Translations under genes and position numbers: made by a program | From: Candidatus Omnitrophota bacterium | Lineage (GTDB): Bacteria > Omnitrophota > Gorgyraeia > B26-G9 | Length of the DNA stretch: 64,000 nucleotides | Assembly (NCBI GenBank): GCA_043814605.1 | Contig: JBDRJV010000035.1 | Location: 10,275-74,274, forward strand | Direction of reading: 5' to 3' | Notes under the pieces: generated by a model | What the model saw: the letters and a program-made list of their open reading frames with translations, nothing else | What the model was told of the DNA's origin: nothing | Database searches by the model: none | Shown: piece by piece, positions 1-64,000 of the stretch | Position numbering within the stretch: position 1 is the stretch's first letter | Layout: the number at the start of each line of letters is the position of its first letter

Positions 1-237
1 TTTTGTTGATTTAATAACGCGGTTTTGTGCATGCCCCAGAATTAACGGCCCCCAGCTTAACACATAATCCAAATATTTGTTACCATCAACATCATAAATA
101 TATTGTCCTTGTCCTTTTTTTATAAATAAAGGATTCCCGCCTACAGCTTTAAATGCGCGTACCGGACTATTCACTCCGCCGGGGATGATTTTGATTGCTT
201 GTTTATATAGCGCTTTTGACTTGTTTGTTTTTTTCAT
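1..237 (-). CDS. hemL: Glutamate-1-semialdehyde 2,1-aminomutase, N-terminal part (gene runs off the window start)
   Basis: Minus-strand translation from the ATG at 235-237 gives [72 protein letters not shown], the conserved HemL N-terminus (SPVRAF..VGG..F....G....D.DGN.Y.DYV.SWGP.ILGH). It is absent from the ORF track because no stop codon falls inside the window. Confidence 0.85.
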
Positions 238-271
238 TTTTGCCTGCTCGTTTTTCTTAGCCTGCATCCTG

Positions 272-754
272 TTACTTGCAGCCTGAAGCCATAAAATATT
301 TTGTACTTATTTTCTTGAATTCTTTCAGTGTAAAAAGCATTTTATAATTCTTTACTTTAGCTTTATTTGAAATATCACTAATTACGTTAATACATTCCTG
401 TTGCGAGTTGCAATGAATCATTGTGTAAAAATTATAAGGCCAATCGCGATTTTTTCTTCTTAAATAACAATGACTGATTTGTTCTGTGCTTTTAATTATT
501 TTAACGATCTTACCAAGATTAGGCGCTGGCACAGACCAAACACACATACAGTTCGTTCTATAACCTATTTTTTTATGATCCAGGATTGCGCCAAACCTAC
601 GCAAAACTTTTAATTTTTTAAGTTTTTTAATCTCATATATTACCTTATCTTCACTTATCTTAAGTTTGAGGGCAATCTGTGCATAGGGATTGTCTTTTAC
701 GGCTAAATCCCCTTGCACAAAATTTACTATTTCCTTTTGAATTTTTGTTAACAT
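272..754 (-). CDS. AsnC/Lrp-fold protein, siroheme decarboxylase subunit-like (AhbA/AhbB, NirD/L/G/H family)
   Basis: 160 aa with an HTH_AsnC-like N-terminus ([54 protein letters not shown]) followed by a regulator-of-amino-acid-metabolism-like C-domain. It sits between hemL and a haem-type radical SAM gene, as in ahb clusters. Confidence 0.6.
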
Positions 755-1351
755 AAAAACATTTCCCTCTAAGGAACCCCCTTCGACAAAAGCTCAGGGT
801 AAACAGGAAATCTTCTGTGCTTAACTTAGGCTGCCAAAAAAAATACCAAACCTCAGAGAACACAGATATACACTGATAAATTTTGATAAACACAGATGTA
901 AACTATACATTATTTGTTCATCAAATATTATAAAATTATCCCTTAAAAATTTTTACTCTACCATTATCATTGCATTAAAATTATATGCTTGCTGGCGGCA
1001 TCTTTAACCGCCGCCATAGCTATATTAAATGCAAAGATAAAAAGAAAAATTCATTTTTCTTTTTTAGCTTTCATTTAATATATTACAGCTGTATATACAG
1101 CACAAGCATATAATTTTCTGCAAAAAAAACTTTTTTAATCCTTTTTTATTAATCCTGTTAATCTGCGAAAATCTGTGTCCTATTATTTACTTCCAACCTC
1201 GCCACTGTTCTCTTCTTTGAAAGCACTTGGCGGATTTATCTCGCCACTGTAAACTTAAAAAATGCGCTTGGCGGACTCCTGGCTTCTTGCCTTCCTACAC
1301 TCCATGAATATATTTTGAGTTCATGGTTTCCTTATAGAAGCATGGTTTTAA

Positions 1352-1870
1352 CTAAAATTTGAACTCAGTATTAATTTTAAATGTTTTTTCACTCGGTAAA
1401 ACAAGGATTTTTTCTACACCTTTACGCTTTTTAAACTCGAACAAAAATTGATTGATTTGTTTTTTTGTTCTAGCGGAAAATGTAAACCAAACATTATATT
1501 CATCTTTTCTGAGATAATTATGGGTGATATTATTAAAGGAATTAATAAAAGAAATATTTTTATTTAAATTCTGATCATCCAGCTTTGCGGCAATCAGCAC
1601 GCTTTTAAACCCTAAATGCCTGCCGGAAACAACTCCGCCAATACGGCGAATAATTCTTTTTTGTTTTAAATTTTTTATTTTAGTTAATAATCTTTTCTCG
1701 CTGATACTAAGTTTTTCGGCGATCAAGCGATAAGGGTTTTTTGTTAAAGGAAAATTATTTTGCAGTTCTTTGAGTATAATTTTATCCTCTTTCTTCATCT
1801 TTTGATTTTTCTCATCCTTCTTCCTGGCAACGCGGCCCTCACTCGTCTTTCCTGTATGATTAAGGTTCAT
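1352..1870 (-). CDS. Second AsnC/Lrp-fold siroheme decarboxylase subunit-like protein
   Basis: Paralogous fold (KIILKELQNNFPLTKNPYRLIAEKLSISEKRLLTKIKNLKQKRIIRRIGGVV). The start is either 1870, overlapping the upstream stop, or the internal MKKEDKII at 1798. Confidence 0.6.
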   Translation of the reverse strand: MNLNHTGKTSEGRVARKKDEKNQKMKKEDKIILKELQNNFPLTKNPYRLIAEKLSISEKRLLTKIKNLKQKRIIRRIGGVVSGRHLGFKSVLIAAKLDDQNLNKNISFINSFNNITHNYLRKDEYNVWFTFSARTKKQINQFLFEFKKRKGVEKILVLPSEKTFKINTEFKF

Positions 1871-2843
1871 ATGTACAGTTTAAATCACTCGCCAGATAAT
1901 TTCCATCTGATTGATAAAATGCTGCTGCCCGGCACCCGGCACAAATTGTCTTAAATTCACAAATACCGCATTTACCATCGAATTTCCGTTTTCTTAAATC
2001 TTTGACTACTTTGTTTTCCTGCCAAATTTTTTTAAACCCTTCTTTGCGTACATTGCCTAAACTTATCGGTATATACGGACAAGGGTGTACCTCTCCGTCC
2101 GGTAAAATACAGGCATAACTTATACCGGCTAAACAGCCTTTTTGAAAACGCGTTTGAATATTTTTTTGTTTTGCGATTCTCACAAATTGCGGAGCGCAAA
2201 CTGGTTTTAATTCTATTGGTACTGTTTTTTGTTTTGTTAAAATAAGTTCGATTAATTTCTCATATTCATTTGCATCCGGGATAACATCATCTATTTTTTT
2301 CCCCCGGCCAGTCGGTACAAGAAAGAAAATATGATGTGCTTTTGCTCCGAGATTTAGAGCAAAATCCGTAATTTTTAAAATTTCGTTAATATTTTTGGTG
2401 GTAACTGTTGTATGGACTTGAAATTCAAGATTTTGTTTTTTACAGGCCTTCATCCCTGCTACCGCTTTATCCCAAGCTCCAACTGCACAGCGGAATCTAT
2501 CGTGTTTTTCCTGATAAATAGAATCCAGGCTTATGCCCGCTCTTTTCAGTCCTGCTTGCTTTAAGGTTGTAACCACATAATCATCAATTAATGTTCCGTT
2601 TGTTCCTAATACACTAATTAGCCCGTTTTTTGCGGCAAAATTGATTAGTTTATAAACATCCGGCCGGAGCATGGGTTCGCCGCCTGAGAAAATAATCATA
2701 CGGAATCCTAATGATTTTAAATCTAAAAGCAGTTTTTCTCCCTCAAGAAGAGAGAGCTCATTGTTTTGAGCCTGGCCTGCGTCACGGTAGCAGTGTTCAC
2801 ATCTTAAATTACAGGCTTTCGTAATATTCCAGGATACTAACAT
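1860..2843 (-). CDS. Radical SAM/SPASM haem biosynthesis protein (AhbC/AhbD/NirJ family)
   Basis: CNLRCEHCY radical SAM motif near the N-terminus and a C-terminal Cys cluster (CGICEFKTICAGCRAAAF) typical of SPASM/twitch domains. I placed the start at the ATG at 2841-2843 (MLVSWNITKACNLRCEHCY). The track ORF begins at a TTG 192 nt upstream and would read through a GC-rich hairpin leader. Confidence 0.75.
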   Translation of the reverse strand: MLVSWNITKACNLRCEHCYRDAGQAQNNELSLLEGEKLLLDLKSLGFRMIIFSGGEPMLRPDVYKLINFAAKNGLISVLGTNGTLIDDYVVTTLKQAGLKRAGISLDSIYQEKHDRFRCAVGAWDKAVAGMKACKKQNLEFQVHTTVTTKNINEILKITDFALNLGAKAHHIFFLVPTGRGKKIDDVIPDANEYEKLIELILTKQKTVPIELKPVCAPQFVRIAKQKNIQTRFQKGCLAGISYACILPDGEVHPCPYIPISLGNVRKEGFKKIWQENKVVKDLRKRKFDGKCGICEFKTICAGCRAAAFYQSDGNYLASDLNCTYEP

Positions 2844-3038
2844 GTCTTCACTCTGTATATGTAATCTTAATAAAATATGGAACCCCCACGGGCTAAAGCC
2901 CGTGGTTCCTGGGGTGGAATACTCAAGCGGCCTCCTTTTATCCGCGCCATAAATGGACGCGGTTTTCGGCCGCGGATGTATAAAAACGGGCACGGAAACC
3001 GTGCCCCTACAATAGGCAACAATATGAGAAATCAAAAA
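2844..3038 (-). promoter_or_regulatory. Structured GC-rich leader between hemB and the radical SAM gene: hemB terminator plus attenuator-like hairpins
   Basis: Read on the minus strand: the stem gggcacgg/ccgtgccc (2988-3006) is followed by GTTTTTATA, a rho-independent terminator for hemB. Two mutually exclusive stems follow (2940-2946/2971-2977 versus 2958-2962/2970-2974). A perfect AAGGAGG lies at 2931-2937. A third hairpin ccacgggc/gcccgtgg (2886-2905) is followed by ATATTTTATT. The region is GC-rich within an AT-rich genome. Confidence 0.5.
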
Positions 3039-4076
3039 CTACAGCAGAAATTTTCCGCTGATCCAACGCGCAACATCCTTTGCATGATAGGTAATAATTA
3101 GATTTGCTCCGGCTCTCCTCATGCTTAATAAACTTTCGAGAATTATTTCCTTTTCATCCAGCCACCCCAGAGAACCCGCGGCACGGACCATTGCAAATTC
3201 ACCACTTACATTATAAACAGCAATCGGCGTGTTAAATTTATCTTTGGCTCGGGCAACAATATCTAAATAAGCTAATGCCGGCTTTATCATAACAATATCT
3301 GCACCTTCTTGAATATCTAATTCGATCTCACGCAAAGCTTCATTACAATTGGCCGGATTCATCTGATATGTTTTGCGATTACCCGATTCCGGTGATGATT
3401 TAGCTATATCGCGAAACGGGCCATAGAAACTTGAGGCAAATTTAGCACTGTAAGCCATTATCGGAATATGTTTAAAATTATTGGCATCTAAATTTTTGCG
3501 AATCGCACTAACCTGCCCGTCCATCATACTGCTGGGGGCCACCATATCCACACCCGCCTCAGCATGAGAAAGCGCCATCTTGGCTAATAATTCACAGGTT
3601 GCATCATTATAAACAACTAATTCTTGTGCCTGCTTTGTTCCATTTTCATCATCGTCTTTACTTATGGCGATTTTACTCACAATCCCGCAATGTCCGGAAT
3701 CAGTATAAGCGCAAAGGCAAACATCCGTAATCACCAAAAGATTCGGATATTTTTCTTTAATTGCTTTAATTGCAGTTTGAACAATGCCATTTTTCGCATA
3801 AGCAGCTGTTGCCCGCTCATCCTTGCGTTCGGGGATACCAAAAATCATTACTGCTTGAATATGCAGTTCATTAATCTCTTTAATTTCTTTTAGCAAATTA
3901 TCCACGGATAATCTAAAAATTCCGGGCATGGATTCTATTGCTTCTTTTTTGTTTTTACCCTCAATCACAAATACAGGATAAACTAAAGAACGCACATTTA
4001 ATTCTGTTTCTTGAAACATATCCCGTATTGTTTTGTTATTTCTTAACCTGCGTAATCTTGTTACTGGATAATACAT
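3039..4076 (-). CDS. hemB: Porphobilinogen synthase (delta-aminolevulinate dehydratase)
   Basis: 345 aa, MYYPVTRLRRLRNNKTIRDMFQETELNVRSLVYPVFV with the active-site Lys region and metal-binding Cys of HemB. A GGAGG sits 5 nt upstream of the ATG. Confidence 0.9.
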   Translation of the reverse strand: MYYPVTRLRRLRNNKTIRDMFQETELNVRSLVYPVFVIEGKNKKEAIESMPGIFRLSVDNLLKEIKEINELHIQAVMIFGIPERKDERATAAYAKNGIVQTAIKAIKEKYPNLLVITDVCLCAYTDSGHCGIVSKIAISKDDDENGTKQAQELVVYNDATCELLAKMALSHAEAGVDMVAPSSMMDGQVSAIRKNLDANNFKHIPIMAYSAKFASSFYGPFRDIAKSSPESGNRKTYQMNPANCNEALREIELDIQEGADIVMIKPALAYLDIVARAKDKFNTPIAVYNVSGEFAMVRAAGSLGWLDEKEIILESLLSMRRAGANLIITYHAKDVARWISGKFLL

Positions 4077-4138
4077 ATATCCTCCATAATTAAATTACTA
4101 ATTAATTCCAAATGACAAATTTATCTTTTATTAATTAC

Positions 4139-4159
4139 GGGAGGGGACAAGCCCCTCCC
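4139..4159. terminator. GC hairpin gggagggg-acaag-cccctccc in the trkH-hemB spacer
   Basis: 8-bp perfect stem with a 5-nt loop, followed on the plus strand by a T-rich run. On the minus strand it lies about 115 nt past the trkH stop. Its direction of action is ambiguous. Confidence 0.3.
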
Positions 4160-4274
4160 CTACAATTTGTTTGTTTTCTGCCAAACTACTTGGTAGATCC
4201 GCTATGTTTTTTGGCGGAGACATTTATTTGGTATTTGCTTATTTGGCATTTGTCATTCCGATAATATTATCGGG

Positions 4275-6014
4275 TTACCCCACCATCAACTTTTCTTCGG
4301 CATAAGTATAATTTATTTTCCGTTTATACCCGGCAAAGGCTAAAACCGCAGTTAACGGCCCGAGCCGGCCTAAGAACATCAATATTGTAATTAAAAGTTT
4401 GCCCGGCACATGCAAACTGCCCGTAATCCCGCAGGAAAGACCGACGGTGCCAAAAGCCGAAACCACTTCGAAAATTAAATCCCGGAATGAAATTTGTGTT
4501 TCATAGCAAGAAACCAAGTACATAAAAACTATTACTAAAGCTAAAGATAAAACAAATATTGCTATTGATTTTCCGACAATAGAATCCGGTATTTTTCGCT
4601 TAAACACACTAATATTATCTTTATTTTTTAAATTACTAAAAAATGATTCAATAATCACCCAAAAAGTTGTGGTTTTTATTCCGCCGCCTGTAGAGCCCGC
4701 CGATGCGCCGATAAACATTAATATAATGATCACAAATAAGCTGGCATTATTCATCCGGCCGATATCTACAGTATTAAAACCTGCGGTTCTTGCGGATACG
4801 GATTGAAAAAAACTGATGAGTATCTGGTCGCGAAAAGGCATGCCTTTTAAAATTTGGTTATACTCGGCAAAATAAATAAACACTGTCCCGGCAATCAATA
4901 AAATTATGGTCATGACTAAAACTAATTTAGTGTGTAATTTTAACCCAATACTTTTTGGCCGTTCGTCTTTGATATATTTATCACGAATATCTTTAACCAC
5001 AATAAACCCTAAACCGCCAAAAATAATTAAAAATGAAATTGTCAGATTAATTGTCACATCCCGGGAGAACTTCATCAAGCTATCCGGAAAAACCGAAAAT
5101 CCGGCATTACAAAATGCAGATATTGAATGAAACACAGATACATACATCCGCTGCCCCGGATCACTAATGTAAGGTTCAAATCCAAAATACAAAAATATTG
5201 TCCCGAGCAATTCAATGATTATTGTCATTTTCGCAATAAAAATAACTAGCTCTAAAATCCCGGCAATACTATCCTGATCTAATACATCCTGCATGGCCAT
5301 AGCTTCTCTATTCGATATTGATTTGCCGGCAGCTAAAAACAGCGTTACCGAAAAAGTCATAATTCCCAAAGCCCCAACTTGAATCAGCAAAAGAATTACG
5401 CATTGGCCAAACAAACTAAAAAAATTTCCGGTATCCTGAACAATCAATCCGGTAACACAAGTTGCGGAAGTTGCCGTAAATAAAGCGTCAACAAAACTCA
5501 AGCCTTCTCCGTTTTTTGTAGACAAAGGCAGGGTTAATAAAACTGCGCCTAAAAGAATCGTCATCAAAAAACTGACCGCTAATAATTGAGCGGGCTTTAA
5601 TCCCAAAAGGCTGATAATTTTCTCAATAACTTTTTTACGGAAACACTGCCTTAAGAATATTAGAGCCTGATGAATAATTACAAATAAACAGGCTGTATAA
5701 ATACCTTTTAAAAAATACAGGCAGGGAATAATCACAATAAAATCAAGCCAATAATTCTTAAAATATTCTTTTTTAGGTTTAACTGTAAAAAACCGTAATA
5801 AAGCCGTAATTGTAAAGATACATAAAACTGTAAAATCAATTAAATTTTTATGTATAGGGTGAATATCCAGGATAGGAATAGCCGAATGCAACGCCAGGAT
5901 AAGCAAAGAAAAAACTGCCGTAATTGCCAGTATTGTTCTCAGAATAAATTGTAATGCATTGTTTTTTTTACCCATATTATTCCCGGGATTCTCACAGCAG
6001 AGATTCATCAGCAA
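4275..6014 (-). CDS. TrkH/KtrB-family cation (K+) transporter membrane subunit
   Basis: Multi-pass membrane protein carrying the family filter-like motifs SARTAGFNTVDIG and GSTGGGIKTTTF. Confidence 0.6.
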   Translation of the reverse strand: MLMNLCCENPGNNMGKKNNALQFILRTILAITAVFSLLILALHSAIPILDIHPIHKNLIDFTVLCIFTITALLRFFTVKPKKEYFKNYWLDFIVIIPCLYFLKGIYTACLFVIIHQALIFLRQCFRKKVIEKIISLLGLKPAQLLAVSFLMTILLGAVLLTLPLSTKNGEGLSFVDALFTATSATCVTGLIVQDTGNFFSLFGQCVILLLIQVGALGIMTFSVTLFLAAGKSISNREAMAMQDVLDQDSIAGILELVIFIAKMTIIIELLGTIFLYFGFEPYISDPGQRMYVSVFHSISAFCNAGFSVFPDSLMKFSRDVTINLTISFLIIFGGLGFIVVKDIRDKYIKDERPKSIGLKLHTKLVLVMTIILLIAGTVFIYFAEYNQILKGMPFRDQILISFFQSVSARTAGFNTVDIGRMNNASLFVIIILMFIGASAGSTGGGIKTTTFWVIIESFFSNLKNKDNISVFKRKIPDSIVGKSIAIFVLSLALVIVFMYLVSCYETQISFRDLIFEVVSAFGTVGLSCGITGSLHVPGKLLITILMFLGRLGPLTAVLAFAGYKRKINYTYAEEKLMVG

Positions 6015-6017
6015 TAT

Positions 6018-6323
6018 TTACTTTAAGTTATACGATATATGAAATAGCATCCCTACCAATGACTTTTGTAAAAAAACTATAATAAAAAATGCCAAAAGCG
6101 GCGATAAATCTATATGAATTTGCATCGTTAAAGGCATTAACAACTGCCTTAATGGCTCTAAAACCGGATCAGTCATCCGGCGCAAAAACACAACAATCGG
6201 GTTATACGGGTCCGGATTAACCCAGCTAATCAAGGCCCGGATTAAAATCATCCAGTAAAGACAGGTTAGCCCTAAACCCAGTACTGTAGCTAATCCATCT
6301 AATATATAGGCAATAATAAACAT
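6018..6323 (-). CDS. yggT: YggT-family small membrane protein
   Basis: 101 aa, ISWVNPDPYNPIVVFLRRMTDPVLEPLR matches the YggT/Ycf19 signature. Confidence 0.65.
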   Translation of the reverse strand: MFIIAYILDGLATVLGLGLTCLYWMILIRALISWVNPDPYNPIVVFLRRMTDPVLEPLRQLLMPLTMQIHIDLSPLLAFFIIVFLQKSLVGMLFHISYNLK

Positions 6324-6555
6324 AATTATTTGCTTAATTTCTCATCTAATCCAGTCTTAAAAATAAGAAAAAGTCAGTATTTTTAGTATAACGAGTATAC
6401 TAAGAAAAATCAATAAATTTCTCTTATAAGTAATTTAAGGTAAGATTAGTATTTTTATGGGGTTAGTGTAACCAATGTCTGTTATTAATAACTTACTTAT
6501 ATTAAAAACAGTAAAAATTTTAACTAAAGGAGGTTAATGGAGTTACTAAGATTTA

Positions 6556-9500
6556 TTATATTGCCTGTTCAATAATTATATCTGGATAAGATAACTCAGG
6601 GGCAAACCACTTTTGAGGAAGATTCATCTCTGGCAGAAAACGAGGTATTGAGGGAATTCCTTTCCCTGAACGAATACTTTCTGAGAAAATTTCATCTACT
6701 GTTCTATCATCGCTTATAAATGCATTGTCCGCTTCTCTTTGAATCTGATTATTAATTCTATTAACTTCACTTTCCAGAGCTTCTTTTAAATTGTAAAATT
6801 TTTTATCCTTAAAAAACTCATTAAAAATTTTGTTTAAATTTTTTGTATTAATATGCCTTATAAACTCCTTCACATAAGCAACTTCGGCAATTCCTATGCT
6901 GGGAATAATCTCGCCTTTTTGAGCTGCTTTACAATAAGCTGCATAAAGTAAAAATTCAGGGCTTGATGCCAATGTTCCGCAAAGTGTTAACGGATAATTA
7001 TATTTTTTAGAATTTGACAGCAAAATATTTAAAGCATCTATCAAATCTGGGCTCAGCTGATTAAGAATTTCACTCATGCCTACAGTTCCTCTTTCTACCT
7101 TTTCTCCGCGATGTACAGCTAAAAATGTTATTAAATCATTGGTTCCAATACTGCCAAAATCAGAAATTTCCATTAAACTAGAACTAGACAAAACAGAACT
7201 TGTAGTTTCAAACATCAGGCCTATTTGAAAACCTTTTATATCTTCTTCAGATATTTTAATATAACTAGGGTCTTCTTCCTCTCTCTTATTTTCATCTTTT
7301 TCTAATAATTCTGTTTCAGCTTTCTTGACAAGGTCCCTTTCTCTGACCAATTCATCAACAGTTGAAACCATGGGAAAAAATACTTTAATTACTCCATGTT
7401 CTGCATAAACCCGCATAGCTGCTTTAATCAGATTTTTTGTTATTCTTTGTCCCACAGCATCATCAAGTATAAACTCAATCCCCTGGAGTTTATCATCCAC
7501 GCGTTCCTGATCATTAACTTCATCTTCTGTAAGCACTAAATCATAAAAATCCTTTACATCCGCATCCGCAGCCCGGGAAAGCTGGCGGTCCGGCATTCTC
7601 ACGCTTAATGATTTAACTTTAGATTGAATAATAATATCTTTAAATATTTCTATCCATTTATCTTCTGGGATATCGCTTTCAAAACGCTGGAATTCATTTT
7701 CTGTCCGATATAAAGCAATTCCATCCACGCCAATTTTATCAAACTGCGTCGCTCCTTCAAACCCGTCTAAATTAACCATCAAAGACATTTCTGTTCCGTC
7801 TTTTGTCTTGACCGGGTCAAGTATTTTATTTTTACAATATTTTTCTCTAGCCACTGCGTCTTTCTGGATTGCTATTGCTTTTTTCTTATCCATATCATTA
7901 GGGTTAATTATTAAACTATGGTCTTTTGTATTTAAAATAGCTACTTCCCCGCCCTCAATTGCTTCCAGCGTCGAAACTCTGACTCCATTAATTGTTGTTG
8001 ACGCTTCTGCAATAATGGGAAAACCCTCCCCCTTAGCAACCAATGAATAATGTTTTAATCCTTTCCGGGTAACTATTCCTACACAATTCGGATAAAGTTT
8101 TCTTATTCTCCAATATTCAGGGATACTGCCAATATCCTGTGGTAATAAGAGAATAAATGCGGATTCTTTTGGGGCATTATTAATTTTTATAGATACTTTA
8201 TCACTTTCTGAGTAATCTTTTTTACTTTTTTTCAATTTGTACAATCGATACAATTCATTTGCAGCAGTTGCGTTTTCTATAGCTGAATTAATAACTACAC
8301 TATTAGGATTAATACTGTGTACAGCAAGCGGCTGAGTCCCAGAAAAAATTGCTCGTTCTACAGAGTAATTCTTATTACGCATAAGATATAATGTTTTCCA
8401 AGTTAGATTTTGCAAACTTCCTTTAAAACTTTTACATGTAGCAATTATATTACTATTATATTCGTTAAACTCCTTGCTTTTTTCTCCATATTTCTTTTTA
8501 ATTTTATTAAGCTCTAAAGTATATTTTTTAAGTTTTTCAGAATATTCTTTATCAATTTCCAAAAATGTATCAATTAAAAATTTTTCTTCTTCATTTTTTG
8601 GATTTAAATTTTCATCCGCTTCCATTATTTTATATAACACTTTAGAAATATCAATTGCAGCAGAAAAAATTTCATTATTTAAATCAGCATTATCGCTTTC
8701 ATTTTCTGTAAAATTCATTATTTCTGAAAGAAATTTTACTATTGGGGATTTTTTTGTTTCATGCGCATAATCAACGCTTAGACTAAATGCTTTATTAAAT
8801 AATGATTTTACTTCATTTCTATATTGATGATTTTTGTCTTCCAAATTTTTAATGATATTTGATATTGCTTTTCCTAAATCATCAATATCCTGTATTATAT
8901 TTTGGGAAGTATAACCCTTAAGAGGATAAGACAAATATTTAGGATCTTCTTCAGCTTTAACCATTATTCCAGAATAACAGTTGGGAGGAGTTTTGTTAGA
9001 TACTCCGTTTACAGAAAAACCTTTTTTCATTGTTTCTCGCATTTCTTCAGTTATCAACTGGATTTTTCTTCTTTTCTCGTCGCGGTTTTTTGCAATAGTT
9101 CCTAAATTTATTTGTTTTCCTTTCATCTGATCCATACTTATCAAATTTTTTTCCTTACCAAATAAATTGCTTTTTATTGCATCAATATTTAATCCTTTTT
9201 TATCTGCTTTTTCTTCAGTTGAAATTTCATGCATTTCTATAAACATTATTCCCAAATCATCCTCAGCTAAATTTTCATTTGTTTTAAATGTTGCGCTTGT
9301 GTCCTTATAAGTATTACCTTTTAATGTTTTTTCTATAAATTCAGAAATTTTTCCCTTTACTCCCGCTTCATTTTTATAGACAACAAATGATTCTGTAAAT
9401 TCCTGTCCTTCAATACTCACATTTCTTAAAGTAAGTATAAATTTCTGTTCCTGATTTTTGTTATTCAAAATATTTTTAATCATCTCATTAATAGAAATAA

Positions 9501-9933
9501 TCTGATAATACAATGTCTCCAAAGAAGTTCTTTGTTTATATTCAAGAGGCATTTTCGATAGGATAGTATCGGCTAAAAGCAGATTCAAAAAAATAAATTC
9601 TTCTTTTTCTGCAGAATCCAGCCTTTTCTGCCCCAGGAAGTTTTTTTCTGAAATTAATTGGAGCAGTTCAGCTTCTTTGTCGGTTCTTGCTCTAAACGGA
9701 AGTTCAGATAAAGAATCAATGATATATACAGGTTCATACTTTTTTGTTTCTTTCTTGGTTTCGGCAGTCTTTGAAAAAACATTTTGTATTGCTTTATTGC
9801 TAAGCTCTATATCCGGAGCAAGATTATCATGGTCATAAGTAATAAAAGCCAGAGCATTGCTTAATAATAATAATTGTATCAGCAATAAACTTGTAAGATT
9901 TGTGATGAATTTTAATTTCTTATTTATTTTCAT
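6556..9933 (-). CDS. Large exported protein: Sec signal peptide, K/E/N-rich low-complexity N-terminal half, C-terminal PEP-utilising enzyme (Enzyme I-like) phosphohistidine and PEP-binding domains
   Basis: Predicted start MKINKKLKFITNLTSLLLIQLLLLSNALAF (ATG 9931-9933, AGGA 9 nt upstream). The track start at 9993 is a TTG inside a repeat. The C-terminal roughly 560 aa carry a GIVTRKGLKHYSLVAKGEGFPII His region, GVDGIALYRTENEF (G..G..LYRTEF), SIGTNDLITFLAVHRGEK (the FSIGTNDL motif) and LCGTLASSPE (CGE.AGDP-like). Confidence 0.55.
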   Translation of the reverse strand: MKINKKLKFITNLTSLLLIQLLLLSNALAFITYDHDNLAPDIELSNKAIQNVFSKTAETKKETKKYEPVYIIDSLSELPFRARTDKEAELLQLISEKNFLGQKRLDSAEKEEFIFLNLLLADTILSKMPLEYKQRTSLETLYYQIISINEMIKNILNNKNQEQKFILTLRNVSIEGQEFTESFVVYKNEAGVKGKISEFIEKTLKGNTYKDTSATFKTNENLAEDDLGIMFIEMHEISTEEKADKKGLNIDAIKSNLFGKEKNLISMDQMKGKQINLGTIAKNRDEKRRKIQLITEEMRETMKKGFSVNGVSNKTPPNCYSGIMVKAEEDPKYLSYPLKGYTSQNIIQDIDDLGKAISNIIKNLEDKNHQYRNEVKSLFNKAFSLSVDYAHETKKSPIVKFLSEIMNFTENESDNADLNNEIFSAAIDISKVLYKIMEADENLNPKNEEEKFLIDTFLEIDKEYSEKLKKYTLELNKIKKKYGEKSKEFNEYNSNIIATCKSFKGSLQNLTWKTLYLMRNKNYSVERAIFSGTQPLAVHSINPNSVVINSAIENATAANELYRLYKLKKSKKDYSESDKVSIKINNAPKESAFILLLPQDIGSIPEYWRIRKLYPNCVGIVTRKGLKHYSLVAKGEGFPIIAEASTTINGVRVSTLEAIEGGEVAILNTKDHSLIINPNDMDKKKAIAIQKDAVAREKYCKNKILDPVKTKDGTEMSLMVNLDGFEGATQFDKIGVDGIALYRTENEFQRFESDIPEDKWIEIFKDIIIQSKVKSLSVRMPDRQLSRAADADVKDFYDLVLTEDEVNDQERVDDKLQGIEFILDDAVGQRITKNLIKAAMRVYAEHGVIKVFFPMVSTVDELVRERDLVKKAETELLEKDENKREEEDPSYIKISEEDIKGFQIGLMFETTSSVLSSSSLMEISDFGSIGTNDLITFLAVHRGEKVERGTVGMSEILNQLSPDLIDALNILLSNSKKYNYPLTLCGTLASSPEFLLYAAYCKAAQKGEIIPSIGIAEVAYVKEFIRHINTKNLNKIFNEFFKDKKFYNLKEALESEVNRINNQIQREADNAFISDDRTVDEIFSESIRSGKGIPSIPRFLPEMNLPQKWFAPELSYPDIIIEQAI

Positions 9934-9951
9934 TTCAATTGTCCTGCTTTT

Positions 9952-10001
9952 TAAGTAGCGAGTAGTACCCTTACGGGCACAAGCGAGTAGCAAGTAGCGA
10001 G
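9952..10001. repeat. Heptad-repeat intergenic element, copy 1 of the 45-bp variant
   Basis: AGTAGCG/AGTAGTA/AGCGAGT/AGCAAGT 7-bp units flank the near-palindrome gtacccttacgggcac. It is nearly identical to 36533-36582. Confidence 0.7.
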
Positions 10002-10041
10002 AAAAATATTTTTACTTTATGCTAATCGCTAAGCGCTATCT

Positions 10042-11343
10042 TTAAATCGCCTGTTCGATTATCCCTTTATTAATAAATAAATTACTTTCTTGCGCTTCAA
10101 TGGGCAATGCTGGCTTTATTTGTTCGAATAAAACATTGAAATCCAACATGGAGTTTTGCGCTTTTATTGCAAAAATATCAAAATTATCCCAACCTTCAGA
10201 TTCATATGAATTAATTTTTTCAGTGATCAAGTTATATTTTTTAAATAAATCATAAATATAGTCGCTCCCCTTTAACACAACCATGTATAAAACTCCGTTG
10301 GGAGTAAGATACATATTAAATTCAGAAAACAATTTATTAAAAAACTCATAACTATTTTCTATTTCGGATACCCCTCGGCGTTGGTTAAATTTCGGAAAAA
10401 TTGTTTCCCCGGGTGGGAAAAATGCCATTGCACTAAATTTTCGCCCTTTTAAATTAGCAAATAAATTAGAATTTATTACTTCTACTTTATCCTCAACTCC
10501 TAAAGCATTAACTACCATCCGCGTATTTGTTATTGCTGTTTTTTTGTAATCAATGGCAACTGCGTTAGCTCCTGTTTTTTTTGCAATAATTCCGCTAAGA
10601 AAACCTGCGCCTGAGCCAATTTCTAAAATCTTATCCTGAGAATTAACTCTTTCTAAAACACTTTTTATCAGTATTTCTGTAGCTTTATTAATTGGATAAT
10701 ATACAGCAGAAACATATGGCAATTTATCAATACCTATATTCCAGTTTTTTAAAGAAACAGGCTTTATTAAAAAGATAGAAACTCCTTCATCAAAAATAAG
10801 TGAATTATCTAGTTGTTTTTTTAATTTTGGTAATTGTTCCGGGTCTAAATCCATCGCGGTAATTTCAACAAGATTGATTAAAAAAGTTCTTCGGTAATGC
10901 ATTAATTTTATCTTTAGTGCTAAAGGGTAGTTATCAGAATTTCTGATTAAAAATGCTTCAAATTCATTATTTAGACCTGGGATAATTTCTTTAACTAATT
11001 CTGTATTACCAATATTGACCGGAATATTGTTAGCGATTGGATTTTTCTGCTTAATAATTTCAAGTTTCAAATCGTCTAAAAAAACTTCAACCGTAGAATT
11101 AAGCTTAGGAAATTTAATTTTATCAAATAATGGTTTATTCCTATTCTGCCTGGTTAGAGAAATTTGTATATTTTTAAAAATTTCAGAAAAGTTATTAGCA
11201 TTTAATTGCATTGCCGGTGAAAGCAAATCGCTATTTTTATACGCAAAATTTTTCCCTGCTCCAAATGCCCATGTATGGGTTATTAAAATAAGCATTTGAA
11301 TTAAAATAAGTAATAGAATATTAAAAAACAATTTCTTATTCAT
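10042..11343 (-). CDS. Exported protein with a C-terminal class-I SAM-dependent methyltransferase fold (HemK/PrmC-like, degenerate NPPY)
   Basis: Signal peptide MNKKLFFNILLLILIQMLILITHTWAF. Motif I ILEIGSGAGFLSGIIAKK. A motif-IV-like AFFPPGE in place of NPPY. Confidence 0.5.
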   Translation of the reverse strand: MNKKLFFNILLLILIQMLILITHTWAFGAGKNFAYKNSDLLSPAMQLNANNFSEIFKNIQISLTRQNRNKPLFDKIKFPKLNSTVEVFLDDLKLEIIKQKNPIANNIPVNIGNTELVKEIIPGLNNEFEAFLIRNSDNYPLALKIKLMHYRRTFLINLVEITAMDLDPEQLPKLKKQLDNSLIFDEGVSIFLIKPVSLKNWNIGIDKLPYVSAVYYPINKATEILIKSVLERVNSQDKILEIGSGAGFLSGIIAKKTGANAVAIDYKKTAITNTRMVVNALGVEDKVEVINSNLFANLKGRKFSAMAFFPPGETIFPKFNQRRGVSEIENSYEFFNKLFSEFNMYLTPNGVLYMVVLKGSDYIYDLFKKYNLITEKINSYESEGWDNFDIFAIKAQNSMLDFNVLFEQIKPALPIEAQESNLFINKGIIEQAI

Positions 11344-11577
11344 AATTATTAATTTATCGTTAATTTATACTTTTAAAATGGTTTTATTATATTATATAAT
11401 TATATCATATTTAAATTAACTTTGCAAATCATTGAATTTATAACTTTCTTTATATCAATTAGATATGATAACTTATAAGTAAAATTTATCTTTAAACATT
11501 AAATTTAACTAATTAACTAAATAAAATACTCAACTAGTTTAAAATACCATAGTTAAGTGTTTATGAACATTAGGTTT

Positions 11578-14500
11578 TTAAATTGAACGCTCTAAATTCA
11601 TTATGAGTGCTTGCGAAGGAGCAGCGCTTTTTTCTAATATTTTATCTTCTCCTGTGTTTTTGACTGCTTCAGCCTGTTGTTGGGATAATTTTTCACTGAG
11701 TAATTCTAAAGCTTTTTTCATTGTTTGTTTTATTACAGGCAATTTAGTTTTGTCTTTGTAAAATATAACTAATCCCGGAGTCCCGCCAATAGCCATCATT
11801 CTTGCACTGTTACCGAATTCATAAACATTTAAGGCAATATTTAAAGTTAAACCTTTAGAGATTTCCAAAGAACCAAGCTCCCCTTCACCTTCCGGAAAAG
11901 AATGCGTAGGAATAAGAAATGCCAGAATTGACCTTTCAACCTGTGCCTGCATTCCTTCAATCGCAACATGAGAGAAACCCGGAAATACCATGCTAAAATT
12001 ACTAATCCCGAATTTCCCTAAATTTTCATTAATACTTTTTTTAACCTCTCCGATGTTTTCATCCTGAGCATCTGAAATCATATATCCTAAGCCAAAATAT
12101 TCAACAGTATCCAACCTGCCTTGTTGCTGTAACAAGTTAAAATAATAGCTTGCAATTACCTCCGGAGCATCATCGAAAGATTTATCCTTATAATTATTTT
12201 CTTCTTCCTGAGATATATTTTGTTCGCAAGCCACAGACATAACTATTCCGTTGTCTATATCCTTATGCACAACAACTTCATTATCTAAAGGCGGCAACGA
12301 ATAATCACTGCTTAATCTGCCCATATTTTTAAAGGCCTCGAAAGAATCCAAAATCACATCAACCATTTCTGTTTTTTTACCGCCAGATTCTGCATAATCA
12401 CTATAAAATATTGTCTTATTAATCGCTGCCAAAATTATTCCTGCTAAATCTTCAAGATTAACCCCCAAATCATCAGCAACCGGAATCAGCACATTCTCAA
12501 TATAAGCATTAAAAGCTCCTGGCAAACTGATATCATTTACATTCATTTTTGCCTGTTTAATTTTATCTGTAAGCTGTTTACGCCACTCGGATCTTCTTAT
12601 CGCTTTAGCCGCTTGAGCATTTTCTACAACCTCTTTCATCGGGATTATTCTATCTTTAAAACTTAATGCCTCACCAGGCTGTTTAAGCTGGCGCAGCATC
12701 AGAATTCCCTGAGATTCCGCTGTTGTTTCTCGGGTTGTTTTTACCGCAAGATTTGAGGTTGGGTCTTTATCTTCAAAATGGGAAAGCGTGATTACTTCTG
12801 TCTGCATCAGAACGGTAGCCCGGGCTTGAACCGCTAAATTATAGGCTAATTTTCTGTCTACTTCTGCCTGAGAATCACCTTTATTGACCTTTTCTATCCG
12901 CAACTCAATTACCTGCACAGGGATTTGATATAAACTTCTTAACATATTACTTTGAATTCGCATCGCCGCAGCCTCAGGAGAATTAGAGTCAATAAAAAAT
13001 ATAAACTGATAAAGATCAGGCCGGGCTTGTGCCAATTGCATATAATCATTATTGTTATCTCCAAAAGCAGAGAAAGAATGAATAAAATTATTTCTTTGTA
13101 ACCCCGGCGCCAGGCCGGCAATACCTTCATTTGTATTCTGCGCATGTTCCATAATAAAATTTGATAAAGTTTCCGGATAAACCATCCAAAATTTATTACG
13201 ATCTTTTGTATAATTTCGGCGTGCAGAAACAGCTAATTTACTTGCCGCGTTATTCATTGCCTGGTTAAGATTATTATCTTTTATCCGTTTCGGCATTAAT
13301 TCAATATTCGTTTGATAAATCCCCTGAGCATAAACCTTGAGCATTTTTTCCGCCCAATCAAATGTTTTATGTTTATCTTTAAACTGTTTATATCCGATAA
13401 TTGCCAGCCAGGAATATAAAGGCCCATAAACCATATCTGTTAATTCTAACATGTGCCGGCCGCCAATATCACTTCTGGTATTATCAATAAAGTAAACTGT
13501 CCCTTGCTCTGGATCAATGCTCATGGTCAAATTTTTTACTCTTCCTGCATTAGCCCAGGAAATCACATTTAAAATCTGCAGGAAAGCATTCGGATTAATC
13601 AGAATTTCCTGTAAATCAGCGGGTTCCGTTGTATTCCCGCTGCGGCTCATAACCCACATGATTACATTTTTAATTGTCGGGTCTCTAAAATTTTCTAAAA
13701 CCTGAAGGATTTGTGCCGGATTATCAACAATTTGTAAATTAAAGTTTATGCCTAAAGCTTTAACTAATTGATCCAGGATATCTCTTAAACGACGCGCATA
13801 CTGTTCATTTGCGCCAATGCCATTATTCAACACATTATCAATTTCTTCTATGTTCAGGTTATTTTCCATAAAATTTCTTAAGCCATCAATTGATTCTCTT
13901 AAATCCGAAAGCCCTTTTTCTCCATAAATTTCCAGATTAGATTCACTTGTAAACCACTCTGGTTTTTCTTTTCCATAACCAGGAAGCTGTAAAAACCGGC
14001 CGTAAAAATCATCAATCCCGTCAAAATGCGGAAAACTTGTTGTCTGCGCATCAATAAACTTTTGGATTAAAAGATTAGACAAATAATTTGCTGGGCCTGG
14101 ATTTAAAGCCGGGCTTTGCGAAGCAGGATAAACAGTAACTTCTTTATCCGTTACATTAATTTTAAGATAATTGTCACTTAAATCACTTATATTTAATGTT
14201 CCTGCATGTTTTGCTGCGTTAAGTTCATATCTTAGTATTTTAGATTTTAACTTTGGATTTTTCTTTAATATTTCCAAAACCTGCTCTTTAGTCTTACCGG
14301 ATTTTTTTGCTAATTCAATCACCGCCGGAACAAATGCATCTGCATCTAATGCATTAATAATTGTGCCAATAAGCCTTTCATAATTATATATACCGGCAAG
14401 ATCCATAGAAGCTTTAATCTCTTGCATTAAAAATTTTGGGTTTATTGCGGGTATCGCGTACTTTTTTAGAATATCTTCTTTCTTAATGCTAAACATTTGA

Positions 14501-14676
14501 TAGAAATTGATATTTTGCATATTAATAACTGGAGCAAGATTATTTCTTTCTTGAGGATTTGCACTTAATGACTTAATATCCCCGTCAGCAAAAGACATAT
14601 TTGATAATAAAAAACCATGAATAATTAGAAGAGTAAGAACTTTAACCCAAAATTTTCCTGTAAGAAACTTAACCAT
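11578..14676 (-). CDS. Large exported protein (1032 aa) with a central SIS/phosphoglucose-isomerase-like motif
   Basis: Signal peptide MVKFLTGKFWVKVLTLLIIHGFLLSNMSFA. VIMWVMSRSGNTTEP resembles the PGI SIS motif (V.SKSGTT.ET), and GGRHM..SWLAIIG is nearby. Confidence 0.4.
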   Translation of the reverse strand: MVKFLTGKFWVKVLTLLIIHGFLLSNMSFADGDIKSLSANPQERNNLAPVINMQNINFYQMFSIKKEDILKKYAIPAINPKFLMQEIKASMDLAGIYNYERLIGTIINALDADAFVPAVIELAKKSGKTKEQVLEILKKNPKLKSKILRYELNAAKHAGTLNISDLSDNYLKINVTDKEVTVYPASQSPALNPGPANYLSNLLIQKFIDAQTTSFPHFDGIDDFYGRFLQLPGYGKEKPEWFTSESNLEIYGEKGLSDLRESIDGLRNFMENNLNIEEIDNVLNNGIGANEQYARRLRDILDQLVKALGINFNLQIVDNPAQILQVLENFRDPTIKNVIMWVMSRSGNTTEPADLQEILINPNAFLQILNVISWANAGRVKNLTMSIDPEQGTVYFIDNTRSDIGGRHMLELTDMVYGPLYSWLAIIGYKQFKDKHKTFDWAEKMLKVYAQGIYQTNIELMPKRIKDNNLNQAMNNAASKLAVSARRNYTKDRNKFWMVYPETLSNFIMEHAQNTNEGIAGLAPGLQRNNFIHSFSAFGDNNNDYMQLAQARPDLYQFIFFIDSNSPEAAAMRIQSNMLRSLYQIPVQVIELRIEKVNKGDSQAEVDRKLAYNLAVQARATVLMQTEVITLSHFEDKDPTSNLAVKTTRETTAESQGILMLRQLKQPGEALSFKDRIIPMKEVVENAQAAKAIRRSEWRKQLTDKIKQAKMNVNDISLPGAFNAYIENVLIPVADDLGVNLEDLAGIILAAINKTIFYSDYAESGGKKTEMVDVILDSFEAFKNMGRLSSDYSLPPLDNEVVVHKDIDNGIVMSVACEQNISQEEENNYKDKSFDDAPEVIASYYFNLLQQQGRLDTVEYFGLGYMISDAQDENIGEVKKSINENLGKFGISNFSMVFPGFSHVAIEGMQAQVERSILAFLIPTHSFPEGEGELGSLEISKGLTLNIALNVYEFGNSARMMAIGGTPGLVIFYKDKTKLPVIKQTMKKALELLSEKLSQQQAEAVKNTGEDKILEKSAAPSQALIMNLERSI

Positions 14677-14944
14677 GTTTTACTCCTTTATGGGCAAACA
14701 TTAATTAAAATATTTTTACTTGAGAATTAGGAATATTCCTTTTTAATTTACCTTTAAAAAGAAATAAATAAGTTCAAAAGTATACCATATAATATTGTTA
14801 TATACAAGGGCCGGAATAATTTTTCTTTTACTATAACTTGCTGTACATAAAGGTGTTAAGATAAAGATTGAAAATTGTTCAGCATATAATTTTATTAAAC
14901 AATTATTTTAATTTAATGGGGAGGAATTTTTATCCTAAAAACAA

Positions 14945-16348
14945 TTAAAACCGAAAAAGACGTTTAAGGGCAACATAAGAATACCAAAACATATTCAATT
15001 TATAAGGAAATCGGATAATTATCCGCACAATCCTTTTAATATCCAGAAAAAATTTACGATAGGCAAGCTTTTGTAATTGATGTAATCTTTTTGTGGCAAC
15101 TGTACTTAAATTAAAATCATGCAACCAATAATCAACTTCATAATATTGTTCTGCGGGTAATTTTGAGTATTTTTTTGCTAAATCCCATAATCCTGTTCGT
15201 TCAAAGGGAACAACAATAAAAAAATTTGCTAAATGAAGTTGAGATTTAACTGCAAAATCTATAGTCATTTTTACTTCCTCTTCAGTTTCAGTAGGAAATC
15301 CGAGCATAAAAAAAGCTTGGATAAGAATCTTATATTTATTAAGCAAGTTGATACTTTCAACTATTTTTTTTAAATCAAGATTTTTTTTAATTAATTTTTG
15401 AATACGTGCTGATGCTGTTTCAACTGCAACTGTAACTAAGTTTACTCCGGCAGCTTTTAATTTTTTAACATCCTCTTCATTAAGAATATCTCCTCTTAAA
15501 GCGTTAGGGAAAGAAAATGAAATATTTAACTTTTGTTCAACTATAGAATCAAGAATTTCATGCATTCTTTTTCTCTCAAAATTAAACGTATCATCATAAA
15601 TTAAAAATTGGTGAATATTAAAATTTTTCTGCATATATTTTATTTCATCAATTACATTATCCGGGCTTCTCCCTCTAAATTTCTTACCAAAAACATGATG
15701 ACAATACGCACATTGATAAGGACATCCGCGGCTTGTAAAAATCGGCAAATACCTTAATGGTCCTAAGGTAGACATATTTCTTGTTTTAAAATATTTTTTT
15801 AAATCTAACAGATCAAAAGCAGGATAAGGCAAGGAATCTAAGTTTTCCATAAAAGCAGGCGAACCTGTAAAAATAACCTTACCTTCTCGGGCAAAAGCAA
15901 TCCCTTTTATCTGAGACAAATTTCCGTTATTGAGCAATACTTTAACTATATTTTCTATTGTCCCTTCTGTTTCTCCTACAGCAACTAAGTCTATTGATGG
16001 CTCAAGAGCCAGACTATCATAATGAATTGTTGCATGAGCTCCTCCTACGATAAGTTTAACATCAGGTAATGTTTGTTTTATTTTATTAGCAACCTCAAGC
16101 ATCAATCCAGCATTATAAGTCATTGCCGATAAGCCGACAATTGCCGGGTTTTCTTTTTTAATCACCTCGGTAATTTCCTGCGGATTCATTTTTTTTATCT
16201 TCATATCAAGGATATGAACATTTTTAAAACCAGATTTGCGCATTACAGCTGCTAAATAGCAAATTCCCATCGGCGGGGTCATTATCGGATCATTAGATGT
16301 AAATTTTCCGATATTTATAAAAATTATTTTTCCCTGTTTTGACATCAT
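14945..16348 (-). CDS. B12-binding-domain radical SAM protein (paralogue 1)
   Basis: N-terminal cobalamin-binding-like domain (IVGLSAMTYNAGLMLEVANKIK..VGGAHATIH) followed by TSRGCPYQCAYCHH. Confidence 0.75.
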   Translation of the reverse strand: MMSKQGKIIFINIGKFTSNDPIMTPPMGICYLAAVMRKSGFKNVHILDMKIKKMNPQEITEVIKKENPAIVGLSAMTYNAGLMLEVANKIKQTLPDVKLIVGGAHATIHYDSLALEPSIDLVAVGETEGTIENIVKVLLNNGNLSQIKGIAFAREGKVIFTGSPAFMENLDSLPYPAFDLLDLKKYFKTRNMSTLGPLRYLPIFTSRGCPYQCAYCHHVFGKKFRGRSPDNVIDEIKYMQKNFNIHQFLIYDDTFNFERKRMHEILDSIVEQKLNISFSFPNALRGDILNEEDVKKLKAAGVNLVTVAVETASARIQKLIKKNLDLKKIVESINLLNKYKILIQAFFMLGFPTETEEEVKMTIDFAVKSQLHLANFFIVVPFERTGLWDLAKKYSKLPAEQYYEVDYWLHDFNLSTVATKRLHQLQKLAYRKFFLDIKRIVRIIIRFPYKLNMFWYSYVALKRLFRF

Positions 16349-16369
16349 TGAGTCTGTACGCCTTTCTGA

Positions 16370-17860
16370 TTAAAACATAATATTTTTAACCAAACTAAAA
16401 ATTTTAAATTCCCAAGGAAATTTAAAATTTAAATTCTTAAGACGATATCTGGCAATCGGTCTATATACTTTGCATAAAAGTCTAACAAAAACAGATTCGA
16501 TTATATCATTGCTTTTTTCATCAATAAATAAACTTAAGAAAAAAATAAAATTTAACTCTTTTTTTTCTTTGGCATTAAACCAGGGCGTAATTATCGTTGA
16601 ACCGTCTATTTTCGCCCATTCTTTTAAAGAACCAGGCATTTTAAAACCCTGTCCTTGTGCCTGTTCTAATAGTTTTGTCCCTGGCTGAGGAGTTAAACAA
16701 AAAGCCGATAATATCCTTGCTTGGGGATTATCTTCAAGCAGTTTAAACATTAAATCAATACTTTTCTTTAAATCTATACGTGTTTCACCCGGCATGCCAA
16801 TCGTAAAATAATAATAGCAAATCATATTAGTTTTTTTAAGACGATTATTTAATTGAATTATATCTAAAAGAGAGGATTTTTTCTGCATTCCTTCAAGCAT
16901 TTTAACAGAGCCTGATTCTGCTCCCATACGTAAAATAGAACATCCTGCGTGTTCGATCAGCTCCAAATAAGCATCACTGACGCTAATTAATTTATCAATA
17001 TCCACTCCTTGTAAAAACCATTTTATAGCTATATTTCTTTTTATTAATCCCCGGGCTATATCTTCAACTCTTTTTAGATCTGTAAAAAATGCATCATCAA
17101 TAAAATCCAAACAGCTAACATTATATTCTTTTACTAACCGTTCAATCCGCTTTAAAACTTTTTCTGCGGATTGAGCGCGCCATTTTCTTTTATTAAACAC
17201 AGGATTATAGCAAAAAATACAATCCTGCACACAGCCGCGGGAAGTTTCTATATTTAATTTTAGTTTGTCTTTTTCAAACCGGGATCCAGCACTAACATTA
17301 TATTCAGACACATTAATCAGATGATACGGCAAATCCGGTAATTCATTTAAATCAATAAAATCACGTATTCCGGTAAAAATAAACTCTTTGTTCTTTTTAT
17401 AATAAATACCCCTGACCTTTGAGATATCTTCTTTTTTTTCAATTGCCTGAGCAAATTCAAACAGAGTTTCTTCTGCTTCGCCCACACAAACATAATCAAT
17501 GCTGGGTTCTTTTAATACAACTTCCGGGATTAAACTCGGATGCACTCCTCCCCAGATTACAGGGATATTAATTTTTAATTTGAAATTTTTTGAACTTTTT
17601 AGATATTCAGAGATTTCCAGCGCATGCAAAATTTGTGTGCCCCCCATTGTATGCACGCCCGCTAAAATTGTATCTTCATTTACTATTTTTTTTAATTCGA
17701 GTTTCCAATCACAATATAAATTCTGGTCAAAAATTTTTACATCATATTTCTCTGTTAAATAAACCGCAGCACTTAATAACCCCAGCGGCAAGGGCCGTTT
17801 TTTACGCAGATTAACAAATAAACCGCCGGTTTTAGGATAAATGAGAATTATTCTTTTCAT
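16370..17860 (-). CDS. B12-binding-domain radical SAM protein (paralogue 2)
   Basis: Same architecture, with TSRGCVQDCIFCYNP. Confidence 0.75.
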   Translation of the reverse strand: MKRIILIYPKTGGLFVNLRKKRPLPLGLLSAAVYLTEKYDVKIFDQNLYCDWKLELKKIVNEDTILAGVHTMGGTQILHALEISEYLKSSKNFKLKINIPVIWGGVHPSLIPEVVLKEPSIDYVCVGEAEETLFEFAQAIEKKEDISKVRGIYYKKNKEFIFTGIRDFIDLNELPDLPYHLINVSEYNVSAGSRFEKDKLKLNIETSRGCVQDCIFCYNPVFNKRKWRAQSAEKVLKRIERLVKEYNVSCLDFIDDAFFTDLKRVEDIARGLIKRNIAIKWFLQGVDIDKLISVSDAYLELIEHAGCSILRMGAESGSVKMLEGMQKKSSLLDIIQLNNRLKKTNMICYYYFTIGMPGETRIDLKKSIDLMFKLLEDNPQARILSAFCLTPQPGTKLLEQAQGQGFKMPGSLKEWAKIDGSTIITPWFNAKEKKELNFIFFLSLFIDEKSNDIIESVFVRLLCKVYRPIARYRLKNLNFKFPWEFKIFSLVKNIMF

Positions 17861-17952
17861 GTTCAGGTCTCAGGTTACAAGTTACAGGTTTTAAGCCACA
17901 GGCATGTACTAATTCTTCTACTTGCTACTTGCTACTTACTGCCTGATGCTTG
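17861..17952. repeat. Heptad-repeat intergenic element with inverted arms
   Basis: Left arm CAGGTTA CAAGTTA CAGGTTT TAAGCCA CAGGCAT. Right arm CTTGCTA CTTGCTA CTTACTG CCTGATG CTTGTTA CTTATTG CTTGTTA. The arms are imperfect reverse complements of each other. It fills the whole gap between two rSAM genes. Confidence 0.7.
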
Positions 17953-19473
17953 TTACTTATTGCTTGTTACTTTTAAAAGTTTATCAATAAATTTATCCGA
18001 TAAATATTTTTTTACTAAATACTCTTTTTTTGCTTTTACGCTTATTGATTTATTTTTCATGATTAGATATTCTTTAATTTTAGATAAATTTACCTGTAGC
18101 ATTTGATAAAAAAGCAGGATTATACTTTTTTGAAAATACCTGCGGAAATGATATTGAGGATGCAATAAAAATAAATATTTTATCGGGTCAAAGGTAGAAA
18201 ATAAATTAAATAAAAAATGCTCAGTGGAAGATTCATCCGAACAAGTCAACCTTGCATCGTGATAAAATAAATCATCAATTTCAAAATCTTGGGTAATATT
18301 TTTATATCCGTAAGTTGTGGGAAAAGCTTTATAATTTCCCGCGCGGGCATCTGTACAGTATTTACGCGCAACAGAGTATTTAAGTTTTTCTGTTTGCTTT
18401 AATCCCGGAATACCGGAAATAAATAAACCCGTAACAAATATGTTATATTTTTTAAGTACTTTTATGGCTTTGAAATAACCCTGATCACGGGTAGAATTAT
18501 CTAACCCCTTATTGATTCTTGTTAATACCCGGGGATTTGTATGCTCAAACCCAATAATTATTCTCTTCAAACCGCTTCTTGCCGCAAAATCAATAAAACC
18601 CGGATTATTAATAATTGTATCAATTCTTAAAAAAGCGCCCCAGCTAAAATCAAATCTCTCCGACAGCATCATCTCAATTAATTGGCTGTCCCTGTTAATA
18701 TCATTAGCAAATCCATCATCAACAATCGCCAGTTGAGAAACCCCCAGGTTTTTTAAAATTTTCAATTCTTCTTTAACCCTGGGAAGAGATTTATACCTCT
18801 GCTGTTTTTCCCAAAAAGAGTTAACCAAACAAAAATTACAATCATTAATACAACCGCGGGAAGTTTCTATGCTTGCCGAAAACCCTTTCTGGGAAAGCAT
18901 TAAATCATAGAGTTTAAAATCAATAATCCCCCAATTAGGCAGAGGAGAACAATCTAAATCATCCAATAACGGATAATCCCCGGTATCGATAATTTGGCCG
19001 GCTGCCTGATAAATAAGTCCCGGGATATCTGCAAGATTTTGCCAATCATTTTTATGGGTTGAAGCTTTAATCAGCCGGAAAAATGTGCCTTCAGCCTCCC
19101 GCTTTACAATTATATCCACGCCTCTTTCAAGCCACTGCCTTGCATAAACATTAGCATGAATCCCGCCTGCGATAATTGGTTTCTGGGGGCAGATTTTTTT
19201 GATTATTTTTATCGTGATTTCATAATTAAGACTAACCAAAGAATCCATTATACTTAAAACAATAACATCATATTTTTGAACAAGTTTTTTGTATTCGGGG
19301 ATTGTTAAACTATCATAAAAACCGTCAAAATAAAAAACTTCATGCTCCAGCGGGACTAAAGCAGCCAGTAAAGGAAAAGTTACTCCGGGATTAGAAAAAA
19401 GATATCTGGCAAAATCATTACGAACCGGCCAGGCAGTATGAATATCTAAGGGGTTTAAGAACAAGATTTTCAC
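17953..19473 (-). CDS. B12-binding-domain radical SAM protein (paralogue 3)
   Basis: Same architecture, with TSRGCINDCNFCLV. Confidence 0.75.
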   Translation of the reverse strand: MKILFLNPLDIHTAWPVRNDFARYLFSNPGVTFPLLAALVPLEHEVFYFDGFYDSLTIPEYKKLVQKYDVIVLSIMDSLVSLNYEITIKIIKKICPQKPIIAGGIHANVYARQWLERGVDIIVKREAEGTFFRLIKASTHKNDWQNLADIPGLIYQAAGQIIDTGDYPLLDDLDCSPLPNWGIIDFKLYDLMLSQKGFSASIETSRGCINDCNFCLVNSFWEKQQRYKSLPRVKEELKILKNLGVSQLAIVDDGFANDINRDSQLIEMMLSERFDFSWGAFLRIDTIINNPGFIDFAARSGLKRIIIGFEHTNPRVLTRINKGLDNSTRDQGYFKAIKVLKKYNIFVTGLFISGIPGLKQTEKLKYSVARKYCTDARAGNYKAFPTTYGYKNITQDFEIDDLFYHDARLTCSDESSTEHFLFNLFSTFDPIKYLFLLHPQYHFRRYFQKSIILLFYQMLQVNLSKIKEYLIMKNKSISVKAKKEYLVKKYLSDKFIDKLLKVTSNK

Positions 19474-19477
19474 AAAA

Positions 19478-21022
19478 CTAAAACCTCTTTTTTAATATTT
19501 TTGATTTTTTAGTTAAAGATTGTGATAATATCCATCCCGAAAGAATTGCTGTGGTTACTCCGGTTCCGGGGAGGGTCCAGTGCCCGGATAAATAAAGATT
19601 TTTAACCGGAGTTTTTTGCTTTAAACGGTAAATCAAAGCTTGCTCCGGTGTATTCGCCCAGCCGTACATTGACCCCTGAAAACTTAAAGAAAAATTATTT
19701 AAATCCTGAGGAGTAAATATTTTTTTCACCACAATATGTTTAGATAAGTTTTTCACTTTTTTTTCTACGATATTAATCATTTCATCCGCGATTTGTTCTT
19801 TTGCCATGCGCCAGTCCCGTTCTGTTTGCCAGGGGAAAAATGCCGTTAAGATTAATGTGCTGTGCCCGGGAGGCGCTAAGTTAGTTTCAATATGCGTTGG
19901 TGAATAGGCACTTAAACAAGAGAGGATTCCTTTTGTCAGCTTTTCAAAATTTAAGTTAAAATCCAGCGATTCATAAAAAAAATATTCATGTTTATCTAAA
20001 CCATTCTGAGCAATATCAAAATCAAGGCCCAAGAATAATTTAAACGGGCCAACCGCCGGAGATAGTTTAAATAGCTTATTCATATATTTTTTAGGCAAAA
20101 GATCAGGGTTGATTAATTTGGTAAAAGTCTCTATAGCATCGGCATTAGAAATAACTGTGTTGGCGAATATTTTTTCCCCGTTTTCTAAAATTACCCCTTT
20201 TGCTTGATTTTCTTCAATTATTATTGCTTGAACTGCAGATTCAAGTAATACTTTCCCCTGTTTTTGTTCTATCGCCTGGACAAAAACATCGGTAACTTTT
20301 TGTGAACTGCCTTTTGGATAATAGGTATGTTCTCCATAAAGCCCGCTCATACAAGCCGCAAGCATCAACCCGGATATTTTATCTGGCGGTAATCCTAAAT
20401 AAGGCCAGCAAGCCGTAAATAACGCCGCTAAATGTTTATCTTTAGTGATAATTTGAAAAAACTTATCCGCAGTTTTCCGGGAATTAAACAGCCAGAATAA
20501 TCCGGTAAGAGGATATAATATTTTTTTTAATACACCAATCTTATCATAATCACTTCTTTTAACCGCTTGTTTACCCTGAAAAATCCGCGCGGTAATCATT
20601 ACATCCTGACGCCAGGCAATCATTAGTTTAAAAAACCTACGAATATCTTTTTTATTGCCCGGAGAGTACTTGAGCATAATTTTTTCCAGTGCGGCATAAT
20701 TACCCGGTAAAGGAATTTCACAATCCGGTAAAACTAAAACAACAAAGGGATCAATTTTAAAAAATTCAAGTTTATCTTTTATTTGATAATCTTCCAGCAC
20801 CCGGGCACAATTTCCCCTTTCATCAATTCCGGTTAATTGATGCACGGCTAAATCAAAAGTATATCCGCCAAGGTTAAAAGCTGAACAATTTCCTCCCGCA
20901 ACCCGGTTACGTTCGCAAACAACTACTCTTTGCCCGGCTTGCGCTAACCCTAAAGCTGCAGATAACCCTCCCATACCGCTGCCAATAATTACTGCATCTG
21001 CAATCTGTTTATTTTCTGTCAT
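19478..21022 (-). CDS. FAD-dependent oxidoreductase, phytoene desaturase (CrtI)/amine-oxidase family
   Basis: Dinucleotide-binding ADAVIIGSGMGGLSAALGLAQAGQRVVVCERNRVAGG and a CrtI-like length. The start is assigned to the ATG at 21020-21022, which shares its A with the recJ TAA (TAATG). Confidence 0.7.
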   Translation of the reverse strand: MTENKQIADAVIIGSGMGGLSAALGLAQAGQRVVVCERNRVAGGNCSAFNLGGYTFDLAVHQLTGIDERGNCARVLEDYQIKDKLEFFKIDPFVVLVLPDCEIPLPGNYAALEKIMLKYSPGNKKDIRRFFKLMIAWRQDVMITARIFQGKQAVKRSDYDKIGVLKKILYPLTGLFWLFNSRKTADKFFQIITKDKHLAALFTACWPYLGLPPDKISGLMLAACMSGLYGEHTYYPKGSSQKVTDVFVQAIEQKQGKVLLESAVQAIIIEENQAKGVILENGEKIFANTVISNADAIETFTKLINPDLLPKKYMNKLFKLSPAVGPFKLFLGLDFDIAQNGLDKHEYFFYESLDFNLNFEKLTKGILSCLSAYSPTHIETNLAPPGHSTLILTAFFPWQTERDWRMAKEQIADEMINIVEKKVKNLSKHIVVKKIFTPQDLNNFSLSFQGSMYGWANTPEQALIYRLKQKTPVKNLYLSGHWTLPGTGVTTAILSGWILSQSLTKKSKILKKRF

Positions 21023-22707
21023 TAAAAAATCCGGATATCTTTTAATTGTAATTGAATTGTGGATATCCCCTGCCACTCATTCATCGCCGGTGAATAAACA
21101 ATAGAAAAACCTTTATTAATATGTGAAATGTCCAGATCCGTAAACTTACTGCCAAAAGCTTCACAAGTAACTTTTCCGTCTGTAACCCACATCTTAAACC
21201 CGTTACCGCGTAAAGCCTTTGGCCTGCCTTTTAAAGCTAAATCACGTGAAATAAATACAGGCCGCGGGTTGCCCATACCAAACGGAGCGCACTGTTCAAT
21301 TTCGTTAATCAATTTTTCCGAAAGCACGCTTAAATCAATCTCCATATCAATATCAACCGTGGGAATTAAATCATCTTCGGTTAAGGATTTTATCGCCATT
21401 TCATTAAAAAACTCTTTGAAACTTTGCAGGTTTTCTCTCAAAATACTAATCCCCGCGGCTTTTTCATGGCCGCCAAATTCTTGTAATAAATGACCGCATT
21501 TAGTGAGTGTTTCAAATAAATGAAAATTTCTGATTGAACGCCCGGACCCCTTGCCTGTACTATCTTTAGTTGAAATTAAAATTGTCGGCCGGTAAAACCG
21601 TTCGGCAATACGCGAAGCAACAATGCCGATAACTCCAGGATGCCAATCATCATTGTGTAATACAAGAGAGCGGTGCTGTTTAAAATTTATTTGGGTTTCA
21701 ATCATGGCTAAAGCGCCGCGCAGAGTTTTAGCTTCTTCTTTTTGCCGTTCTTTATTTTCTCTATCCAGGTTTTGTGCTAATTTAAGTGCCTGCACATAAT
21801 CACGGGTTAAGAGAAGATCTAGGGCCATTTGGGCTGATCCCATGCGTCCGGTAGCATTAATCCGCGGGCCTAATATAAATCCGACATGGTAGCTTGAGAG
21901 CTTACGTTTAGATATTCCGGTAATTTCGATTAAAGCTTGCAATCCTATCTTTTTTGTCTGTGATAATCTTCCCAGCCCTTCTTTTACTAAAATTCGATTT
22001 TCACCCACTAAAGTTGCAACATCACTGATTGTTCCCAAGGCCACTAAATCCAAATGTTGGTATACATCGCTGTTTTTCCCGGCAATAGTTTGGGCTAATT
22101 TATAAGCAATCCCTACGCCTGCTAATTCTTTAAACGGATACTGACAATCTTTTTGCCAAGGATTAATCACTGCATAGGCTGCAGGTATTTTATGCTCACG
22201 CGGTTGATGGTGATCGGTAATAATAATATCAATACCCTGTGAATTTAGAAAACCTGTTTCTTTAAAACTGGATATTCCACAATCTACGGTAATAATTAAT
22301 CCTGCTCCTTGCGCTTTTAAATATGCACAGGCTTCTTGATTCAAGCCATAGCCTTCTTCTACCCGGTGCGGAATATAACAGTAAACATCCGCCCCCAAAT
22401 CTTTAAGCACAAAAAACAATAATGCACAACTGGTTAATCCATCAACATCATAATCCCCGTAAATAAATATTTTTTCTTTTTGTTTAATTGCTTTTCTAAT
22501 CCGCAATACAGATTTTTCCATATCCTTAAGTAGTAATGGATCAAAACAATTATCAATACAAGCATTTAAATAAAAATCCGCTTCGGCTAATGTATTGACT
22601 TGCCGATTGAGAAGAATTTGGGCAATAATCGGAGAAATACCCAGTTCTTGGGAAAAATTATTTTGTTTTTTTAAATCTATCTTGCTAATGTTCCAGTTTT
22701 TTTGCAT
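21022..22707 (-). CDS. recJ: Single-stranded-DNA-specific exonuclease RecJ
   Basis: DHH motifs IYGDYDVDGLTS, ITVDCGISS and IITDHHQP, and the DHHA1 motif GGHEKAAGISI. Confidence 0.9.
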   Translation of the reverse strand: MQKNWNISKIDLKKQNNFSQELGISPIIAQILLNRQVNTLAEADFYLNACIDNCFDPLLLKDMEKSVLRIRKAIKQKEKIFIYGDYDVDGLTSCALLFFVLKDLGADVYCYIPHRVEEGYGLNQEACAYLKAQGAGLIITVDCGISSFKETGFLNSQGIDIIITDHHQPREHKIPAAYAVINPWQKDCQYPFKELAGVGIAYKLAQTIAGKNSDVYQHLDLVALGTISDVATLVGENRILVKEGLGRLSQTKKIGLQALIEITGISKRKLSSYHVGFILGPRINATGRMGSAQMALDLLLTRDYVQALKLAQNLDRENKERQKEEAKTLRGALAMIETQINFKQHRSLVLHNDDWHPGVIGIVASRIAERFYRPTILISTKDSTGKGSGRSIRNFHLFETLTKCGHLLQEFGGHEKAAGISILRENLQSFKEFFNEMAIKSLTEDDLIPTVDIDMEIDLSVLSEKLINEIEQCAPFGMGNPRPVFISRDLALKGRPKALRGNGFKMWVTDGKVTCEAFGSKFTDLDISHINKGFSIVYSPAMNEWQGISTIQLQLKDIRIF

Positions 22708-22729
22708 TTTTGTTTGTTTTTTATCTTTT

Positions 22730-23416
22730 TTAAGAAAAACCGCTGTTTTTGTTTTCTGCTTGCAGAAATTTCTTGCGATAAGAAATTGCCCAGTTTAACA
22801 ATACTAATTGAATAATAACAATAAAAAAACCATATCCCAAATATCTAATACTTTTAGATCCTTGAAAAAAAGAATAACCAAAATATAAAATAAAAATAAG
22901 AATTCCTGTAATTAATACCCGGATGATTTCTCCGTTATACACCACCTGAGTTAAACTATACCGAAGCGGGTTTTTTTCTTTATATTTTTTGAATCTAGGA
23001 ATAAATGCTGGTACGGAATTTTTATATTCTATATACTCGGCTTTAAATAAATCCGCTAATAAGGCCTCTTCCTTCTTCACTGTCCCTAGGTAAAAAAAGA
23101 AAAATAAAACACAGTAAGCACCCCATAAAATATAATTACGCACAAAAAAACAAAAACCGAGTCCGATTAAAAAATTGCCGACATATAACGGATTACGCAC
23201 AAAAGCATAAGGCCCGGAGGTGGTCAACTGTCTGATTTTTTTTATATACCCGGCTGCCCATAACCTGATCATCACTCCGGCTAAGATATACCCTATCCCA
23301 AACCGAAAATTATTTTCCGTAAAACCCTGCTTATAAGCAAAAAATAAATATACTATTGCCAGCGGATATGCTGCCCACAAACGCATTTTTTTAAATCTAA
23401 ACTTTTCCAACTTCAA
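22730..23416 (-). CDS. Isoprenylcysteine carboxyl methyltransferase (ICMT)/phospholipid methyltransferase-family membrane protein
   Basis: YAFVRNPLYVGNFLIGLG motif in a multi-TM protein. The start is probably the TTG at 23408-23410 or the ATG at 23384-23386, downstream of an AGGAG. Confidence 0.55.
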   Translation of the reverse strand: MKLEKFRFKKMRLWAAYPLAIVYLFFAYKQGFTENNFRFGIGYILAGVMIRLWAAGYIKKIRQLTTSGPYAFVRNPLYVGNFLIGLGFCFFVRNYILWGAYCVLFFFFYLGTVKKEEALLADLFKAEYIEYKNSVPAFIPRFKKYKEKNPLRYSLTQVVYNGEIIRVLITGILIFILYFGYSFFQGSKSIRYLGYGFFIVIIQLVLLNWAISYRKKFLQAENKNSGFS

Positions 23417-23458
23417 CTCCTCATTATTTGTGTAATATTTAATGTATAAAGTGTGATG

Positions 23459-23712
23459 TAAAAATCAAATAAAAAAAGCATACATTGAGAAATCATATGT
23501 GATTTTGTTTAATTTATGGATGGAGATGAAGACCCGCCTAGTCATCTTCAGAGTAGCCTCACTGTGGTGGCGAGGCTGGCACGATGTCGCAACGCCATAA
23601 ACCAAGGATGGTTTTTTGGCAGCGAAGTCTTCAAACATAAATTATTACAAAATAAATATTATTTCTTAGGATGTGTTTTTATTTGATTTCCAAAGATCTA
23701 TCATTATTTTAT
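23459..23712 (+). repeat. Roughly 250-bp structured intergenic repeat, copy 1 (candidate sRNA, cis-regulatory RNA or mini-ORF element)
   Basis: About 88% identical to 26787-27047. It contains the hairpin tgaagatga-agacccgcctag-tcatcttca, the stem gcctc/gaggc and the closing gaagac/gtcttc, plus a conserved small ORF. Confidence 0.8.
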
Positions 23713-23786
23713 TGCGTTATTACTGCTGCAACAAATTTAAATTATAAGTGCAAAAAACTTATTTTTTCTAATCGCTAACCGCTATA

Positions 23787-24488
23787 TTAAAATTTGTATC
23801 CAATTCCAAAATTAATTGCCCATTCGTCAAAAAAGCGTATTTCTGCATTAGCATTTACATCATCTTTAATCTGATAATCAGCCCCCAGGAGAAAACCCCA
23901 GCAATCTTCGCTTTTTAACCGCCGCCTTAAATCACCTTGCTTGTACTTAAGCTGCGTATTGCTATATTGAGGGCCAAAATAAATATCGTTTTCCCTAAAT
24001 TCTTTTATAAACAGCCATGTTCCCTGCCATTCATCCCAAATTACCCGGTGCTCTATATTATTGACCGTATCTTTAAACGGATGACAACTTATATGCTGGA
24101 ATCCAAAGATTGACTTAATTTTTTCTTTCTCATCTGCATAAAATAGATAGCGAATCCCATAACCTCCGGCAAAACCAGTCGGGAAATCAAGATTTAACCC
24201 ATCATTACGCTGAAAAGAAACATTGCCCAACCCAACTTTTCCGTCAATAAATAACCGCTTGGTTAAGCCGTAACTGGCTTTAAGAAAATACTGGGTTGTC
24301 GCTCCCTGGCCCGGGACTTTATTAAAATCACGCTTAAAGATATGATTATACTGAAAACCCCAGATTGTCGTGTGCAAACCAGGCAGAAAATTCCCCTCAG
24401 ACGGAATGGCCAATAAACTCGGGTAAGATAAAAATAAGCTTAAGAAGCTGATTAAGCTTATGCAAACAATAAATTTTATCCGTTCCAT
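23787..24488 (-). CDS. Outer-membrane beta-barrel protein (signal peptide, C-terminal aromatic residue)
   Basis: MERIKFIVCISLISFLSLFLSYPSLLA signal peptide, alternating amphipathic segments, C-terminus IGYKF. Confidence 0.45.
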   Translation of the reverse strand: MERIKFIVCISLISFLSLFLSYPSLLAIPSEGNFLPGLHTTIWGFQYNHIFKRDFNKVPGQGATTQYFLKASYGLTKRLFIDGKVGLGNVSFQRNDGLNLDFPTGFAGGYGIRYLFYADEKEKIKSIFGFQHISCHPFKDTVNNIEHRVIWDEWQGTWLFIKEFRENDIYFGPQYSNTQLKYKQGDLRRRLKSEDCWGFLLGADYQIKDDVNANAEIRFFDEWAINFGIGYKF

Positions 24489-24554
24489 GGAAAAACAAAT
24501 CCTTGTTTTTTTATTATAATATATATAATAGACTGGTTTATTAAATTTAACAAA

Positions 24555-26261
24555 TTATTTTTTAGATTTTTTAGCGTACACTTCTTTTATTACTAACCCG
24601 CTCTCTAAAATCATCCAGATTTCTAACATCAATACGCAGATACTAATAACAAAAAGCCCCCAATTTGAATTTTTATAAAAATTATTTAGATTGATTAGCA
24701 TTGCCCAGCCCGTCATCAGGATCATAAAAACCATGGGGATTGCTGTAGCGAGAGCATTTATTTTTTTACGTGCTAAGGATATTGTTATGACCAGCAATGC
24801 TAATCCGGCTAAAAGCTGATTTAATGCCCCAAACAAAGGCCAAAGCACTAACGCCCCTTTTCCGCTGCCATTAAAAAAAGCTAAGACAAGTGCAGAAAAT
24901 ACCGCAATACAAGTAGCAGAATATTTATTTTTTAATTTTGGCATTCTCCAGGCACAAGCTAATTCTCCCACCACATAGCGCTGGATACGTGTTGCTGTAT
25001 CCAATGTCGTTGCGGCAAAAGAAACCAAAAAAACTCCCATAATTGTAATCGTAATTTTAGCTGGAATCCCTATGGTCCTGATTAAATTAGCAGAACCAGT
25101 TACAAATGCGCTTAATTTTGAGGATAAACCACTGGCCTGGGACCAGCTTGCGTATTGATAATTAAACGCCGCCACCCCTTTTAAAACCTCACCCGTTTGT
25201 GTCTTTAATCCCATACCCAGGCCTGCACTAACGGCAATAATCACAAGAATTGCTAATATTGCTTCAATTAACATGCTTCCGTACCCGATAAACAAAGTAT
25301 CTTGTTCTTTATCACATTGCTTAGAACTTGTACCCGAAGAAACTAAACTATGAAACCCGGAAATCGCCCCGCAGGCAATCACGACAAAAATAGCCGGGAA
25401 TAACGCTGGCGCACCTGGGGGAGCTAAGTTAATTGCGGGTGCCACAATACTAGGATTTGCCAAACAAATGCCCAAAGCTAAAAATACCATGGCAACTAAA
25501 AGCTGGTAAGAATTGATAAAATCTCTGGGCTGTAATAATAACTGTACCGGCAAAGTTGAGGCAAAAAAAACATAGATTAATAAAATTACAATCCAAACTG
25601 CAATTGGCTCAAAACCAAAAAACCCCGGTAAATTTAAAGGTAAAAACGCACCCATGATAATTGTCAAATACATTAAAATAACTGCGATTATCCCCATGAT
25701 ATTGGGATTTTTATTTTTCTGATAAATCATTATCCCTAAAATTACCGCGATAGGTATTTGCAACCACACTGGCAAAACTGATTCCGGATACATGGTAAAT
25801 AAAATTGCAATAATTAATGCAAAAACTGAAATAACAATCCAAAGCCCGAAAAATATAATTAAAAGAAAAAGCGTCCTGACTCTCTTGTTTATAATATCAG
25901 CCGCCAGATCTCCTACGGAACGGCCTTGTGCACGCAGAGAAATAATTAATGCGCCAAAATCATGCACAGCTCCGATAAAAATTGACCCAAACAATATCCA
26001 CAATACTGCCGGCACCCAGCCCCAAATAATTGCAATTGCCGGCCCGACAATCGGCCCCAAACCAGCAATAGATGTAAAATGATGTCCAAAAAGCACTTGT
26101 TTATTAGTAGGAATATAATCCAGATCATCCCGCTGACTATGGCTGGGGCAAATTGTTTGCGGATTAAGGCGAAAGATTTTTTGAGCTAAGAATCTACCGT
26201 AAATTTTATACGCCAGCCAAAAACAAAAACTCATTACAATTAATAAAAATAATGAACTCAT
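24555..26261 (-). CDS. cstA: Carbon starvation protein A (peptide/pyruvate transporter family)
   Basis: LFGHHFTSIAGLGPIVGPAIAIIWGWVPAVLWILFGSIFIGAVHDF matches the CstA N-terminal signature, in a 568-aa multi-TM protein. Confidence 0.9.
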   Translation of the reverse strand: MSSLFLLIVMSFCFWLAYKIYGRFLAQKIFRLNPQTICPSHSQRDDLDYIPTNKQVLFGHHFTSIAGLGPIVGPAIAIIWGWVPAVLWILFGSIFIGAVHDFGALIISLRAQGRSVGDLAADIINKRVRTLFLLIIFFGLWIVISVFALIIAILFTMYPESVLPVWLQIPIAVILGIMIYQKNKNPNIMGIIAVILMYLTIIMGAFLPLNLPGFFGFEPIAVWIVILLIYVFFASTLPVQLLLQPRDFINSYQLLVAMVFLALGICLANPSIVAPAINLAPPGAPALFPAIFVVIACGAISGFHSLVSSGTSSKQCDKEQDTLFIGYGSMLIEAILAILVIIAVSAGLGMGLKTQTGEVLKGVAAFNYQYASWSQASGLSSKLSAFVTGSANLIRTIGIPAKITITIMGVFLVSFAATTLDTATRIQRYVVGELACAWRMPKLKNKYSATCIAVFSALVLAFFNGSGKGALVLWPLFGALNQLLAGLALLVITISLARKKINALATAIPMVFMILMTGWAMLINLNNFYKNSNWGLFVISICVLMLEIWMILESGLVIKEVYAKKSKK

Positions 26262-26307
26262 AATCTTCTCGATAATTTTTAACTACTTTAACAAATTATT
26301 ACAAAAT

Positions 26308-26325
26308 GTACGGGCATGCCCGTAC
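26308..26325. promoter_or_regulatory. Perfect 18-bp palindrome GTACGGGCATGCCCGTAC about 50 bp upstream of the cstA start
   Basis: The sequence is self-complementary. It lies between the small membrane protein gene and cstA and could be an operator or an intercistronic hairpin. Confidence 0.4.
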
Positions 26326-26429
26326 CCTACATGATTATTAATTATAATTTTTTGCGTCCTTCGTCATTGTTCTTTCATCTTTTGCTTTTACTATTATCCG
26401 GAATCAACCTTCAACCCCTAACATTCGCA

Positions 26430-26765
26430 CTATAACCTAACTTCATCATTATCCACAACTTCGGCTTCTACATCAATAACTCCACCGCTTGTATCTGTAT
26501 GACTATGATTATTATTCTGATGATCTCTATTCTCGGAGTTAAAACCTCCTTGCGTTTTCTGAAAAGAATCTTTAAATGTGCCAAATAAAACATTCTTGCC
26601 CACAAGTAAAGCTGCAAAAAAAATAACCAGTAATATCCCGCCTAAAGCCAGCCAGAAGAAAAAACGAAAGAATAATAACCCAAAGAAAAAATTAAATAAT
26701 AGAAGCATGCCTATAAAATGCACCAATTTACCTACTATATATAAAATTCTTGAACTTAACCGCAT
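26430..26765 (-). CDS. Small membrane protein with a His/Asn-rich C-terminal tail (hypothetical)
   Basis: Two hydrophobic helices followed by NSENRDHQNNNHSHTDTSGG. No family was recognised. Confidence 0.35.
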   Translation of the reverse strand: MRLSSRILYIVGKLVHFIGMLLLFNFFFGLLFFRFFFWLALGGILLVIFFAALLVGKNVLFGTFKDSFQKTQGGFNSENRDHQNNNHSHTDTSGGVIDVEAEVVDNDEVRL

Positions 26766-26786
26766 TATTTCCCTTTTAAGCTTGCT

Positions 26787-27047
26787 TAAAAATCAAACAA
26801 AAAAAAGCAGCCATTAAGAAATTATGTGTGATTTTGTTTAATTTATGTATGAAGATGAAGACCCGCCTAGTCATCTTCAGAGTAGCCTCACTGTGTTGGC
26901 GAGGCTGGCACGACGTCGTAACGCCGTAAACCAAGGATGGTTTTTCGGTGGCGAAGTCTTCTATACATAAATTATTACAAAATGAACATTAGTTTCTTAG
27001 AATGCGTTTTTGTTTGATTTTCAAAGATCATTTATCACATTAACATA
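26787..27047 (+). repeat. Roughly 250-bp structured intergenic repeat, copy 2
   Basis: Direct repeat of 23459-23712 in the same orientation. It lies immediately upstream of the minus-strand small membrane protein gene and downstream of the HI0933-family gene. Confidence 0.8.
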
Positions 27048-27052
27048 TATTT

Positions 27053-28288
27053 CTACACATTTTTTCCCGCCGCAAACCCCGTAGAAAAAGCTGCTTGTAG
27101 ATTATACCCACCGGTTAGACCTGCAACATCCAAAATTTCTCCGCAAAAATAAAGCCCAGGAACAATCTTTGATTCCATGGTTTTCGGGTTGATCTCTCTA
27201 GTGTCTACCCCGCCCCGGGTAATCATGGCCTGTTCAAAAGCAAAAAATTGCCGGACTTTTAATTCTAATGATTTTAAATTATTTATCAAGCTAATTTTTT
27301 CTCTTTTACTTAATTCTATCATTTTCTTATCGGTAAGGATACCGGATATTTTTAATATTTCATGAACAAATTTAACCGGCAATATCTGCGTAAGAAAATT
27401 TTTACATTTTATTTGTGATTTTCTTAACGCTTTATCATTGAATTGGTTAAGAATAATATCCTGTGTTAAATCCGGCAAAAAATCAATTTTTAAGATTACA
27501 TCCTGCTTTTTGATTTTATCAATAAAAAGACTAATATCCAGTATCCCTGGGCCGGAAACGCCAAAATGCGTAAAAACCAATTCGCCCTCTATAGTTTTTT
27601 TTCTTTTTCTATTAATATACAGGCTAATCCTGGAATCAGAAAAACTTATACCCTGAAGATTTTTTATCCATTTATTATCAATCACTAAAGATGACAATCC
27701 CGGGCGTAAATTAATAATATTATGCCCAAGTTTTTCTGCCCAATTAAACCCGTCTCCGGTTGAACCTGTAGCAGGATATGTTTTTCCTCCTGTAGCGATA
27801 ACAACTTTCTCTGTATTAATCTGTTCACTACAATCTGTTTTTACAGCCATAATTTTCTGATTCTTTGCAATAATCTTTGCAACATTAGTGTTTAATTTTA
27901 TTTCAACCCCGGATTGTTTTAATGATCTTTCTAAAGCATTAACCACATCCTGCGCATTATCAGAAGCAGGAAAGATTCTTCCTTTATTTTCTGCTTTAAC
28001 TTTAAGCCCTGATTCTTTAAAAAAATTAATTAACTCTGTATTATAAAAAACATTAAAAGCATTATGTAAAAATTTAACTGCGTCAACATAATGTTCCGGA
28101 AAATCCGATAGACTAGAAATATTTGTTAAATTGCATCTGGAATTTCCGGTTAACCGCAGTTTTTTGCCGAGACATTTGTTCTTTTCTAAGAGCAAGACTG
28201 ATTTTCCGCTTTTAGCCGCAGTTGCTGCGGCAATCATCCCCGCCGGACCTGCACCAATAACAATTACATCAAATCTTCTATCGGCCAT
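27053..28288 (-). CDS. HI0933/YhiN-family FAD-binding flavoprotein (BaiN/aminoacetone oxidase-like)
   Basis: MADRRFDVIVIGAGPAGMIAAATAAKSGKSVLLLEKNKCLGKKLRLTGNSRCNLTN. Confidence 0.75.
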   Translation of the reverse strand: MADRRFDVIVIGAGPAGMIAAATAAKSGKSVLLLEKNKCLGKKLRLTGNSRCNLTNISSLSDFPEHYVDAVKFLHNAFNVFYNTELINFFKESGLKVKAENKGRIFPASDNAQDVVNALERSLKQSGVEIKLNTNVAKIIAKNQKIMAVKTDCSEQINTEKVVIATGGKTYPATGSTGDGFNWAEKLGHNIINLRPGLSSLVIDNKWIKNLQGISFSDSRISLYINRKRKKTIEGELVFTHFGVSGPGILDISLFIDKIKKQDVILKIDFLPDLTQDIILNQFNDKALRKSQIKCKNFLTQILPVKFVHEILKISGILTDKKMIELSKREKISLINNLKSLELKVRQFFAFEQAMITRGGVDTREINPKTMESKIVPGLYFCGEILDVAGLTGGYNLQAAFSTGFAAGKNV

Positions 28289-28407
28289 ATTTTAAATATC
28301 CTTAATAAAATCAAAAATAGTAACATAATAATCACTTATTCAAGCCGCCCCGCGGTACTGCTGGCTGAATTTATTTGTTATTTTAAAATTATTTTTCTTC
28401 ACTCTTA

Positions 28408-30099
28408 TTAATTTAATTTTTCATATAAATAATAATATTGCCCTGAGTCTAATAAAATTTTATCCATTAAAACTACATTATCTTTTGAGTACATTAAAAA
28501 TTCATATGGAAGATCTGCCTTTTTTAACATTTCCATGTTTAGCCCTTGCCGCAATTCATTTATCTCAACCCAATCTTGGCTGATATTTACAGGCGATATA
28601 TAATAAAATTGGCTGTGAACATATAAAGCAGATAACTCTCTATCGCTAAACTCCTGCATAAATGCTTCTGGTTTCTTTGATAGTAGATAGCCGATAAAAT
28701 TTTTTTCTAAAACAGATCCTCCTTGAATAAATGCCAGGTAATTATAATATTCTTTTATTTGTTTTGAATAATTCTCTTTTTTATAATTTCCCGTATATTG
28801 TTTTTCAAAAAAACTTAAATACTTTTTCCCTGCCGGATACGCCCATAACGAATACGGCCTCATTTTCCATTTCGCAAATAATAAGTTGTGCATACCTGCA
28901 ATCTTTGTGTCCCTGATCCTAAGATTAAAGGAAAGATAAAAAAATTGATAAAATAACAAAAATATCACTAAAGCAATACTGCATTTTTTAATCAGGCTAG
29001 GCTTAAGCTTTGCAATCGCAATCCCCCAGAGCATGGCTACAGGCGGCATTGCCGGGAGCAAATATCTCAATGCTTGATCGTTATAAAAAATGAGGAGAAA
29101 AAACGGCAAAAGCATCCAGAAAAATAAGAGTTTTTTATATTTTATTTTTATTGTGATTATGGTTGCTATTGACATGCCCGCAGCTGCAATCACCAATAAC
29201 CCATTATCTTTAAAAAAACCAGCAGTATAAAAAATAATGTTTTCTTTGATTTTACTTAATGAACTTAATTGATAGATTTTACCGCCTAATGCTTCTGACC
29301 TAATAGTCGTAATCATCCAACGCATATTTTCCGTTCCATGCCAGTATAAAAAAATTAAAAATGCCGGGATAAAAAATACAGTAAAATTTACAATCCCCTG
29401 CCAAATATTTTTTTTATTTTTATTTTGTTTAATCAACTCAAAAATATTATCTAATATTATAACGATCAAAAAAGAAAAAAAATAAATTATAAATGATGGT
29501 TTCCCTAGAATTCCCAGCCCGCAAATTATTCCCAGCATAAAAGAACTTTTCAGCGTTTTAAACCCCTGAGTTACAAGAAAATAAAAAGATAGTGTCAACA
29601 ATGCTATTAAGGGAATATCCTGGTTATATATGTGCGAATAATTAAATACCAGAGGAATTAACGATATGAATAACATTGCAAAAACACCCGCTTTTTCCCC
29701 TTCAATTATTTTCGTTGTTTTGTAAATAAAAATTAACAGGATCAGAAAGAAAAGAAAAAAAGTCATTTGAATTTTAAAAAAAGAAAAACCAATTGCAAAA
29801 CTACACAATGAACTAACCACATATAAAAGAGGAGTTCTGGGGTACGGCCAAAAAAATTTTTGATGCCGGATATTATTTAGCACGAGTAAAAAATCAGGTA
29901 ACGATTGACTCAGGTTTTTATATATACATAGTACCTTGGGAATATGTTCCATTTCTAGTTCGTGTATTGGAATATGATGATTCATTACCCAAAATAAATG
30001 ACAAAAGAGATGAAACAATATCACAAAAATTAGGATAAGTTTAAATTTTATTTTTTTTACCTTTTGAATCAAGTCGTTCTTTTTGTGTTGTTCATCCAT
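28408..30099 (-). CDS. Multi-pass membrane protein, glycosyltransferase family 39/83 (ArnT/PMT)-like
   Basis: 563 aa with about 12 TM helices and a large C-terminal soluble domain. The topology resembles lipid-linked-sugar glycosyltransferases. The assignment is weak. Confidence 0.35.
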   Translation of the reverse strand: MDEQHKKNDLIQKVKKIKFKLILIFVILFHLFCHLFWVMNHHIPIHELEMEHIPKVLCIYKNLSQSLPDFLLVLNNIRHQKFFWPYPRTPLLYVVSSLCSFAIGFSFFKIQMTFFLFFLILLIFIYKTTKIIEGEKAGVFAMLFISLIPLVFNYSHIYNQDIPLIALLTLSFYFLVTQGFKTLKSSFMLGIICGLGILGKPSFIIYFFSFLIVIILDNIFELIKQNKNKKNIWQGIVNFTVFFIPAFLIFLYWHGTENMRWMITTIRSEALGGKIYQLSSLSKIKENIIFYTAGFFKDNGLLVIAAAGMSIATIITIKIKYKKLLFFWMLLPFFLLIFYNDQALRYLLPAMPPVAMLWGIAIAKLKPSLIKKCSIALVIFLLFYQFFYLSFNLRIRDTKIAGMHNLLFAKWKMRPYSLWAYPAGKKYLSFFEKQYTGNYKKENYSKQIKEYYNYLAFIQGGSVLEKNFIGYLLSKKPEAFMQEFSDRELSALYVHSQFYYISPVNISQDWVEINELRQGLNMEMLKKADLPYEFLMYSKDNVVLMDKILLDSGQYYYLYEKLN

Positions 30100-30165
30100 A
30101 ATTTTTAATTGAATGTAAAAATCAGCTGCGGCTTGAGCCGAATTTTAACCCGGTAAGTAGATTAC

Positions 30166-30651
30166 CTATTCTTTTACCCAGATTTTTTTAAATTCTTCCG
30201 TGATTTCCTTTGCAATAATATTTTCCAGTTCAATTTTTTCTTCCGGCTGGGTATTATCTTGTTTATTTTTTAATTTTCTCGAAGCAGACAAAAACTCTTT
30301 AACTGATTTTACTTGTGCTCCGAGAGCGCGGCAGTAAAATTTGATTTGTTTATCATCGCTGATAATTACAATACATTTAGGGTTTCTCGCTTGTTCGACC
30401 ATGTGTTTTATTTTTTCATCGGCATTCTCGTTTTTACTAAATAAAACCCGCACATAAGTATCCATAGCAGGAGAACAAATCTCCGGCTGGCCGTCAAAAA
30501 CAATACTAACCTGATTGCGGCGGCTGCCTTGCGGCTGATACTGTTCAATAAAACGCACAAGCCCCTGCCGGCCGCCTCGAAGCTTTTGATCTGTAAGAAA
30601 CCCCACCTGCTTTATCACGTTGTAGCCGTCAATTATATAATGCAAGGACAT
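30166..30651 (-). CDS. YacP-like NYN/PIN-domain RNA-binding protein
   Basis: MSLHYIIDGYNVIKQ and VSIVFDGQ, then IVIISDD. Confidence 0.65.
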   Translation of the reverse strand: MSLHYIIDGYNVIKQVGFLTDQKLRGGRQGLVRFIEQYQPQGSRRNQVSIVFDGQPEICSPAMDTYVRVLFSKNENADEKIKHMVEQARNPKCIVIISDDKQIKFYCRALGAQVKSVKEFLSASRKLKNKQDNTQPEEKIELENIIAKEITEEFKKIWVKE

Positions 30652-30677
30652 AATTGTCTCTCTTCCCTTTTAAATCC

Positions 30678-31712
30678 TTATTTTTGTTTAAGTCTTAACT
30701 GCCCGCAGGCACCCTGGATATCTTCCCCGCGTGAACGCCGCAAAGTAAAATTTATCCGGTTTCCCTCTAAAACCCGCTGAAATTCATTAAGCTCATCCGG
30801 ATTAATCCGGGTAAACTCCATGCCTTCAACAGGATTAAACTGAATTAAGTTAACTTTACATTGAAAATTCCGAAGTAATCTCGCTAACTGGTCTGCGTCA
30901 GATTTTTTTGAGTTTAAATTATCAATTAAAATATATTCAAAAGTAATAACCCGATTTGTCATTTGTGTATATTTTTTTGCTACAGCAATTAACTCTTTTA
31001 ATGGATGTTTTTTATTTATCGGCATGATTTTATTACGCAATTCATCGGTGGCAGCGTGTAATGATATGGATAGTTCTACCTGAATACCTTCTTTGGCTAA
31101 ACGGATTATTTCTTGGGGTAAGCCACAAGTAGAAATAGTAATTTTGCGTGCGCCGATTTCTAAACAATCTTTATGATTTAAAATCCTGATTGCCTTTAAA
31201 GTATTATTATAATTTGCTAAAGGCTCACCCATCCCCATAATCACAATATTCGTAATCGGTTTCATAGGATTGTCTTTTTTTATTAATAAAACTTGAGATA
31301 TGATTTCATCGGGAGTTAAATTTCGAATTAAACCGTCTTTACCGCTGGCGCAGAATGCGCAGCCAAAAGCACAGCCAGCTTGTGTGGAAAGGCAAATTGT
31401 CGCTCTTTTTTTAGTAGGGATAAAAACTGATTCTATAGTTTCGTTATCCCCGGTGCGAAAAAGATATTTTGTTGTTTTATCAAGTTTTGAAATAAACTTT
31501 ACTTCTTGATTTAAACTTATAATTGATAAAACTTCATTTAAATCTTGCCTTAAATTTTGGGGAAGATTATACATTTTATCAAAAGTGAGAGTATTTTTTT
31601 TAAATACCCAGTCGAGAATTTGCTTATTGCGAAAAGCCGGCAAATTATGCTCTGAAATTATTTGTTTTAATTCATTAGGGCTAAGCCCGGAAATTATTTG
31701 TTTTCTTTTCAT
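30678..31712 (-). CDS. rlmN: 23S rRNA (adenine2503-C2)/tRNA methyltransferase RlmN (radical SAM)
   Basis: LSPNELKQIISEHNLPAFRNKQILDWVFKK N-terminal domain, the CxxxCxxC cluster CLSTQAGCAFGCAFCASG, and MGMGEPLAN. Confidence 0.85.
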   Translation of the reverse strand: MKRKQIISGLSPNELKQIISEHNLPAFRNKQILDWVFKKNTLTFDKMYNLPQNLRQDLNEVLSIISLNQEVKFISKLDKTTKYLFRTGDNETIESVFIPTKKRATICLSTQAGCAFGCAFCASGKDGLIRNLTPDEIISQVLLIKKDNPMKPITNIVIMGMGEPLANYNNTLKAIRILNHKDCLEIGARKITISTCGLPQEIIRLAKEGIQVELSISLHAATDELRNKIMPINKKHPLKELIAVAKKYTQMTNRVITFEYILIDNLNSKKSDADQLARLLRNFQCKVNLIQFNPVEGMEFTRINPDELNEFQRVLEGNRINFTLRRSRGEDIQGACGQLRLKQK

Positions 31713-31714
31713 AA

Positions 31715-32143
31715 TTAATAAAAGTATCTCTTATCTAATTCAAATGCGTTTTTAATTAAATCAATTTTTTGAATATTTAAATCCTCATTTAATAACACAC
31801 CCACTACATCAAAACGCAAATCGTTATCGTGCCACGGGTGTTTTTGCAGATAACTTAAAGCAACTTGAGATATTTTACGTTGTTTTTTTGTATTTATTGA
31901 TTCCAGCGGCTCACCTGACTGATCATCAACACGTGTTTTTACTTCAATAAAACATAATATGTTGCGGTCCCAGGCAATAATATCGATTTCACCCATTAGC
32001 GTGCGGTAATTTTGTGTAACTATACTGTAACCTTCTTTTTTTAAGAAACTTACCGCAAATTTTTCTCCCAAACAACCTAAATCCTGATTTTGCCTCTTTT
32101 GCATGACAGATAGGATTATCCCAGATAAATGCGTTAATGTCAA
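31715..32143 (-). CDS. yraN: YraN-family (UPF0102) endonuclease
   Basis: GCLGEKFAVSFLKKEGYSIVTQNYRTLMGEIDIIAWDRNILCFIEVKTR. Confidence 0.8.
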   Translation of the reverse strand: MTLTHLSGIILSVMQKRQNQDLGCLGEKFAVSFLKKEGYSIVTQNYRTLMGEIDIIAWDRNILCFIEVKTRVDDQSGEPLESINTKKQRKISQVALSYLQKHPWHDNDLRFDVVGVLLNEDLNIQKIDLIKNAFELDKRYFY

Positions 32144-32234
32144 TTTTTTGAGATTAAGTCTGATAATTTTAATGATTTACTTGAATAACTTAAAACACCT
32201 TTGTTTTTAAATGGTTAGGTGAGATTAATTTTAT

Positions 32235-34193
32235 TTAAAATACTGCACTTACACCGAAAAATAGCCAGCGTCCAGGCATAGGGATATTTCCTTTTTCCGT
32301 AAAACCATGATTAAAAATATTATCAATATTAAAAAATAATGTATATTCATTAATAACCTTAGAAAATTTAATATTCATAATAAAATCGCCTCCGGAATCA
32401 ATTCTCTGCAGATAACTTAATTCTGCATCCAGGATAATACCGGCAATTAGTTTATGCTCTGTCCCTAGAGTAAACTTATGTTTAAGAAAATCAAAAGCAT
32501 ATTTTGAAATAAGATTATTGACTTGTTTATCCTTATCAATATAGGTATAACCAAATTTCAGCTTTTGCCAATTTTCTAAACTGGGATTAATTTTTTCCGG
32601 CTTTATCTTTAAATCAGCTTCCAGGCCTCTGGTTTCTACCTCAGCTACGTTTAAGACTTGATAAACCGTAGAATCCGGCGTTCTCGCCCAATCAATAAGA
32701 TTTTCTCCTTTTCTTTTAAAAGCAGTCAACGAAGAGGAAAAATACGTTTTGGTATAATCTAATCCTAACTCATAATTTTTCGATTTCTCCGGTGCCAGAT
32801 TAACATTACCCATATTAGCCGGGCTCTGATAATAGAGTTCTGTAAAAGTAGGCACGCGGACAGAACGGTTAAAAGAACTGCGAATTTTTAATGCCTCCTG
32901 CAACCTATACCCTAAACTTACATCCGGCAGTATTTGATCTTTAAAATCATCATAAACACATCCGGTTAGGCCAATCGCCAATAAAATTTTATCCAGGCTG
33001 GCTCGGTACTCTGAGTAAACAGTATGGATTATCCGCTGGTGGTATCCTAAACTTGCACTGGCTATTTTTTCTTGAGTTAAATCAACACCGGTAAATAATT
33101 TTCCCTCTTGAATATCGATAATACAATCAACTTTTCCTCCCTGCACATAATTAGTGTGCAGATTTTCATACCATCCCGGCCTTGTCCCGTCTAACCAAAA
33201 ACGATCTTTATGTTCCCGGTAGTAAACTTTAGGGCTAAAATTAATACTGTACTCATTTATTTTAGATTCAAAACCTAAAGTTGTAAAAATTGTTTTAGTG
33301 TGTTCTCTTTGCTCCGGATAGAATTCCGAATAAAACCCGTTTGCGCCAAATTCTTTATCTAAAAAATTAAAAGTAAAATTCAAATCCCCAAAATCATGTC
33401 CGAGCGTAGATATATGCGAAACACCCGTTGTCTGGAAATCAGTATTGTATCGGTATCCGTCACTAGTTGACTTTCCTAAACTTGTCCGGGAATTTAACCG
33501 CACAATTTTATAAGAATAAGAAATGTCTTGATACAAATAACTATTTTCACCCACAATTACCTTGGCTTTTAATTGTTCTTTTCGGGGTTTTTTGGTGATG
33601 ATATGAATAGATCCTCCCTGCCGTGCTGATCCATAAATACTTGCCGCCGGACCGGGTATCATAATAATATTATCGATGTCTTCACTGAATAAGGGAATAT
33701 CTGTATTAAAATGCCCGGTTTGCGGGTCATTAATTTTAACTCCATCAATTAAAACATCGGTTTGTTCAAAACTTGCCCCTCTTATTTGTATATCTGCTTG
33801 AGTCCCGAAAATTCCCCGCCGTTGCACATCGACTGAATTATTTGTGCTCAATACTTCAGAGGAAAATTGCTGTGTATTCATACTGCCTAAATCAATATTT
33901 TCAATATTTCTTAAAGAATCATGATAGCATTCATCTGCTAATTCCGGATGTACCACCACTGGGTCCAGATAGTAAGTCTGCGACATTCCCTTTGTATTTT
34001 CTTGAGCATACACAGTATTCATTAGAACATATGCATTCAGAGCTACTAATAAAATAAAAATTAAGCTCCCTCGAGCTAAAAACCGGGGTTTCTGAGCGGA
34101 ATATCGCAGTGTTATTTTCATCTCCGGCTGGGAAACCAGAGTTTCTAATGCGGGCAGGATAAATCCCTTTAAGTAATTTTGAGCCATAATCAA
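32235..34193 (-). CDS. TonB-dependent outer-membrane receptor
   Basis: Plug-domain motifs (IMIPGPAASIYGSARQGGSIHIITK), a long beta-barrel and a C-terminal aromatic end (FGVSAVF). The likely start is the MKITLRY signal peptide near 34118. Confidence 0.8.
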   Translation of the reverse strand: MIMAQNYLKGFILPALETLVSQPEMKITLRYSAQKPRFLARGSLIFILLVALNAYVLMNTVYAQENTKGMSQTYYLDPVVVHPELADECYHDSLRNIENIDLGSMNTQQFSSEVLSTNNSVDVQRRGIFGTQADIQIRGASFEQTDVLIDGVKINDPQTGHFNTDIPLFSEDIDNIIMIPGPAASIYGSARQGGSIHIITKKPRKEQLKAKVIVGENSYLYQDISYSYKIVRLNSRTSLGKSTSDGYRYNTDFQTTGVSHISTLGHDFGDLNFTFNFLDKEFGANGFYSEFYPEQREHTKTIFTTLGFESKINEYSINFSPKVYYREHKDRFWLDGTRPGWYENLHTNYVQGGKVDCIIDIQEGKLFTGVDLTQEKIASASLGYHQRIIHTVYSEYRASLDKILLAIGLTGCVYDDFKDQILPDVSLGYRLQEALKIRSSFNRSVRVPTFTELYYQSPANMGNVNLAPEKSKNYELGLDYTKTYFSSSLTAFKRKGENLIDWARTPDSTVYQVLNVAEVETRGLEADLKIKPEKINPSLENWQKLKFGYTYIDKDKQVNNLISKYAFDFLKHKFTLGTEHKLIAGIILDAELSYLQRIDSGGDFIMNIKFSKVINEYTLFFNIDNIFNHGFTEKGNIPMPGRWLFFGVSAVF

Positions 34194-34267
34194 TCACTCT
34201 TCTGTATATTGTTAACCATTACTTAATATTTGGTTGACATTATTTTAAAAAATTTTTTATTTGCCGC

Positions 34268-35542
34268 TTATTTTAAAATTTTATGTATTTTTAATAAATC
34301 AATTGCTTTTTGCGCTGCTCCCTGATTCTTCTTAATTAAAGCTTCGGCATTTCTTGATAATATTTTAATTTTATCCGGGTGGTTTAAAAGTTCCATTAAA
34401 ATTTCGTATAAGCCTCCTTCATCTTCTACACAAACCGCAGCTTGATTACTTAAAAACATCTCTGTAATTTTTGAAAAATTAAACATATGCTTGCCAAAAA
34501 TAATGGGTTTGCCAAACATTGCCGGCTCTATCGGATTTTGGCCGCCGTGTTTGGCTAAACTGCCTCCCACAAAAACAATATCCGCTAACTTATATATTTG
34601 GTCTAATCCTCCCATGACATCCAGCACAAAAATAGCATCACTGCCCGGGGGATTATTTAATTGGCTGATTAATTGGCATTTTATTTTTTCTTGCTTGAGC
34701 ATATTTTGGATATTACCCGTCCGGTGCACATGACGCGGGGCGATCAGCAAGCGGATATTAGAATAATGTTTTTTTAATTTCAAAAACACCCGAAGAAGTA
34801 TTTCTTCTTCCGGATAATGTGTACTGCCGGCGACAATTAAACGTTCGTTTAAGTTTAGCCCTAATTTTGGAGGATTACTATTTTGTGATGGTCTTATTTG
34901 ATCAAATTTCAAATTGCCAATAACATTTACTTTTTCTGCCCTGGCGCCTAAATTAATAATCCTCTGCTTATCAATTTCTGTTTGCATACAAAAAAGATTT
35001 ATTTTATTTAAAACTGGCCTAAATAAAAATTTTGCTCTTTTGTAATCAGGATACGCTTTATCCGATATCCTCCCATTAATTATAATTACAGGTGTTTTTC
35101 TTTTTGCTGCAGCCGGGATTATATTTGGCCAAAGTTCAGTTTCCATGACTAATAATGCCTGCGGGTTGATTAACGCTAAGACTTTTTCTACAATAAAACT
35201 TAAATCAAAGGGAAAATAAATTATAATATCTTCTTTTTCTGCTATTTGCCGGCTGACCTGATTCCCGGTAGGAGTAATCGTAGAAATCAGCAATGTATAA
35301 TTTTTAAATTCATTGCGTAATTTGTCAATTAATACCGCAGCGGCTTTAATTTCTCCCACACTAACAGCATGCACCCAAATAATCGGCTTATGTTTGTTAG
35401 CATTTTTTATGGCCTGAATAGTGCCTGGTTTAAAAATTCCCAGGCGTTCTTTAAACCCAACCCGATGCTTGCCCTTTAATATAAAGGAAGGTAAATAAAT
35501 AATAGCCGCCAAAAGATATAGAATATCGAAAAAAATATGCAT
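34268..35542 (-). CDS. waaA: 3-deoxy-D-manno-octulosonic acid (Kdo) transferase
   Basis: N-terminal membrane anchor, then PIIWVHAVSVGEIKAAAVLIDKL, and a GT-B C-terminal half. Confidence 0.85.
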   Translation of the reverse strand: MHIFFDILYLLAAIIYLPSFILKGKHRVGFKERLGIFKPGTIQAIKNANKHKPIIWVHAVSVGEIKAAAVLIDKLRNEFKNYTLLISTITPTGNQVSRQIAEKEDIIIYFPFDLSFIVEKVLALINPQALLVMETELWPNIIPAAAKRKTPVIIINGRISDKAYPDYKRAKFLFRPVLNKINLFCMQTEIDKQRIINLGARAEKVNVIGNLKFDQIRPSQNSNPPKLGLNLNERLIVAGSTHYPEEEILLRVFLKLKKHYSNIRLLIAPRHVHRTGNIQNMLKQEKIKCQLISQLNNPPGSDAIFVLDVMGGLDQIYKLADIVFVGGSLAKHGGQNPIEPAMFGKPIIFGKHMFNFSKITEMFLSNQAAVCVEDEGGLYEILMELLNHPDKIKILSRNAEALIKKNQGAAQKAIDLLKIHKILK

Positions 35543-35546
35543 GCTC

Positions 35547-35600
35547 TAAGTCTCAGGTTACAGGTAACAGGCTACAGGCTGCAAGTTGCAAGCTACAAGC
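35547..35600. repeat. Heptad-repeat intergenic element (single arm)
   Basis: CTCAGG TTACAGG TAACAGG CTACAGG CTGCAAG TTGCAAG CTACAAG, seven consecutive 7-bp units NNNCARG. Confidence 0.65.
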
Positions 35601-35645
35601 TAAAAACTGCATATTACATGATCCCTATGCCACCTGCCACATTTT

Positions 35646-36518
35646 TTATGCTCTGGGATGCGTCTGGTCATAAACATTCTTTAATTTTTCCGTAGATAAA
35701 TGTGTATAAATTGTTGTTGTCGATAAATTTGCATGGCCTAATAATTCTTGAACCGCTCTTAAATCAGCTCCGCGGTTTAATAAATGTGTAGCAAATGAAT
35801 GCCGTAAACTGTGCGGAGAGATATCACTGCGGATGCTCGCAACTTTTATATATTTTTCAATTATGTTACGAATGCTCCGGTCTGTTAATCTATGCTTATC
35901 TTTATTTAAAAATAACGCTTTCACTGTTTGAGGTGTTGCTAAATTCCTTTTTTGTAAATAATTTTTTATTACCCTTAATGCCCGGTCGCCAATTGGCGCT
36001 AAGCGTTCTTTTTTCCCTTTTCCCAGAACTCTCACTACTCCGCCAATAAAATCAACATCCGTAATATTTAATCCCACTAATTCACTCACCCGGATACCCG
36101 TGCTGTATAAAGTTTCTAAAATTGCCTTATCGCGTAACCCCATCAGGTCATTTTCCTGCGGAGAATCCAGTAATTTAGAAACATCATCTTCTCCTAAAAA
36201 TATCGGTAACTTTTTTTCCAGTTTTGGCCCGACCAATCCCACCATGGGATTAAGTTTAATATGCCCTTCCCGGCATAAAAATTTAAAAAATGACCTTAAA
36301 CAGGCCATTTTACGGGCGATAGTTACCTTTTTAAATCCTTTTTTCCTTAACTCAACTAAAAATTTCCGTACCTCCAGGACATCAATATTAGCAATATCTT
36401 TACTTTGCGCAAAACTAGAAAACCCCTTAAGATCTACACTGTAATTTATTAAAGTATGTATAGATGCATCTTTTTCTACTTTTAAATAATTTAAGAACTT
36501 ATCTATATAGCGTTCCAT
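35646..36518 (-). CDS. Tyrosine site-specific recombinase XerC/XerD
   Basis: Catalytic-domain motifs HSLRHSFATHLLNRGADLRAVQELLGHANLSTTTIYTHL. Confidence 0.85.
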   Translation of the reverse strand: MERYIDKFLNYLKVEKDASIHTLINYSVDLKGFSSFAQSKDIANIDVLEVRKFLVELRKKGFKKVTIARKMACLRSFFKFLCREGHIKLNPMVGLVGPKLEKKLPIFLGEDDVSKLLDSPQENDLMGLRDKAILETLYSTGIRVSELVGLNITDVDFIGGVVRVLGKGKKERLAPIGDRALRVIKNYLQKRNLATPQTVKALFLNKDKHRLTDRSIRNIIEKYIKVASIRSDISPHSLRHSFATHLLNRGADLRAVQELLGHANLSTTTIYTHLSTEKLKNVYDQTHPRA

Positions 36519-36532
36519 ATTTAAATTTTTTT

Positions 36533-36582
36533 AGTAACGGGTAGTACCCTTAAGGGCACAAGCGAGTAGTAAGTAGTAAGTA
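36533..36582. repeat. Heptad-repeat intergenic element, copy 2 of the 45-bp variant
   Basis: gtagtacccttaagggcacaagcgagtagtaagtagtaag, with a perfect 10-bp palindrome cccttaaggg. It matches 9961-10001. Confidence 0.7.
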
Positions 36583-36622
36583 AAAACCTTCTGCTTCGCA
36601 TTTAATTTATCCAGTATCAGCA

Positions 36623-38638
36623 TCAAGAATCAGTCTCTTCATCCTGATCTTGGGCTTGTCCTTCCTTATTACTGCCTTCTTCTTTGGGTAAGGTTTTTGA
36701 TACATAGGTACATTTCGGATATTTAGTACAGCCATAAAAACGCATGCCTCTTTTTGAGCAGCGGGCAACTATCTCTCCGTCACATCCAACATTGGGACAT
36801 TTAATCCCTAAAGATATTGACTTTGCAAACCGGCACTGCGGAAAACCCGAACAGCTTAAAAATTTACCCGCACGAGACCATTTAATTACCATGGGCCTGC
36901 CGCATTTCTGGCAAACTTCATCAGTTTCAATTACCTCTTTTTTTAGATTTTCCTGGGCAAATCCTATTTTTTTCTTAAAAGGGGTATAAAAATCTTTCAG
37001 CACAGAAACCCAATTAAGACTGCCTTCTTCAACTTTATCTAATTCTTCTTCCATCGCCGCGGTAAAGGCAATATTAATAATATTCGGGAAATATTCAACC
37101 AAAATATCACAGACTTTCATGCCTAATTCACTGCAAACTAAGTATCCCCTTTCGCGCCGAATATAATTACGGATGATTAAAGTATGAACAATCGGAGCAT
37201 ATGTACTGGGGCGGCCAATGCCTTTTTCTTCTAAAGCTTTAACCAAAGACGATTCTGAATAGCGCGCCGGAGGACGGGTAAAATGCTGGGTGGGAAGCAA
37301 TTTTATTAAATCAAGTTTTTCCCCTTCCTGTAATTGAGGCATTATTTTTTCTTTTTCATCTGTCTGCTCTTCATATACTTTCATAAATCCGTCAAAGACA
37401 AGGATTGATCCGCTGGCGGTAAATAAAAACCTTCCCGCAGTAATTTCAACACTGTTAGTACGATATAATGCCTGAGACATTTGACTCGCTAATGTCCTTT
37501 TCCAGATTAACTCGTATAATTTATACTGATCCTGAGTTAAATATTGTTGTATTCGTTCCGGAGTATGCAGAATAGATGTCGGCCTGATTGCTTCATGCGC
37601 TTCCTGTGCTGATTTTTTTGACTTATAAATATTCGGTTTAGCCGGCAGATAATCCGACCCAAAATTATTAACAATATATTTTCTTATTTGATCGAGTGCG
37701 GAATTAGCAATTTTTACTGAATCTGTACGCATATAGGTAATCAATCCAATCGGACCTTCTTCTCCTAATTCCAGCCCTTCGTATAACTGCTGGGCAATCA
37801 ACATTGTCTTACGCGTAGTAAATTTTAATTTATTAAAAGCATCTTGCTGCAATGTACTGGTAATAAAAGGAGCATAAGGACTGCGCTTTTTCTCTCTTTT
37901 CTTTAAAGCTGAAACAATATATTCTTGTTTCTTTAACTCTTTTATAATATTTTGCGATGATTCTTGATTTGCTAAATTTATTTTTTTTCCTTCAATTTTA
38001 ACAAGTTCCGCTTGAATAATTTCGGCACTTTCAATTTTTCTTTTAAGCTTTGCTTCAATTTTCCAATACTCTTCTGGTTTAAAATCCTGTATTTGCCTTT
38101 CTCTTTGGACAATAAGTTTTAAAGCTACAGACTGGACTCGCCCGGCACTTAATCCTTTGGCGACTTTTTTCCAAAGCAAAGGGCTTAAAAAATACCCCAC
38201 AATCCTATCTAACACTCTTCTTGCCTGCTGTGCATTTACTTTATTTACATCTACTTCTGCAGTATGTTCAAACGCTTCTTTTATTGCTTGCGGCGTAATT
38301 TCATGAAAAACAACACGTAAAAATTCCTTATTTTTCGTCTTATCCTGCAATTGTTCCCTCAAATGCCAGCTAATTGCTTCTCCTTCACGATCGTGGTCAG
38401 TTGCTAAATAAACAATTTCTGAATTCTTCACTTCTTTTTTTAACTGATTTAGAGTTTTTTTCTTACCGGGTATAACAACATAGGTAGGGGTAAAATCCTG
38501 GTCAACATCCACCCCGATTTTTCGGCGCGGCAAATCAATAATATGCCCCATAGAAGAATAAACAACAAAATCATTACCTAATATTCTGCCGATTGTTCTG
38601 GCTTTTGTCGGGGACTCAACAATAACAAGCTTTTTCAT
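36623..38638 (-). CDS. topA: DNA topoisomerase I
   Basis: Toprim N-terminus MKKLVIVESPTKARTIGRILG, an active-site Tyr region, and C-terminal C4 zinc ribbons (CQKCGRPM..C..C and CPNVGCDGE). Confidence 0.9.
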   Translation of the reverse strand: MKKLVIVESPTKARTIGRILGNDFVVYSSMGHIIDLPRRKIGVDVDQDFTPTYVVIPGKKKTLNQLKKEVKNSEIVYLATDHDREGEAISWHLREQLQDKTKNKEFLRVVFHEITPQAIKEAFEHTAEVDVNKVNAQQARRVLDRIVGYFLSPLLWKKVAKGLSAGRVQSVALKLIVQRERQIQDFKPEEYWKIEAKLKRKIESAEIIQAELVKIEGKKINLANQESSQNIIKELKKQEYIVSALKKREKKRSPYAPFITSTLQQDAFNKLKFTTRKTMLIAQQLYEGLELGEEGPIGLITYMRTDSVKIANSALDQIRKYIVNNFGSDYLPAKPNIYKSKKSAQEAHEAIRPTSILHTPERIQQYLTQDQYKLYELIWKRTLASQMSQALYRTNSVEITAGRFLFTASGSILVFDGFMKVYEEQTDEKEKIMPQLQEGEKLDLIKLLPTQHFTRPPARYSESSLVKALEEKGIGRPSTYAPIVHTLIIRNYIRRERGYLVCSELGMKVCDILVEYFPNIINIAFTAAMEEELDKVEEGSLNWVSVLKDFYTPFKKKIGFAQENLKKEVIETDEVCQKCGRPMVIKWSRAGKFLSCSGFPQCRFAKSISLGIKCPNVGCDGEIVARCSKRGMRFYGCTKYPKCTYVSKTLPKEEGSNKEGQAQDQDEETDS

Positions 38639-38882
38639 TAAATTCTATCCTCTTCTGTCTGCAATATTTTTAGTTATTTCTTAATTAAGGGGCATCCTCG
38701 AGCTTAATCTATCTTATTACTTTTTAATTAGTTATAAAATATTTAACAATCCAAATATGAATGCTCTATATTTTTCAGATATAATAACTTATTTAGTAGT
38801 TATAGTCAATAGATTAAAGGACTTTTAAGATTTATAATATTTTGATTATTTTCGTTAATAAGGAGTGTAAAAATCAAAAAAA

Positions 38883-41030
38883 CTATTGCCGTTTTATAAA
38901 ATTAATCTTGACTTCATTGCCTTCGGCTAGTTGAGTTGTAAATCCTCCCGGCTGGCCATTAACTTCAATCCGAATAATTCTTCCTTTTTGTTCGCTAAAA
39001 TTTATCGGCAAATACTCTAAAATTTGAGAAACAGTAGGTAAAATATTTTCTCCCGGGTAAGTATTAATTTCCGCCCGGTCAATAAGAAATTCATTTGGCT
39101 CTACTTTTTTGCCGTTCATAATTATTTTACCCGGGGGCCCGGCAATAGTGTGTTTTTGCCCGTTTAAATAAACGCTCACACAAGCTCCGCTAGAAGGAAT
39201 ATCCACAACATCTTTGACTCGGTAAAATACAGGTTTATCGCTTTTAAAATCAACCACATCTGCATTTACAAGGTTAGTATTTAAACTAGATTTTTGGCCG
39301 TTTACGAATAAAGCAAAATTGCTTTGTGAGAGAACCTTTGGTTCATTATTAACACTAATAACAATTTCTCTTTCTTCCAGATTGCTAGTATCAATACCCG
39401 CTATTGCCAAAACCTCTTTTACTTGAACAAAATTATTATATTTAATATCCGCCCGGTCAAATAATTGAGTATCAAGTTCCACAGGCAACCCATTCATCAA
39501 AATTTGAGGTTCTACTTTTACTTCCACCCCATTAACTAAAATAATTATTGAACTGGCGTCCACAACATCCTTAACTTTACCTTGCGCATCCTCACCGTCA
39601 CAGGCATCCAAAAAAGTAATTCTATCTTTGTTTTTAATTTTTGTTGTTAAATCTACTGCTTGATTATTTAATTCAATCTTAGCGGGTTTACCCATTTTCC
39701 CCTTTATAACTTTAAGTTTACCATTAACATTAACACAGAGCGCTCTGCCGATTTTCCCGTATAATTTCATTTCATCTACACCTGCGGCAACTAAAGCGCT
39801 TAAAACATCAATATTTTGGTGCATATCTAAGATATATACACGTTTATCATTAACATAAAGCTCCATAAACTTTAAGCCTTGGGAATCCGCGCTCATTAAA
39901 GAAATACCTAAAGGCGTCACCATGTCCGGACTATTAATTTTTCCGGTTTGGTCTTCAATCTTTTCAATCATTTGCGGCAGGCGAATACCAATATTTGTAC
40001 GCGGTAAATCAAAAGTACGGGAAAGTTCATCTTCTAAAAGCGGGGTTAAACTCCCGCCGCCGACTAAGACAATTGCATTCGGGGTTTTTTGATTATGTTT
40101 ATAAACACATTCGGCGATCGAATCGGCTAAAAGTCCGACACGTTTACGGATTTTTTCCATAATTTCTGCAGACTGCAATTCGTATTCCCGGCCTAATATA
40201 TCCTTAAATTTAACCTGGGGATGAGAAAGAATATTTTTCTTTACCGTTTCGGCTGTAGAAAAGTTCAAAATAAATTTTTCACAAATATGTTCGGTGATTT
40301 CATCGCCCGCTTCCGGCACCATACCGTAAGCAAAAACTGAACCATCACGGGTTAAAGCAATATCCGAAGTCCCGGCTCCAATATCCAATAATAATATATT
40401 TAAGTACCGGATATCTTCGGGGATAATGACATTTATTGCCGCAATGGGTTCAAGGGTTAAATTAACGATCTCTAGTTCTGCCCGATGTAAGACACTAAGC
40501 ATACTGTTAAAAACAACTCTCGGTAAAAAAGTTGCAATTACTTCTACGGATATTAAATTACCAAAATGTCCGACCAAACTGTTCATCATCGATTGATCAA
40601 GCTTATAGCCAATAACACTGTAGCCAACACAATAATAATCTCCCTGGCCAAAATCACAACGGGCATCTTCTAAAACACTGCTCACTGCCTCAAGCTCAAG
40701 ATTGCGTACTTGATCTTCACTGATTTCATCGTTTAAAGCAATCTTTTTTTCAATTTTAGCTTTTACCGTTTTTAAAGCCCGCCCGGCTACAGCAACTCCG
40801 ACATTTTTTAATTTTATATTCAGGCGCGATTCTAATCTTTGTTTAACTTCAATAACAACTCTTGCCACTTCTTTAATATTATGAATTTGTCCATCCAGCA
40901 TTGTCCGCAATTGATGTTCGATAACCTCTGTATCTAAAATTACCAGCTTATCCTCTGTTTTTTTGGCAACAATCCCCACAACTTTCCGGGTTCCAATATC
41001 TAAAGAAAAAACTATTTTTTTCTCTTCCAT
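38883..41030 (-). CDS. FtsA/PilM-family actin-like ATPase with a C-terminal extension of about 300 aa containing tandem VNG-motif repeats
   Basis: N-terminal FSLDIGTRKVVGIVA and a second phosphate loop LLLDIGAGTSDIAL. The C-terminus carries five roughly 60-aa segments each with (L/V)(V/N)NG and a D-x-I/V tail (ILVNGVEV, LFVNGQKS, VYLNGQKH, IIMNGKKV, IEVNGQPG). It is the last gene of the che operon. Confidence 0.5.
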   Translation of the reverse strand: MEEKKIVFSLDIGTRKVVGIVAKKTEDKLVILDTEVIEHQLRTMLDGQIHNIKEVARVVIEVKQRLESRLNIKLKNVGVAVAGRALKTVKAKIEKKIALNDEISEDQVRNLELEAVSSVLEDARCDFGQGDYYCVGYSVIGYKLDQSMMNSLVGHFGNLISVEVIATFLPRVVFNSMLSVLHRAELEIVNLTLEPIAAINVIIPEDIRYLNILLLDIGAGTSDIALTRDGSVFAYGMVPEAGDEITEHICEKFILNFSTAETVKKNILSHPQVKFKDILGREYELQSAEIMEKIRKRVGLLADSIAECVYKHNQKTPNAIVLVGGGSLTPLLEDELSRTFDLPRTNIGIRLPQMIEKIEDQTGKINSPDMVTPLGISLMSADSQGLKFMELYVNDKRVYILDMHQNIDVLSALVAAGVDEMKLYGKIGRALCVNVNGKLKVIKGKMGKPAKIELNNQAVDLTTKIKNKDRITFLDACDGEDAQGKVKDVVDASSIIILVNGVEVKVEPQILMNGLPVELDTQLFDRADIKYNNFVQVKEVLAIAGIDTSNLEEREIVISVNNEPKVLSQSNFALFVNGQKSSLNTNLVNADVVDFKSDKPVFYRVKDVVDIPSSGACVSVYLNGQKHTIAGPPGKIIMNGKKVEPNEFLIDRAEINTYPGENILPTVSQILEYLPINFSEQKGRIIRIEVNGQPGGFTTQLAEGNEVKINFIKRQ

Positions 41031-41049
41031 GGTTACGATCCTTTATTCT

Positions 41050-41658
41050 TTATACACCTAAAGACGAAAGCACAATTTTTAAAGCTTCTGGTTTTGGTAA
41101 AAACAATTGTGAACATTCTAATTTTGTGTTGGAAATTAAAAGCTCAACATCAATCATAAAAACTTCATCTGCAACTTGGCCGATTTCTGCTAAAATAGCG
41201 TCCAGCATAGCACCCAGCATATCACAAGCTATCGCCGGGACAGTGGCAATTGAATTTATACCCACAAGCTGGCTTAAAGCACTCAAATACGATCCGCAAA
41301 TAATCGACCCTACTTCTTTTAATGCGGAGGATGCGATTTCTGAATGCATATCAAGCTCTTTATTATCTAAAAGCTTGTCTACTAAAAATTCCGCACTTTC
41401 CGGAGCAAAAATTGTTAACATTGTGCCTTCCAACTCACGAATAACTTGTAAAAATACCACATAAACAATCTTATCCGCTCCCCCTAAAAATTCCGGCACT
41501 GCCTCTAATGGCAAGACTTTAACCGCCGGGACAATCATTTCTACAGAATCAGTAATTAATTGAGAAAGCGCTGTTGCTGCATTACCCGCTCCGATACTTC
41601 CCATTTCCCGTAACGCATCCATTTGAGAATCAGTTAAATCTGCCATTTTCCCCTCCAT
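41050..41658 (-). CDS. cheC: CheC-family chemotaxis phosphatase
   Basis: Two E..N..G.A-type repeats (LREMGSIGAGNAATAL, LKEVGSIICGSYLSAL). Confidence 0.8.
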   Translation of the reverse strand: MEGKMADLTDSQMDALREMGSIGAGNAATALSQLITDSVEMIVPAVKVLPLEAVPEFLGGADKIVYVVFLQVIRELEGTMLTIFAPESAEFLVDKLLDNKELDMHSEIASSALKEVGSIICGSYLSALSQLVGINSIATVPAIACDMLGAMLDAILAEIGQVADEVFMIDVELLISNTKLECSQLFLPKPEALKIVLSSLGV

Positions 41659-41731
41659 TTTAAAATACTAAAAATTAGTATTTTAAAACATTTCTCCCGC
41701 ACATAATTCATGTATTTTTCTTGTTGGTCAA

Positions 41732-43735
41732 TTATCCCACTAAAGTTCCTACATCCAGGATTAAAGCAACCTTTCCGTCCCCCAAGATTGTCGCCCCGGC
41801 AAAACCTTTAATACTTTTGAGCAGTTTACCTATTGACTTTATCACCACTTCCTGCTGTCCGATAACTGTATCAATTACCAGCCCAATTTTTTTTGCCGAA
41901 CGTTCGACAACAACAATGGATACTCCTTTATCTTTATTCTGGTCTTTTCCCGCTTCTTCTGAATCCTGCGTTCCTAAAATATGCCTTAAGCGGACTAAAG
42001 GTAATACTTCATTTCTCAAATTAATTACTTCAAGTTTCTCAATAAATTTTATTTTTTGCGTACTCACTTTAACTGTTTCCGCAATATTTGAAATCGGAAT
42101 TGCATATATTTCCTTGCCGACTTTCACCAGCATCGCCCGAATGATTGCGACCGTCAACGGTAATAATAGCTTGAAGCTGCTGCGCTTGCCTACTTCCGAC
42201 TCAAAACTCAGCATGCCGCCTAAAGATTCTACTTTCATTTTTACCACATCCATGCCCACACCGCGTCCAGAGATATCCGTAACCTTTGCCGCGGAACTAA
42301 AACCCGGCAATGTGATAAAATTTAATACTTCATGATCACTTAATTTACTGATTTCTTCCTTAGTAAAAAATTTTTTCTCCAGAGCAATTTTTCTTAAAAT
42401 TTTAGGGTCAATCCCCCGGCCATCATCAGAAACTTTAATTAATGCATATGTCCTTTGCCGGCATGCAGTCAAACTTATTACTCCGATCGGATTTTTACCT
42501 AAACTTTTTCGTTCACTCGGAGTTTCTATCCCGTGATCAATACTATTGCGTAAAAGATGCACTAAAGGGTCGGCAATTTCATCCAGGACAGTACGATCTA
42601 ACTCTATTTCCCCTCCACTAATTTCAAGATCAATTTGTTTATTTCTTTCCCGGGCCAAATCTCGAACCATACGCGGGAACCGGTCAAAAACCTGCGACAT
42701 AGGAATAAGCCGGGCTTGCATTACTTCATCCTGTAAATCACTGGTCAAGCGGTCAATTTGGGTAAGAACCTCATGTAACTCCGGAATTTCTTGTGCCTGG
42801 CCAATCTGCATTAAACGTATTTTGGAAATAACCAATTCTCCGACAAAATTCATCAGTTTATCCAGCCTTTGTGTACTCACACGAATGCTCTGAATTTTTT
42901 TAAACCCGGCAGATTGAATTGCGGTTTTTGAAATTGCTTGCTTTTGTTTTAGTTTTTCTTCTTGCATTTGTGATTGATCATTATCCGCTGCATCAATATT
43001 TTCCGTTTGACTGATCACAATACGTTCAACATCAATAATATTTTTCAAAACTGATTCAATTTTTTTATCAGTTTCAAAGGTAAGAAAGAGCAACGAAAAC
43101 ATCTTATCAAAATTATTTGACTCAAGGGCTTCAATCGTAGGAGCGGATTTAATTACCTCTCCCATCTTGTCCAAGATATTAAAAACCATAAAAACACGCA
43201 CAGACTTCAGCTGGCAATCATCTGTCAAATATATATCAATTGTGTAGACTTTAAATTTATGCTCAATTACAAGCTTATTTATGTTCTTTTTTTCTAATTC
43301 TGTTAAATCAATTATTGTATTTTTTTCGGTAAGCTGAGCATTTTCAGTTTGCCAATCAGAAGAAATGATCTCTTCCAATGCCTCAACCATCTGCTCCACG
43401 TTAACATTTAGATTTTTTTCTGTTTTAACTTCCTCAAGCAGCACTTCTAACATATCTAAACATTTAAATAAAATATCGATTATTTTAACTGTAACAATTT
43501 TTTTTTGCGTTCTAAAAATATCTAAGACATCTTCCATTTTATGGGTTAACTTCGTTAATGCTTCAAACCCCATTGTGGCGGACATCCCTTTCAGCGTATG
43601 GGCACTGCGAAAGATTTCATTTAAAATTTTTAAGTTATCCGGTTTTTTTTCCAGTTCTAAGATTGCATTATTAAGTAACTGTAAATGCTCTTCTGATTCT
43701 GTAATAAATAAATTTTTATATTGCTCTAACCCCAT
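41732..43735 (-). CDS. cheA: Chemotaxis histidine kinase CheA
   Basis: Hpt HTLKGMSATMGF, H-box/HATPase (GRGVGMDVV), and a C-terminal CheW-like domain. Confidence 0.95.
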   Translation of the reverse strand: MGLEQYKNLFITESEEHLQLLNNAILELEKKPDNLKILNEIFRSAHTLKGMSATMGFEALTKLTHKMEDVLDIFRTQKKIVTVKIIDILFKCLDMLEVLLEEVKTEKNLNVNVEQMVEALEEIISSDWQTENAQLTEKNTIIDLTELEKKNINKLVIEHKFKVYTIDIYLTDDCQLKSVRVFMVFNILDKMGEVIKSAPTIEALESNNFDKMFSLLFLTFETDKKIESVLKNIIDVERIVISQTENIDAADNDQSQMQEEKLKQKQAISKTAIQSAGFKKIQSIRVSTQRLDKLMNFVGELVISKIRLMQIGQAQEIPELHEVLTQIDRLTSDLQDEVMQARLIPMSQVFDRFPRMVRDLARERNKQIDLEISGGEIELDRTVLDEIADPLVHLLRNSIDHGIETPSERKSLGKNPIGVISLTACRQRTYALIKVSDDGRGIDPKILRKIALEKKFFTKEEISKLSDHEVLNFITLPGFSSAAKVTDISGRGVGMDVVKMKVESLGGMLSFESEVGKRSSFKLLLPLTVAIIRAMLVKVGKEIYAIPISNIAETVKVSTQKIKFIEKLEVINLRNEVLPLVRLRHILGTQDSEEAGKDQNKDKGVSIVVVERSAKKIGLVIDTVIGQQEVVIKSIGKLLKSIKGFAGATILGDGKVALILDVGTLVG

Positions 43736-43748
43736 AACATAAGTCCTT

Positions 43749-44795
43749 TTATGCTTTAGTACACTTTATTATCTCAAATCCCAGATGAGATAATGGCACT
43801 ATTTTATCAACAATCCCTTCTTTTATCGCTACACGCGGCATACCAAAAACTACGCAAGAATCCTTATCTTGAGCTAAAGTAATTCCGCCGGCATTTTTAA
43901 TGCTCCGCATTCCTTCTACCCCGTCTTGCCCCATTCCGGTAAGCAAAACTCCGATGCTTCTTTCTTTAAAATGCTTTGCCACAGAATCCATTAAAACGGT
44001 CACGGAAGGACGGATATTATTAACCTTAGGATCCTGATTTAAACGAATTATTGCCTGATAATTTTCCACATCCACTCTCATATGGTAATCTCCCGGCGCA
44101 ATATAACCGCATCCTGGTTGAATAATATCACCGTCTTCGGCTTCTTTAACTTTTATCTCCGAAGCCCAATTTATCCGGGAAGCAAATGAGCGTGTAAATT
44201 CAGGCGGCATATGCTGTACAATTAAAATTGCCGCCGGAATATCCCGCGGAAAATAAGAAACTATTTCTTTTATTGCCTTGGGTCCGCCGGTTGATGCGCC
44301 AATTACAACAATTTTTTTTAAATCTAATAATACCTTGTTGCCCGGATTAACTGTTCTTTGCTGTGTAATTTTACCCAGAACAGATTTAACCATTTTAATA
44401 TCAACCCGGCTGGCCAGTTTAATTTTTCTGATTATTTCTTCTGCTCTCTCCTTAAGATCACCAGAAATTTCACCGCCCGGTTTTGCCATCACTTCAATCG
44501 CACCTAATTCTAATGCCTTTATTGCATTTTTATTATTCGGCCCAACATTTGCACTAAGAATTACAACTGGTGTAGGTATTTCGTGCATAATATAAGTCAA
44601 CACGGTCAACCCATCAATATCCGGCATTTCAATATCTAATGTGATAACATCCGGTTTTAATTGAACAATTTTTTTGATTGCCTCAGCCCCGGTTTTTGCA
44701 TAATCAATAACTTCAATCTCTTCATCTGAATTGAGGATGTCGGTCACGGTTCTGCGGATTAATGCAGAATCATCCACAACAAGAACTCGGATCAT
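43749..44795 (-). CDS. cheB: Chemotaxis response regulator protein-glutamate methylesterase CheB
   Basis: REC domain MIRVLVVDDSALIRR and methylesterase GASTGGPKAI. ATGA overlap with cheD. Confidence 0.95.
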   Translation of the reverse strand: MIRVLVVDDSALIRRTVTDILNSDEEIEVIDYAKTGAEAIKKIVQLKPDVITLDIEMPDIDGLTVLTYIMHEIPTPVVILSANVGPNNKNAIKALELGAIEVMAKPGGEISGDLKERAEEIIRKIKLASRVDIKMVKSVLGKITQQRTVNPGNKVLLDLKKIVVIGASTGGPKAIKEIVSYFPRDIPAAILIVQHMPPEFTRSFASRINWASEIKVKEAEDGDIIQPGCGYIAPGDYHMRVDVENYQAIIRLNQDPKVNNIRPSVTVLMDSVAKHFKERSIGVLLTGMGQDGVEGMRSIKNAGGITLAQDKDSCVVFGMPRVAIKEGIVDKIVPLSHLGFEIIKCTKA

Positions 44796-45292
44796 ATAAT
44801 TCTTTCTCCGTGCGCAATAGTTCTAACGGTAACATCTCCTGTTTCGGTATTAAAATACATCGAACGGCCGTGATCACCCCCGGTATCTTCCGCAATCAAA
44901 CGAATATGTAATTGCTGCAATACTTCTTTCACTTTCGCCACATTGCGTTCTCCCACGTTAAAAACTTTATTCGTTGCAGGAAAATTAAACATATGGGCAC
45001 CGCCCATAATTTTAGCTCTTATTAATTTGCGGTTAGCGCCCATTTTCTCCATTTTATCAATCATGTCCGGTATTGCCGTATTGGCAAATTTAGCGCGGTT
45101 AGAATTATTTTGTACCAAATTACTATCCGGCAGCATGATATGGGATAAGCCGCCAATTTTTAATACAGCAAAATATAAAGCAATCCCTACGCAGGAACCG
45201 ATTCCTAAAGAGGAAAGAATCGCCGGTGCTTTGGCAACTTTCAGATCAGCCATTCCTACATGAATTTCTTGTTCAGTCATTTTCCACTCCAA
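44792..45292 (-). CDS. cheD: Chemoreceptor glutamine deamidase CheD
   Basis: LGIGSCVGIALY and GGAHMF motifs. Confidence 0.9.
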   Translation of the reverse strand: MEWKMTEQEIHVGMADLKVAKAPAILSSLGIGSCVGIALYFAVLKIGGLSHIMLPDSNLVQNNSNRAKFANTAIPDMIDKMEKMGANRKLIRAKIMGGAHMFNFPATNKVFNVGERNVAKVKEVLQQLHIRLIAEDTGGDHGRSMYFNTETGDVTVRTIAHGERII

Positions 45293-45893
45293 TTGCTTTT
45301 AAAATTGCTTCTAAACTTCCCGGGTTAGGTAATAAGAAAAAATGCCCTTTTACACTTTTCCCCTCTTCCATAAATTGAGAATCAATTAATAATGCATATT
45401 CTGTAACAGAAGAAAGTTCAATTAAAATATAATCAACTAAAGCTCCGGCCATATCAATCACAATCCCCGGAGCAGAAGGGACAAGTCCTAATTTAGTAAA
45501 TTGGGAAAGAGTATTTAAATAAGCCGCAGTTAGAATACTGCCGGCTTCTTTTATGGCGGATTCATCCAAGGGCGTAAAAATTCCTGTTGTATTTTTTTCC
45601 TGCGTCAGAATAGATGCGAGGATATGAGCATCCTCGCGGGGGAATAATAACATTATAAATCCCGGGGCATTACCAAAAACTTGAAACATAACCCCAACAA
45701 CTGAGACATCTGCACCGCCGACAATTTCCGGAACATTTCTCACTTTATCTAAATGAATTTGCGGAACATTCATTTGAATTTTTTTATTCATAAGCTGTGA
45801 AAGCGCCGTTGCGGCATTGCCCGCACAAATATTGGCGATTTCTTTTAAAATATCTTTTTGCTGGTCATTTAAAGTTTGTAATTTATTTAGCAA
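45273..45893 (-). CDS. CheC/CheX-family chemotaxis phosphatase (second paralogue)
   Basis: ILKEIANICAGNAATALSQL and IKEAGSILTAAYLNTLSQ repeats. Confidence 0.75.
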   Translation of the reverse strand: MLNKLQTLNDQQKDILKEIANICAGNAATALSQLMNKKIQMNVPQIHLDKVRNVPEIVGGADVSVVGVMFQVFGNAPGFIMLLFPREDAHILASILTQEKNTTGIFTPLDESAIKEAGSILTAAYLNTLSQFTKLGLVPSAPGIVIDMAGALVDYILIELSSVTEYALLIDSQFMEEGKSVKGHFFLLPNPGSLEAILKAIGVEND

Positions 45894-45957
45894 ATTCTAA
45901 CTCCCTTTAAAATAAATAAATTTTTAATTTTAAAATTATAAAATTATACATCCCGGA

Positions 45958-46332
45958 TTAGCTTTCTAAAACACGTTTTGCCGCTTCTAATACACGGGAA
46001 GGCTGAAAAGGTTTAGTCACAAAATCTTTTGCTCCTGCCTGAATCGCTTCCACAACTAAAGCATGCTGACCCATCGCACTAACCATAAGAATTTTTGCTC
46101 GGGAATCTTTCCCCATTATTTGCTTAACCGCTCCGATGCCATCAATATCGCCGACTTTGGGCATGACAATATCCATAGTGACCAATTCCGGATTAAGTTC
46201 CGTATATTTATCTACGGCTTCTTTCCCGTTTTCCGCTTCGCCGATAATTTCATATCCTTCTTTTTTCAGGATATCTCCGATCATTTTGCGCATGAACACA
46301 GCATCATCGACTACCAAAACTTTTACTCCCAT
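45958..46332 (-). CDS. cheY: Chemotaxis response regulator CheY
   Basis: 124-aa REC domain, KVLVVDDAVFMRKMIGDIL, with the conserved Asp and Lys positions. Confidence 0.9.
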   Translation of the reverse strand: MGVKVLVVDDAVFMRKMIGDILKKEGYEIIGEAENGKEAVDKYTELNPELVTMDIVMPKVGDIDGIGAVKQIMGKDSRAKILMVSAMGQHALVVEAIQAGAKDFVTKPFQPSRVLEAAKRVLES

Positions 46333-46355
46333 ATCTCCGCCCCTTTCTTTCTAAT

Positions 46356-46868
46356 TTAATTCTCTTTTTGTTCTGTATTTTGACCAATTATCTCAGCTTG
46401 TTTATGAATATGATGCAGCTCTTCTTTACTCAACACAGCATTTAAATCAAGCAGGATTAATAACCTGTCTTTTATTTTACCTACGCCTCTTAAATAACGC
46501 TCCTGCACTTCTGTATTAATCAACGAAGGAGTGTCTTCGATATCATCCGCGGAAAGTCTGATTACTTCAGATACAGAATCAACAATCATTCCCACCGTAC
46601 TATCGCCGACTTCGACGACCATGATCCGGGTTGAATCTGTTTTTCCCATTGAGGGTAAATCTAATCTGCAAGCCAAATCAATTACCGTAATAATCTGACC
46701 TCTTAAATTTACAACTCCCTCGATAAATTTCGGAGCTTTGGGCATGCGGGTAATTGCAATCATCTTTACGATCTCACGCACCTGGTTTATTTCTACGCCA
46801 AATTCTTCTTCGCCAATATTAAAGACAACCAGCTGTTTTTCTTGTGCAAATTTTTCTGCCCCAGCCAT
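46356..46868 (-). CDS. cheW: Chemotaxis coupling protein CheW
   Basis: EEEFGVEINQVREIV..GVVNLRGQIITVIDLACRL. Confidence 0.9.
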   Translation of the reverse strand: MAGAEKFAQEKQLVVFNIGEEEFGVEINQVREIVKMIAITRMPKAPKFIEGVVNLRGQIITVIDLACRLDLPSMGKTDSTRIMVVEVGDSTVGMIVDSVSEVIRLSADDIEDTPSLINTEVQERYLRGVGKIKDRLLILLDLNAVLSKEELHHIHKQAEIIGQNTEQKEN

Positions 46869-46942
46869 TTTATTGCCTCCTTCTAAAAAATGATGAATAT
46901 TAAAATCTTTACTTTCTGAGATTAATCAGTTTTATTCCCCGT

Positions 46943-48649
46943 TTAATCAGAAAGTTTAAACTTGCCGACTAAATCTTTAAGATCCGAAGCTAGTCTTGCT
47001 AATTCTTCTGCTGAGGCGGTTAATTCCTGCATGGAAGCTGTTTGTTCTTCAGATGAACTGGATGCTTCTTGTGCTGCTGTGGCTGATTCTTCCGCCACAA
47101 CCGCAACTTCATCAACCGCTTTAACGATTTCCTGAGAATTAGCTAATTGATTTTGTGTAGCCATTGTAATTTCATTAACCATCGTTGCAGATATTTTTGC
47201 AGCGTTAATAATATCAATAAGTGTATTTGACACCTGTTTAACAATCTCCCGCCCTTCGGTAACTTCTTTTGTGCCGGCTTCCATGGAAGCCACTGCTTTG
47301 GGTGTTTCCACCTGAATCCCTTTAATTAATATGCCGATTCTTCTGGCTGCTTCGGCTGAGCCTTCCGCTAATTTTCTCACCTCTTCGGCAACTACGGCAA
47401 ATCCTCTCCCCGCATCACCAGCCCGGGCAGCTTCAATTGCCGCATTAAGCGCTAAAAGATTAGTTTGATCCGCAATATTCGTAATTGTCTCTGTAATTTG
47501 TCCGATTTGCTGTGTTTTTTCCCCTAAGGTAAGCACTACTGTGGCTGCATTCATAACCGTATCCGTAATTTTATTCATTGTTTCTACTGCCGCAGTTGTT
47601 GATTTTCCGCCGGTTTTAGCTTGCTCTAAAGACCTTTCTGAGGATTTTGTCGCGGCTTGCGCATTTTCCGCAACACTGCGGACTGAATCTGCCATATCCT
47701 CCATAAGACTAGATGTATCTTCGACGCGCTTTGCCTGGGTACTAACTCCGTTAGCAATCTTTTGTATGGTGGATGAAATTTCTTCGGTGGAAGCATTCAT
47801 TTCTTTTGTGGAACTTGAAATTTCTTCGGCAAAACTAGAAACTTTTCCGGATAAATCCTGAATATGTTTGACCATCTTATGCAAATTTTTAATTATAGAA
47901 TTAAAAACACCCGCTAATATCCCAATCTCATCTTGAGATATTATGGGAATCCCTTTTGTTAAATCTCCCTCTGCCGCCGGCATTGCCGTTTTAATTAAAA
48001 TATTAATTGGTTTAATCACCACTTTACGCAGTAAAATTATGAGCAATATCATAATTGCAGTAAAATTAAAAAGCAAAATTAAAACATTTTGAATTTTAAC
48101 CGCACCCAGTGATTTTTCAAAATTATCCCGGGAAAAATCTATCCCCAAAACGCCTAAAATTTTTAAAGTATCTGCGTGGCATTTTTGACAATCTTTACTG
48201 TTCTTAACAGGAACATACGTTCTAAGAATTTTTTTTCCCTTATCCACAATTTTAGTCAGCATTATACCCTGATTTTTTAAATTAATATGTTGTTTCGCTT
48301 CTTCTAGTATTTGATTAATTTCAATTTTTTGATTTAACTTGCTTTTATCTGTAGTTCTTTTTATCAGTCCGGCATGATTAGCGAGAAAAATAGATTGAAT
48401 TTCTGGTTCTTTTGCTAAAAAACTAAAAACTTGTTCTACCTCTTCCTGTTTACCAGAAAGCATGGGAAAATAAATCGCATTTAAACCGCTGGTGGTAAGA
48501 GTACGGGTAAGTTTTATTTCTAAATCAGAAAATATCCTGCTTTGTGAGTTAATATTATAAACAGTAGTCATGCCCATGACCAGAAATAAACCAATCCCCA
48601 TCCAAAGCAGAATTTTAAATTCTAGATTATTTGGTAAAAATTTAAACAC
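46943..48649 (-). CDS. Methyl-accepting chemotaxis protein with a periplasmic domain carrying a CXXCH haem-c-binding motif (DcrA-like)
   Basis: TM1 at residues 13-33. A roughly 150-aa periplasmic domain contains CQKCH. TM2, then a methyl-accepting signalling domain with a conserved hairpin ([41 protein letters not shown]). Confidence 0.85.
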
Positions 48650-49046
48650 TAATGCCCCCTTATTTTAAAAAATTATATTTAGGCACAAAAATACCCTCTC
48701 CAGAATCTTTATTCTGAGATTCTTTGGCAAAAGAAGTAAAATTTTTTTTAGATAATAACACAATTTTTTTACAAAACAAATTGCAATAACTTAAGTTAAG
48801 TCTGTTTTAATCATACTGAAAAAACCAGTTACTGTCAAGCACAAAATCGTCGGTGATATAGAAAAAAATAAGTATTTATTAAATAGAATATTAAAGTTAA
48901 CAATTCTTATATGTTATTTTAAAATATGTTTTACGAATATCCCTGAATAATTTTTCTGGAATAATTTCATCATCTACGATCCCAGAGAATCCTCATGTAT
49001 TTATACTTGAATTTAAACTTGGGGTTTAGGCATTTTTATTAAAATT

Positions 49047-49085
49047 AAAAACCCCTGTTAAATTAATAACAGGGGTTTTTAAAAA
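49047..49085. terminator. Bidirectional rho-independent terminator aaaaacccctgtta-aattaa-taacaggggttttt
   Basis: Stem of about 10 bp with a GC core, flanked by A and T runs on both sides. It lies 19 nt past the stop of the porin-like gene. Confidence 0.8.
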
Positions 49086-49103
49086 TACTCTTTGTGAATC
49101 AGC

Positions 49104-50468
49104 TTAGAACTTTACGCCAATTTCAGCCATGATCTGAGTAGCAGTTTCATCAACCTTTTTGCCGCTATTCGCCCCAGAATCTATTGTTCCATAATAACTT
49201 CCTGGGAAAAACCAGGCTAAACTCAGGCCAAGGTTAACATCTTCTGTATATGCATATTTTGCATATAAATCAAGTTCCTCCCCAGCATCATCATCTTTTT
49301 GTAAACCAGTGGTGTTTGCGCCTACAGCTGGTGCAGTTATTTCTTCGGCTAATTTATACATCCAAAACTCTGCGCCCACCGTAAGTCTGTCCATAGGAAC
49401 TAAACTGCCGGTTAAAGCAATTGCATTAATATTTGTGTTTGGATCATAAATTATACCGTTGGTCTGATCTTCAAAACCAGCTTGCCATCCTTCAAAATCA
49501 CCCGTTGTTTTGGTTGTATCCTGACCAGAACGATATACCCATTTTACACCAACTTTTGGTGAATATTCATTCTCAATTGCATAATCTAGAGCCAGGTCAT
49601 AAGCATAAGCTTCCAGATCTCTGGTTGCTGCTGCTGTTTTCATATAATCACCAAACTGAGTGGCTAAGCCAACTTTTAAGTTCAAATTTTCTTTTGGCTG
49701 TAGTGTAATACATGTTGCTAATACATATTGGTCTAAAGCTTTTGTACTTGTTAGAGTTGGTCCAGTACCTACTCCTGCGCCTGGTGAATTATAATGAGAA
49801 ATTGATAAATAGGTATCAATTACTGTATTCATATCATCTTCTAATTTATAGATTGTATCAATGGTGTATAATTCAACATCATCAAATGCAGTAGAGGCAG
49901 TTTCCAGAGCTTTTGCTGTTCCAATGCCGATAAATAGAGGGTCATAATCTAAAATACCTACGATCCCATCAAATTCTTTATGCATGGAATAATCTGTACC
50001 CAGGACTGCTTCTCCGGTTCTTGAACCATCACCAATAACTAAGCCATCCGCAACCTTAACCGGCATTCTACCCATTTTAACTGTTAAAGGAGAATAAAGC
50101 ATTTCCTTTAAAGTAATGTAAGAAGCAACCATTAGGATATTAGTTCCTGCTGCGCCGTTTCCGCTCCAGTCTCTTTCATTGCCCATTTGTAAAGTTGCTG
50201 ATACATTATCAGTTAAATCTGCGTCTACGCCTAATTTTGCAATTGTGTTGTACCAATCACGAGATCCTGTGTCCAAAAATGGAGTTAAAGCTCCACCATT
50301 GGTTAAATCTGCTCCGCCGCCTGAACCAGTTGTTGCATAATTATCGCGGACAAAACCACGGATTGTAATTTCTCCGCTAACTTTAATATTTTGTACTTCA
50401 GCAAAAGCTGGTAAGCTCAAAACTGCAACCATGCTTAGTGCTAAAATCATAATCAACATTCGCTTCAT
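49104..50468 (-). CDS. Outer-membrane porin-like beta-barrel protein
   Basis: Signal peptide MKRMLIMILALSMVAVLSLPAFA, Gly/Thr/Asp-rich alternating strands, C-terminal IGVKF. It appears somewhat higher in GC than its neighbours, by eye. Confidence 0.5.
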   Translation of the reverse strand: MKRMLIMILALSMVAVLSLPAFAEVQNIKVSGEITIRGFVRDNYATTGSGGGADLTNGGALTPFLDTGSRDWYNTIAKLGVDADLTDNVSATLQMGNERDWSGNGAAGTNILMVASYITLKEMLYSPLTVKMGRMPVKVADGLVIGDGSRTGEAVLGTDYSMHKEFDGIVGILDYDPLFIGIGTAKALETASTAFDDVELYTIDTIYKLEDDMNTVIDTYLSISHYNSPGAGVGTGPTLTSTKALDQYVLATCITLQPKENLNLKVGLATQFGDYMKTAAATRDLEAYAYDLALDYAIENEYSPKVGVKWVYRSGQDTTKTTGDFEGWQAGFEDQTNGIIYDPNTNINAIALTGSLVPMDRLTVGAEFWMYKLAEEITAPAVGANTTGLQKDDDAGEELDLYAKYAYTEDVNLGLSLAWFFPGSYYGTIDSGANSGKKVDETATQIMAEIGVKF

Positions 50469-50771
50469 GATTTTTTTTCCTCCTGTTTAGTTATTTATCA
50501 AACTAGGTCTATAGGTTTAATATTCTCTATAGTTACCCAGATAATTTCTATTATATCCATTATCACCATATTAGTATAACTTCAGGCTTCTCTAATTACC
50601 CACCTCCTTGGCGCCAGATTAAAGTTATTTATGATGATTATAGCCCTTTTGACTCATTCCCCTTTTACTGTTTAACTTGTGAAAACGAGAAACAATTTCT
50701 TATTCACTAAAATAACACAAACCAACTTTTCTGTCAATCTTTTTTTTGTATAACAATAAATAGTTATTTAT

Positions 50772-51254
50772 TTAGGCTGAATATATTATTGCTTTGTGTA
50801 ATTTTATTTCCTTTTTAACAAGTGCGATAATTTCCGTGATCTTTTTCTTTAAACAAGCAGATAATTCTAATCCTAAGCCTGTTTTTTCCGGAACAATACC
50901 AAAAATAATAGTCTGTGGTAATTTTCCTTGTTTTCGGCAAAATTCAACTGCTTCCATAAACCCAATATTATGTAAGGATATTGATATATCTTGTTTAATA
51001 TCAATACTTTGCGGACTAAATTTGTATATTGTGCCTGGTTTGTCCTTTGTTTTTACAGCATCGATCACAATTAATTTATGAGAAGCCTGTATAACCGGTA
51101 AAAGGTCAAACCCAGCAGTTCCGCCATCAATAATTTCTACATTATCTGGTATTTTTTTTTGCTTTAATTTATTAATCACATGAATCCCAATTCCTTCGTC
51201 CTGAAGCAATAAATTACCTATACCTAGAATTGTGATTTTCTTATAATTTTTCAT
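50772..51254 (-). CDS. [NiFe] hydrogenase maturation endopeptidase (HyaD/HybD/HoxM family)
   Basis: ITILGIGNLLLQDEGIGIHV..DGGTAGFDLL. Confidence 0.85.
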   Translation of the reverse strand: MKNYKKITILGIGNLLLQDEGIGIHVINKLKQKKIPDNVEIIDGGTAGFDLLPVIQASHKLIVIDAVKTKDKPGTIYKFSPQSIDIKQDISISLHNIGFMEAVEFCRKQGKLPQTIIFGIVPEKTGLGLELSACLKKKITEIIALVKKEIKLHKAIIYSA

Positions 51255-51317
51255 TTTTTAAATTTTCTTAACATTAATAAATTCAAATTGTTATAATATT
51301 TAGGAAATTTAAAATAG

Positions 51318-52730
51318 TTAGCAGACTCGGAATTGTTTCATTTTTCCGCTAGGATTAATTAAGTGTACTGCACAAGCTAAACAAGGGTCAAACGAACGCA
51401 CAACACGCACTACTTCAATCGGATTATCAGGATCTGCAACTGGCGTATTAATCAATGCCTGTTCCATTGGGCCTAATTGCATTTTATGATCACGCGGTGA
51501 GCAATTCCAGGTTGTAGGAACAATACATTGATAATTACTGATTTTACTGTTTTCAATTTTTATCCAATGTCCTAGTGCACCGCGGGGAGCTTCGGTTAAC
51601 CCAATACCCTGTGATGACTTAGGTATTTTATAACCATTAAATACCGGTTTGCCGGGAATAAGCTCAGATAGCCAATTTTCCATAGCCTCAATTATTTTTT
51701 TTGTTTCCAAAGCCCGGGCAATATGCCGGTCAATTAAAGATACCCCCTGATGATAATCGCCATTAATCCACATCCGGGCCAAAGGCCCGACTTCGTGGCT
51801 AAGACCATCATAACGCGGCGCTTTTACCCAGGAATAAGCCTTATCTTTATTTATATCCGGCGCAGTATCTGCCGCCTGAACGGGTCTGAGTTTTTTAGCG
51901 CTTTTATACCAGGAAAAAGTCACATCTTCAGTAATTTTATCCGGATTAAATCCTTGCTCATTATTATCAACAAACCGGCCGGGTTTAAAAAACAAATTTT
52001 TTCTTTGATCATCTTGAGCAAAAACTCCGTAGCTTAAAAAATTATTATATCCTGAGCCAATGGTTTTATAATCTTTATATACCTTAGCCAATAACATAAC
52101 ATCCGGCAGATAAACTTGATTAATAAATTGTTTTAACTGCCTTATTCTCCATAAACTCGCCGCAATTTTATCTACACTCACACTCTGGGAAACACCGCCT
52201 GGGGTAATTGACTGGGCCATGGGCATTTTCCCTGACCACACTGCAGCCAGTTCATGTGCCTTAGCACGCATATCTAAAGCTTGTAAATAATGCTCCATAA
52301 GCGTGGCATTATCTGCATTATTAAACAAATAATCACCTTTATAACGCGGCACAAAAGGAGCAATTTTATCTCCCTGGACATAATCAAGAATAGCTAAATG
52401 ATAAAAATGTAAAATATGAGATTGAATAAAATTACTGCCTAAGATTAAGTTTCTGATTATTCGGCCATTTGCCGGCGGAATAACTTTAAACGCAGAATCA
52501 AGATTCAGCGCTGCAGCTTGAGCATGGCTCACCGGGCAAACACCGCAAATCCGCTGGGTAATCATCTGCGCATCACGCGGATCACGGCCCTTTAAAATCA
52601 CCTCTATGCCCCGCCATAATGTACCCATCACCCGCGCATCAATCACTTTAGAATTATCAACTTCAACCTCGATTTTTAAATGCCCTTCAATACGTGTAAT
52701 CGGATCAATCACTATTTTTTGTTTAGCCAT
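51318..52730 (-). CDS. [NiFe] hydrogenase large subunit
   Basis: N-terminal RICGVCPVSHAQAAAL (RxCGxCxxxH) and C-terminal DPCLACAVH (DPCxxCxxH) Ni-binding motifs. At 470 aa it is unusually short for a Tat-exported group-1-type enzyme. Confidence 0.9.
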   Translation of the reverse strand: MAKQKIVIDPITRIEGHLKIEVEVDNSKVIDARVMGTLWRGIEVILKGRDPRDAQMITQRICGVCPVSHAQAAALNLDSAFKVIPPANGRIIRNLILGSNFIQSHILHFYHLAILDYVQGDKIAPFVPRYKGDYLFNNADNATLMEHYLQALDMRAKAHELAAVWSGKMPMAQSITPGGVSQSVSVDKIAASLWRIRQLKQFINQVYLPDVMLLAKVYKDYKTIGSGYNNFLSYGVFAQDDQRKNLFFKPGRFVDNNEQGFNPDKITEDVTFSWYKSAKKLRPVQAADTAPDINKDKAYSWVKAPRYDGLSHEVGPLARMWINGDYHQGVSLIDRHIARALETKKIIEAMENWLSELIPGKPVFNGYKIPKSSQGIGLTEAPRGALGHWIKIENSKISNYQCIVPTTWNCSPRDHKMQLGPMEQALINTPVADPDNPIEVVRVVRSFDPCLACAVHLINPSGKMKQFRVC

Positions 52731-52772
52731 AATTTTTAAAGCTCCAAGCTACATGCGGCAAGTTACAGATTT

Positions 52773-53714
52773 TTAGGTTTTAGCTTTAGGAATTTTATGT
52801 TTTGGTAATTTTGCGTATAAAGAAACTCCGTTATCCGGAAACTCTGCTTCACAGCAAGCAATACATCCTGTACCTGAACCAATACACCAATTAACTCCGT
52901 TATTCCAGCGCCGTAAACTACAATCAGCATAAGCTACTGGCCCTTTACAGCCTAATTCCGCTAAACACCCGGGCTGTCCATATTCTGAAGCAAATTCTGC
53001 ATTAGCAAAAAATGAATAATTTGTGCAATTTTCATGAATGTTTTCTTTATAGAACATTGCCGGCCGACCATCCTTTAACAATTCTGGTATACCAAAATTA
53101 AGCACATGCACTATGGTTCCCACAACCCAATCCGGATGCGTCGGACAGCCAGAAATATTAATTACCGGTTTATCTATCTTGCCGCTAACCTCAGCTAAAC
53201 TTTTGACCTGCGTTGGATTAGGTTTTGCTGAGGGAATACCGCCGAATGCAGCGCAAGTGCCTACCGCCATTAGCACTCCTGCATCCGGGACTAAATTCTG
53301 GACTGCTTCAACTAAAGTAATTGGCTGGCCGTTACGTTCGCCAATCGTACAATAAAGACCATTTTCAGCTGTAGGCACTCCGCCTTCAAGAATCAAAATA
53401 AATTTACCTTTAAATTTTTGTGCAGTCTCCTGAATATGGTCAAAAGCAGTCTTTCCTGTACCGGCCATAAGCGTAGGGTGATATTCTAAATTAATAATCT
53501 GAATTAAAACTTCGGCAATCTTAGGGTGAACAGTATTGAGTAAAGAAATAGAACAGCCATTACAACCTGCGCCTTGGAGCCAAATTACCGCAGGTTTATC
53601 AACTCCACTGCCGGTTAATGCTTTGACAATAACCGGATTATAGGAACTGGTTATGGCTGCTGCAGCAGCGGATGAGCTAAAAATTTTTAAAAACTGTCTG
53701 CGGGTAAATTTCAT
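52773..53714 (-). CDS. [NiFe] hydrogenase small subunit, Tat-exported
   Basis: Twin-arginine signal MKFTRRQFLKIFSSSAAAAA and an FeS Cys cluster (GCNGCS, GCP.HP). The start is assigned to the second Met, with GGAG upstream. Confidence 0.9.
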   Translation of the reverse strand: MKFTRRQFLKIFSSSAAAAAITSSYNPVIVKALTGSGVDKPAVIWLQGAGCNGCSISLLNTVHPKIAEVLIQIINLEYHPTLMAGTGKTAFDHIQETAQKFKGKFILILEGGVPTAENGLYCTIGERNGQPITLVEAVQNLVPDAGVLMAVGTCAAFGGIPSAKPNPTQVKSLAEVSGKIDKPVINISGCPTHPDWVVGTIVHVLNFGIPELLKDGRPAMFYKENIHENCTNYSFFANAEFASEYGQPGCLAELGCKGPVAYADCSLRRWNNGVNWCIGSGTGCIACCEAEFPDNGVSLYAKLPKHKIPKAKT

Positions 53715-53782
53715 TTTCCCTTTATTTTCTCCCTGCGTTAAAACAATCAGGCCCTTCAAAAAATATCTTTAAGATGTTTCTT

Positions 53783-53810
53783 ATTTTATTACTTCCCTGC
53801 TTCTAGTCAA
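53783..53810 (-). promoter_or_regulatory. Sigma-70-like promoter of the hydrogenase operon (-35 TTGACT, 16-nt spacer, -10 TAAAAT)
   Basis: Minus-strand TTGACT (53805-53810) and TAAAAT (53783-53788), about 70 nt upstream of the small-subunit ATG. Confidence 0.4.
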
Positions 53811-53852
53811 GATTTTTAATGAGCTCTCTGAAAAACTCCTTAAAACTATATC

Positions 53853-53892
53853 AGAGATTTCTGTATTTTTTTGGACTTTTTCAGAAATCTCT
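53853..53892. terminator. 11-bp inverted repeat agagatttctg..cagaaatctct with a 19-nt loop, between the era stop and the hydrogenase promoter
   Basis: Perfect 11-bp arms. On the minus strand it is followed by GATATAGTTTT. It is a candidate era terminator or an operator. Confidence 0.4.
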
Positions 53893-53906
53893 TAATTGCC
53901 GGAAAT

Positions 53907-54821
53907 TTATTTTATTTCGTATCCTAACCTGCGCAAAAAAGCACTGTCTTTACGCCAATGCGTATGCACTTTTACCCATAATTCCAGAAAAATACTTCTT
54001 TGTAAAAATTCTTCAATTTTTTTTCTGGCTGCTGTACCGATATTTTTAAGCATCTGCCCTTGTTTGCCAATTATAATTTTTTTCTGAGCCTGGCGTTCTA
54101 AAAAAATTGTAGCTTGAATCAATGTTTTCCGGCCGGGATTATTTTTTAAAGCTTGGATTTCCACTGCCACAGAATGCGGAATTTCCTCATGGCATAAATT
54201 AAGCACTTGCTCCCGGATTAATTCCGCCACAATAAAACGCTCATTTTTATCTGTTAACTGATCCTCAGGATAAAATGCCGGCCCCGGCCGCAGGGATTTT
54301 TTGATTTTTTCAAATACAACATCAAGATTTTTACCGCTGAGCCCGGAAACCGGAATAAATTCATCTACCGCTAAATATTGACGCGCCTGGTCTAAAAGCG
54401 GGAAAATTTGATTTTTTTTAATCAGATCAATTTTGTTGATTAAAACACAAGACCAGACATATTTTCCCAACATTTTTTTATTTTTAATCAGTTTGAAAAT
54501 TTCTTGATCCGCAGTTGTTATTCCGCTGGCTGCATCAAGAATAATAACCAGAAGATCCGCATCCTGAGCAGCTTGGGATGCCTGAGACATCATACACTCT
54601 CCCAACTTCGTCTTCGGGACATGCACCCCCGGCGTATCCGTAAAAATAATCTGGCAATTATTTTCACTATAAATACCCATTATGGCATCCCGGGTTGTCT
54701 GAGGTTTGGCGGAAATTATCGAAAGCTTCTGGCCTAAAAAATAATTCAATATTGTGGATTTACCTACATTCGGTTTCCCCAATAAAGTAACATATCCGGA
54801 TTTAAATTTTGTTTTTTTCAC
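53907..54821 (-). CDS. era: GTPase Era
   Basis: G1 GKPNVGKST, G3 DTPG, G4 NKID, and a C-terminal KH domain. Confidence 0.9.
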   Translation of the reverse strand: MKKTKFKSGYVTLLGKPNVGKSTILNYFLGQKLSIISAKPQTTRDAIMGIYSENNCQIIFTDTPGVHVPKTKLGECMMSQASQAAQDADLLVIILDAASGITTADQEIFKLIKNKKMLGKYVWSCVLINKIDLIKKNQIFPLLDQARQYLAVDEFIPVSGLSGKNLDVVFEKIKKSLRPGPAFYPEDQLTDKNERFIVAELIREQVLNLCHEEIPHSVAVEIQALKNNPGRKTLIQATIFLERQAQKKIIIGKQGQMLKNIGTAARKKIEEFLQRSIFLELWVKVHTHWRKDSAFLRRLGYEIK

Positions 54822-54824
54822 GTT

Positions 54825-56087
54825 TTATTTTTTCTGCTTTTTAGTGTTAATTTTCTGGCAATCCTGGGGGCATTTTTCACATTCTGAACCACACGGTTCA
54901 ACGTGAATATTTATTTTATATTTGGGAAAATACTTACGCAATACATTCCTGAGGTCATGCTCAAGTTTATGGGACTGCTCGATATTCATTAATTTTGAAA
55001 TAACAATATGTAAAGTTAAAAAATCACCGCTTTCATTGCTTAAAATTTCTACACCGTGAAAATTTATAATTCTGGGATATCTGGCTATTATTTTCCTTAA
55101 AATTTTAAAAGTAACTGTTTTCTTTTTTCTTTTTGTTTTTTGCAAATCAATATGCACAATGGGACTGGAATTTATCTTCTCGGCGATTCTGGTTTCTACG
55201 GTTGCGGCAATCTGATGCGCGGTAACCGAATCTAATTTGTAGAATACCTCAACGTGCAAAGAAATTGCCTTATGGGTTCCGTAGTCATGGGCCGCGATAT
55301 CATGTACTCCCTGAACGCCTTCTACACTGTAAGCAATAGTTTCAATTTCTTTGCGTAAATTATCATCTAAAGCTTTCCCCAGAAGATGAAAAACAGAGAT
55401 TTTAATTAATTTAATTCCCGTATAAATCACATATGCCGCAACAATTGCCCCAAAAATACTGTCTAAACGAAACATACCAAACATTGAAGCAATCATTGCC
55501 GCAATTACTAAGAGCGTGGAAATTGCATCGGAGCGATGGTGCCAGGCATCAGCATATAAGATTGATGAATCTATTTTTTTTGCTAAATAAAAAGAAAACC
55601 GCGCCAGCCATTCTTTTACCATAACCGAAATAACCAGAATAAAAACAATGCTAAAATTGGTTTTTACTTCCACAGGATTATTAATCCGGCTAAAAGCAGA
55701 TTGCAGAATTTCTACCCCCACCACACACAATAAAACAGCAATAATCAGTGTTGCAATATCCTCTATGCGGCCGTGGCCAAAAGGATGGTCTTTATCCGCC
55801 GGCTTATGCGAAATCGTAAACCCCCAAATCACCACGCCGGAAGTTGCTACATCAGAAACTGTATGCACTGCATCGGCAATAATACTTACACTGCCTGTAT
55901 AAATACCGAGAATAATTTTTACTAAGAATAAAATAACATTAACAATTACGCTAACCCAACCTTCTAAAAAACCAAAACGTATCCGCATTTGATCCGGGTC
56001 AAGTTTGGCCTTTAAATTATTTGAATTAACTGTATTATTGGAACTGTCTATTTTTTTAATTAAAAATTCTGTCAGACTAAATTTCAT
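54825..56087 (-). CDS. Cation diffusion facilitator (CDF) family metal efflux transporter with a C-terminal Cys-rich tail
   Basis: Six TM helices, HxxxD-type motifs (HHRSDAIST), a cytoplasmic C-terminal domain, and a CGSECEKCPQDC tail. Confidence 0.75.
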   Translation of the reverse strand: MKFSLTEFLIKKIDSSNNTVNSNNLKAKLDPDQMRIRFGFLEGWVSVIVNVILFLVKIILGIYTGSVSIIADAVHTVSDVATSGVVIWGFTISHKPADKDHPFGHGRIEDIATLIIAVLLCVVGVEILQSAFSRINNPVEVKTNFSIVFILVISVMVKEWLARFSFYLAKKIDSSILYADAWHHRSDAISTLLVIAAMIASMFGMFRLDSIFGAIVAAYVIYTGIKLIKISVFHLLGKALDDNLRKEIETIAYSVEGVQGVHDIAAHDYGTHKAISLHVEVFYKLDSVTAHQIAATVETRIAEKINSSPIVHIDLQKTKRKKKTVTFKILRKIIARYPRIINFHGVEILSNESGDFLTLHIVISKLMNIEQSHKLEHDLRNVLRKYFPKYKINIHVEPCGSECEKCPQDCQKINTKKQKK

Positions 56088-56120
56088 ATTTTCTTTTTCC
56101 CTTTTTTTCTCTTTTTTTCC

Positions 56121-56573
56121 CTATACACTAAAAAAATCTACTTCGCTAACAACCCTTATCCCCTGATTTTTTAAAAGCGCGGTTAAAATCCCATTGCCGT
56201 TTATTAATCTCTGCTGAAAAGTTCCGTCATATATTTTTCCTACGCCGCAAGCCGCACTCTTAGATTTTAATATTGCCAGGCTGATTTTATTTTCTTGTGC
56301 TAAGTTTTTCGCTTTTTCCGCTCCGTCGAGCAGCTGCGCGGTTACATCCTGGCCTAATTTATTAATCACCTTTGCCTGGTTATTAATAACATCTTCTCCG
56401 CTGCCGCCGATAATCTCACAAGGCGGCCGGGGCACAGGCAATCCGCCCATAACTTCAGGACAGACTAAGATTACTTTGCCTTTTTCTTTTAACTTTACGA
56501 TTAAAGCCAGGGGCTGAGAGAGTCCATCATAACGGCATTTTTCTCCGGCTAAACAAGCACTGGCTAAAATCAT
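56121..56573 (-). CDS. DUF523 (TudS-like) family protein
   Basis: MILASACLAGEKCRYDG N-terminus, characteristic of DUF523. Confidence 0.6.
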   Translation of the reverse strand: MILASACLAGEKCRYDGLSQPLALIVKLKEKGKVILVCPEVMGGLPVPRPPCEIIGGSGEDVINNQAKVINKLGQDVTAQLLDGAEKAKNLAQENKISLAILKSKSAACGVGKIYDGTFQQRLINGNGILTALLKNQGIRVVSEVDFFSV

Positions 56574-57679
56574 TGTTTATTTTTCCTTTTTTCTCTTAAA
56601 AGCATACTTTGCGCATAGTCCTGAGCGATATTAATCCGTTTTTGCGTTGATAAATAAAAATCAAAACCAGAGAGAATAAAATTTTCTTCCGGAATATTTA
56701 AATCTGTTTCCCGAATCAATACTGAAATAAATGCATCCGGAGCATTAGTAATTTGCAAAATAAATAAATCTACTGTTTTTTCGATGTTGTTCTTAATCAC
56801 ACTGCTCAGCAAAAAAAATACCAGAAAAACAAAAAATAATAGTAACAGCAGAACCGAAACAGTAGAAATATAAAATAAAAACTCAAATTTAAAAATACCC
56901 GCAGCCTTTTCAAACATCACGCTGACTAAATAAAATCCGAAAAAAACAGCGATTGCCGGTATCAGGATGAATTTCCAAACATATCCGTAATAATGATACG
57001 CCGCTTCCCGGGTGAAAATAACCCCGATTTCTTCTTTTGCATACTGCACGCTATTTTCATTTATAAAAAGCTTGCGTCCCGGCTCAAACCCCACAAGCAT
57101 TGCTTGCGGTTTTAATTTATAATCACGCAAAAGAACAATATCATTTATACTAAATCCGATTTTTCCCGCTAAACTCCGTAAATACTCTTTCCGGGATTCA
57201 TCCGCCCAATCAATTTTACGGTAAAACATAATCGTCAAATAACGCCAGAAAAACTTATCCGTAAAAATATAAGTAAAAAAACAAATCAAGGCTGTAGGAA
57301 TCCACCAGGTCGTAGTATCTGATTCTAAAAAATAATAAGCAACTTGAGAAAAAAATAAGAAAAAACAAAATATTTTTATTTCTTTTTTTAATACCCTATC
57401 CCGCCATTGTTTAAAACTCTGCTGCGGTTGTGCATACTTTGGCCTGAGAATAAATTCATCGTAAATTTTAAGGCCAAGCGTAAAAATAAAATAGGACAGA
57501 TAAAAAAATAAACAAAATAGGGTAATCACAATAATTGAGTTGCCGGTAATTAACCGGATGAACTCTAATAAGCTTGAGGAAAAACTGTAAGACATTATCA
57601 GCAGAAAAAAAACAGTTAAAAAAAGATGCAGATAAAAAATAATTTTCTTTTTTTCTAAATAAACCTTGTCTGCTTTCAT
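56570..57679 (-). CDS. Multi-pass membrane protein (hypothetical)
   Basis: 369 aa, with 7 or more hydrophobic helices and Phe/Leu-rich stretches. No family was recognised. Confidence 0.3.
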   Translation of the reverse strand: MKADKVYLEKKKIIFYLHLFLTVFFLLIMSYSFSSSLLEFIRLITGNSIIVITLFCLFFYLSYFIFTLGLKIYDEFILRPKYAQPQQSFKQWRDRVLKKEIKIFCFFLFFSQVAYYFLESDTTTWWIPTALICFFTYIFTDKFFWRYLTIMFYRKIDWADESRKEYLRSLAGKIGFSINDIVLLRDYKLKPQAMLVGFEPGRKLFINENSVQYAKEEIGVIFTREAAYHYYGYVWKFILIPAIAVFFGFYLVSVMFEKAAGIFKFEFLFYISTVSVLLLLLFFVFLVFFLLSSVIKNNIEKTVDLFILQITNAPDAFISVLIRETDLNIPEENFILSGFDFYLSTQKRINIAQDYAQSMLLREKRKNKQ

Positions 57680-58201
57680 TTAAAATTCCTTACGTGATAG
57701 ATTATTGCGAATATGGTTAAATATTGCAATATATTCGCCGGTTGCGTAATCCGGGTATGTCCAGTCCCAGGCGGTAAAAGTCTTACCGCGAAAACGCAGC
57801 GTAACTTCTGCAAAGATACCTTTATCCAGGTACAGCCGATGCTGGTGGTCTTTAGTTGTGGCCAGGACCAGTTTAGAAAGAGTTAAATACCCGGGATCAA
57901 TATTGATCCGGCGTTTTTTATTTTTTCCCGCGAAAATATTTTCTAGCTTATTCGAATATAGCTTTATTTTCGCTAGATCCCTAACACAAATCTCACGTTT
58001 AAAGCTTAAAAATTTTCTTTTTAATCCTGTTCCCATTTCCGGCTCATAGTAATCTGTGAAATTAAAATCAATAATTTTGCTTTCAAAATCAAGCTCTCCA
58101 AACTTTTTGATTAATTTTTTAATCACCGGAATGAATAATTTTACCGGCCCAATCAAGCCGATAATTAATTTTACTTTGGGGTGTTTACAAGGAATACCCA
58201 T
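57680..58201 (-). CDS. Hypothetical protein (probable start ATG 58199-58201)
   Basis: Open frame. The track start at 58231 is a TTG inside the heptad repeat. MGIPCKHPKVKLIIGLIG is the first ATG-initiated N-terminus. Confidence 0.4.
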   Translation of the reverse strand: MGIPCKHPKVKLIIGLIGPVKLFIPVIKKLIKKFGELDFESKIIDFNFTDYYEPEMGTGLKRKFLSFKREICVRDLAKIKLYSNKLENIFAGKNKKRRINIDPGYLTLSKLVLATTKDHQHRLYLDKGIFAEVTLRFRGKTFTAWDWTYPDYATGEYIAIFNHIRNNLSRKEF

Positions 58202-58207
58202 ATTTTT

Positions 58208-58527
58208 TAGGTTGCAGGTTGCAAGCCGCAAGTATTATTTCATATGTAGTGTCTCAATGTAAAGTTTACAAATAACGGCTAAGGTTGAACGGTTACGATG
58301 TCCGCCGGAGAAGCAGCGAGACCTCGATATGCATTGTAGCGGGCCCGTATCGTCAATCGGTTACGGTGACGTATTTTTAATGCTTTGCACACGTTGCCGT
58401 TGTAAGTTGCCGAAACAGGCTTCGTTACCTTCACTTTTTACCAAATAATATAAATTTGAAAATACACCCTTGAGATTATACATTTCATGTTCTGTCTGAT
58501 ACCTGTTACCTGAGACCTGACACTTGT
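58208..58527. repeat. Composite intergenic element: inverted heptad-repeat arms (58208-58232, 58495-58525) flanking a roughly 260-bp ORF-free, GC-richer core (candidate MITE-like element or ncRNA)
   Basis: Left arm TAGGTTG CAGGTTG CAAGCCG CAAG. Right arm CTGATAC CTGTTAC CTGAGAC CTGACAC TTG, the reverse complement of a CAGG/CAAG heptad array. The core has no ORF of 60 aa or more on either strand. It contains the palindrome cgggcccg and the direct repeats cggttacg (twice) and gttgccg (twice). Confidence 0.55.
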
Positions 58528-59556
58528 TTATTTTAACGTACGAAAATTTTTTTTGATCATTTGCATATTATCCTGGCCAAATCTTTCCATAAAACAATCC
58601 GCCAGAACAATCGCCGCCATTGCTTCTGCGATAACTCCGGCTGCCTCAACTGCGGAAATATCCGAACGCTGAATTGATGCCTTTACTGTTTTTTTTGTTT
58701 TAAGATCTATTGTGGACAAAGGATTACCTAAAGTGGCAATCGGCTTCATCGCACAGCGGGCAATAATCGCTTCGGAATTACTCATGCCGCCTTCAATGCC
58801 GCCGGCATTATTTGTTTTCCGGTAGAACCCTTTTGTTTTTGAATATAAAATTTCATCATGTACTTGTGAGCCGAATTTATCCGCAACTTTAAATCCCAGC
58901 CCGAATTCAACCCCTTTTATTGCCGGAATAGACATTAACACTGCGGCAAGACGGGCATCCAAGCGCCGGTCATAATGCACATAAGAACCCAATCCCACTG
59001 GTACATTTTCCGCTTTTACTTCAAACACACCGCCTAAACTATCTTTACGTGATCTGGCTAAATCAATTTTTTGCTTTATTTTTTTTGTGTTTTTTTCCGC
59101 GCCCACACTAATAACTCTGCTGGATAAGCTAATTCCAAATTCTCTTAAAAACAATTTGCACAAAGCTCCGGCCGCGACGCGGACAACTGTTTCCCGCGCG
59201 GATGCGCGTTCTAAAACACAGCGCATATCCGAAAATCCATATTTTATCGCCCCGCTTAAATCCGCATGCCCCGGACGCGGTTGGCTGATAGGATCCAGCT
59301 GATTGATTTTAAAATCTTTGTTTTTAATTAGTAACGCCACGGGAGAACCAATTGTTTGAGCCCCTTTTATCCCGGATAAAATTTTTACTTTATCTTTTTC
59401 AATCTGCATTCTCACGCCGCGGCCATAACCCTGCTGGCGGCGGGCCAGCTCACAATTTATAAAATCAATATCTAAACCTAATCCTGCGGGAAGTCCTTCA
59501 ATAATCGCAACCATACATTCCCCGTGTGATTCTCCTGCACTCATAAATTTTAGCAT
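58528..59556 (-). CDS. aroC: Chorismate synthase
   Basis: MSAGESHGECMVAIIEGLPAGL N-terminal signature and the GR.SARETV motif. Confidence 0.9.
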   Translation of the reverse strand: MLKFMSAGESHGECMVAIIEGLPAGLGLDIDFINCELARRQQGYGRGVRMQIEKDKVKILSGIKGAQTIGSPVALLIKNKDFKINQLDPISQPRPGHADLSGAIKYGFSDMRCVLERASARETVVRVAAGALCKLFLREFGISLSSRVISVGAEKNTKKIKQKIDLARSRKDSLGGVFEVKAENVPVGLGSYVHYDRRLDARLAAVLMSIPAIKGVEFGLGFKVADKFGSQVHDEILYSKTKGFYRKTNNAGGIEGGMSNSEAIIARCAMKPIATLGNPLSTIDLKTKKTVKASIQRSDISAVEAAGVIAEAMAAIVLADCFMERFGQDNMQMIKKNFRTLK

Positions 59557-59606
59557 GCTTAACCTCTCTTATTTTTATTATAATTTTTAAAAATTTTTAG
59601 TTTCTT

Positions 59607-60608
59607 TCAGAAGCAGAAAAAATAATTTAAAATATTTTTACCCCAAATAATCGCAATAAATGTTGCAATTGATAAATACGGCCCGTAAGGGATGACTTCT
59701 GCCCCGCGGGTAAGTTTTGCCGTAATTCCCACAATCGCACCAAAAAAAGGCGCGAGAAAAAATATCAATATGGCCATTTCCCAGCCTAAAATCGAACCGA
59801 TCATTGCCAGAAATTTTACATCTCCGCCGCCCATGCTTTCTTTCTTAAAAACAATCTGCCCGAACTTACCAATTAAATAAATACTTCCACCCCCAACTAA
59901 AATTCCCAGTATTGACTGGATCAAAGAATTTATGCTGGAAGAGGCGTTATGCAGCTGCGGAAAAATTATACTGAATAATATCCCTAATACTAACCCGCCC
60001 AAAGTGATTTCATCCGGGATAATCTGAAAATCAAAATCAATAAATGTTGCAGCGATTAAAGCGCAAGTAAGCGCTCCGTAAATAAAAAAATGACTGGTTA
60101 AACCAAAAAAATTATAAAGGATAACCAGAAGTACAGCTGTAATGAATTCTACTAAAAAATAACGGAAAGGAATTGTCTTTTTGCAAAAGCGGCATTTACC
60201 GCCTAAAAAAATATAGCTTACAAAAGGAATATTATCATACCAAAGTATGGGCTTTTGACAATAAGGACAAAAAGACCGCGGGGGATCATTAACAGATATT
60301 TTACAGCTTGCTTTCATTATTTTATAAATTTGTTCTTTTTTATCCTGAGGGCAACCTTCAATTTTAAATTTATCTGATTCTTTAAAATCAGTAAAAATTT
60401 TTCCGATATTCCCGTCTTCATCAATATATTTGTTATCCATTAAGTTTTTCCAAACTTTATTTACTGCCAAATCATCTTTTAAAATCAGTTTTAATTCATC
60501 CGGTATAATTCTTTTCATTTTCGGCATGCGGTAAATACAAACATTTAAAAAACTGCCGATTAATGACCCAAATAAAAATATGATTATTTTAATTAAGCTT
60601 TGCGGCAT
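59607..60608 (-). CDS. Prepilin (type IV leader) peptidase, A24 family
   Basis: N-terminal TM, the Zn-binding cytoplasmic CPYCQKP..CRFCKK pair, and a C-terminal multi-TM peptidase domain. It overlaps aroE by 16 nt. Confidence 0.75.
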   Translation of the reverse strand: MPQSLIKIIIFLFGSLIGSFLNVCIYRMPKMKRIIPDELKLILKDDLAVNKVWKNLMDNKYIDEDGNIGKIFTDFKESDKFKIEGCPQDKKEQIYKIMKASCKISVNDPPRSFCPYCQKPILWYDNIPFVSYIFLGGKCRFCKKTIPFRYFLVEFITAVLLVILYNFFGLTSHFFIYGALTCALIAATFIDFDFQIIPDEITLGGLVLGILFSIIFPQLHNASSSINSLIQSILGILVGGGSIYLIGKFGQIVFKKESMGGGDVKFLAMIGSILGWEMAILIFFLAPFFGAIVGITAKLTRGAEVIPYGPYLSIATFIAIIWGKNILNYFFCF

Positions 60609-61537
60609 TTGGCAAGTTCCTTTTCTAACGCCTTTCTCATAATATCTATTGGCGCTTCCTTTTCTATCCAGATTTCAAAAGCAATAACTCCTTGATATAA
60701 AAGCATGCCTAAGCCACCGGTTGCTTTGAGCCCTTTTTGCTTAGCATCTTTTACAAGTTGAGTTTCGCGGTTATACACAACATCATAAACTGACAAATTT
60801 TTATGCAACAAATTCTTATCAATTAAAAAATCATTTTCTTCTTTCATTCCGACGGGTGAGGCATTGACTAATAGTTGTACTTCTTTAATTTTTTCTGCAA
60901 TCTCTTTTTCTACAATAAACTCAATCTTTTCCTGCATTATTTTTGGCCAGATTCCCGGTAAATTCTTAAAATGATTTTTTGTTTCGGCTAGTTGTTTTTC
61001 ACTTTTATCAAAAACAAAAATCTTATGCACATTATGTTGTTTCCAACTTAACCCGGCAATAACAGCACGACCCGCTCCGCCGCAACCGAACAAAAGAACA
61101 TTTTTGTGTCCAGATCCTAATTTGAACTGTAAATCATTTTCTAATGACTGAATAAATCCTCCCGCGTCAGTATTATAATAATCTAATTTATCCTCTGCTT
61201 TTTTGACTGTATTGACAGCACCCGTTAAAATAGCATCCTGCAAATTTGTTTGAACATTATCATTAATTTCAATCGGATTAATTTTTGTTAAAATTTCTTT
61301 AGTTTTTATTTTATGCGGAATCGTAATATTAAATCCTTCTAAATCTTTTCTGTTTAACAAAAAATCTTCCAGTTTCTCTGGCTTGACTTCAAAAAGCTTG
61401 TATTCTGCATTGATCCCTAAATGAGAAAAAGCGGCATTGTGCATTGCCGCTGAAAAACTGTGCTTGACCGGATAGCCGATTAAGCCGTATAGTTTTTTAT
61501 TTCTCTCTGCCATAATCTTGTATTTCCAATTGATCAA
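60593..61537 (-). CDS. aroE: Shikimate dehydrogenase
   Basis: LYGLIGYPVKHSFSAAMHNAAFSHLGINAEYKLFEV and the NADP-binding motif GCGGAGRAV. Confidence 0.85.
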   Translation of the reverse strand: MINWKYKIMAERNKKLYGLIGYPVKHSFSAAMHNAAFSHLGINAEYKLFEVKPEKLEDFLLNRKDLEGFNITIPHKIKTKEILTKINPIEINDNVQTNLQDAILTGAVNTVKKAEDKLDYYNTDAGGFIQSLENDLQFKLGSGHKNVLLFGCGGAGRAVIAGLSWKQHNVHKIFVFDKSEKQLAETKNHFKNLPGIWPKIMQEKIEFIVEKEIAEKIKEVQLLVNASPVGMKEENDFLIDKNLLHKNLSVYDVVYNRETQLVKDAKQKGLKATGGLGMLLYQGVIAFEIWIEKEAPIDIMRKALEKELAKCRKA

Positions 61538-63069
61538 AGACGGATGTTTTGAGATTTCTTATTCTTGAATAAAATCCGGTTCACCGCATTTAAATATGCC
61601 TTAGCTGAGGCCTCGATAATATCCGTACTCGCCCCGCGTCCGCTGATTTCTTCTTTTTTTATTCCCAGCTTTACATTAACCTCACCCAAAGCATCTTTAC
61701 CACGAGTTACCGCCTGGATCGAATAATCAAGTAAACGCGCTTTAATTCTTGTGATTTTTTCAATTGCTTTATAACACGCATCGACCGGCCCGTCTCCGTA
61801 GGAAGTGGCGGAAAAGTTTTTTTTCTGCTTTTTCAGTTTTACAGTTGCTTGCGGATTAATCGTATTCCCGCCATGAAATTCCAGCCCTTCTAATGCCCAA
61901 ACCTCTGGCAATCCCTGTATTTGTTCCTCAACAATAGAAATTAAATCTTCCTCAAAAACTTCTTTTTTCTTATCTGCTAATTCTTTAAACCGGGTAAATG
62001 CATCTTGTAATTGCTGTTTATTAAGTTTAAACCCAATCTGCCCCAATCTTTGAAAAAGCGCATGCCGGCCGGAATGTTTGCCTAAAACTAAACCTTCGCC
62101 GTAAAATCCCACATCCTCCGGTTTGATAATTTCATAAGTCTGGCGTTTCTTTAAAACCCCATCCTGATGAATGCCTGATTCATGGCGAAAAGCATTACCG
62201 CCAACAATCGCTTTATTCGGCGCAACCACAAATCCGGTCAGCTTACTCACCAGGCGGCTGGTTTTATAAATTTCTTTTGTTTTAATCGAAGTAATTATAC
62301 CTTTAAACTGCTGCGGCCTTGTCCTGAGGCTTAAAACAATTTCCTCAAGTGCGGCATTTCCGGCCCGCTCTCCAATACCATTAATTGTACACTCAACCTG
62401 TCCGGCGCCATTCTTAATTGCAGATAATGAATTCGCCACAGCTAATCCCAGATCATTATGACAATGCACTGCAATGATGGCTTTATTGATATTCGGCACA
62501 TTATTGCAAATAGCTTTGATCAGTGCGCCAAATTCATCCGGCTGCGCAAATCCGACCGTATCCGGGATATTTACCGTTGTTGCGCCAGCTTTAATTACTG
62601 TTTCCACAACTTTAAACAGAAATTCCGGTTCAGTACGCGAAGCATCCTCCGGTGAGAATTGAACATCATTTGTAAATTTACGCGCCTGTTTAACCGCATT
62701 TATGGCAATTTTTAGAATTTCGCTTTCCGCTTTTTTTAATTTATATTTCATGTGAATTTTGGAAGTTGCTAAGAAAACATGTATCCTTTTTCTTCTGGCT
62801 GGTTTTAACGCAGCTGCAGCTGCTTCAATATCTTTATTCAGAGAACGCGCTAAGCCGCAGATTGTTGCTCCTTTTATAATTTTTGCGATATTTTTCACGG
62901 AATTAAAATCTCCGGGTGAAGATATCGGAAATCCAGCTTCAATCACATCTACGCCTAAGCGCACCAGCTGATGTGCAACCTCTAACTTTTCCTGATCCGA
63001 CAAACTTGCCCCGGGAGCTTGTTCTCCGTCTCTTAATGTTGTATCAAAAATTATTATTTTCTTCGCCAT
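61534..63069 (-). CDS. leuA: 2-isopropylmalate synthase (or citramalate synthase) of the LeuA family
   Basis: [14 protein letters not shown], the [17 protein letters not shown] motif, and a C-terminal regulatory domain. Confidence 0.85.
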
Positions 63070-63166
63070 GTTTTCACCATACCTTTTTAAAAACTCTAAA
63101 CATCAAATTCTAAACCCTAAATAAACTACAGAATTTTCTTTAAGAAAATTTTTGGCCTTTGGTCTG

Positions 63167-64000
63167 TTAAACTTCTTTTGAATCTATCCACTTCATCATT
63201 TTTCTTAACTTTCTTCCCACAACCTCTAGGGGATGATTTCGATCGGCTGCTTCCAGAGCTTGAAAGTTTTTCTTGCCCTGTGCGCATTCTTTAATCCATT
63301 CCCGGGCAAAACTGCCATTCTTTACTTCTGCAAGAATTTTCTTCATTTCTAGTTTTGTTTTATCCGTAATAATTCTCTTGCCCCGAGTTAAGTCACCGTA
63401 TTCGGCAGTGTTCGAAACAGAATACCGCATATAACTTAACCCGCCTTGATAAAACAAATCTACAATTAATTTTAATTCGTGTAAACATTCAAAATAAGCA
63501 ATTTCCGGCTGATAGCCAGCTTCAATTAAAGTTTCAAAAGCTTTCTTAACTAACTCAGATACACCGCCGCATAAAACAACCTGTTCGCCAAAAAGGTCTG
63601 TTTCTGTTTCTTCCTGGAAAGTTGTTTCAATAATCCCGGCGCGTGCCCCGCCAATACCTTTGCCATAAGCCAAAGCAATATCCCGGGCCCGGCCGGATGC
63701 ATCCTGAAAAATAGCGATTAAACACGGGACTCCGCCGCCTTTTTCAAATTCGCTGCGGACTAAATGTCCCGGCCCTTTCGGAGCAATCATAAATACATCA
63801 ATATCCGGCTTGGGCACAATCTGTTTAAAGTTAATGTTAAACCCGTGCGAAAACATAATTGCTTTCCCTGCGGTTAAATTCGGCTTAATATCCTTTTCAT
63901 ATAACTTTGCCTGAAATTCATCCGGCACAAGAATCTGAATAATATCTGCTTCTTTTGTTAGTTCCGAAGCCAAAACAGGTTTAAAGCCGTGTGATTTTGC
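63167..64000 (-). CDS. ilvC: Ketol-acid reductoisomerase, C-terminal part (gene continues beyond the window end)
   Basis: [58 protein letters not shown] is the KARI catalytic domain. The frame stays open to position 64000. Confidence 0.85.

What the first reader, a model, noticed from the sequence alone, without database searches (positions are those of the whole stretch)
6556..14676. Three consecutive Sec-signal-peptide proteins built from normally cytoplasmic enzyme folds (Enzyme-I-like PEP-utilising domain, HemK-like methyltransferase fold, PGI/SIS-like motif)
All three genes begin with closely related signal peptides (LLSNALAF, THTWAF, LLSNMSFA), which suggests common ancestry or co-export. 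The mature parts carry recognisable motifs of cytoplasmic metabolic enzymes:
- the 1126-aa protein has FSIGTNDL, G..G..LYRTEF and a CGE-like segment, i.e. the phosphohistidine swivel and PEP-binding barrel of Enzyme I/PEP synthase, behind a K/E/N-rich low-complexity half of about 500 aa;
- the 433-aa protein has SAM motif I (LEIGSGAG) and a degenerate NPPY (FFPPG);
- the 1032-aa protein has a SKSGTTxET-like SIS motif (SRSGNTTEP).
PEP-dependent phosphotransfer outside the cytoplasm is not an established activity. The three could be moonlighting or repurposed folds in a surface or periplasmic assembly, or an undescribed exported system. The co-oriented B12-rSAM block follows directly downstream.
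Basis: partly seen in the sequence, partly recalled or inferred. Interest (0 to 1): 0.78.

Follow-up and report, generated by a model that had tools for sequence, protein, structure and literature searches.

The report
Shared export tags on cytoplasm-type enzymes
Three neighbouring genes of an uncultured Omnitrophota bacterium encode relatives of normally cytoplasmic enzymes that all carry the same export-type N-terminal signal, the same short motif just behind it and the same six-residue C-terminal tail; this tag pair also marks at least 24 more enzyme-like proteins in related genomes, I found no description of it, and it points to enzyme chemistry placed outside the cytoplasm.

Summary
On the minus strand lie P3 (11578-14676), P2 (10042-11343) and P1 (6556-9933).

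- **P1** is a complete Enzyme-I-like protein. The phospho-His and all PEP-site residues are conserved, and the AlphaFold2 model matches full-length EI.
- **P2** is a SAM methyltransferase in which NPPY has become FFPPG.
- **P3** has no Pfam or PDB sequence hit. Its core aligns collinearly with glucose-6-phosphate isomerase (PGI) above every shuffle, and in relatives it is fused behind phosphoglucomutase.

The three share more than a generic signal peptide. Each has a signal helix with a conserved mid-helix polar residue, then an L-(A/S)-P-x-Φ-x-Φ...F motif, and ends in L-(I/V)-E-Q-(A/S)-I-COOH. I found the N-tag on 27 proteins from seven sources (six contig loci including the window, plus one lone database protein) and the tail on all 24 with a readable C-terminus (degenerate in two). 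Cargo includes PPDK, HD hydrolase, glutamate dehydrogenase, patatin, deiminase, DHH phosphoesterase and a glycosyltransferase. An HMM built without any window sequence picks exactly these three ORFs from the window.

Fused versions of the P1 and P3 modules inside giant Omnitrophota proteins lack the tags. No Pfam or NCBIfam model and no paper I could search describes them.

Best reading: an undescribed sorting or docking tag for exported enzyme modules. The machinery and the destination are unknown. The radical-SAM block is unrelated.

The parts
11578..14676 (-). P3: 1032-aa tagged protein with a divergent PGI-like (double-SIS) core
   Evidence: ORF. It is identical to NCBI ABIG64_08150 of a Candidatus Omnitrophota MAG. 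Only two close homologues were found among 5.8 billion proteins.
14479..14676 (-). P3 N-tag (residues 1-66): signal-type helix with a mid-helix His ('LLIIHGF'), an SFA|D site, then the L-A-P motif
   Evidence: An N-tag HMM built without any window sequence or any EI-like protein hits this ORF at 1.3e-8.
14491..14541 (-). P3 post-signal motif NLAPVINMQNINFYQMF
   Evidence: Coordinates checked. Consensus over 27 proteins.
12667..13893 (-). P3 PGI-like core (residues 262-670) with NGIGANE, SRSGNTTEP, IGGRHM, QNTNEGIA, IHSF and AVKTTRE
   Evidence: hhalign against a PGI profile is collinear over PGI residues 50-428 with score 32.3; none of 150 shuffles reached it. The motifs are invariant in 5 homologues. 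The core sits behind PGM domains in fusion proteins.
11581..11598 (-). P3 C-terminal tail NLERSI-COOH
10042..11343 (-). P2: 433-aa tagged protein with an unknown N-domain and a class-I SAM methyltransferase domain
   Evidence: The homologue search found only the protein itself.
11176..11226 (-). P2 post-signal motif LLSPAMQLNANNFSEIF, preceded by the signal helix 'LILIQMLIL' and the site TWA|F
   Evidence: The leave-out HMM scores 1.8e-10.
10219..10692 (-). P2 methyltransferase domain (residues 218-375): motif I LEIGSGAG at 240, motif IV FFPPG at 308
   Evidence: Pfam MTS 5.6e-11. NCBIfam HemK/Mtq2-type hits are all far below their cut-offs. FFPP aligns under NPP in 1dus and 7wm6.
10045..10062 (-). 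P2 C-terminal tail IIEQAI-COOH
6556..9933 (-). P1: 1125-aa tagged Enzyme-I-like PEP-utilising protein with an extra N-terminal region of about 400 aa
   Evidence: AlphaFold2 pLDDT 80.5 and pTM 0.73. Foldseek against full-length EI 2hwg: E 2e-21, TM 0.68 normalised to the target.
9775..9825 (-). P1 post-signal motif NLAPDIELSNKAIQNVF, preceded by the signal helix 'LLLIQLLLL' and the site ALA|F
   Evidence: The leave-out HMM scores 4.6e-8. The segment has low pLDDT, so it is flexible in the monomer model.
8050..8052 (-). P1 His628 codon (GLKHYS), the equivalent of the EI phospho-acceptor His189
   Evidence: Near-invariant in the 40-sequence alignment A4. Coordinates checked.
6949..7815 (-). P1 PEP-binding TIM-barrel domain (PEP-utilizers_C) with LYRTE, VRMPDR, MFETT, GTNDL, HRG and LCGT
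   Evidence: Pfam 1.5e-28. Residue mapping to EI R296, R332, E431, N454/D455, R465 and C502.
6559..6576 (-). P1 C-terminal tail IIEQAI-COOH
   Evidence: In the model the last 43 residues have pLDDT below 50.

Best explanation
The three genes are cargo of a lineage-specific tag pair. I found it in Omnitrophota, in a MAG labelled 'PVC group bacterium', and on contigs and database proteins that carry no taxon label here, and I found no prior description of it.

**Architecture of each protein.**
1. A very hydrophobic, positively charged N-terminal signal. Its helix carries a conserved polar residue (usually Gln, as in 'LIQAFL') and ends in a small-x-small site.
2. Five to 25 residues later, the motif (D/E/S)-x-L-(A/S)-P-x-Φ-x-Φ-(N/S)-x3-Φ-x3-F.
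3. An enzyme module of a kind that is normally cytoplasmic.
4. The C-terminal tail L-(I/V)-E-Q-(A/S)-I-COOH.

**Shown here.**
- The tags exist and are conserved at about 30% overall identity.
- They are modular: the three mature proteins share nothing else.
- They mark contiguous gene arrays with very different cargo.
- They are absent from fused or giant versions of the same modules.
- P1 is a structurally complete Enzyme-I-like protein with catalytic residues intact.
- The P3 core is a remote PGI-like fold with the Glu and His equivalents conserved.
- P2 binds SAM by motif but has lost the NPPY asparagine.

**Inferred.**
- The signal drives Sec export, probably SRP-dependent and co-translational, or it acts as a type-II anchor. 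Either way the enzyme part lies outside the cytoplasm of this diderm cell.
- A common partner then reads the two flexible terminal motifs. That partner could be a second-step sorting or secretion machine, a scaffold, or the tags of neighbouring cargo.
- In this way free-standing enzyme modules are brought together. This would be the non-covalent counterpart of the giant multi-enzyme membrane or surface proteins of other Omnitrophota, which hold the same modules fused.
- The substrates (PEP, SAM, hexose phosphates) would then have to come from a prey or host cell. That step is speculation.
For: **The tags are real and specific.**
- They are unique to these 3 of 187 window ORFs.
- Counts over 27 proteins from seven sources, i.e. 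six contig loci including the window plus the lone protein P0003: L 26/27, A/S 27/27, P 27/27 and F at +14 22/27. For the 26 tails counted, which include the fragment P0012: terminal I 24/26 and A/S at -1 25/26.
- A leave-out HMM, built from 17 tags of other genomes with no EI-like proteins, hits P2 at 1.8e-10, P3 at 1.3e-8 and P1 at 4.6e-8. The next window ORF scores 0.18. The window's other signal-bearing proteins are not hit.
- The mature parts are unrelated to each other (BLASTP E above 0.4).

**Other genomes carry tagged arrays.**
- Syntenic locus L012: recJ, tagged PPDK (1356 aa), tagged HD_4 protein (503 aa), the P1 orthologue, then yggT-trkH-hemB.
- L019: at least 7 consecutive tagged genes, including PAD_porph, a DHH protein and a patatin.
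- L017: at least 7, including a HATPase_c protein and a glutamate dehydrogenase.
- L020: 5, including a GT1 glycosyltransferase.

**Link to fused and giant proteins.**
- Fused versions lack the tags. These are P0155 (4747 aa, with Amidase_2), P0015, P0008, P0002 and the ORFs in L002 and L003.

**Signal and enzyme features.**
- Signal heuristics pass.
- There is no RR motif, whereas the window's own hydrogenase small subunit has a Tat RRQFLK signal.
- The cell is diderm.
- P1 catalytic residues and fold.
- P3 against PGI.
- Both tags have pLDDT below 50 in an otherwise confident model, as expected for linear motifs that bind a partner.

**Literature.** Giant Omnitrophota proteins carry glucose-phosphate isomerase, PGM, methyltransferase and pyruvate-phosphate-dikinase domains predicted to be extracellular, and 94% have a signal peptide or TM helix.
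Against: - No signal-peptide or topology predictor could be run, so localisation rests on heuristics.
- PEP, SAM, ATP and sugar phosphates are not known to be available in a periplasm.
- No candidate receptor, peptidase or secretion machine is conserved next to the arrays.
- The loci from other genomes were found by walking from P1-family genes (the lone protein P0003 came from the P3 search), so genome-wide frequency and independence from P1 are unknown.
- The family is rare: 14 representatives at E below 1e-30 among 1.84 billion, and the metagenome scan added nothing new.
- A conserved polar residue inside the signal helix is unusual for a peptide that is simply cleaved and discarded. It may mean the helix is retained.
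- P3 homology to PGI is statistically weak (E 0.0025, hhalign probability 6-12%), and its AlphaFold2 model failed.
Confidence: 0.5

Rival explanations
1. Membrane-tethered cytoplasmic metabolon. The N-terminal helix is not cleaved and anchors the enzymes on the cytoplasmic face, where PEP, SAM and sugar phosphates exist. The conserved Gln would drive helix-helix association in the membrane, and the terminal motifs would mediate assembly there.
For: All identifiable cargo needs cytoplasmic metabolites. A mid-helix polar residue is conserved in about 22 of 27 tags. The authors of the giant-protein studies themselves doubt extracellular placement of glycolytic domains and describe many TM-only giants as cytoplasm-facing.
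Against: - A single N-terminal helix with a K/R-rich segment before it and acidic residues after it predicts N-in/C-out by the positive-inside rule.
- Nearly all tags have a canonical small-x-small site right after the helix.
- One giant relative combines the P1 module with a peptidoglycan amidase, which works outside the cytoplasm.
Confidence: 0.2
2. Ordinary periplasmic processing signals. The proteins are Sec-exported. The C-terminal non-polar tail is only a recognition site for a tail-specific (Prc/Ctp-type, PDZ-containing) protease or a quality-control factor. The L-(A/S)-P segment is a pro-peptide or chaperone-binding strand. There is no dedicated sorting machine or assembly.
For: The tail ends in small-hydrophobic residues (A/S-I-COOH), the class of C-termini bound by PDZ domains of Prc/Ctp/Deg proteases (established knowledge, not tested here). 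Both motifs are flexible in the model. No dedicated machinery is encoded nearby.
Against: This does not explain why unrelated cargo in at least five genomes keeps both tags together, why tagged genes cluster in arrays, or why fused versions of the same modules lack them.
Confidence: 0.12
3. Pseudo-enzymes. The folds were recruited as structural, adhesive or binding modules of the cell surface and no longer catalyse anything.
For: P2 has lost the Asn and the aromatic residue of NPPY. P3 has GIGAN instead of GIGGS and lacks the Lys of ESNGK. None of the three reaches an NCBIfam equivalog cut-off.
Against: P1-family members at 25-48% identity keep the phospho-His and every PEP/Mg-site residue of EI. 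The Glu517, His533, Arg407 and phosphate-loop Ser/Thr of P3 are invariant in five homologues at 38-56% identity. Such conservation is not expected without catalysis.
Confidence: 0.08
4. Nothing special: three unrelated secreted proteins whose signal peptides look alike by chance or through AT-rich composition.
For: Signal peptides are compositionally similar in general, and the genome is AT-rich (29-37% GC in this region).
Against: The leave-out HMM separates these three from all other window ORFs by more than six orders of magnitude in E-value and ignores the window's other signal-bearing proteins. The identical C-terminal hexapeptide IIEQAI ends both P1 and P2. The tags recur on 24 proteins from other sources.
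Confidence: 0.01

Closest known systems
Giant multi-enzyme proteins of Omnitrophota ('Archaeovorins' and 'multi-enzyme metabolic clusters'; bioRxiv 10.1101/2023.11.21.568195 and 10.64898/2026.06.07.730766)
   Same: Same phylum. The module repertoire is the same: glucose-phosphate-isomerase-like, PGM, SAM methyltransferases, PEP/pyruvate-dikinase-type domains, HAD and HATPase. These giants also mostly have signal peptides or TM helices, and the same puzzle of metabolic domains predicted outside the cytoplasm was raised for them. P1-like and P3-like modules sit inside such long ORFs (P0155, P0015, L001-L003).
   Different: Here the modules are free-standing proteins of 0.4-1.1 kaa. Each has its own signal and a conserved N-motif and C-tail that the fused versions lack. 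Neither paper mentions such a tag.
Enzyme I of the PEP:sugar phosphotransferase system (PtsI; PtsP/EI-Ntr as an N-terminally extended variant)
   Same: P1 has the PEP-binding barrel, the swivel His and an EIN-like region. Foldseek against full-length 2hwg gives E 2e-21. All catalytic residues are conserved.
   Different: P1 scores 91 bits against the 342-bit PtsI cut-off. It has a signal peptide and tags, an extra N-terminal region of about 400 aa with no match, no HPr gene or PTS permease in the 64-kb window, and a family-specific VKEFIRHI(D/N)T motif.
Dual-signal sorting systems: T9SS (Sec signal plus C-terminal domain), PEP-CTERM/exosortase, LPXTG/sortase
   Same: The logic is the same: an N-terminal Sec signal plus a second, family-wide terminal signal shared by otherwise unrelated cargo, with large paralogous cargo sets.
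   Different: The tail here is 6-8 residues with a free carboxylate. It has no TM helix and no folded C-terminal domain. There is an additional conserved N-terminal motif. No Pfam or NCBIfam sorting-signal model matches, and no sortase-like or T9SS gene is adjacent.
Docking peptides of modular assembly lines (PKS/NRPS C-to-N docking domains; dockerin-cohesin of cellulosomes)
   Same: Short, flexible terminal elements at both ends of separate enzyme subunits could replace the covalent linkage seen in fused homologues.
   Different: This is purely an analogy. No interaction was tested, there is no sequence similarity, and all tags here are of one type rather than matched pairs.
Glucose-6-phosphate isomerase (PGI, double SIS fold)
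   Same: All PGI signature blocks appear in order in P3: GIG.., S.S..T.E, GGR.., (Q)...E, H and a V(K/E) block. P3 is also fused to PGM in relatives.
   Different: No Pfam PGI or SIS hit was found. The profile-profile match is weak. P3 has 260 extra residues at the N-terminus and 360 at the C-terminus. The Lys equivalent of the catalytic set is unresolved.
HemK/PrmC-Mtq2 and RsmC-type 'MTS' methyltransferases
   Same: P2 has the class-I fold, motif I and an acidic post-I residue. The best PDB and NCBIfam matches are of this type.
   Different: Motif IV NPPY is FFPPG. All NCBIfam scores are far below their cut-offs. P2 has an unknown 150-aa N-domain, and no homologue other than itself was retrieved.

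Membership tests
Sec-type cleavable signal peptide | Positively charged n-region, hydrophobic h-region of 10-15 residues, small residues at -3 and -1, and no further TM segments | tested here: met
   A heuristic scan passes all three proteins. The same features appear in almost all of the 27 tags. This is not a trained predictor.
Sec-type cleavable signal peptide | Positive call by SignalP or DeepTMHMM, or experimental cleavage | not testable with these tools
   No such predictor was available, and there are no proteomic data for this MAG.
Tat signal peptide | Twin-arginine S/T-R-R-x-F-L-K motif in the n-region | tested here: not met
   There is no RR in P1, P2 or P3. The window's hydrogenase small subunit does carry RRQFLK.
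Bacterial lipoprotein | Lipobox [LVI][ASTVI][GAS]C at the end of the signal | tested here: not met
   There is no Cys at the cleavage region of P1, P2 or P3. It is not conserved in the 27 tags.
Enzyme I (PtsI) / PEP-utilising enzymes | PEP-binding TIM-barrel domain (PF02896) | tested here: met
   P1 residues 707-995 score 1.5e-28. Foldseek against EIC structures gives TM 0.8 normalised to the target.
Enzyme I (PtsI) / PEP-utilising enzymes | Phospho-acceptor His on a swivel domain and the catalytic set R296, R332, E431, N454, D455, R465 and C502 (E. coli numbering) | tested here: met
   H628, R743, R779, E909, N932, D933, R948 and C985 are near-invariant in alignment A4. Pfam PF00391 itself was not reported for P1.
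Enzyme I (PtsI) / PEP-utilising enzymes | Equivalog-level score for PtsI and a PTS context (HPr, EII) | tested here: not met
   P1 scores 91 bits against the TIGR01417 cut-off of 341.7. No HPr or EII gene was recognised in the window or in L012.
HemK/Mtq2-type N-methyltransferases | SAM-binding motif I (GxGxG) | tested here: met
   LEIGSGAG lies at residue 240. The MTS domain scores 5.6e-11.
HemK/Mtq2-type N-methyltransferases | Motif IV (D/N)PP(Y/F), which binds the target amide or amine | tested here: not met
   FFPPG aligns under (T/C)NPP(F) of 1dus and 7wm6.
Glucose-6-phosphate isomerase | Match to PF00342 or to SIS models, or to solved PGI sequences | tested here: not met
   No hit at E up to 1 (Pfam, NCBIfam) or up to 10 (PDB, single sequence and 5-sequence profile).
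Glucose-6-phosphate isomerase | Profile-profile similarity with the signature motifs in order, and the catalytic Glu and His | tested here: inconclusive
   hhalign score 32.3, E 0.0025, probability 6-12%, 342 columns collinear. None of 150 shuffles reached it. E517 and H533 align to the PGI Glu and His. The Lys equivalent is ambiguous. The structure model failed (pLDDT 35).
Known C-terminal sorting signals (T9SS CTD, PEP-CTERM, LPXTG, GlyGly-CTERM and similar) | A folded C-terminal domain of 70-100 aa, or a motif plus TM helix plus basic tail | tested here: not met
   The tail is 6-8 residues with no TM helix. No NCBIfam or Pfam model matched in 13 tagged proteins scanned at permissive thresholds.
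Omnitrophota giant proteins (at least 7,000 aa) | Very long single ORF | tested here: not met
   The three proteins are 433-1125 aa.
Omnitrophota giant proteins (at least 7,000 aa) | Shared enzyme modules | tested here: met
   The P1 module occurs in P0155 (4747 aa, partial) and P0015. The P3 module occurs in L001-L003.
The tag pair proposed here (N-signal with polar h-region residue, L-(A/S)-P motif, ...EQ(A/S)I-COOH tail) | All three elements present and recognised by a model built from other genomes | tested here: met
   P3 has the variants His in the helix and NLERSI as the tail.

The most novel reading that the evidence does not exclude
Omnitrophota and related PVC-group bacteria run a set of normally cytoplasmic reactions outside their own cytoplasm: in the periplasm, at the contact zone with a prey or host cell, or after delivery into that cell. 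These reactions would include PEP-dependent phosphotransfer, PPDK, hexose-phosphate isomerisation, pyrophosphatase, glutamate dehydrogenase and methylation. The free-standing enzymes would be exported and then joined, or sorted, through a new N-terminal motif and C-terminal tail. The resulting non-covalent assembly would be equivalent to the phylum's giant multi-enzyme proteins.
Probability: 0.25. Interest if true: 0.9.

Novelty: new variant of a known kind. Interest (0 to 1): 0.8.

Why it matters
Two recent studies left a question open: are the metabolic enzyme domains of giant Omnitrophota proteins really outside the cell, or is that an artefact of predicting topology for 10-100 kaa proteins?

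The triad gives the same puzzle in its simplest form. Each protein has one N-terminal hydrophobic segment, no other TM helix and a soluble enzyme. Ordinary experiments can test it: reporter fusions, N-terminal proteomics and enzyme assays on proteins of 0.4-1.1 kaa.

The tag pair itself is a handle.
- It can be turned into an HMM to list the full cargo set in complete genomes.
- It can be used to look for the co-occurring machinery.
- It can be used as bait.

If the enzymes do work outside the cytoplasm or inside prey, that would be a new way for ultra-small predatory or parasitic bacteria to exploit another cell's metabolites. If they face the cytoplasm, the tags would define a new kind of membrane-tethered enzyme assembly.

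Tried and rejected
- **Full-length P1 in the word-indexed protein search.** It returned nothing, not even P1 itself, probably because K/E/N-rich words flooded the candidate list. The exhaustive HMMER search solved this.
- **P2 homologue search.** It found only P2 itself.
- **AlphaFold2 of P3 with a 3-sequence alignment.** The model reached pLDDT 35 and was unusable, so I made no fold search on it.
- **P3 against PDB sequences.** Neither the single sequence nor the 5-sequence profile gave a hit. hhalign of the P3 profile against E. coli Pgi alone gave nothing either. Only a comparison with an 8-sequence PGI profile gave a signal.
- **Genome-collection scan with P3.** It returned only two loci, both fragments of giant ORFs.
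- **Metagenome scan with the P1-specific pattern VKEFIRHI[DN].** It returned only the two JGI contigs already seen.
- **Extending contigs.** Two look-ups from the window ends found no record. The 21 kb of the NCBI contig outside the window was therefore not seen.
- **TM-parity test on multi-TM cargo.** I tried to check whether the tail and the N-motif lie on the same side of the membrane. A crude hydropathy count was unreliable and I dropped the test.
- **Promoter and terminator scan of 6200-15100.** Counts were at the level of the shuffles, so I make no operon claim.
- **Tag-like motifs at module boundaries inside giant or fused proteins.** I looked for them and found none. An apparent 'IEQGI...SSPVQI' junction in P0015 aligns to the interior of the P1 domain, so I rejected it as coincidence.
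- **The radical-SAM/CrtI block as part of the system.** I rejected this because the block is missing from the syntenic locus L012.

Full report
**1. What is at the coordinates**

The window comes from a Candidatus Omnitrophota MAG: P3 is 100% identical to NCBI ABIG64_08150 on an 85.8-kb contig. All long ORFs lie on the minus strand. In transcription order the finding covers three genes:

| Protein | Coordinates | Length |
|---|---|---|
| P3 | 11578-14676 | 1032 aa |
| P2 | 10042-11343 | 433 aa |
| P1 | 6556-9933 | 1125 aa from the ATG |

A TTG start at 9993 is possible for P1, but the orthologue P0005 begins 'MKTNKQLKF', which favours the ATG. Upstream lie three B12-binding radical-SAM genes, a CrtI-family oxidoreductase and recJ. 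Downstream lie yggT, trkH and hemB. The organism is diderm: it has a Kdo transferase, a TonB-dependent receptor and an OMP barrel.

**2. The N-termini**

No trained predictor was available. A heuristic scan gives a net positive n-region (+2 to +4), a 12-residue hydrophobic maximum of 2.5-3.3, no later TM-like segment, and the small-x-small sites ALA|F, TWA|F and SFA|D. Only 5 of 47 ORFs pass, and three of them are this triad. None has a twin-arginine motif, whereas the window's own [NiFe]-hydrogenase small subunit does (RRQFLK). By the positive-inside rule the bulk of each protein lies outside the cytoplasm, whether or not the signal is cleaved.

**3. The enzyme parts**

*P1.*
- PEP-utilizers_C scores 1.5e-28.
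- PtsI/PtsP models score about 91 bits, far below their cut-offs.
- In a 40-sequence alignment of the P1 family plus canonical EIs, H628, R743, R779, E909, N932/D933, R948 and C985 are near-invariant. These correspond to EI His189, R296, R332, E431, N454/D455, R465 and C502.
- AlphaFold2 with that alignment gives pLDDT 80.5 and pTM 0.73.
- Foldseek matches full-length phosphorylated EI (2hwg: E 2e-21, TM 0.68 normalised to the target, 638 columns) and the isolated EIN domain (1zym: 5e-5).

P1 is therefore a complete EI-like protein preceded by about 400 further residues. These fold confidently and are conserved in the family, so they are not low-complexity filler.

*P2.*
- The MTS domain scores 5.6e-11.
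- Motif I is intact.
- FFPP lies where solved relatives have (T/C)NPP.

P2 probably binds SAM, but the amide- or amine-binding Asn is gone. No homologue was retrieved.

*P3.*
- Pfam, NCBIfam and PDB sequence searches find nothing.
- Only five relatives were found. Four of them place the P3 domain directly behind phosphoglucomutase domains in long fusion ORFs (L001 holds P0002) or in contigs that are one uninterrupted ORF from end to end (L002, L003). One of these also carries phosphoglycerate kinase.
- I built a PGI profile from eight plasmid-borne or E. coli PGIs.
- hhalign of the P3 core (residues 262-670) against it scores 32.3 (E 0.0025) and is collinear over PGI residues 50-428. All signature blocks are in register: GIGGS/GIGAN, SKSxTTxET/SRSGNTTEP, VGGRYS/IGGRHM, ESNGK/NEGIAG and QHA/HSF.
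- 150 column shuffles gave mean 16.4, sd 2.9 and maximum 28.9.

I read this as a real but very distant PGI-like fold that retains the Glu, His, Arg and phosphate-loop residues. Membership in PGI is not established.

**4.

All three proteins share a motif 5-25 residues behind the signal: NLAPDIELSNKAIQNVF in P1, LLSPAMQLNANNFSEIF in P2 and NLAPVINMQNINFYQMF in P3. They end in IIEQAI, IIEQAI and NLERSI. No other of the 187 ORFs of at least 60 aa in the window has either feature. Outside these tags the three mature proteins show no similarity (BLASTP E above 0.4).

**5. The tags are a family-wide property**

An exhaustive HMMER search with P1 found 14 representatives at E below 1e-30 before canonical EIs begin at about 1e-20. 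Every full-length stand-alone member (P0005, P0006, P0010, P0011, P0016, at 25-48% identity) has the signal, the motif at residue 34-38 and an ...(A/S)I tail.

Their genomic neighbourhoods are as follows.

| Locus | Tagged genes |
|---|---|
| L012 (syntenic: PEMT-recJ ... yggT-trkH-hemB) | A full PPDK (1356 aa, ...LNQAI) and an HD_4 protein (503 aa, ...LIQGSI) in place of the window's radical-SAM genes, P3 and P2, plus the P1 orthologue |
| L019 | At least 7 consecutive: PAD_porph, a 1421-aa protein, EI-like, a DHH/pyrophosphatase-like protein, a 622-aa protein, a patatin, and a protein of more than 1847 aa |
| L017 | At least 7: HATPase_c, a glutamate-dehydrogenase fusion, EI-like and four proteins of unknown function |
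| L020 | 5: a multi-TM protein, a GT1 resembling mannosylglucosylglycerate synthase, two small unknowns and EI-like |

Counts over the 27 proteins:

| Position | Residue | Count |
|---|---|---|
| -1 | L | 26/27 |
| 0 | A or S | 27/27 |
| +1 | P | 27/27 |
| +14 | F | 22/27 |
| C-terminal residue | I | 24/26 |
| Penultimate residue | A or S | 25/26 |

Position +3 is I, L or V in 25 of the 27 and position +5 is I, L, M or V in 25 of the 27. Gln, or Asn/His, sits in the middle of the signal helix in about 22 of 27.

As a cross-validation I built an HMM from 17 tags of other genomes, excluding all EI-like proteins and all window sequences. Against the window ORFs it hits P2 (1.8e-10), P3 (1.3e-8) and P1 (4.6e-8). 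The next window ORF scores 0.18. The window's other signal-bearing proteins and 136 canonical EIs are not hit. No Pfam or NCBIfam model matches the tags. The paper searches I ran, on the tail sequence IEQAI across the library and on sorting-, signal- and motif-related terms within the three Omnitrophota papers, found no description.

**6. Relation to giant proteins**

P0007 clusters at 90% identity with P0155, a partial 4747-aa Omnitrophota protein. P0155 has many TM segments, an N-acetylmuramoyl-L-alanine amidase domain and the P1 module. P0015 (2023 aa) and P0008 (1521 aa) are further fusions. None of these, nor the P3 fusions, carries the N-motif or the tail.

Published work describes giant Omnitrophota proteins with the same module repertoire: glucose-phosphate isomerase, PGM, methyltransferases and pyruvate-phosphate-dikinase-type domains. 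In that work 94% of the giants have a signal peptide or TM helices, and whether the metabolic domains are truly extracytoplasmic is left open. The triad is thus the unfused counterpart of such modules, and the tags appear exactly where covalent linkage is missing.

**7. How it most likely works**

*Shown:* the architecture, the conservation, the modularity, the clustering, the catalytic-residue conservation and the flexibility of both tags in a confident model (pLDDT below 50 at residues 25-70 and 1083-1125).

*Inferred:* the very hydrophobic signal directs co-translational Sec export or acts as a type-II anchor. That route would suit domains which otherwise fold in the cytoplasm. The two linear motifs are then bound by a common partner or by each other, which sorts or assembles the modules. 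Where the substrates come from is unknown. The predatory or host-dependent lifestyle proposed for the phylum makes a prey-facing or prey-internal site conceivable, but nothing here tests that.

The main rival keeps the enzymes on the cytoplasmic face, with the helix acting as an anchor. This rival draws strength from the cargo's substrate needs and from the conserved polar residue in the helix. The charge distribution and the cleavage-type sites argue against it.

**8. Verdict**

- The radical-SAM block is unrelated, because it is absent from L012.
- Exported metabolic modules in Omnitrophota are already discussed in the literature. The dual tag on free-standing proteins, with its cargo range and its mutual exclusivity with fusion, appears to be new. 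I rate it a new variant of a known kind (protein-sorting or docking signals), with high interest because it turns an open question into a tractable one.

**9. Limits**

- Localisation rests on heuristics.
- Other genomes were sampled through P1-family genes, and through P3 relatives in the case of P0003.
- Few genomes are involved, some with uncertain MAG taxonomy (one 'PVC group', one 'Elusimicrobiota' label).
- P3's homology to PGI is weak.
- No machinery was identified.

Noticed in passing
window 14945-21076 (- strand): Three B12-binding radical-SAM genes and a CrtI-family FAD oxidoreductase. The best NCBIfam hits (BchE, HpnJ, 'lipid biosynthesis B12-binding/radical SAM', phytoene desaturase family) are all far below their cut-offs. 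The block is missing from the otherwise syntenic locus L012, so it looks like an insertion between recJ and the tagged genes. It is possibly a lipid-modification cluster.
   Followed up: partly
L002:1-6156 and L003:1-7989: Both contigs are a single uninterrupted reading frame from end to end (2051 and 2662 codons). They are fragments of giant multi-enzyme genes. L002 reads PGK(C-terminal part)-PGM-P3-like-PGK. L003 reads PGM-Methyltransf_11-DUF218-(unassigned region)-P3-like. L002 is labelled a 'Deltaproteobacteria' MAG.
   Followed up: partly
L001:2-6881: A HAD plus PGM-domain-I ORF is followed, after a small frame change, by an ORF with PGM domains II-IV, the P3-like domain and a 230-aa extension (P0002, 1738 aa). 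This is probably one gene split by a frameshift or an assembly error.
   Followed up: no
L017:4835-8171 and L020:2820-4634: Small tagged proteins with no Pfam or NCBIfam match appear to be conserved between two genomes on reading the sequences; I did not align them. The pairs are 234/238 aa, sharing 'APRLTG..RRLN..RG', and 486/348 aa, sharing 'NYS(S/T)EG..'. They could be non-enzymatic components of the system, for example adaptors.
   Followed up: no
L020:7244-9691 (- strand): An 815-aa tagged protein has about eight TM segments, so tagged cargo is not limited to soluble enzymes. A crude TM count could not settle on which side its C-terminal tail lies.
   Followed up: partly
P0155 (4747 aa, partial; NCBI MDD5155090.1): This giant Omnitrophota protein combines a peptidoglycan amidase domain (2055-2177) with the EI-like module (PEP-utilizers_C at 3272-3561) in one polypeptide that has many TM helices.
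   Followed up: partly
window 50772-53759 (- strand): [NiFe] hydrogenase small subunit (with a Tat RRQFLK signal), large subunit and a HycI-type maturation protease.
   Followed up: partly
window 272-4076 (- strand): Two AsnC-like/NirDL-like siroheme-decarboxylase-type genes, a radical-SAM/SPASM gene and hemB. Together they suggest the alternative (siroheme-dependent) haem pathway.
   Followed up: no
window 41050-48649 (- strand): A chemotaxis gene set: CheA, CheB, an MCP and, by sequence look only, CheC/CheD-like ORFs. This is notable for a phylum described as ultra-small and host-dependent.
   Followed up: no
window 59607-60608 (- strand): A prepilin peptidase (A24_N_bact plus Peptidase_A24). 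Type-IV-pilus or T2SS-like machinery has been reported next to giant genes in this phylum. I did not test any link to the tagged proteins.
   Followed up: no
window 6556-11343: The P1/P2 region has the lowest GC of the window (0.29 against 0.33-0.40 elsewhere), in line with the K/N/I-rich composition of these proteins. I did not test whether this reflects foreign origin.
   Followed up: no

Follow-up and report, generated by a model that had tools for sequence, protein, structure and literature searches.

Heptanucleotide repeat arrays in the intergenic spacers of a Candidatus Omnitrophota chromosome segment and their orientation relative to genes

RESULTS

Period-7 arrays fill several intergenic spacers

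In a 64,000-nucleotide stretch of chromosome from the MAG of an uncultured Candidatus Omnitrophota bacterium (hereafter the window; all of its genes lie on the minus strand), several intergenic spacers are filled by period-7 arrays in which a C-Y-T-G core alternates with three variable bases. These arrays are genuine, far above chance, restricted to intergenic DNA, and polarized relative to the flanking genes. More specifically, CYTGNNNCYTGNNNCYTG, i.e., (CYTGNNN)x2+CYTG, matched 12 times versus 0.01 expected from dinucleotide-preserving shuffles of the window. Exact arrays of at least three CYTG cores at 7-nt spacing numbered 5 versus 0.005 in shuffles, and a relaxed 4-unit scan yielded 7 arrays versus 0.11 expected. 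TRF reported period-7 rows at 17918-17937, 35554-35602 (7.0 copies), 36565-36582, 58209-58223, and 58496-58520. Autocorrelation of intergenic DNA (5.3 kb) reached 0.336, 0.330, and 0.316 at lags 7, 14, and 21, respectively, against a background of ~0.30, whereas the coding DNA of the window displayed period 3 only. Similarly, we detected 7 lag-7 windows (including 5 that were not AT-only) versus 0.42 in shuffles, and control lags 5, 6, and 8 to 11 gave 0 to 3 windows each. An earlier note on this DNA had named at least six spacers composed of heptad repeats, for which it proposed a genome-wide period-7 scan and a check of intergenic location; period-7 arrays are present in all six listed spacers, at the positions given, and both the excess and the confinement to non-coding DNA hold within the window.

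Core positions C, T, and G are invariant, while the other four positions vary inside a single array, and one heptad unit family, with the degenerate unit Y-A-R-C-Y-T-G, dominates the genome. Three arms have TWACCTGAGACYTGA in common. The analysis supports the view, also taken by the earlier note for its YYRCARG and CTTGYTA units, that the window arrays form one family of 7-nt periodic elements with a YYTG/CARG core in common.

Arrays are polarized relative to start and stop codons

On the coding strand, pyrimidine-core CYTG arms adjoin start codons and mostly close with an A-tract, and complementary purine-rich CARG or UAG-N4 arms lie just 3' of stop codons; in three spacers the two arms occur together, in inverted arrangement. 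All arms and arrays described below are on the minus strand.

In spacer A, the start-proximal arm (9953-10001; CTCGCTA CTTGCTA CTCGCTT, the 16-nt palindrome GTGCCCGTAAGGGTAC at 9965-9980, CTACTCG CTACTT, and an A5 tract) lies 19 nt 5' of ATG 9933 of a gene for a PEP-utilising enzyme. It pairs with the stop-proximal arm (10020-10040; GA UAGCGCU UAGCGAU UAGCA, that is, (UAG-N4)x3 at 10022-10038), which starts 3 nt past the stop of a methyltransferase ORF (10042-11343). In spacer B, the start-proximal arm (17861-17902; CCTGTGG CTTAAAA CCTGTAA CTTGTAA CCTGAGA CCTGAAC) directly adjoins ATG 17860, the start of a gene for a B12-binding radical SAM protein, with no evident Shine-Dalgarno upstream of that ATG. 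Its counterpart (17915-17970; GTAACAAG CAATAAG TAACAAG CATCAGG CAGTAAG TAGCAAG TAGCAAG TAGAAG) is 71% purine, contains (UAG-N4)x3 at 17918-17934, and overlaps the final codons and stop of ORF 17953-19473. Spacer E comprises a start-proximal arm (58205-58232; CTTGCGG CTTGCAA CCTGCAA CCTAAAA AAT ATG) leading to ATG 58201 of a DUF4416 gene, a promoter-like TTTACA-18-AATAAT (58263-58234) just upstream of that arm, an orphan segment of ~260 nt between the two inverted arms (58233-58491; GC 0.40), and a stop-proximal arm (58492-58526; CAAGTGT CAGGTCT CAGGTAA CAGGTAT CAGACAG) that starts 1 nt past the aroC stop codon (58528-58530).

The longest array, C (35550-35602; CTTGTAG CTTGCAA CTTGCAG CCTGTAG CCTGTTA CCTGTAA CCTGAGA, seven exact CYTG units), lies downstream of a xerC/D-like gene, and 11 nt separate its end from ATG 35542 of a Kdo transferase gene. 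Array D (36532-36580; CTTACTA CTTACTA CTCGCTT, the palindrome GTGCCCTTAAGGGTAC at 36544-36559, CTACCCG TTACTA, and an A7 tract) is located 14 nt 5' of the xerC/D-like recombinase gene, which starts at ATG 36518. The weak array F (52738-52769; TCTGTAA CTTGCCG CATGTAG CTTGGAG CTTT, followed by an A-tract) takes up the 42-nt spacer that separates the genes for the NiFe-hydrogenase small and large subunits. An isolated stop-proximal arm (23768-23787; AUAUAGCGG UUAGCGA UUAG, with (UAG-N4)x3 at 23768-23784) stands immediately 3' of the stop of ORF 23787-24488 and is nearly the same 20-mer as that at 10020-10040. Arm N (256-292; CAGGCTG CAAGTAA CAGGATG CAGGCTA, CARG type), an addition to the earlier list, fills the ~35-nt spacer from the stop of a NirD/L-like ORF (272-754) to an ATG at 237. 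Heptads with another core (TTTAGGG TTTAGAA TTTGATG TTTAGAG; 63088-63122) occupy a 97-nt spacer upstream of ATG 63069. Weaker cases are three heptads right after the stop of ORF 26430-26765 (26402-26423; GTTAGGG GTTGAAG GTTGATT) and A-rich CAAATRM repeats of period 7 to 8 (4224-4252) ~20 nt past the stop of a TrkH-like ORF (4275-6014).

The purine fractions of six start-proximal arms (0.35 to 0.48) and six stop-proximal arms (0.57 to 0.71) do not overlap. (UAG-N4)x3 occurs three times in the window versus 0.30 expected, each time on the coding strand and 2 to 18 nt past a stop codon. There are two exceptions to the polarity, namely arm N, of CARG type in a short spacer beside a start codon, and the TTTAGRG array at 63088-63122, of UAG type yet start-proximal. 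Among 55 arrays from other genomes with GC below 0.52, CYTG was followed by ATG 9 times and CARG by ATG 0 times, and a stop was followed by CARG 19 times and by CYTG 8 times. Thus, orientation does not differ between loci in the manner of mobile or recombination-derived repeats, as the earlier note had it, but tracks the genes, which argues for a strand-specific constraint at the RNA level.

Palindromic copies, RNA folding, and ORF starts

The start-proximal arm of spacer A and array D had been described as sharing a 40-bp consensus with a central near-palindrome; they are indeed near-identical copies with a palindromic core, at 86% identity over ~58 nt, T5 and A5 flanks included, and the core GTACCCTTANGGGCAC occurs in the window at these two sites only. 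Spacer B had been read as a long imperfect palindrome. Its two inverted heptad arms are real, but the predicted folding of its RNA does not exceed that of shuffles (z = +0.44). Spacer A is the sole window spacer that clearly folds better than shuffles (z = -2.58), and single arms are not structured as RNA (z = +0.97, +1.17, +0.04, and +0.17 versus shuffles). The repeats also mislead ORF-start calling, as anticipated: the ORF listing picked TTG 9993 and TTG 58231, both false starts with in-frame ATGs at 9933 and 58201, and the latter ATG yields MG....KVKL, resembling the ortholog in relative L001.

Arrays turn over among relatives

We compared relatives whose proteins are 73 to 83% identical to those of the window. 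Their syntenic loci carry no CYTG arrays; the heptad arrays that these relatives do have are built from TAACTCA, CTGGTTA, GGGTTTA, or ACAGAGT units and at times occupy the same spacers. For example, the xerC/kdtA spacer holds GGGTTTA x5 in L543 and a single AGGGTTTAGAGG in L545 and L544; TAACTCA x4 adjoins the ATG of the same DUF4416 gene in L005, with an inverted AAGTTAT arm past the upstream stop; CTGGTTA x3 adjoins the xerC ATG in L547; and ACAGAGT arrays follow right after the ilvB stop in L001. These observations point to fast turnover, and expansion looks local. The topA/xerC spacer, which holds array D in the window, measures 0 to 10 nt in relatives. Likewise, aroC and the DUF4416 gene are 3 to 10 nt apart in relatives versus 296 nt in the window, so spacer E is an insertion relative to them, and its orphan segment is absent there. 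Rfam gave no match for this segment, it contains no convincing ORF, and it is not repeated elsewhere in the window or in the loci retrieved for comparison.

Transcription and translation signals

The arrays lie in spacers of 35 to 300 nt between co-directional, tightly packed genes, including those for the hydrogenase subunits, and are therefore probably transcribed within polycistronic mRNAs. Shine-Dalgarno pairing was weaker before the 7 array genes (median -2.7 versus -5.3 kcal/mol), a difference that is not significant (p = 0.06), and in place of array F, relatives carry an ordinary AAAGGAG Shine-Dalgarno. Leader folding energy of array genes did not differ from that of other genes, and neither promoter-like nor terminator-like sites were enriched around arrays.

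DISCUSSION

The earlier note could tie these elements to no repeat class. However, tandem heptanucleotide repeats between genes have been described as a class (LSSR, STRR, TAACTGA, Geobacter MTYCTGA x5, and Nostoc repeats), and the window arrays are part of it in a broad sense, an outcome that the note had reckoned against its own proposal; they are nevertheless set apart from the cases reported before by their unit, degeneracy, and inverted-arm layout. TAACTGA repeats of marine Beggiatoaceae, some cyanobacteria, and Bacteroidetes (MacGregor 2015, PMC4679880) are mostly in forward orientation, a few nucleotides from start codons, and usually without an RBS; S1, Csp, and CsrA are discussed as binding partners, and CspB binds as one protein per heptamer (PMC4679880). 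Nostoc heptamers likewise lie near start codons. The window arrays resemble TAACTGA repeats in being 7-nt tandem units, almost all intergenic and forward, that end a few nucleotides from start codons, mostly lack canonical ribosome-binding sites, and have one unit family dominant per genome; moreover, the L005 unit is a one-base variant of TAACTGA. They differ in phylum, in their unit (YARCYTG; no TAACTGA tandem occurs in the window), in being degenerate around a 4-nt core where TAACTGA copies are exact, and in adding a complementary arm past the upstream stop.

With the LSSR heptanucleotide class of Mrazek and co-workers 2007 and with STRRs, as summarised in PMC4679880, the arrays share head-to-tail 7-nt repetition far beyond chance, a sporadic phylogenetic distribution, a non-coding preference, and slippage as proposed origin. 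Classical LSSRs and STRRs are near-perfect, whereas most window arrays have no more than two to three identical units side by side and combine a conserved core with variable filler and with polarity relative to genes. The canonical STRR units are CCCCAGT, TTGGTCA, and CAACAGT, and those of the window are not among them. Anabaena, Nostoc, Calothrix, Moorena, and Okeania carry CYTG-type heptamer arrays, as do members of many other phyla, and CYTG-core arrays are present in pelagiphages too. Geobacter metallireducens has multicopy sets of four to five tandem heptanucleotides in and between genes, with a proposed regulatory role (MTYCTGA x5 "class 3 global regulator sites" and GGACCGG x4; PMC2700814); unit, GC content, and fixed copy number differ from those of the window, and polarity and inverted arms are not described there (PMC2700814). 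In GC-rich viral contigs, CCTGAYT arrays of the MTYCTGA type stand directly 5' of GGAG..ATG.

The explanation that we favor, with moderate confidence, is that these are heptanucleotide simple-sequence arrays of the STRR/LSSR/TAACTGA kind, born by slippage and transcribed in operons as unstructured leader or spacer RNA with weak Shine-Dalgarno sequences, in an Omnitrophota lineage with a degenerate Y-A-R-C-Y-T-G unit. They most likely originated by slipped-strand replication of a local seed, with quick rise and turnover in intergenic spacers, and longer blocks may at times have been copied, e.g., A and D. Once transcribed, a CYTG arm plus A-tract would form a largely unstructured leader directly 5' of the start codon, possibly serving as a standby or S1-type entry site or as a docking site for an OB-fold protein whose footprint spans 7 nt. 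The complementary CARG or UAG-N4 arm, rich in purines, past the upstream stop would shut all three reading frames, and in spacers with both arms, pairing would be possible, if usually weak.

A possible though less probable alternative is that slippage, which favors 7-nt units in prokaryotes, inflates non-essential spacers that then decay by point mutation as functionless debris, with polarity merely reflecting tolerance beside start and stop codons. That close relatives lack the arrays in most of these spacers is as compatible with neutrality as with function, and the unit changes from relative to relative, expansion in situ (L543 versus L545), and the greater abundance of heptanucleotides than of any other long simple-sequence-repeat class among prokaryotes, according to the summary in PMC4679880, agree with debris. 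In viral contigs, scrambled-core heptamer arrays occur at 85 and 101 loci versus at least 120 CYTG-core loci; being nearly as numerous, they indicate that heptamer arrays per se need no special function. However, 51% of the CYTG arrays in these contigs are degenerate with a conserved core versus 3 to 4% in scrambled-core controls, and neither the invariant C, T, and G within arrays that vary at four positions nor the strong polarity in the window and in other phyla sits well with decay. Dominance of one unit family within the genome is not predicted by slippage from random seeds alone, a point that also counts against the favored explanation, and DUF4416 and xerC are preceded by arrays of differing units in different relatives.

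We consider it unlikely that the arrays serve as binding platforms for an oligomeric protein that would recognize single-stranded RNA, one short core every 7 nt, and control translation or anti-termination of flanking cistrons, on the model of HutP (UAG-N4 triplets) or of cold-shock-domain proteins (one monomer per heptamer). HutP reads three UAG triplets at 4-nt spacing, and the same spacing recurs on the mRNA strand past three stop codons; the conserved 4-nt core in a fixed 7-nt register with variable filler, the unstructured arms, and the strand-specific polarity suit such a protein, as does the discussion of Csp and S1 for TAACTGA repeats (PMC4679880). Against it, no terminator follows the (UAG-N4)x3 motifs, no such RNA-binding domain or candidate protein emerged among 30 window ORFs scanned versus Pfam, and the change of units among close relatives would demand co-evolving specificity or very loose recognition. 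The likeness to HutP/TRAP-type sites, in which triplet cores at fixed spacing are bound by an oligomeric protein, is one of mechanism only. We know of no HutP-like protein in Omnitrophota.

It is improbable that the arrays are dispersed elements of mobile or recombinational origin (MITE-like or REP/BIME-like) with heptad-built ends, as the earlier note had suggested. The near-identity of A and D with their flanks and central palindrome, the sequence common to three arms, and the insertion of spacer E between inverted arms are what such elements would leave, and GTAG adjoins the palindrome on the plus strand, which we take to be reminiscent of REP heads. Nevertheless, only two copies of the palindromic block exist across the 64 kb and JGI metagenome contigs contain none, most arrays lack a palindrome, and the core of spacer E is single. 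No target-site duplication was evident at the arrays or the spacer E insertion, the 30 ORFs scanned versus Pfam include no transposase or RAYT, and the xerC/D-like gene occupies its usual position beside topA in all relatives. Random insertion would not give gene-relative polarity, and the evidence for mobility is weak.

HTVC023P-type pelagiphages (e.g., HTVC027P, MN698241) carry several degenerate arrays per genome, of 4 to 12 units, with a conserved (G)CTTG core plus two variable bases; they differ in their opposite gene orientation (CAAGCNN on the coding strand 37 versus 1) and in the conserved promoter-like TTGACA-N12-TAGTATAGG that follows. To our knowledge, these phage arrays have been neither annotated nor discussed. 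DNA-level iterons, i.e., operator or UP-like arrays for a transcription factor or nucleoid protein, have precedents in the TTTTGAT heptads of the ctxAB promoter, SARP heptamers, other DNA-binding regulators described as using heptamer direct repeats, and the CAAGCNN arrays of HTVC027P and related contigs, which end in CAAGCTTGACA-N12-TAGTATAGG ahead of genes, and three heptads would span 21 bp, or two helical turns; they are the least probable reading here, as several spacers (e.g., the 42-nt hydrogenase spacer) are too short for a promoter and separate genes that are certainly co-transcribed, other arrays finish 0 to 19 nt before an ATG, promoter-like and terminator-like sites are not enriched, and the orientation is opposite to that in pelagiphages.

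We therefore retain transcribed, slippage-born arrays as the preferred reading, in which a role in translation or protein binding may be added to their origin. What is new here is an Omnitrophota variant of the poorly understood heptanucleotide repeats that cyanobacteria and giant sulfur bacteria are known to carry beside start codons.

Degenerate heptad arrays with a four-base core are confined to intergenic DNA

An earlier note had reported a family of 7-nt tandem units at six intergenic places of the window, and reading the sequence directly confirmed such runs at all six, namely in spacers A (9953-10040), B (17861-17970), C (35550-35602), D (36532-36580), F (52738-52769), and E (58205-58526). 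The arrays have in common a core of four bases, C-Y-T-G (read as CARG on the opposite strand), with three variable bases after it. TRF at period 7 independently recovered arrays at five places (17918-37, 35554-602 [7 copies], 36565-82, 58209-23, and 58496-520), with matches of 75-100%; the longest array matched at 80%, its 7 units all being different and having C-Y-T-G in common, and identical neighboring units formed runs of 2-3 at most. Within the window, these arrays are well beyond chance: a scan for the CYTG-array pattern gave 12 matches versus 0.01 expected in a dinucleotide-preserving control, at least three exact cores in register occurred in 5 arrays versus 0.005 in shuffles, and a relaxed four-unit score identified 7 regions versus 0.11 in shuffles. 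Base identity at lags 7, 14, and 21, for which no core was assumed, exceeded background in the non-coding DNA (5.3 kb) alone, and coding DNA displayed the codon period only. Sliding lag-7 windows recovered the same arrays, and lags 5, 6, and 8-11 yielded almost none. The two copies with a palindromic core (spacers A and D), described previously as sharing a 40-bp consensus, are 86% identical across ~58 nt, T5 and A5 flanking tracts included. As had also been noted, the arrays mislead gene-start calling: the ORF finder crosses two of them, to TTG 9993 and TTG 58231, whereas the likely true starts are the in-frame ATGs 9933 and 58201, the latter backed by the N-terminus of its ortholog. Because they lengthen ORF calls upstream in this way, such arrays should be masked when gene starts are predicted in genomes of this kind.

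The surrounding DNA is AT-rich (GC 0.29-0.39) and carries ordinary chromosomal genes according to Pfam, including those for a PEP-utilising enzyme, B12-binding radical SAM enzymes, Kdo transferase, an XerC/D-like recombinase, topoisomerase I, NiFe hydrogenase, AroC, DUF4416, heme and siroheme, RecJ, and CstA. Its chorismate synthase (the aroC product) matches a Candidatus Omnitrophota MAG protein at 100% identity, followed by Omnitrophota proteins of 74-78% identity. No transposase or RAYT (IS200/IS605-like) was found among the 30 window ORFs scanned with Pfam, and ARAGORN detected no tRNA genes in the window. All ~50 genes lie on the minus strand across 64 kb, and GC skew is uniformly negative on the plus strand; this extreme co-orientation is presumably with replication. 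A 1,032-aa ORF at 11578-14676 has no Pfam match, and the spacers on either side of it are long (234 and 268 nt) and AT-rich.

Array orientation is ordered relative to genes

When all spacers were written on the coding strand and the arrays were set in register, two types of arm became apparent. Six CYTG arms, all intergenic and forward, stop 0-19 nt before the ATGs at 9933, 17860, 35542, 36518, 52730, and 58201; their purine fraction is 0.35-0.48, and most of them have an A-tract at their end (..CCTAAAAAATATG, ..CTTTAAAAATTATG). The complementary arms lie directly 3' of the upstream stop codon on the coding (minus) strand (10020-40, 17915-70, 58492-526, and 23768-87, with weaker ones at 26402-23 and 4224-52), and their purine fraction is 0.57-0.71. 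Thus, purine content does not overlap between start-proximal and stop-proximal arms (6 versus 6; exact rank probability ~0.002 by our own arithmetic). Exact (UAG-N4)x3 motifs are present in three stop-proximal arms, all on the coding strand and 2-18 nt past the stop (3 versus 0.30 expected), and owing to its 7-nt period this motif closes all three reading frames. In spacers A, B, and E, both arms are present, inverted relative to each other and enclosing 18, 20, and 260 nt, respectively. There are two exceptions to the polarity: arm N (256-292) is of the CARG type and fills a 35-nt spacer, and a TTTAGRG array at 63088-122 is of the UAG type yet start-proximal. The previous view that orientation differs between loci, as in mobile repeats, therefore holds for the plus strand but not in the sense of random orientation, since the arrays are ordered relative to genes.

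RNA folding, promoter-like sites, and Shine-Dalgarno strength

Single arms folded no better than shuffles (z = +0.97, +1.17, +0.04, and +0.17), and the same was true of the two-armed spacers B (z = +0.44) and E (z = -1.55); the inverted arms of two-armed spacers match through their 4-nt cores only. Spacer A is the only clearly structured spacer (z = -2.58), its predicted fold pairing the UAG arm with a CTCGCTA arm, followed by a small GUGCCCGUAAGGGUAC hairpin. We rejected a general hairpin or terminator reading, as B, C, D, F, N, and E all fold at shuffle level and only A exceeds it. Sigma-70-like promoters and intrinsic-terminator-like sites around all arrays were likewise at shuffle level. 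One promoter-like site, TTTACA-18-AATAAT, lies at 58263-58234, upstream of the start-proximal arm of spacer E; were it used, the DUF4416 gene would have that arm as its entire 5' leader. The median anti-Shine-Dalgarno (anti-SD) duplex energy was -2.7 kcal/mol for array genes (n = 7) versus -5.3 kcal/mol for other genes, a trend only (Mann-Whitney p = 0.06). An unusually unstructured leader relative to other genes was discounted, as mean MFE and z-scores were no different, and sigma-54 promoters, Bacteroidetes-type promoters, and complementarity to the 16S rRNA 3' region were unsupported in an inspection by eye.

Two further intergenic segments were noted. The first (58233-58491) is a ~260-nt segment between aroC and the DUF4416 gene, inside the inverted heptad arms of spacer E, with a GC of 0.40 and TATAAT-like hexamers near both ends; it is missing in relatives. 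Searching spacer E against Rfam at E-value threshold gave nothing above chance-level matches, and no second copy of the insert was found in the window or in ~540 fetched loci. A gene remnant was also rejected, as tblastn with the Fer4_16 protein encoded at this position in a relative (L005) returned nothing and there is no ORF of >51 aa. The segment could represent a small RNA gene specific to this lineage, or a relic. The second is a pair of ~240-nt intergenic copies on the minus strand (23505-23745 and 26787-27029; 90% identical), lying ahead of ORF 22730-23416 (PEMT/ICMT-like) and of ORF 26430-26765, which has no Pfam match. They have a predicted multi-stem fold of -45 kcal/mol, between them showing one compensatory and two one-sided changes, and no Rfam match even at E<=1; on this modeled fold, the pair is a candidate cis-regulatory RNA of no Rfam family.

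Relatives carry other heptads, sometimes at the same spacers

CYTG arrays are absent from the syntenic loci of three relatives (aroC 74-77% identical), in which aroC and the DUF4416 gene are 3-10 nt apart versus 296 nt in the window. In these relatives, the hydrogenase subunit spacer contains a plain AAAGGAG. Likewise, across ten xerC-ortholog loci (57-83% identical), the topA/xerC spacer is 0-10 nt (versus 104 nt with array D in the window) and the xerC/kdtA spacer is ~25 nt (versus 103 nt with array C).

The relatives nevertheless carry heptad arrays of other units. More specifically, the xerC/kdtA spacer of one relative (L543, 1271-1312) contains GGGTTTA x5, whereas two others (L545, 4865-4890, and L544) have a single AGGGTTTAGAGG, so that heptads apparently expanded in situ from an SD-like seed, judging from these sequences. 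GGGTTTA is the plant-telomere heptamer. In a further relative (L547), CTGGTTA x3 adjoins the xerC ATG with its inverted complement ahead. In L005 (11715-11797), an inverted AAGTTAT/AAATTAT x6 arm past the upstream stop is followed by TAACTCA x4 running into the DUF4416 ATG; this layout is that of spacer E, and TAACTCA is one base from the TAACTGA of Beggiatoaceae. ACAGAGT arrays lie directly past the ilvB stop in another relative (L001), and TTCTGTC lies ahead of ilvD in L005. Finally, in a distant Omnitrophota contig (L181), five arrays share a single 775-nt spacer; on the coding strand every one is of the purine type, and they begin past the stop. These other-unit heptads indicate that spacers across the clade become populated by heptad arrays that evolve fast; the polarity (purine after the stop, pyrimidine before the start) recurs in the clade, and different units have repeatedly appeared at the same genes.

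Comparison with known repeat classes

REP/BIME elements are multicopy imperfect palindromes (20-40 nt) that carry a conserved GTAG head and have an associated RAYT transposase; here, a 16-nt palindrome occurs in only two copies, no other array contains one, and single arms are unfolded. The palindromic block of A and D had 0 matches in metagenome contigs and only two sites in the window. MITEs possess terminal inverted repeats, a target-site duplication, and an internal sequence in multiple copies. Spacer E does have inverted arms and is an insertion relative to relatives, but its 260-nt core is unique and, when the target-site duplication proposed as a check was sought, no direct duplication was found flanking it. 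A CRISPR array (direct repeats of 23-47 nt with unique spacers of similar length) does not fit a 7-nt period without spacers, and Rfam gave 0 matches to structured RNAs at gathering threshold over the whole window. A HutP site comprises two sets of three UAG triplets at 4-nt spacing, overlaps a terminator, and requires cognate HutP; the window has single (UAG-N4)x3 sets at three sites, where terminators are not enriched. The cyanobacterial STRR units CCCCAGT, TTGGTCA, and CAACAGT belong to heterocystous cyanobacteria, whereas the host here is an Omnitrophota MAG and the units are different. In Nostoc, heptamer repeats lie near start codons and promoters and have had effects in reporter constructs. 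A literature search for such repeats in Omnitrophota found no paper.

The claim that no known class applies does not stand, as heptanucleotide repeats near gene boundaries have already been described. PMC4679880 presents heptanucleotide repeats as the commonest long simple repeats (LSSR) in prokaryotes. The window arrays share the head-to-tail 7-nt repetition beyond chance (TRF, shuffles, and lag peaks); as to near-identical units, TRF matches range over 75-100%, and the longest array has 7 different units at 80%. TAACTGA repeats are mostly intergenic and forward, ending a few nucleotides from start codons, mostly without an RBS; variants differing by one base seldom form repeats, TAACTGA repeats also occur in cyanobacteria and Bacteroidetes, and the partners discussed are S1, cold-shock proteins (one CspB per heptamer), and CsrA (PMC4679880). 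The CYTG arms have the start-codon-proximal, forward, intergenic placement of these repeats (MacGregor 2015) with a different unit, YARCYTG; tandem TAACTGA with up to 2 mismatches gave 1 match in the window versus 0.41 expected, in coding DNA. Geobacter metallireducens has MTYCTGA x5 and GGACCGG x4 elements (PMC2700814).

Distribution beyond the clade

The pattern (CYTGNNN)x5 was found at at least 120 loci in viral contigs, and the stricter (CYTGYDR)x4+CYTG at at least 120 loci each in one-genome-per-species contigs and viral contigs, with a chance expectation well below 1 by our own estimate. The genome matches listed include cyanobacteria, Bacteroidota, Chloroflexota, Acidobacteriota, Proteobacteria, CPR, and two other Omnitrophota; perfect microsatellites are among these matches, and many matches are degenerate with the ACYTG core kept. 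Polarity was counted in 55 arrays among these matches, from genomes with GC <0.52, a start being that of an ORF of >=100 aa within 60 nt. Among these 55, a start codon lay downstream in 9 cases for the CYTG orientation and 0 for CARG, and a stop lay upstream in 19 cases for CARG versus 8 for CYTG.

In its simple form, the idea that CYTG is uniquely favored among heptamer arrays was rejected, since the scrambled cores GYTC and CYGT were nearly as frequent in viral contigs (85 and 101 loci versus at least 120). However, at least three distinct units among the first four were present in 51% of CYTG arrays (viral matches listed) versus 3-4% of scrambled controls, so that it is the subtype with a conserved core plus variable filler that is special, and not tandem heptamers in general.

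Many of the viral matches listed are relatives of pelagiphage HTVC027P, whose arrays read CAAGCNN on the gene strand and finish in a conserved motif, CAAGCTTGACA-N12-TAGTATAGG, ahead of small genes; among the viral matches listed, this orientation is opposite to that of the window by 37 versus 1. In HTVC027P itself (L126, MN698241), arrays occupy 3606-3630, 3915-3953, and 4712-4850, one being inside annotated gp32. HTVC023P-type pelagiphages, including IMG/VR contigs such as L006, L009, and L010, have several arrays each, of 4-12 degenerate (G)CTTGNN heptads, which from their sequence look like unannotated promoter-associated arrays. The GC-rich IMG/VR contigs L043, L028, L029, and L037 carry CCTGAYT/CTCCTGA heptads on both strands, some directly upstream of GGAG..ATG, and these match the MTYCTGA x5 "global regulator sites" of G. 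metallireducens (PMC2700814).

DISCUSSION

Our data show that degenerate heptad arrays with a YYTG core form an intergenic-only family with gene-relative polarity that is absent from the orthologous spacers of relatives. They belong to the known heptanucleotide repeats near gene boundaries, here in a new form and in a candidate phylum. Slippage of local seeds probably gives rise to them, as the L543 and L545 comparison directly hints. They would be transcribed within operons, as hardly anything else is plausible, at least for the hydrogenase pair, where co-directional genes are separated by only 35-100 nt. The polarity would reflect an RNA-level constraint or use, with an unstructured leader, weak Shine-Dalgarno sequence, and A-tract ahead of the start codon, and all-frame stops past the previous gene; possibly, the arrays also offer a binding platform to a protein whose footprint is 7 nt.

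A purely neutral origin, which we consider less likely, accounts for the rapid turnover of the arrays. It accounts less well for core positions that do not vary, for a single unit dominating each genome, for the polarity, and for arrays recurring in front of the same genes. That the arrays are mobile elements draws weak support from two features only, namely the A/D pair and spacer E with its bounded insertion. DNA-level iterons are unlikely for those arrays that adjoin start codons within operons.

A more far-reaching extension of the RNA-level reading is a long shot: degenerate arrays with an (A)CYTG core would be a cross-phylum, polarity-constrained mRNA cis-element (CYTG before starts, CARG/NAG after stops), read by a widespread single-strand-binding protein with a 7-nt footprint, e.g., one with a cold-shock domain, that sets translation of weak-SD cistrons, and pelagiphages would reuse the core in opposite orientation beside promoters.

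For the heptanucleotide repeats, the locus described here contributes a candidate phylum as well as a unit with a conserved 4-nt core. It also offers two testable regularities: a pyrimidine arm precedes the start codon and a purine/UAG arm follows the stop codon, and the same spacers are hit in relatives with different units. If true genome-wide, the polarity would favor an RNA-level role over DNA slippage noise, and the arrays would provide simple baits for a binding partner.

Follow-up and report, generated by a model that had tools for sequence, protein, structure and literature searches.

A conserved module of three cobalamin-binding radical SAM paralogues and a CrtI-type flavoprotein in Omnitrophota, with a possible role in tailoring lipid-linked envelope substrates

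Described systems and the layout of the module

The commonest outcome of class-B radical SAM (rSAM) chemistry is C-methylation, with ring formation or contraction and desaturation as known alternatives. HpnP and HpnR are the hopanoid C-2 and C-3 methylases, GrsA and GrsB are GDGT ring synthases, Gmm/Hgm, Cgm and Pgm are tetraether methylases and Ted is a tetraether desaturase; the pair formed by HpnI (GT2) and HpnJ (B12-rSAM) acts on a lipid-linked sugar. BchE is the anaerobic Mg-protoporphyrin monomethyl ester cyclase, and BchQ and BchR are methylases. To our knowledge, all CrtI-family enzymes characterised so far act on long hydrophobic chains and none on a sugar, and CrtI-like flavoproteins are not RiPP enzymes. 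B12-rSAMs modifying membrane lipids have been described for Grs, Gmm/Hgm, Cgm, Pgm and Ted, together with the CrtI-family archaeol hydratase Has (bioRxiv 10.1101/2025.10.20.683597, 10.1101/2023.10.20.563219). Kuenenia stuttgartiensis and Desulfotalea psychrophila have FASII clusters in which rSAM genes accompany phytoene-desaturase-like genes, for which a ladderane/PUFA hypothesis has been advanced (PMC2649909), and rSAM-rich nitrogenase-paralogue loci of Elusimicrobia are predicted to modify a tetrapyrrole (10.1101/765248).

Here, we examined a four-gene module of an uncultivated Omnitrophota bacterium within a 64-kb window, by which we mean the whole stretch of DNA analysed. All four co-oriented open reading frames were found where the first-pass annotation had placed them, on the minus strand:

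21022..22707, minus strand: recJ, a neighbour outside the module (NCBIfam recJ equivalog, 568 bits against a cut-off of 397)
19478..21022, minus strand: flavoprotein, CrtI-family, FAD, 514 aa; opens the module, its ATG overlapping the recJ stop
17953..19473, minus strand: rSAM-C, B12-binding radical SAM of orthogroup C, 506 aa
17861..17952, minus strand: C/B spacer with two short heptanucleotide arrays, 92 nt
16370..17860, minus strand: rSAM-B, B12-binding radical SAM of orthogroup B, 496 aa
14945..16348, minus strand: rSAM-A, B12-binding radical SAM of orthogroup A, 467 aa

Since transcription runs from recJ through the flavoprotein to rSAM-C, -B and -A, the flavoprotein lies upstream of the rSAM genes and not downstream, as initially described. 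The spacers measure 4 nt (flavoprotein/C), 92 nt (C/B) and 21 nt (B/A), and rSAM-C has a GTG start 4 nt past the flavoprotein stop, with the ribosome-binding site AAAGAGG.

Families of the rSAMs and the flavoprotein

The B12-binding plus radical SAM architecture proposed for the three adjacent genes was borne out by Pfam and, for rSAM-C, by profile-profile comparison, with CxxxCxxC and a B12-type N-terminal domain in each. For the B12-binding and Radical_SAM families, respectively, rSAM-A (motif TSRGCPYQCAYC) scored 81 and 84 bits, rSAM-B (motif TSRGCVQDCIFC) 37.6 and 62.6 bits, and rSAM-C 30.8 bits, slightly below the gathering score of 32.1, and 49.8 bits. The orthogroup profiles of C (residues 1-396) and B (1-404) align with a probability of 100% (E 4e-49) across the N-terminal domain and the radical SAM core, and rSAM-C therefore has the same N-terminal domain. 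The C-terminal tails of rSAM-A and rSAM-B are cationic, amphipathic and aromatic-rich, that of rSAM-A including a cationic amphipathic helix at residues 430-447 (muH 0.83).

Because their mutual identity is 24-28%, the three rSAMs are ancient paralogues and not recent duplicates. They define three orthogroups (30, 15 and 20 members), one per window rSAM and each spanning phyla: all three occur in Omnitrophota, Elusimicrobiota and one Bdellovibrio MAG, and A and B also in Myxococcota. In neighbour-joining analysis, each window paralogue grouped with its cross-phylum partners to the exclusion of the other two (98-99 of 100 bootstraps), and orthogroup B was monophyletic (96 of 100). Identity of rSAM-C is 65% to its L001 orthologue and 28-36% to the Elusimicrobia and Bdellovibrio orthologues; rSAM-A is 35-39% identical to the flavoprotein-adjacent rSAM of loci L002, L004 and L005, and its closest homologue (53%) lies within a cluster of GT9, PMT_2, GT2 and GT87 genes. 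With old paralogues and conserved partners, recent duplication of genes that lack such partners is ruled out.

None of the three rSAMs reached an NCBIfam cut-off, whether for BchE, HpnJ, HpnR, the "ladderane" lipid rSAM, PhpK or others. BchE was the top match of A and C, in a near-full-length alignment for A (A, 200 bits; B, 110; C, 123; cut-off 481); given these scores and the absence of bch genes at the module, these are not BchE paralogues within a complete bch cluster. HpnJ ranked third for rSAM-A (168 bits against 578), rSAM-B was matched best by TIGR04072, "lipid biosynthesis B12-binding/radical SAM protein" (120 against 360), and HpnR gave 48-102 bits (cut-off 650). ApyD and TIGR03975 (RiPP C-methyltransferase family) were also among the NCBIfam matches, and the PDB matches were headed by the protein glutamine C-methylase 9CCB, with AprD4 among the best; PDB and NCBIfam similarities of this kind, at ~50 bits and far under cut-offs, are generic for class B. 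Sequence cannot separate methylation from other class-B chemistries. Some sources automatically annotate homologues of these rSAMs as BchE.

The class-B lipid rSAMs (HpnP/HpnR, Grs, Gmm/Hgm, Cgm, Pgm and Ted) resemble the module enzymes in their B12-binding N-terminus, CxxxCxxC core and length of ~470-510 aa; they are likewise soluble, with peripheral membrane anchoring likely, and act as several paralogues per lipid. The archaeal members even have a CrtI-family partner, Has, on the same lipid class, comparable to the window flavoprotein. However, the HpnR scores are low, the likeness to Grs, Gmm and Cgm is one of description, and the module families have no hopanoid, tetraether or isoprenoid context, their neighbours at related loci being GT2 and GT-C. 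In this respect they recall HpnI/HpnJ and ArnC/ArnT, as GT2 loading of sugar onto lipid, a class-B rSAM and a PMT_2-type GT-C recur around A- and B-type rSAMs. Yet hpn and arn genes are absent here, the window has no GT2, and hpn loci carry one rSAM where module-type loci carry up to ~9 paralogues. The Kuenenia and Desulfotalea clusters share with the module a B12-rSAM and an amine-oxidase/CrtI-like flavoprotein, with a proposed anoxic action on long aliphatic chains, but they contain FASII genes, whereas the window module has no adjacent FabF, ACP or FASII genes; what the anammox genes do is likewise still a hypothesis.

The flavoprotein matched Amino_oxidase (82 bits) and NAD_binding_8 in Pfam and the NCBIfam model crtI_fam with 176 bits (E 1e-51), under the cut-off of 238; its best solved relatives were gamma-carotene desaturase (4REP) and CrtI (4DGK). 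It is like CrtI, CrtD, CrtISO and RetSat in FAD fold and full-length alignment, but differs from them in its sub-cut-off score, in having no crtB, crtE or cyclase genes nearby, its partners being rSAMs or ole genes, and in forming a clade of its own (at least 39% identity, with a gap from 412 to 298 bits to other CrtI-like proteins among full-length matches). B12-rSAMs were present in 18 of 22 loci of this clade on genome contigs, from one to ~9 per locus. An A-type gene overlaps the flavoprotein gene start in L002 and L004 and lies directly upstream in L005, and in Elusimicrobia the gene immediately upstream of the flavoprotein codes for a 4-5-TM protein of ~150-185 aa. At the Myxococcota locus L012, an in-clade flavoprotein (45% identity) sits inside an ole (long-chain olefin) cluster, with oleA/B/C-like genes on one side and oleD-like ones on the other; L010, the second in-clade locus from Myxococcota, has genes for an OleC-like AMP-binding protein and a fatty-acid hydroxylase.

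Gene neighbourhoods and proposed function

Synteny of the module gene families extends to other phyla, and the four-gene arrangement is not due to chance. What the sequences show directly is how the domains are arranged, that the paralogues are ancient, that synteny crosses phyla and which neighbours recur. The evidence on function is by association, drawn from metagenome-assembled contigs whose open reading frames were partly called in this analysis. Among 24 non-redundant, independent metagenome loci chosen via the B-type rSAM, GT2 was a neighbour in 15 and GT-C in 12. PMT_2/TPR and GT2 genes occur at the Omnitrophota-type loci L001, L007, L008 and L046 (in L006 the contig stops after PMT_2/TPR, before the GT2 position), GT2 and PMT_2 in Bdellovibrio (L035), and GT9, GT2, GT4, GT87, PMT_2 and TMEM260-like genes in L040 and L042. 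Elusimicrobia have a five-gene unit of amine oxidase, sugar-1-phosphate nucleotidyltransferase, rSAM-B, GT2 and a ~5-TM plus beta-propeller protein. The neighbouring GT2s match AglJ, dolichyl-P hexose transferase, PpgS and ArnC best. The first-pass annotation had suggested looking for an isoprenoid or lipid biosynthetic context; instead, GT2 genes resembling polyprenyl-phosphate-sugar synthases and GT-C/PMT_2 genes were the recurrent neighbours, isoprenoid and lipid-synthesis genes were absent from the window as far as it was annotated (1.9-52.7 kb), and fatty-acid-type genes in related loci were confined to the ole genes of the two Myxococcota loci.

Because the genes keep company across several uncultivated phyla, often with membrane glycosylation genes alongside, the module probably tailors a membrane-bound lipid or lipid-linked sugar. 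We tentatively propose, as a reading that may well be right yet falls short of probable, that all four gene products belong to one membrane-associated module acting on a lipid-linked envelope substrate. Its place at the membrane, the class of its substrate, the types of reaction and their order are inferred, and the sequence first suggested, methylation or cyclisation and then desaturation, is conjectural. The module would work on the cytoplasmic side of the inner membrane. Its substrate probably sits in the membrane and is linked to a lipid, the leading candidates being a sugar carried on polyprenyl phosphate and a related glycolipid or carrier lipid of the envelope. All three rSAMs, which are non-redundant, would cleave SAM at their [4Fe-4S] clusters to yield a 5'-deoxyadenosyl radical. 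In each enzyme this radical would attack a distinct position of the substrate, removing hydrogen from a carbon that is not activated, and a cobalamin-assisted step of C-methylation, ring formation or contraction, or desaturation would follow. The flavoprotein may alter the saturation or geometry of C-C bonds in the hydrocarbon part, and in related genomes the product would go to a polyprenyl-phosphate-sugar synthase (GT2) and GT-C transferase system. Its CrtI-family membership and the in-clade relatives with ole genes speak for the hydrocarbon link, and the rSAM-A and -B tails and the Elusimicrobia 4-5-TM protein for the membrane link. The initial interpretation is partly borne out: the hydrophobic or polyprenyl-linked substrate proposed at first stands as the best guess, without the biosynthetic context expected for it. 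Against the lipid-linked reading, the window contains no GT2 gene and its sole PMT_2 gene lies ~7 kb from the module, past unrelated genes; genes for making polyprenyl or isoprenoid compounds were found at none of the loci; and the GT2 and flavoprotein family scores are all far under curated cut-offs. Moreover, the flavoprotein is present in just two of the 24 B-selected loci (plus one partial), and therefore the rSAMs and the flavoprotein could serve separate pathways, merely side by side.

A fairly unlikely alternative is that the module works on bulk membrane lipids, independently of glycosylation, giving their alkyl or isoprenoid chains methyl branches, rings or double bonds, as HpnP/HpnR do for hopanoids, Grs/Gmm/Cgm/Ted for tetraethers and methylases yet to be identified for branched GDGTs, or as in the route proposed for polyunsaturated or ladderane lipids, with an rSAM and a phytoene-desaturase-like protein. 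The CrtI-type flavoprotein, the ole-type contexts of L012 and L010, the amphipathic tails, TIGR04072 as the top match of rSAM-B, the FASII clusters described above (PMC2649909) and the Mss, Hbs and ElbD homologues reported from Omnitrophota MAGs all suit this explanation, and several non-redundant paralogues would fit modification of a chain at multiple sites. It is opposed by the low TIGR04072 and HpnR scores, by glycosyltransferases being the commonest neighbours, and by the absence of FASII, ACP, Mss, Tes, hopanoid and isoprenoid genes from the window and related loci. Quite unlikely, in our view, is that the rSAMs act on a sugar rather than a lipid, either nucleotide-activated or carried on polyprenyl phosphate, by C-methylation, ring contraction or dehydration in the manner of GenK, GenD1, Fom3, AprD4 or HpnJ, giving an unusual donor for GT-C transferases while the flavoprotein oxidises the sugar or performs an unrelated step. 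The sugar-1-phosphate nucleotidyltransferase and the GT2 on either side of the Elusimicrobia B-type rSAM, the DegT aminotransferase, GFO/IDH/MocA oxidoreductase and GT4 genes at other loci and the AprD4 and HpnJ matches point this way, but those matches are generic for class B, sugar-activation genes are absent next to the module in the window, and a sugar would be unprecedented among characterised CrtI-family substrates.

Maturation of a proteusin-like RiPP precursor by B12-rSAM C-methyltransferases is improbable. ApyD, TIGR03975 and 9CCB appear among the matches and SPASM-type rSAMs accompany module genes in Elusimicrobia and L040; yet there is no candidate precursor in the window (the sole ORF in the 268-bp gap past rSAM-A has 26 aa and lies on the other strand), neither a leader-peptide protease nor an ABC exporter turned up, glycosyltransferases are what recurs beside these genes and a CrtI-like flavoprotein would be out of place. 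We consider it very improbable that the rSAMs tailor a tetrapyrrole or other cofactor like BchE, BchQ or BchR: BchE heads the matches of A and C, the window has hemB and an rSAM/SPASM gene at a distance of 11-13 kb, and tetrapyrrole modification is predicted for rSAM-rich Elusimicrobia loci (10.1101/765248), but the BchE scores are less than half the cut-off, unrelated genes separate hemB from the module, and bch, chl, cfb and NifH/D-like genes were not seen in the window or in fetched loci with annotated genes.

The recJ junction and the heptanucleotide spacer

The TAATG at the recJ/flavoprotein junction, in which one base is common to recJ and the flavoprotein start codon, had been taken as translational coupling. 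The overlap is present, but the link is lineage-specific, with recJ beside the flavoprotein at none of the genome-contig loci examined (L001-L039), and stop/start overlaps are frequent in the window; it looks incidental, a by-product of gene packing without functional link. The C/B spacer, said to be filled entirely by heptads, is only partly so: it has ~3 copies of CAAGTAG, ~4 AACCTGT-like units and a non-repeated middle, and TRF returned period 7 with 2.9 copies at 17918-17937. The array is absent from relatives, the equivalent L001 spacer being 7 bp, and similar arrays lie in at least five further intergenic spacers (at least six counting this one). It is a genome-wide intergenic feature, neither conserved in the cluster nor module-specific; the spacer folds with -20.2 kcal/mol (z = -0.5).

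Arrangement of the module and its junction with recJ

The four genes, the radical SAM (rSAM) architecture and the CrtI-like flavoprotein described in the first-pass annotation are confirmed here, with two adjustments.

22707-21022, minus strand: recJ (NCBIfam recJ equivalog, 568 bits against a cut-off of 397)
21022-19478, minus strand: flavoprotein, 514 aa, amine-oxidase-fold FAD enzyme
19473-17953, minus strand: rSAM-C, 506 aa, PF04055 match, CxxxCxxC
17861-17952: 92-nt spacer between rSAM-C and rSAM-B
17860-16370, minus strand: rSAM-B, 496 aa, PF04055 and PF02310 matches, CxxxCxxC
Between rSAM-B and rSAM-A: 21-nt spacer
16348-14945, minus strand: rSAM-A, 467 aa, PF04055 and PF02310 matches, CxxxCxxC
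3' of rSAM-A: AT-rich gap of 268 nt

Transcription on the minus strand runs recJ, flavoprotein, C, B, A, which puts the flavoprotein upstream of the rSAM genes and not downstream of them as had been claimed. Downstream of the flavoprotein stop, rSAM-C begins after 4 nt with a GTG codon preceded by an AAAGAGG ribosome-binding site. The proposed coupling to recJ holds only at the level of the sequence: the recJ stop and the flavoprotein start do overlap in TAATG, but recJ stands beside the flavoprotein in none of the related loci examined. Overlapping or abutting genes are also seen at six or more other junctions of the window. On both grounds we reject a functional link with recJ, and gene packing is the best reading of the TAATG. 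Scanning 14-24 kb against Rfam identified no riboswitch or other RNA above threshold, and promoter and terminator scans gave counts no higher than in shuffled sequence.

Relationships of the rSAMs and the flavoprotein

By sequence, A, B and C combine the B12-binding domain and radical SAM core of class B rSAMs, although a B12-type domain can exist without cobalamin, as in AprD4. PF04055 (Radical_SAM) scored 84, 63 and 50 bits for A, B and C, whose [4Fe-4S] motifs read CPYQCAYC, CVQDCIFC and CINDCNFC, respectively. PF02310 (B12-binding) scored 81 bits for A and 37.6 bits for B, above the gathering score of 32.1, and 30.8 bits for C, narrowly below it. In a profile-profile comparison, the C and B orthogroups align from the first residue onwards, over residues 1-396 of C, which comprise the N-terminal domain and radical SAM core (probability 100%, E 4e-49).

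Bit scores of the three rSAMs against curated families (A, B, C; family cut-off)
BchE (TIGR02026): 200, 110, 123; curated equivalog cut-off 481
HpnJ (TIGR03471): 168, 104, 81; 578
HpnR (TIGR04367): 102, 48, 59; 650
"Ladderane-type" lipid-biosynthesis B12-rSAM (TIGR04072): 116, 120, 50; 360
PhpK: 113, 109, 94; 600

No NCBIfam family cut-off was reached by any of the three, and the Grs, Gmm and Cgm families were absent from their NCBIfam matches. Their solved relatives, MgmA/QCMT (9CCB), AprD4, CysS, TokK and OxsB, score about 50 bits or less at best. Compared with NCBIfam models and solved structures, A, B and C are predicted class B rSAMs outside the characterised families. Both rSAM-A and the flavoprotein have identical counterparts in a Candidatus Omnitrophota bacterium MAG, encoded on an 85.8-kb contig.

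Pairwise identity among A, B and C is 24-28%. When 91 B12-rSAMs from loci around flavoprotein relatives (genome contigs and assemblies) were clustered by BLAST score, A, B and C each fell into a group of their own (30, 15 and 20 members), and every one of these groups spans Omnitrophota, Elusimicrobiota and a Bdellovibrio MAG. The A and B groups are also present in a Myxococcota MAG, and a fourth B12-rSAM group is limited to Elusimicrobia. In neighbour-joining trees with capped distances and 100 bootstraps, the B group was monophyletic in 96 of 100; in 98-99 of 100 replicates, the clade of a window paralogue was at least 90% pure, held at least 80% of its cross-phylum partners and excluded the other two. 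On this identity and these cross-phylum orthogroups we reject recent duplication, and with the partners kept as well, the counter-explanation of recent duplicates with no conserved partners falls away.

The flavoprotein matches TIGR02734 (crtI_fam) over residues 10-507 with 176 bits (E 1e-51), below the subfamily cut-off of 238, a homology that, judged from this match, is at the superfamily level only. Of the curated families it comes nearest to crtI_fam, carotenoid isomerase and CrtD, without reaching any of their cut-offs, and its closest solved structures are the gamma-carotene desaturase 4REP and the CrtI structure 4DGK. Pfam Amino_oxidase spans residues 17-498, and the FAD-binding GxGxxG (GSGMGG, residues 14-19) is invariant across the clade alignment. 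Among full-length matches, the clade (at least 39% identity) is separated from other CrtI-like proteins by a gap from 412 to 298 bits. Neither crtB, crtE nor cyclase genes were found in the window or related loci, and the partners of the flavoprotein are rSAMs or ole genes.

At least one B12-rSAM occurs in 18 of the 22 genome-contig loci of this clade, and some loci hold up to about nine. An A-type gene overlaps the flavoprotein gene start in two Elusimicrobia-type loci (L002 and L004) and lies directly upstream in a third (L005). In the four closest Omnitrophota relatives, the flavoprotein (73-81% identity) adjoins a PMT_2 gene of opposite orientation; after adjacent C and B orthologues (62-65% identity) come two A-like rSAMs and a PMT_2/TPR glycosyltransferase of the GT-C type, with a further rSAM on the opposite side and, wherever the contig extends that far, a GT2 glycosyltransferase past the last rSAM. 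A larger module variant was observed in an Omnitrophota MAG (L013, 18.7 kb, genes on a single strand), comprising a flavoprotein (47% identity), B- and C-type genes, two other B12-rSAMs, two plain rSAMs (one with an HMPTM zinc ribbon), a class I methyltransferase, a three-domain TPP enzyme and one ORF matching both the sulfatase and the Radical_SAM Pfam.

Four of the 22 loci carry no rSAMs, two of them with ole-type genes. In a Deltaproteobacteria MAG (L012, 5625-17292), the in-clade flavoprotein lies between oleA/oleB/oleC-like and oleD-like genes, and two further CrtI-like genes occur in this oleABCD-like long-chain olefin cluster (PRK09258 416, PRK09274 685, olefin beta-lactone synthetase 609 and 2-alkyl-3-oxoalkanoate reductase 381 bits). 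In a Myxococcaceae MAG (L010), this CrtI-like trio recurs together with genes for an OleC-like AMP-binding protein and a fatty-acid hydroxylase. Both MAGs belong to Myxococcota. These ole-type neighbours tie the flavoprotein clade to long aliphatic chains, and the trio suggests tailoring of head-to-head olefins by flavoproteins. Of the isoprenoid or lipid context sought by the first-pass annotation, only these ole-type genes were seen, in two loci; in the window, no isoprenoid, fatty-acid, bch or hopanoid genes occur among the ORFs annotated between 1.9 and 52.7 kb. Likewise, no hpn or shc genes were seen among the annotated window ORFs, and no FASII genes (FabF, ACP; the criterion of TIGR04072) in the window or related loci.

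Glycosylation neighbours and a candidate substrate

The closest homologue of rSAM-A (53% identity) lies in a locus with GT9, two PMT_2, GT2 and GT87 glycosyltransferase genes, three more B12-rSAMs and a SPASM rSAM, and in Nitrospirae a homologue is surrounded by GT2, GT4, five GT-C-like genes and a TMEM260-like gene; the flavoprotein is missing from both loci. Metagenome contigs were further scanned with the B-orthogroup alignment, which gave 24 non-redundant loci carrying a B-type gene, each 8 kb or longer. A small GT2 is present in 15 of these, a GT-C in 12, a sugar-1-phosphate nucleotidyltransferase in seven and at least three B12-rSAMs in 14, while the flavoprotein is found in only two, plus one cut at the contig end. 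In Elusimicrobia-type loci a fixed five-gene unit (L004 12959-19048, L005 11699-17805, L021 11720-17841, also L075, L076 and L087) combines a PRK07208-like amine oxidase, a sugar-1-phosphate nucleotidyltransferase, rSAM-B, a small GT2 and a protein of about 530-610 aa with about five N-terminal transmembrane (TM) helices and a C-terminal beta-propeller. For the partner GT2s the top matches are AglJ, dolichyl-phosphate hexose transferase, PpgS and ArnC, every one scoring well below cut-off; these four are polyprenyl-phosphate sugar synthases. Further recurrent neighbours of the rSAMs are GT4, GT87/PMT_2, DegT aminotransferase, GFO/IDH/MocA oxidoreductase and class I methyltransferases.

No TM helix was predicted in any of the four module proteins. 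The C terminus of rSAM-A forms a cationic helix of strong amphipathic character (YRKFFLDIKRIVRIIIRF, muH 0.83), after which comes a tail rich in aromatic residues; rSAM-B carries a comparable tail. Directly upstream of the flavoprotein, Elusimicrobia encode a conserved protein of about 150-185 aa with 4-5 TM helices by hydropathy (L004 9447-10004, L002 14886-15392, L015 9425-9877, L018 9415-9969); it has no significant Pfam match (four members) and no NCBIfam match (one member), and its gene is absent from the window. Together, the amphipathic tails, this TM protein, the GT2/GT-C partners and the CrtI fold point to a substrate held in the membrane.

We tentatively propose, with somewhat less than even confidence, that the module performs membrane-associated tailoring of a lipid-linked envelope substrate in a polyprenyl-phosphate-sugar/GT-C glycosylation pathway, to which its product would belong. 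Each of the three class B rSAMs would functionalise a different unactivated carbon, and methylation, favoured because it is the commonest chemistry of class B, is the most probable reaction; the flavoprotein would alter the saturation or geometry of the hydrocarbon part of the substrate. This proposal is weakened by the window itself, which lacks the partner glycosyltransferases and holds no GT2 of the module-associated type, by the frequent separation of the flavoprotein from the B-type rSAM, and by all of the support being drawn from neighbourhoods on metagenomic contigs. We consider it unlikely that the module instead modifies the tails of bulk membrane lipids, and distinctly unlikely that it tailors a sugar. 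Maturation of a RiPP is improbable, as no ORF suited to a precursor (proteusin-type) lies in the module's intergenic gaps. Even less credence is due to tailoring of a tetrapyrrole or other cofactor: the BchE scores all lie below the cut-off, and no bch genes occur among the annotated window ORFs (1.9-52.7 kb) or in related loci, findings which equally speak against BchE paralogues within a bch cluster, a counter-explanation raised at first pass. Mere juxtaposition of the genes takes up the remaining probability.

The module is not surprising in itself. To our knowledge, a function is known for only a minority of cobalamin rSAM enzymes, and those characterised carry out difficult chemistry at unactivated carbons of antibiotics, chlorophylls, hopanoids and archaeal tetraethers. 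The module enzymes belong to known superfamilies and their kind of chemistry has precedents, HpnI/HpnJ being one. Others are the hopanoid and tetraether B12-rSAMs, the CrtI-family hydratase Has, and the hypothesis of an rSAM plus phytoene desaturase for anammox lipids (PMC2649909; 10.1101/2025.10.20.683597; 10.1101/2023.10.20.563219). No such cluster emerged from our search of the literature on B12-rSAMs with polyprenyl phosphate, GT-C or phytoene desaturase in Elusimicrobia, and we found no description of the module or of its GT2/GT-C link.

From this study, we define three ancient orthogroups that travel with one CrtI-like flavoprotein clade across several uncultivated phyla and stand repeatedly beside polyprenyl-phosphate-sugar and GT-C glycosylation genes, and the module offers a compact, well-defined four-gene target for heterologous expression. 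If the module does act on an envelope lipid or a lipid-linked sugar, this would be new cell-surface chemistry in lineages without cultured representatives and could account for methylated lipids of anoxic environments that are still unassigned; should the link prove merely positional, the finding is an ordinary one, four uncharacterised enzymes in a compact genome. A bolder reading, which we regard as doubtful, is that uncultivated anaerobic diderms (Omnitrophota, Elusimicrobiota, some Bdellovibrionota and Myxococcota) use 3-9 cobalamin rSAMs together with a CrtI-type flavoprotein to make a lipid or lipid-linked sugar donor of an undescribed class, which would carry multiple C-methylations, cyclisations or desaturations and feed GT-C glycosyltransferases. 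Were this true, it would add a new branch to envelope biochemistry and could be one origin of the orphan methyl-branched lipid biomarkers found in anoxic sediments.

Heptanucleotide arrays and surrounding genes

Short tandem heptanucleotide arrays occur in at least six intergenic spacers of the window, all between co-directional genes.

Positions of heptanucleotide arrays
4224-4257
9980-10041
17861-17952
35543-35645
36565-36582
58232-58270
58496-58520

The spacer between rSAM-C and rSAM-B had been described as filled entirely by heptads; these are present (AACCTGT AACTTGT AACCTGA GACCTGA) but occupy only part of its 92 nt, and similar arrays are found in at least five further intergenic spacers of the window. 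The unit varies by site, the array at 35.5 kb reading AGCTTGT AGCTTGC AACTTGC AGCCTGT AGCCTGT TACCTGT AACCTGA, and both orientations occur, one array being inverse. Two arrays run right up to the next ATG, ending '...GTAACCTGAGAC'. We found no evidence of structured RNA in the 92-nt spacer (folding z = -0.5 against shuffled sequence), and in the closest relative the C-to-B spacer measures 7 bp. The heptad spacer is a genome-wide feature that lies outside the module.

With 46 of 47 ORFs of at least 150 aa on the minus strand (window 1-64000) and a GC skew that is negative throughout, the window is apparently one co-directional gene array. From 1.9 to 52.7 kb, its annotated ORFs have housekeeping roles or no relation to the module; among them are a TrkH-like transporter, hemB with an rSAM/SPASM gene, three secreted or anchored enzymes, a PEMT/ICMT-like membrane methyltransferase, CstA, a PMT_2 gene 7 kb away, RlmN, a TonB receptor, a Kdo transferase, a XerC/XerD-type tyrosine recombinase, topoisomerase I, chemotaxis genes and a hydrogenase. 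Directly downstream of rSAM-A lie three consecutive minus-strand genes (6556-9993, 10042-11343 and 11578-14676), encoding a 1145-aa PEP-utilizers_C protein, a 433-aa MTS-type methyltransferase and a 1032-aa protein without Pfam match, which share a common start: a signal-anchor-like hydrophobic segment and then a motif resembling NLAP.I.(M/L).N..F...F. Unlinked to the module, hemB (ALAD) adjoins the 391-aa radical SAM/SPASM gene (1860-4076), and the pair may be part of an alternative, siroheme-dependent haem pathway.
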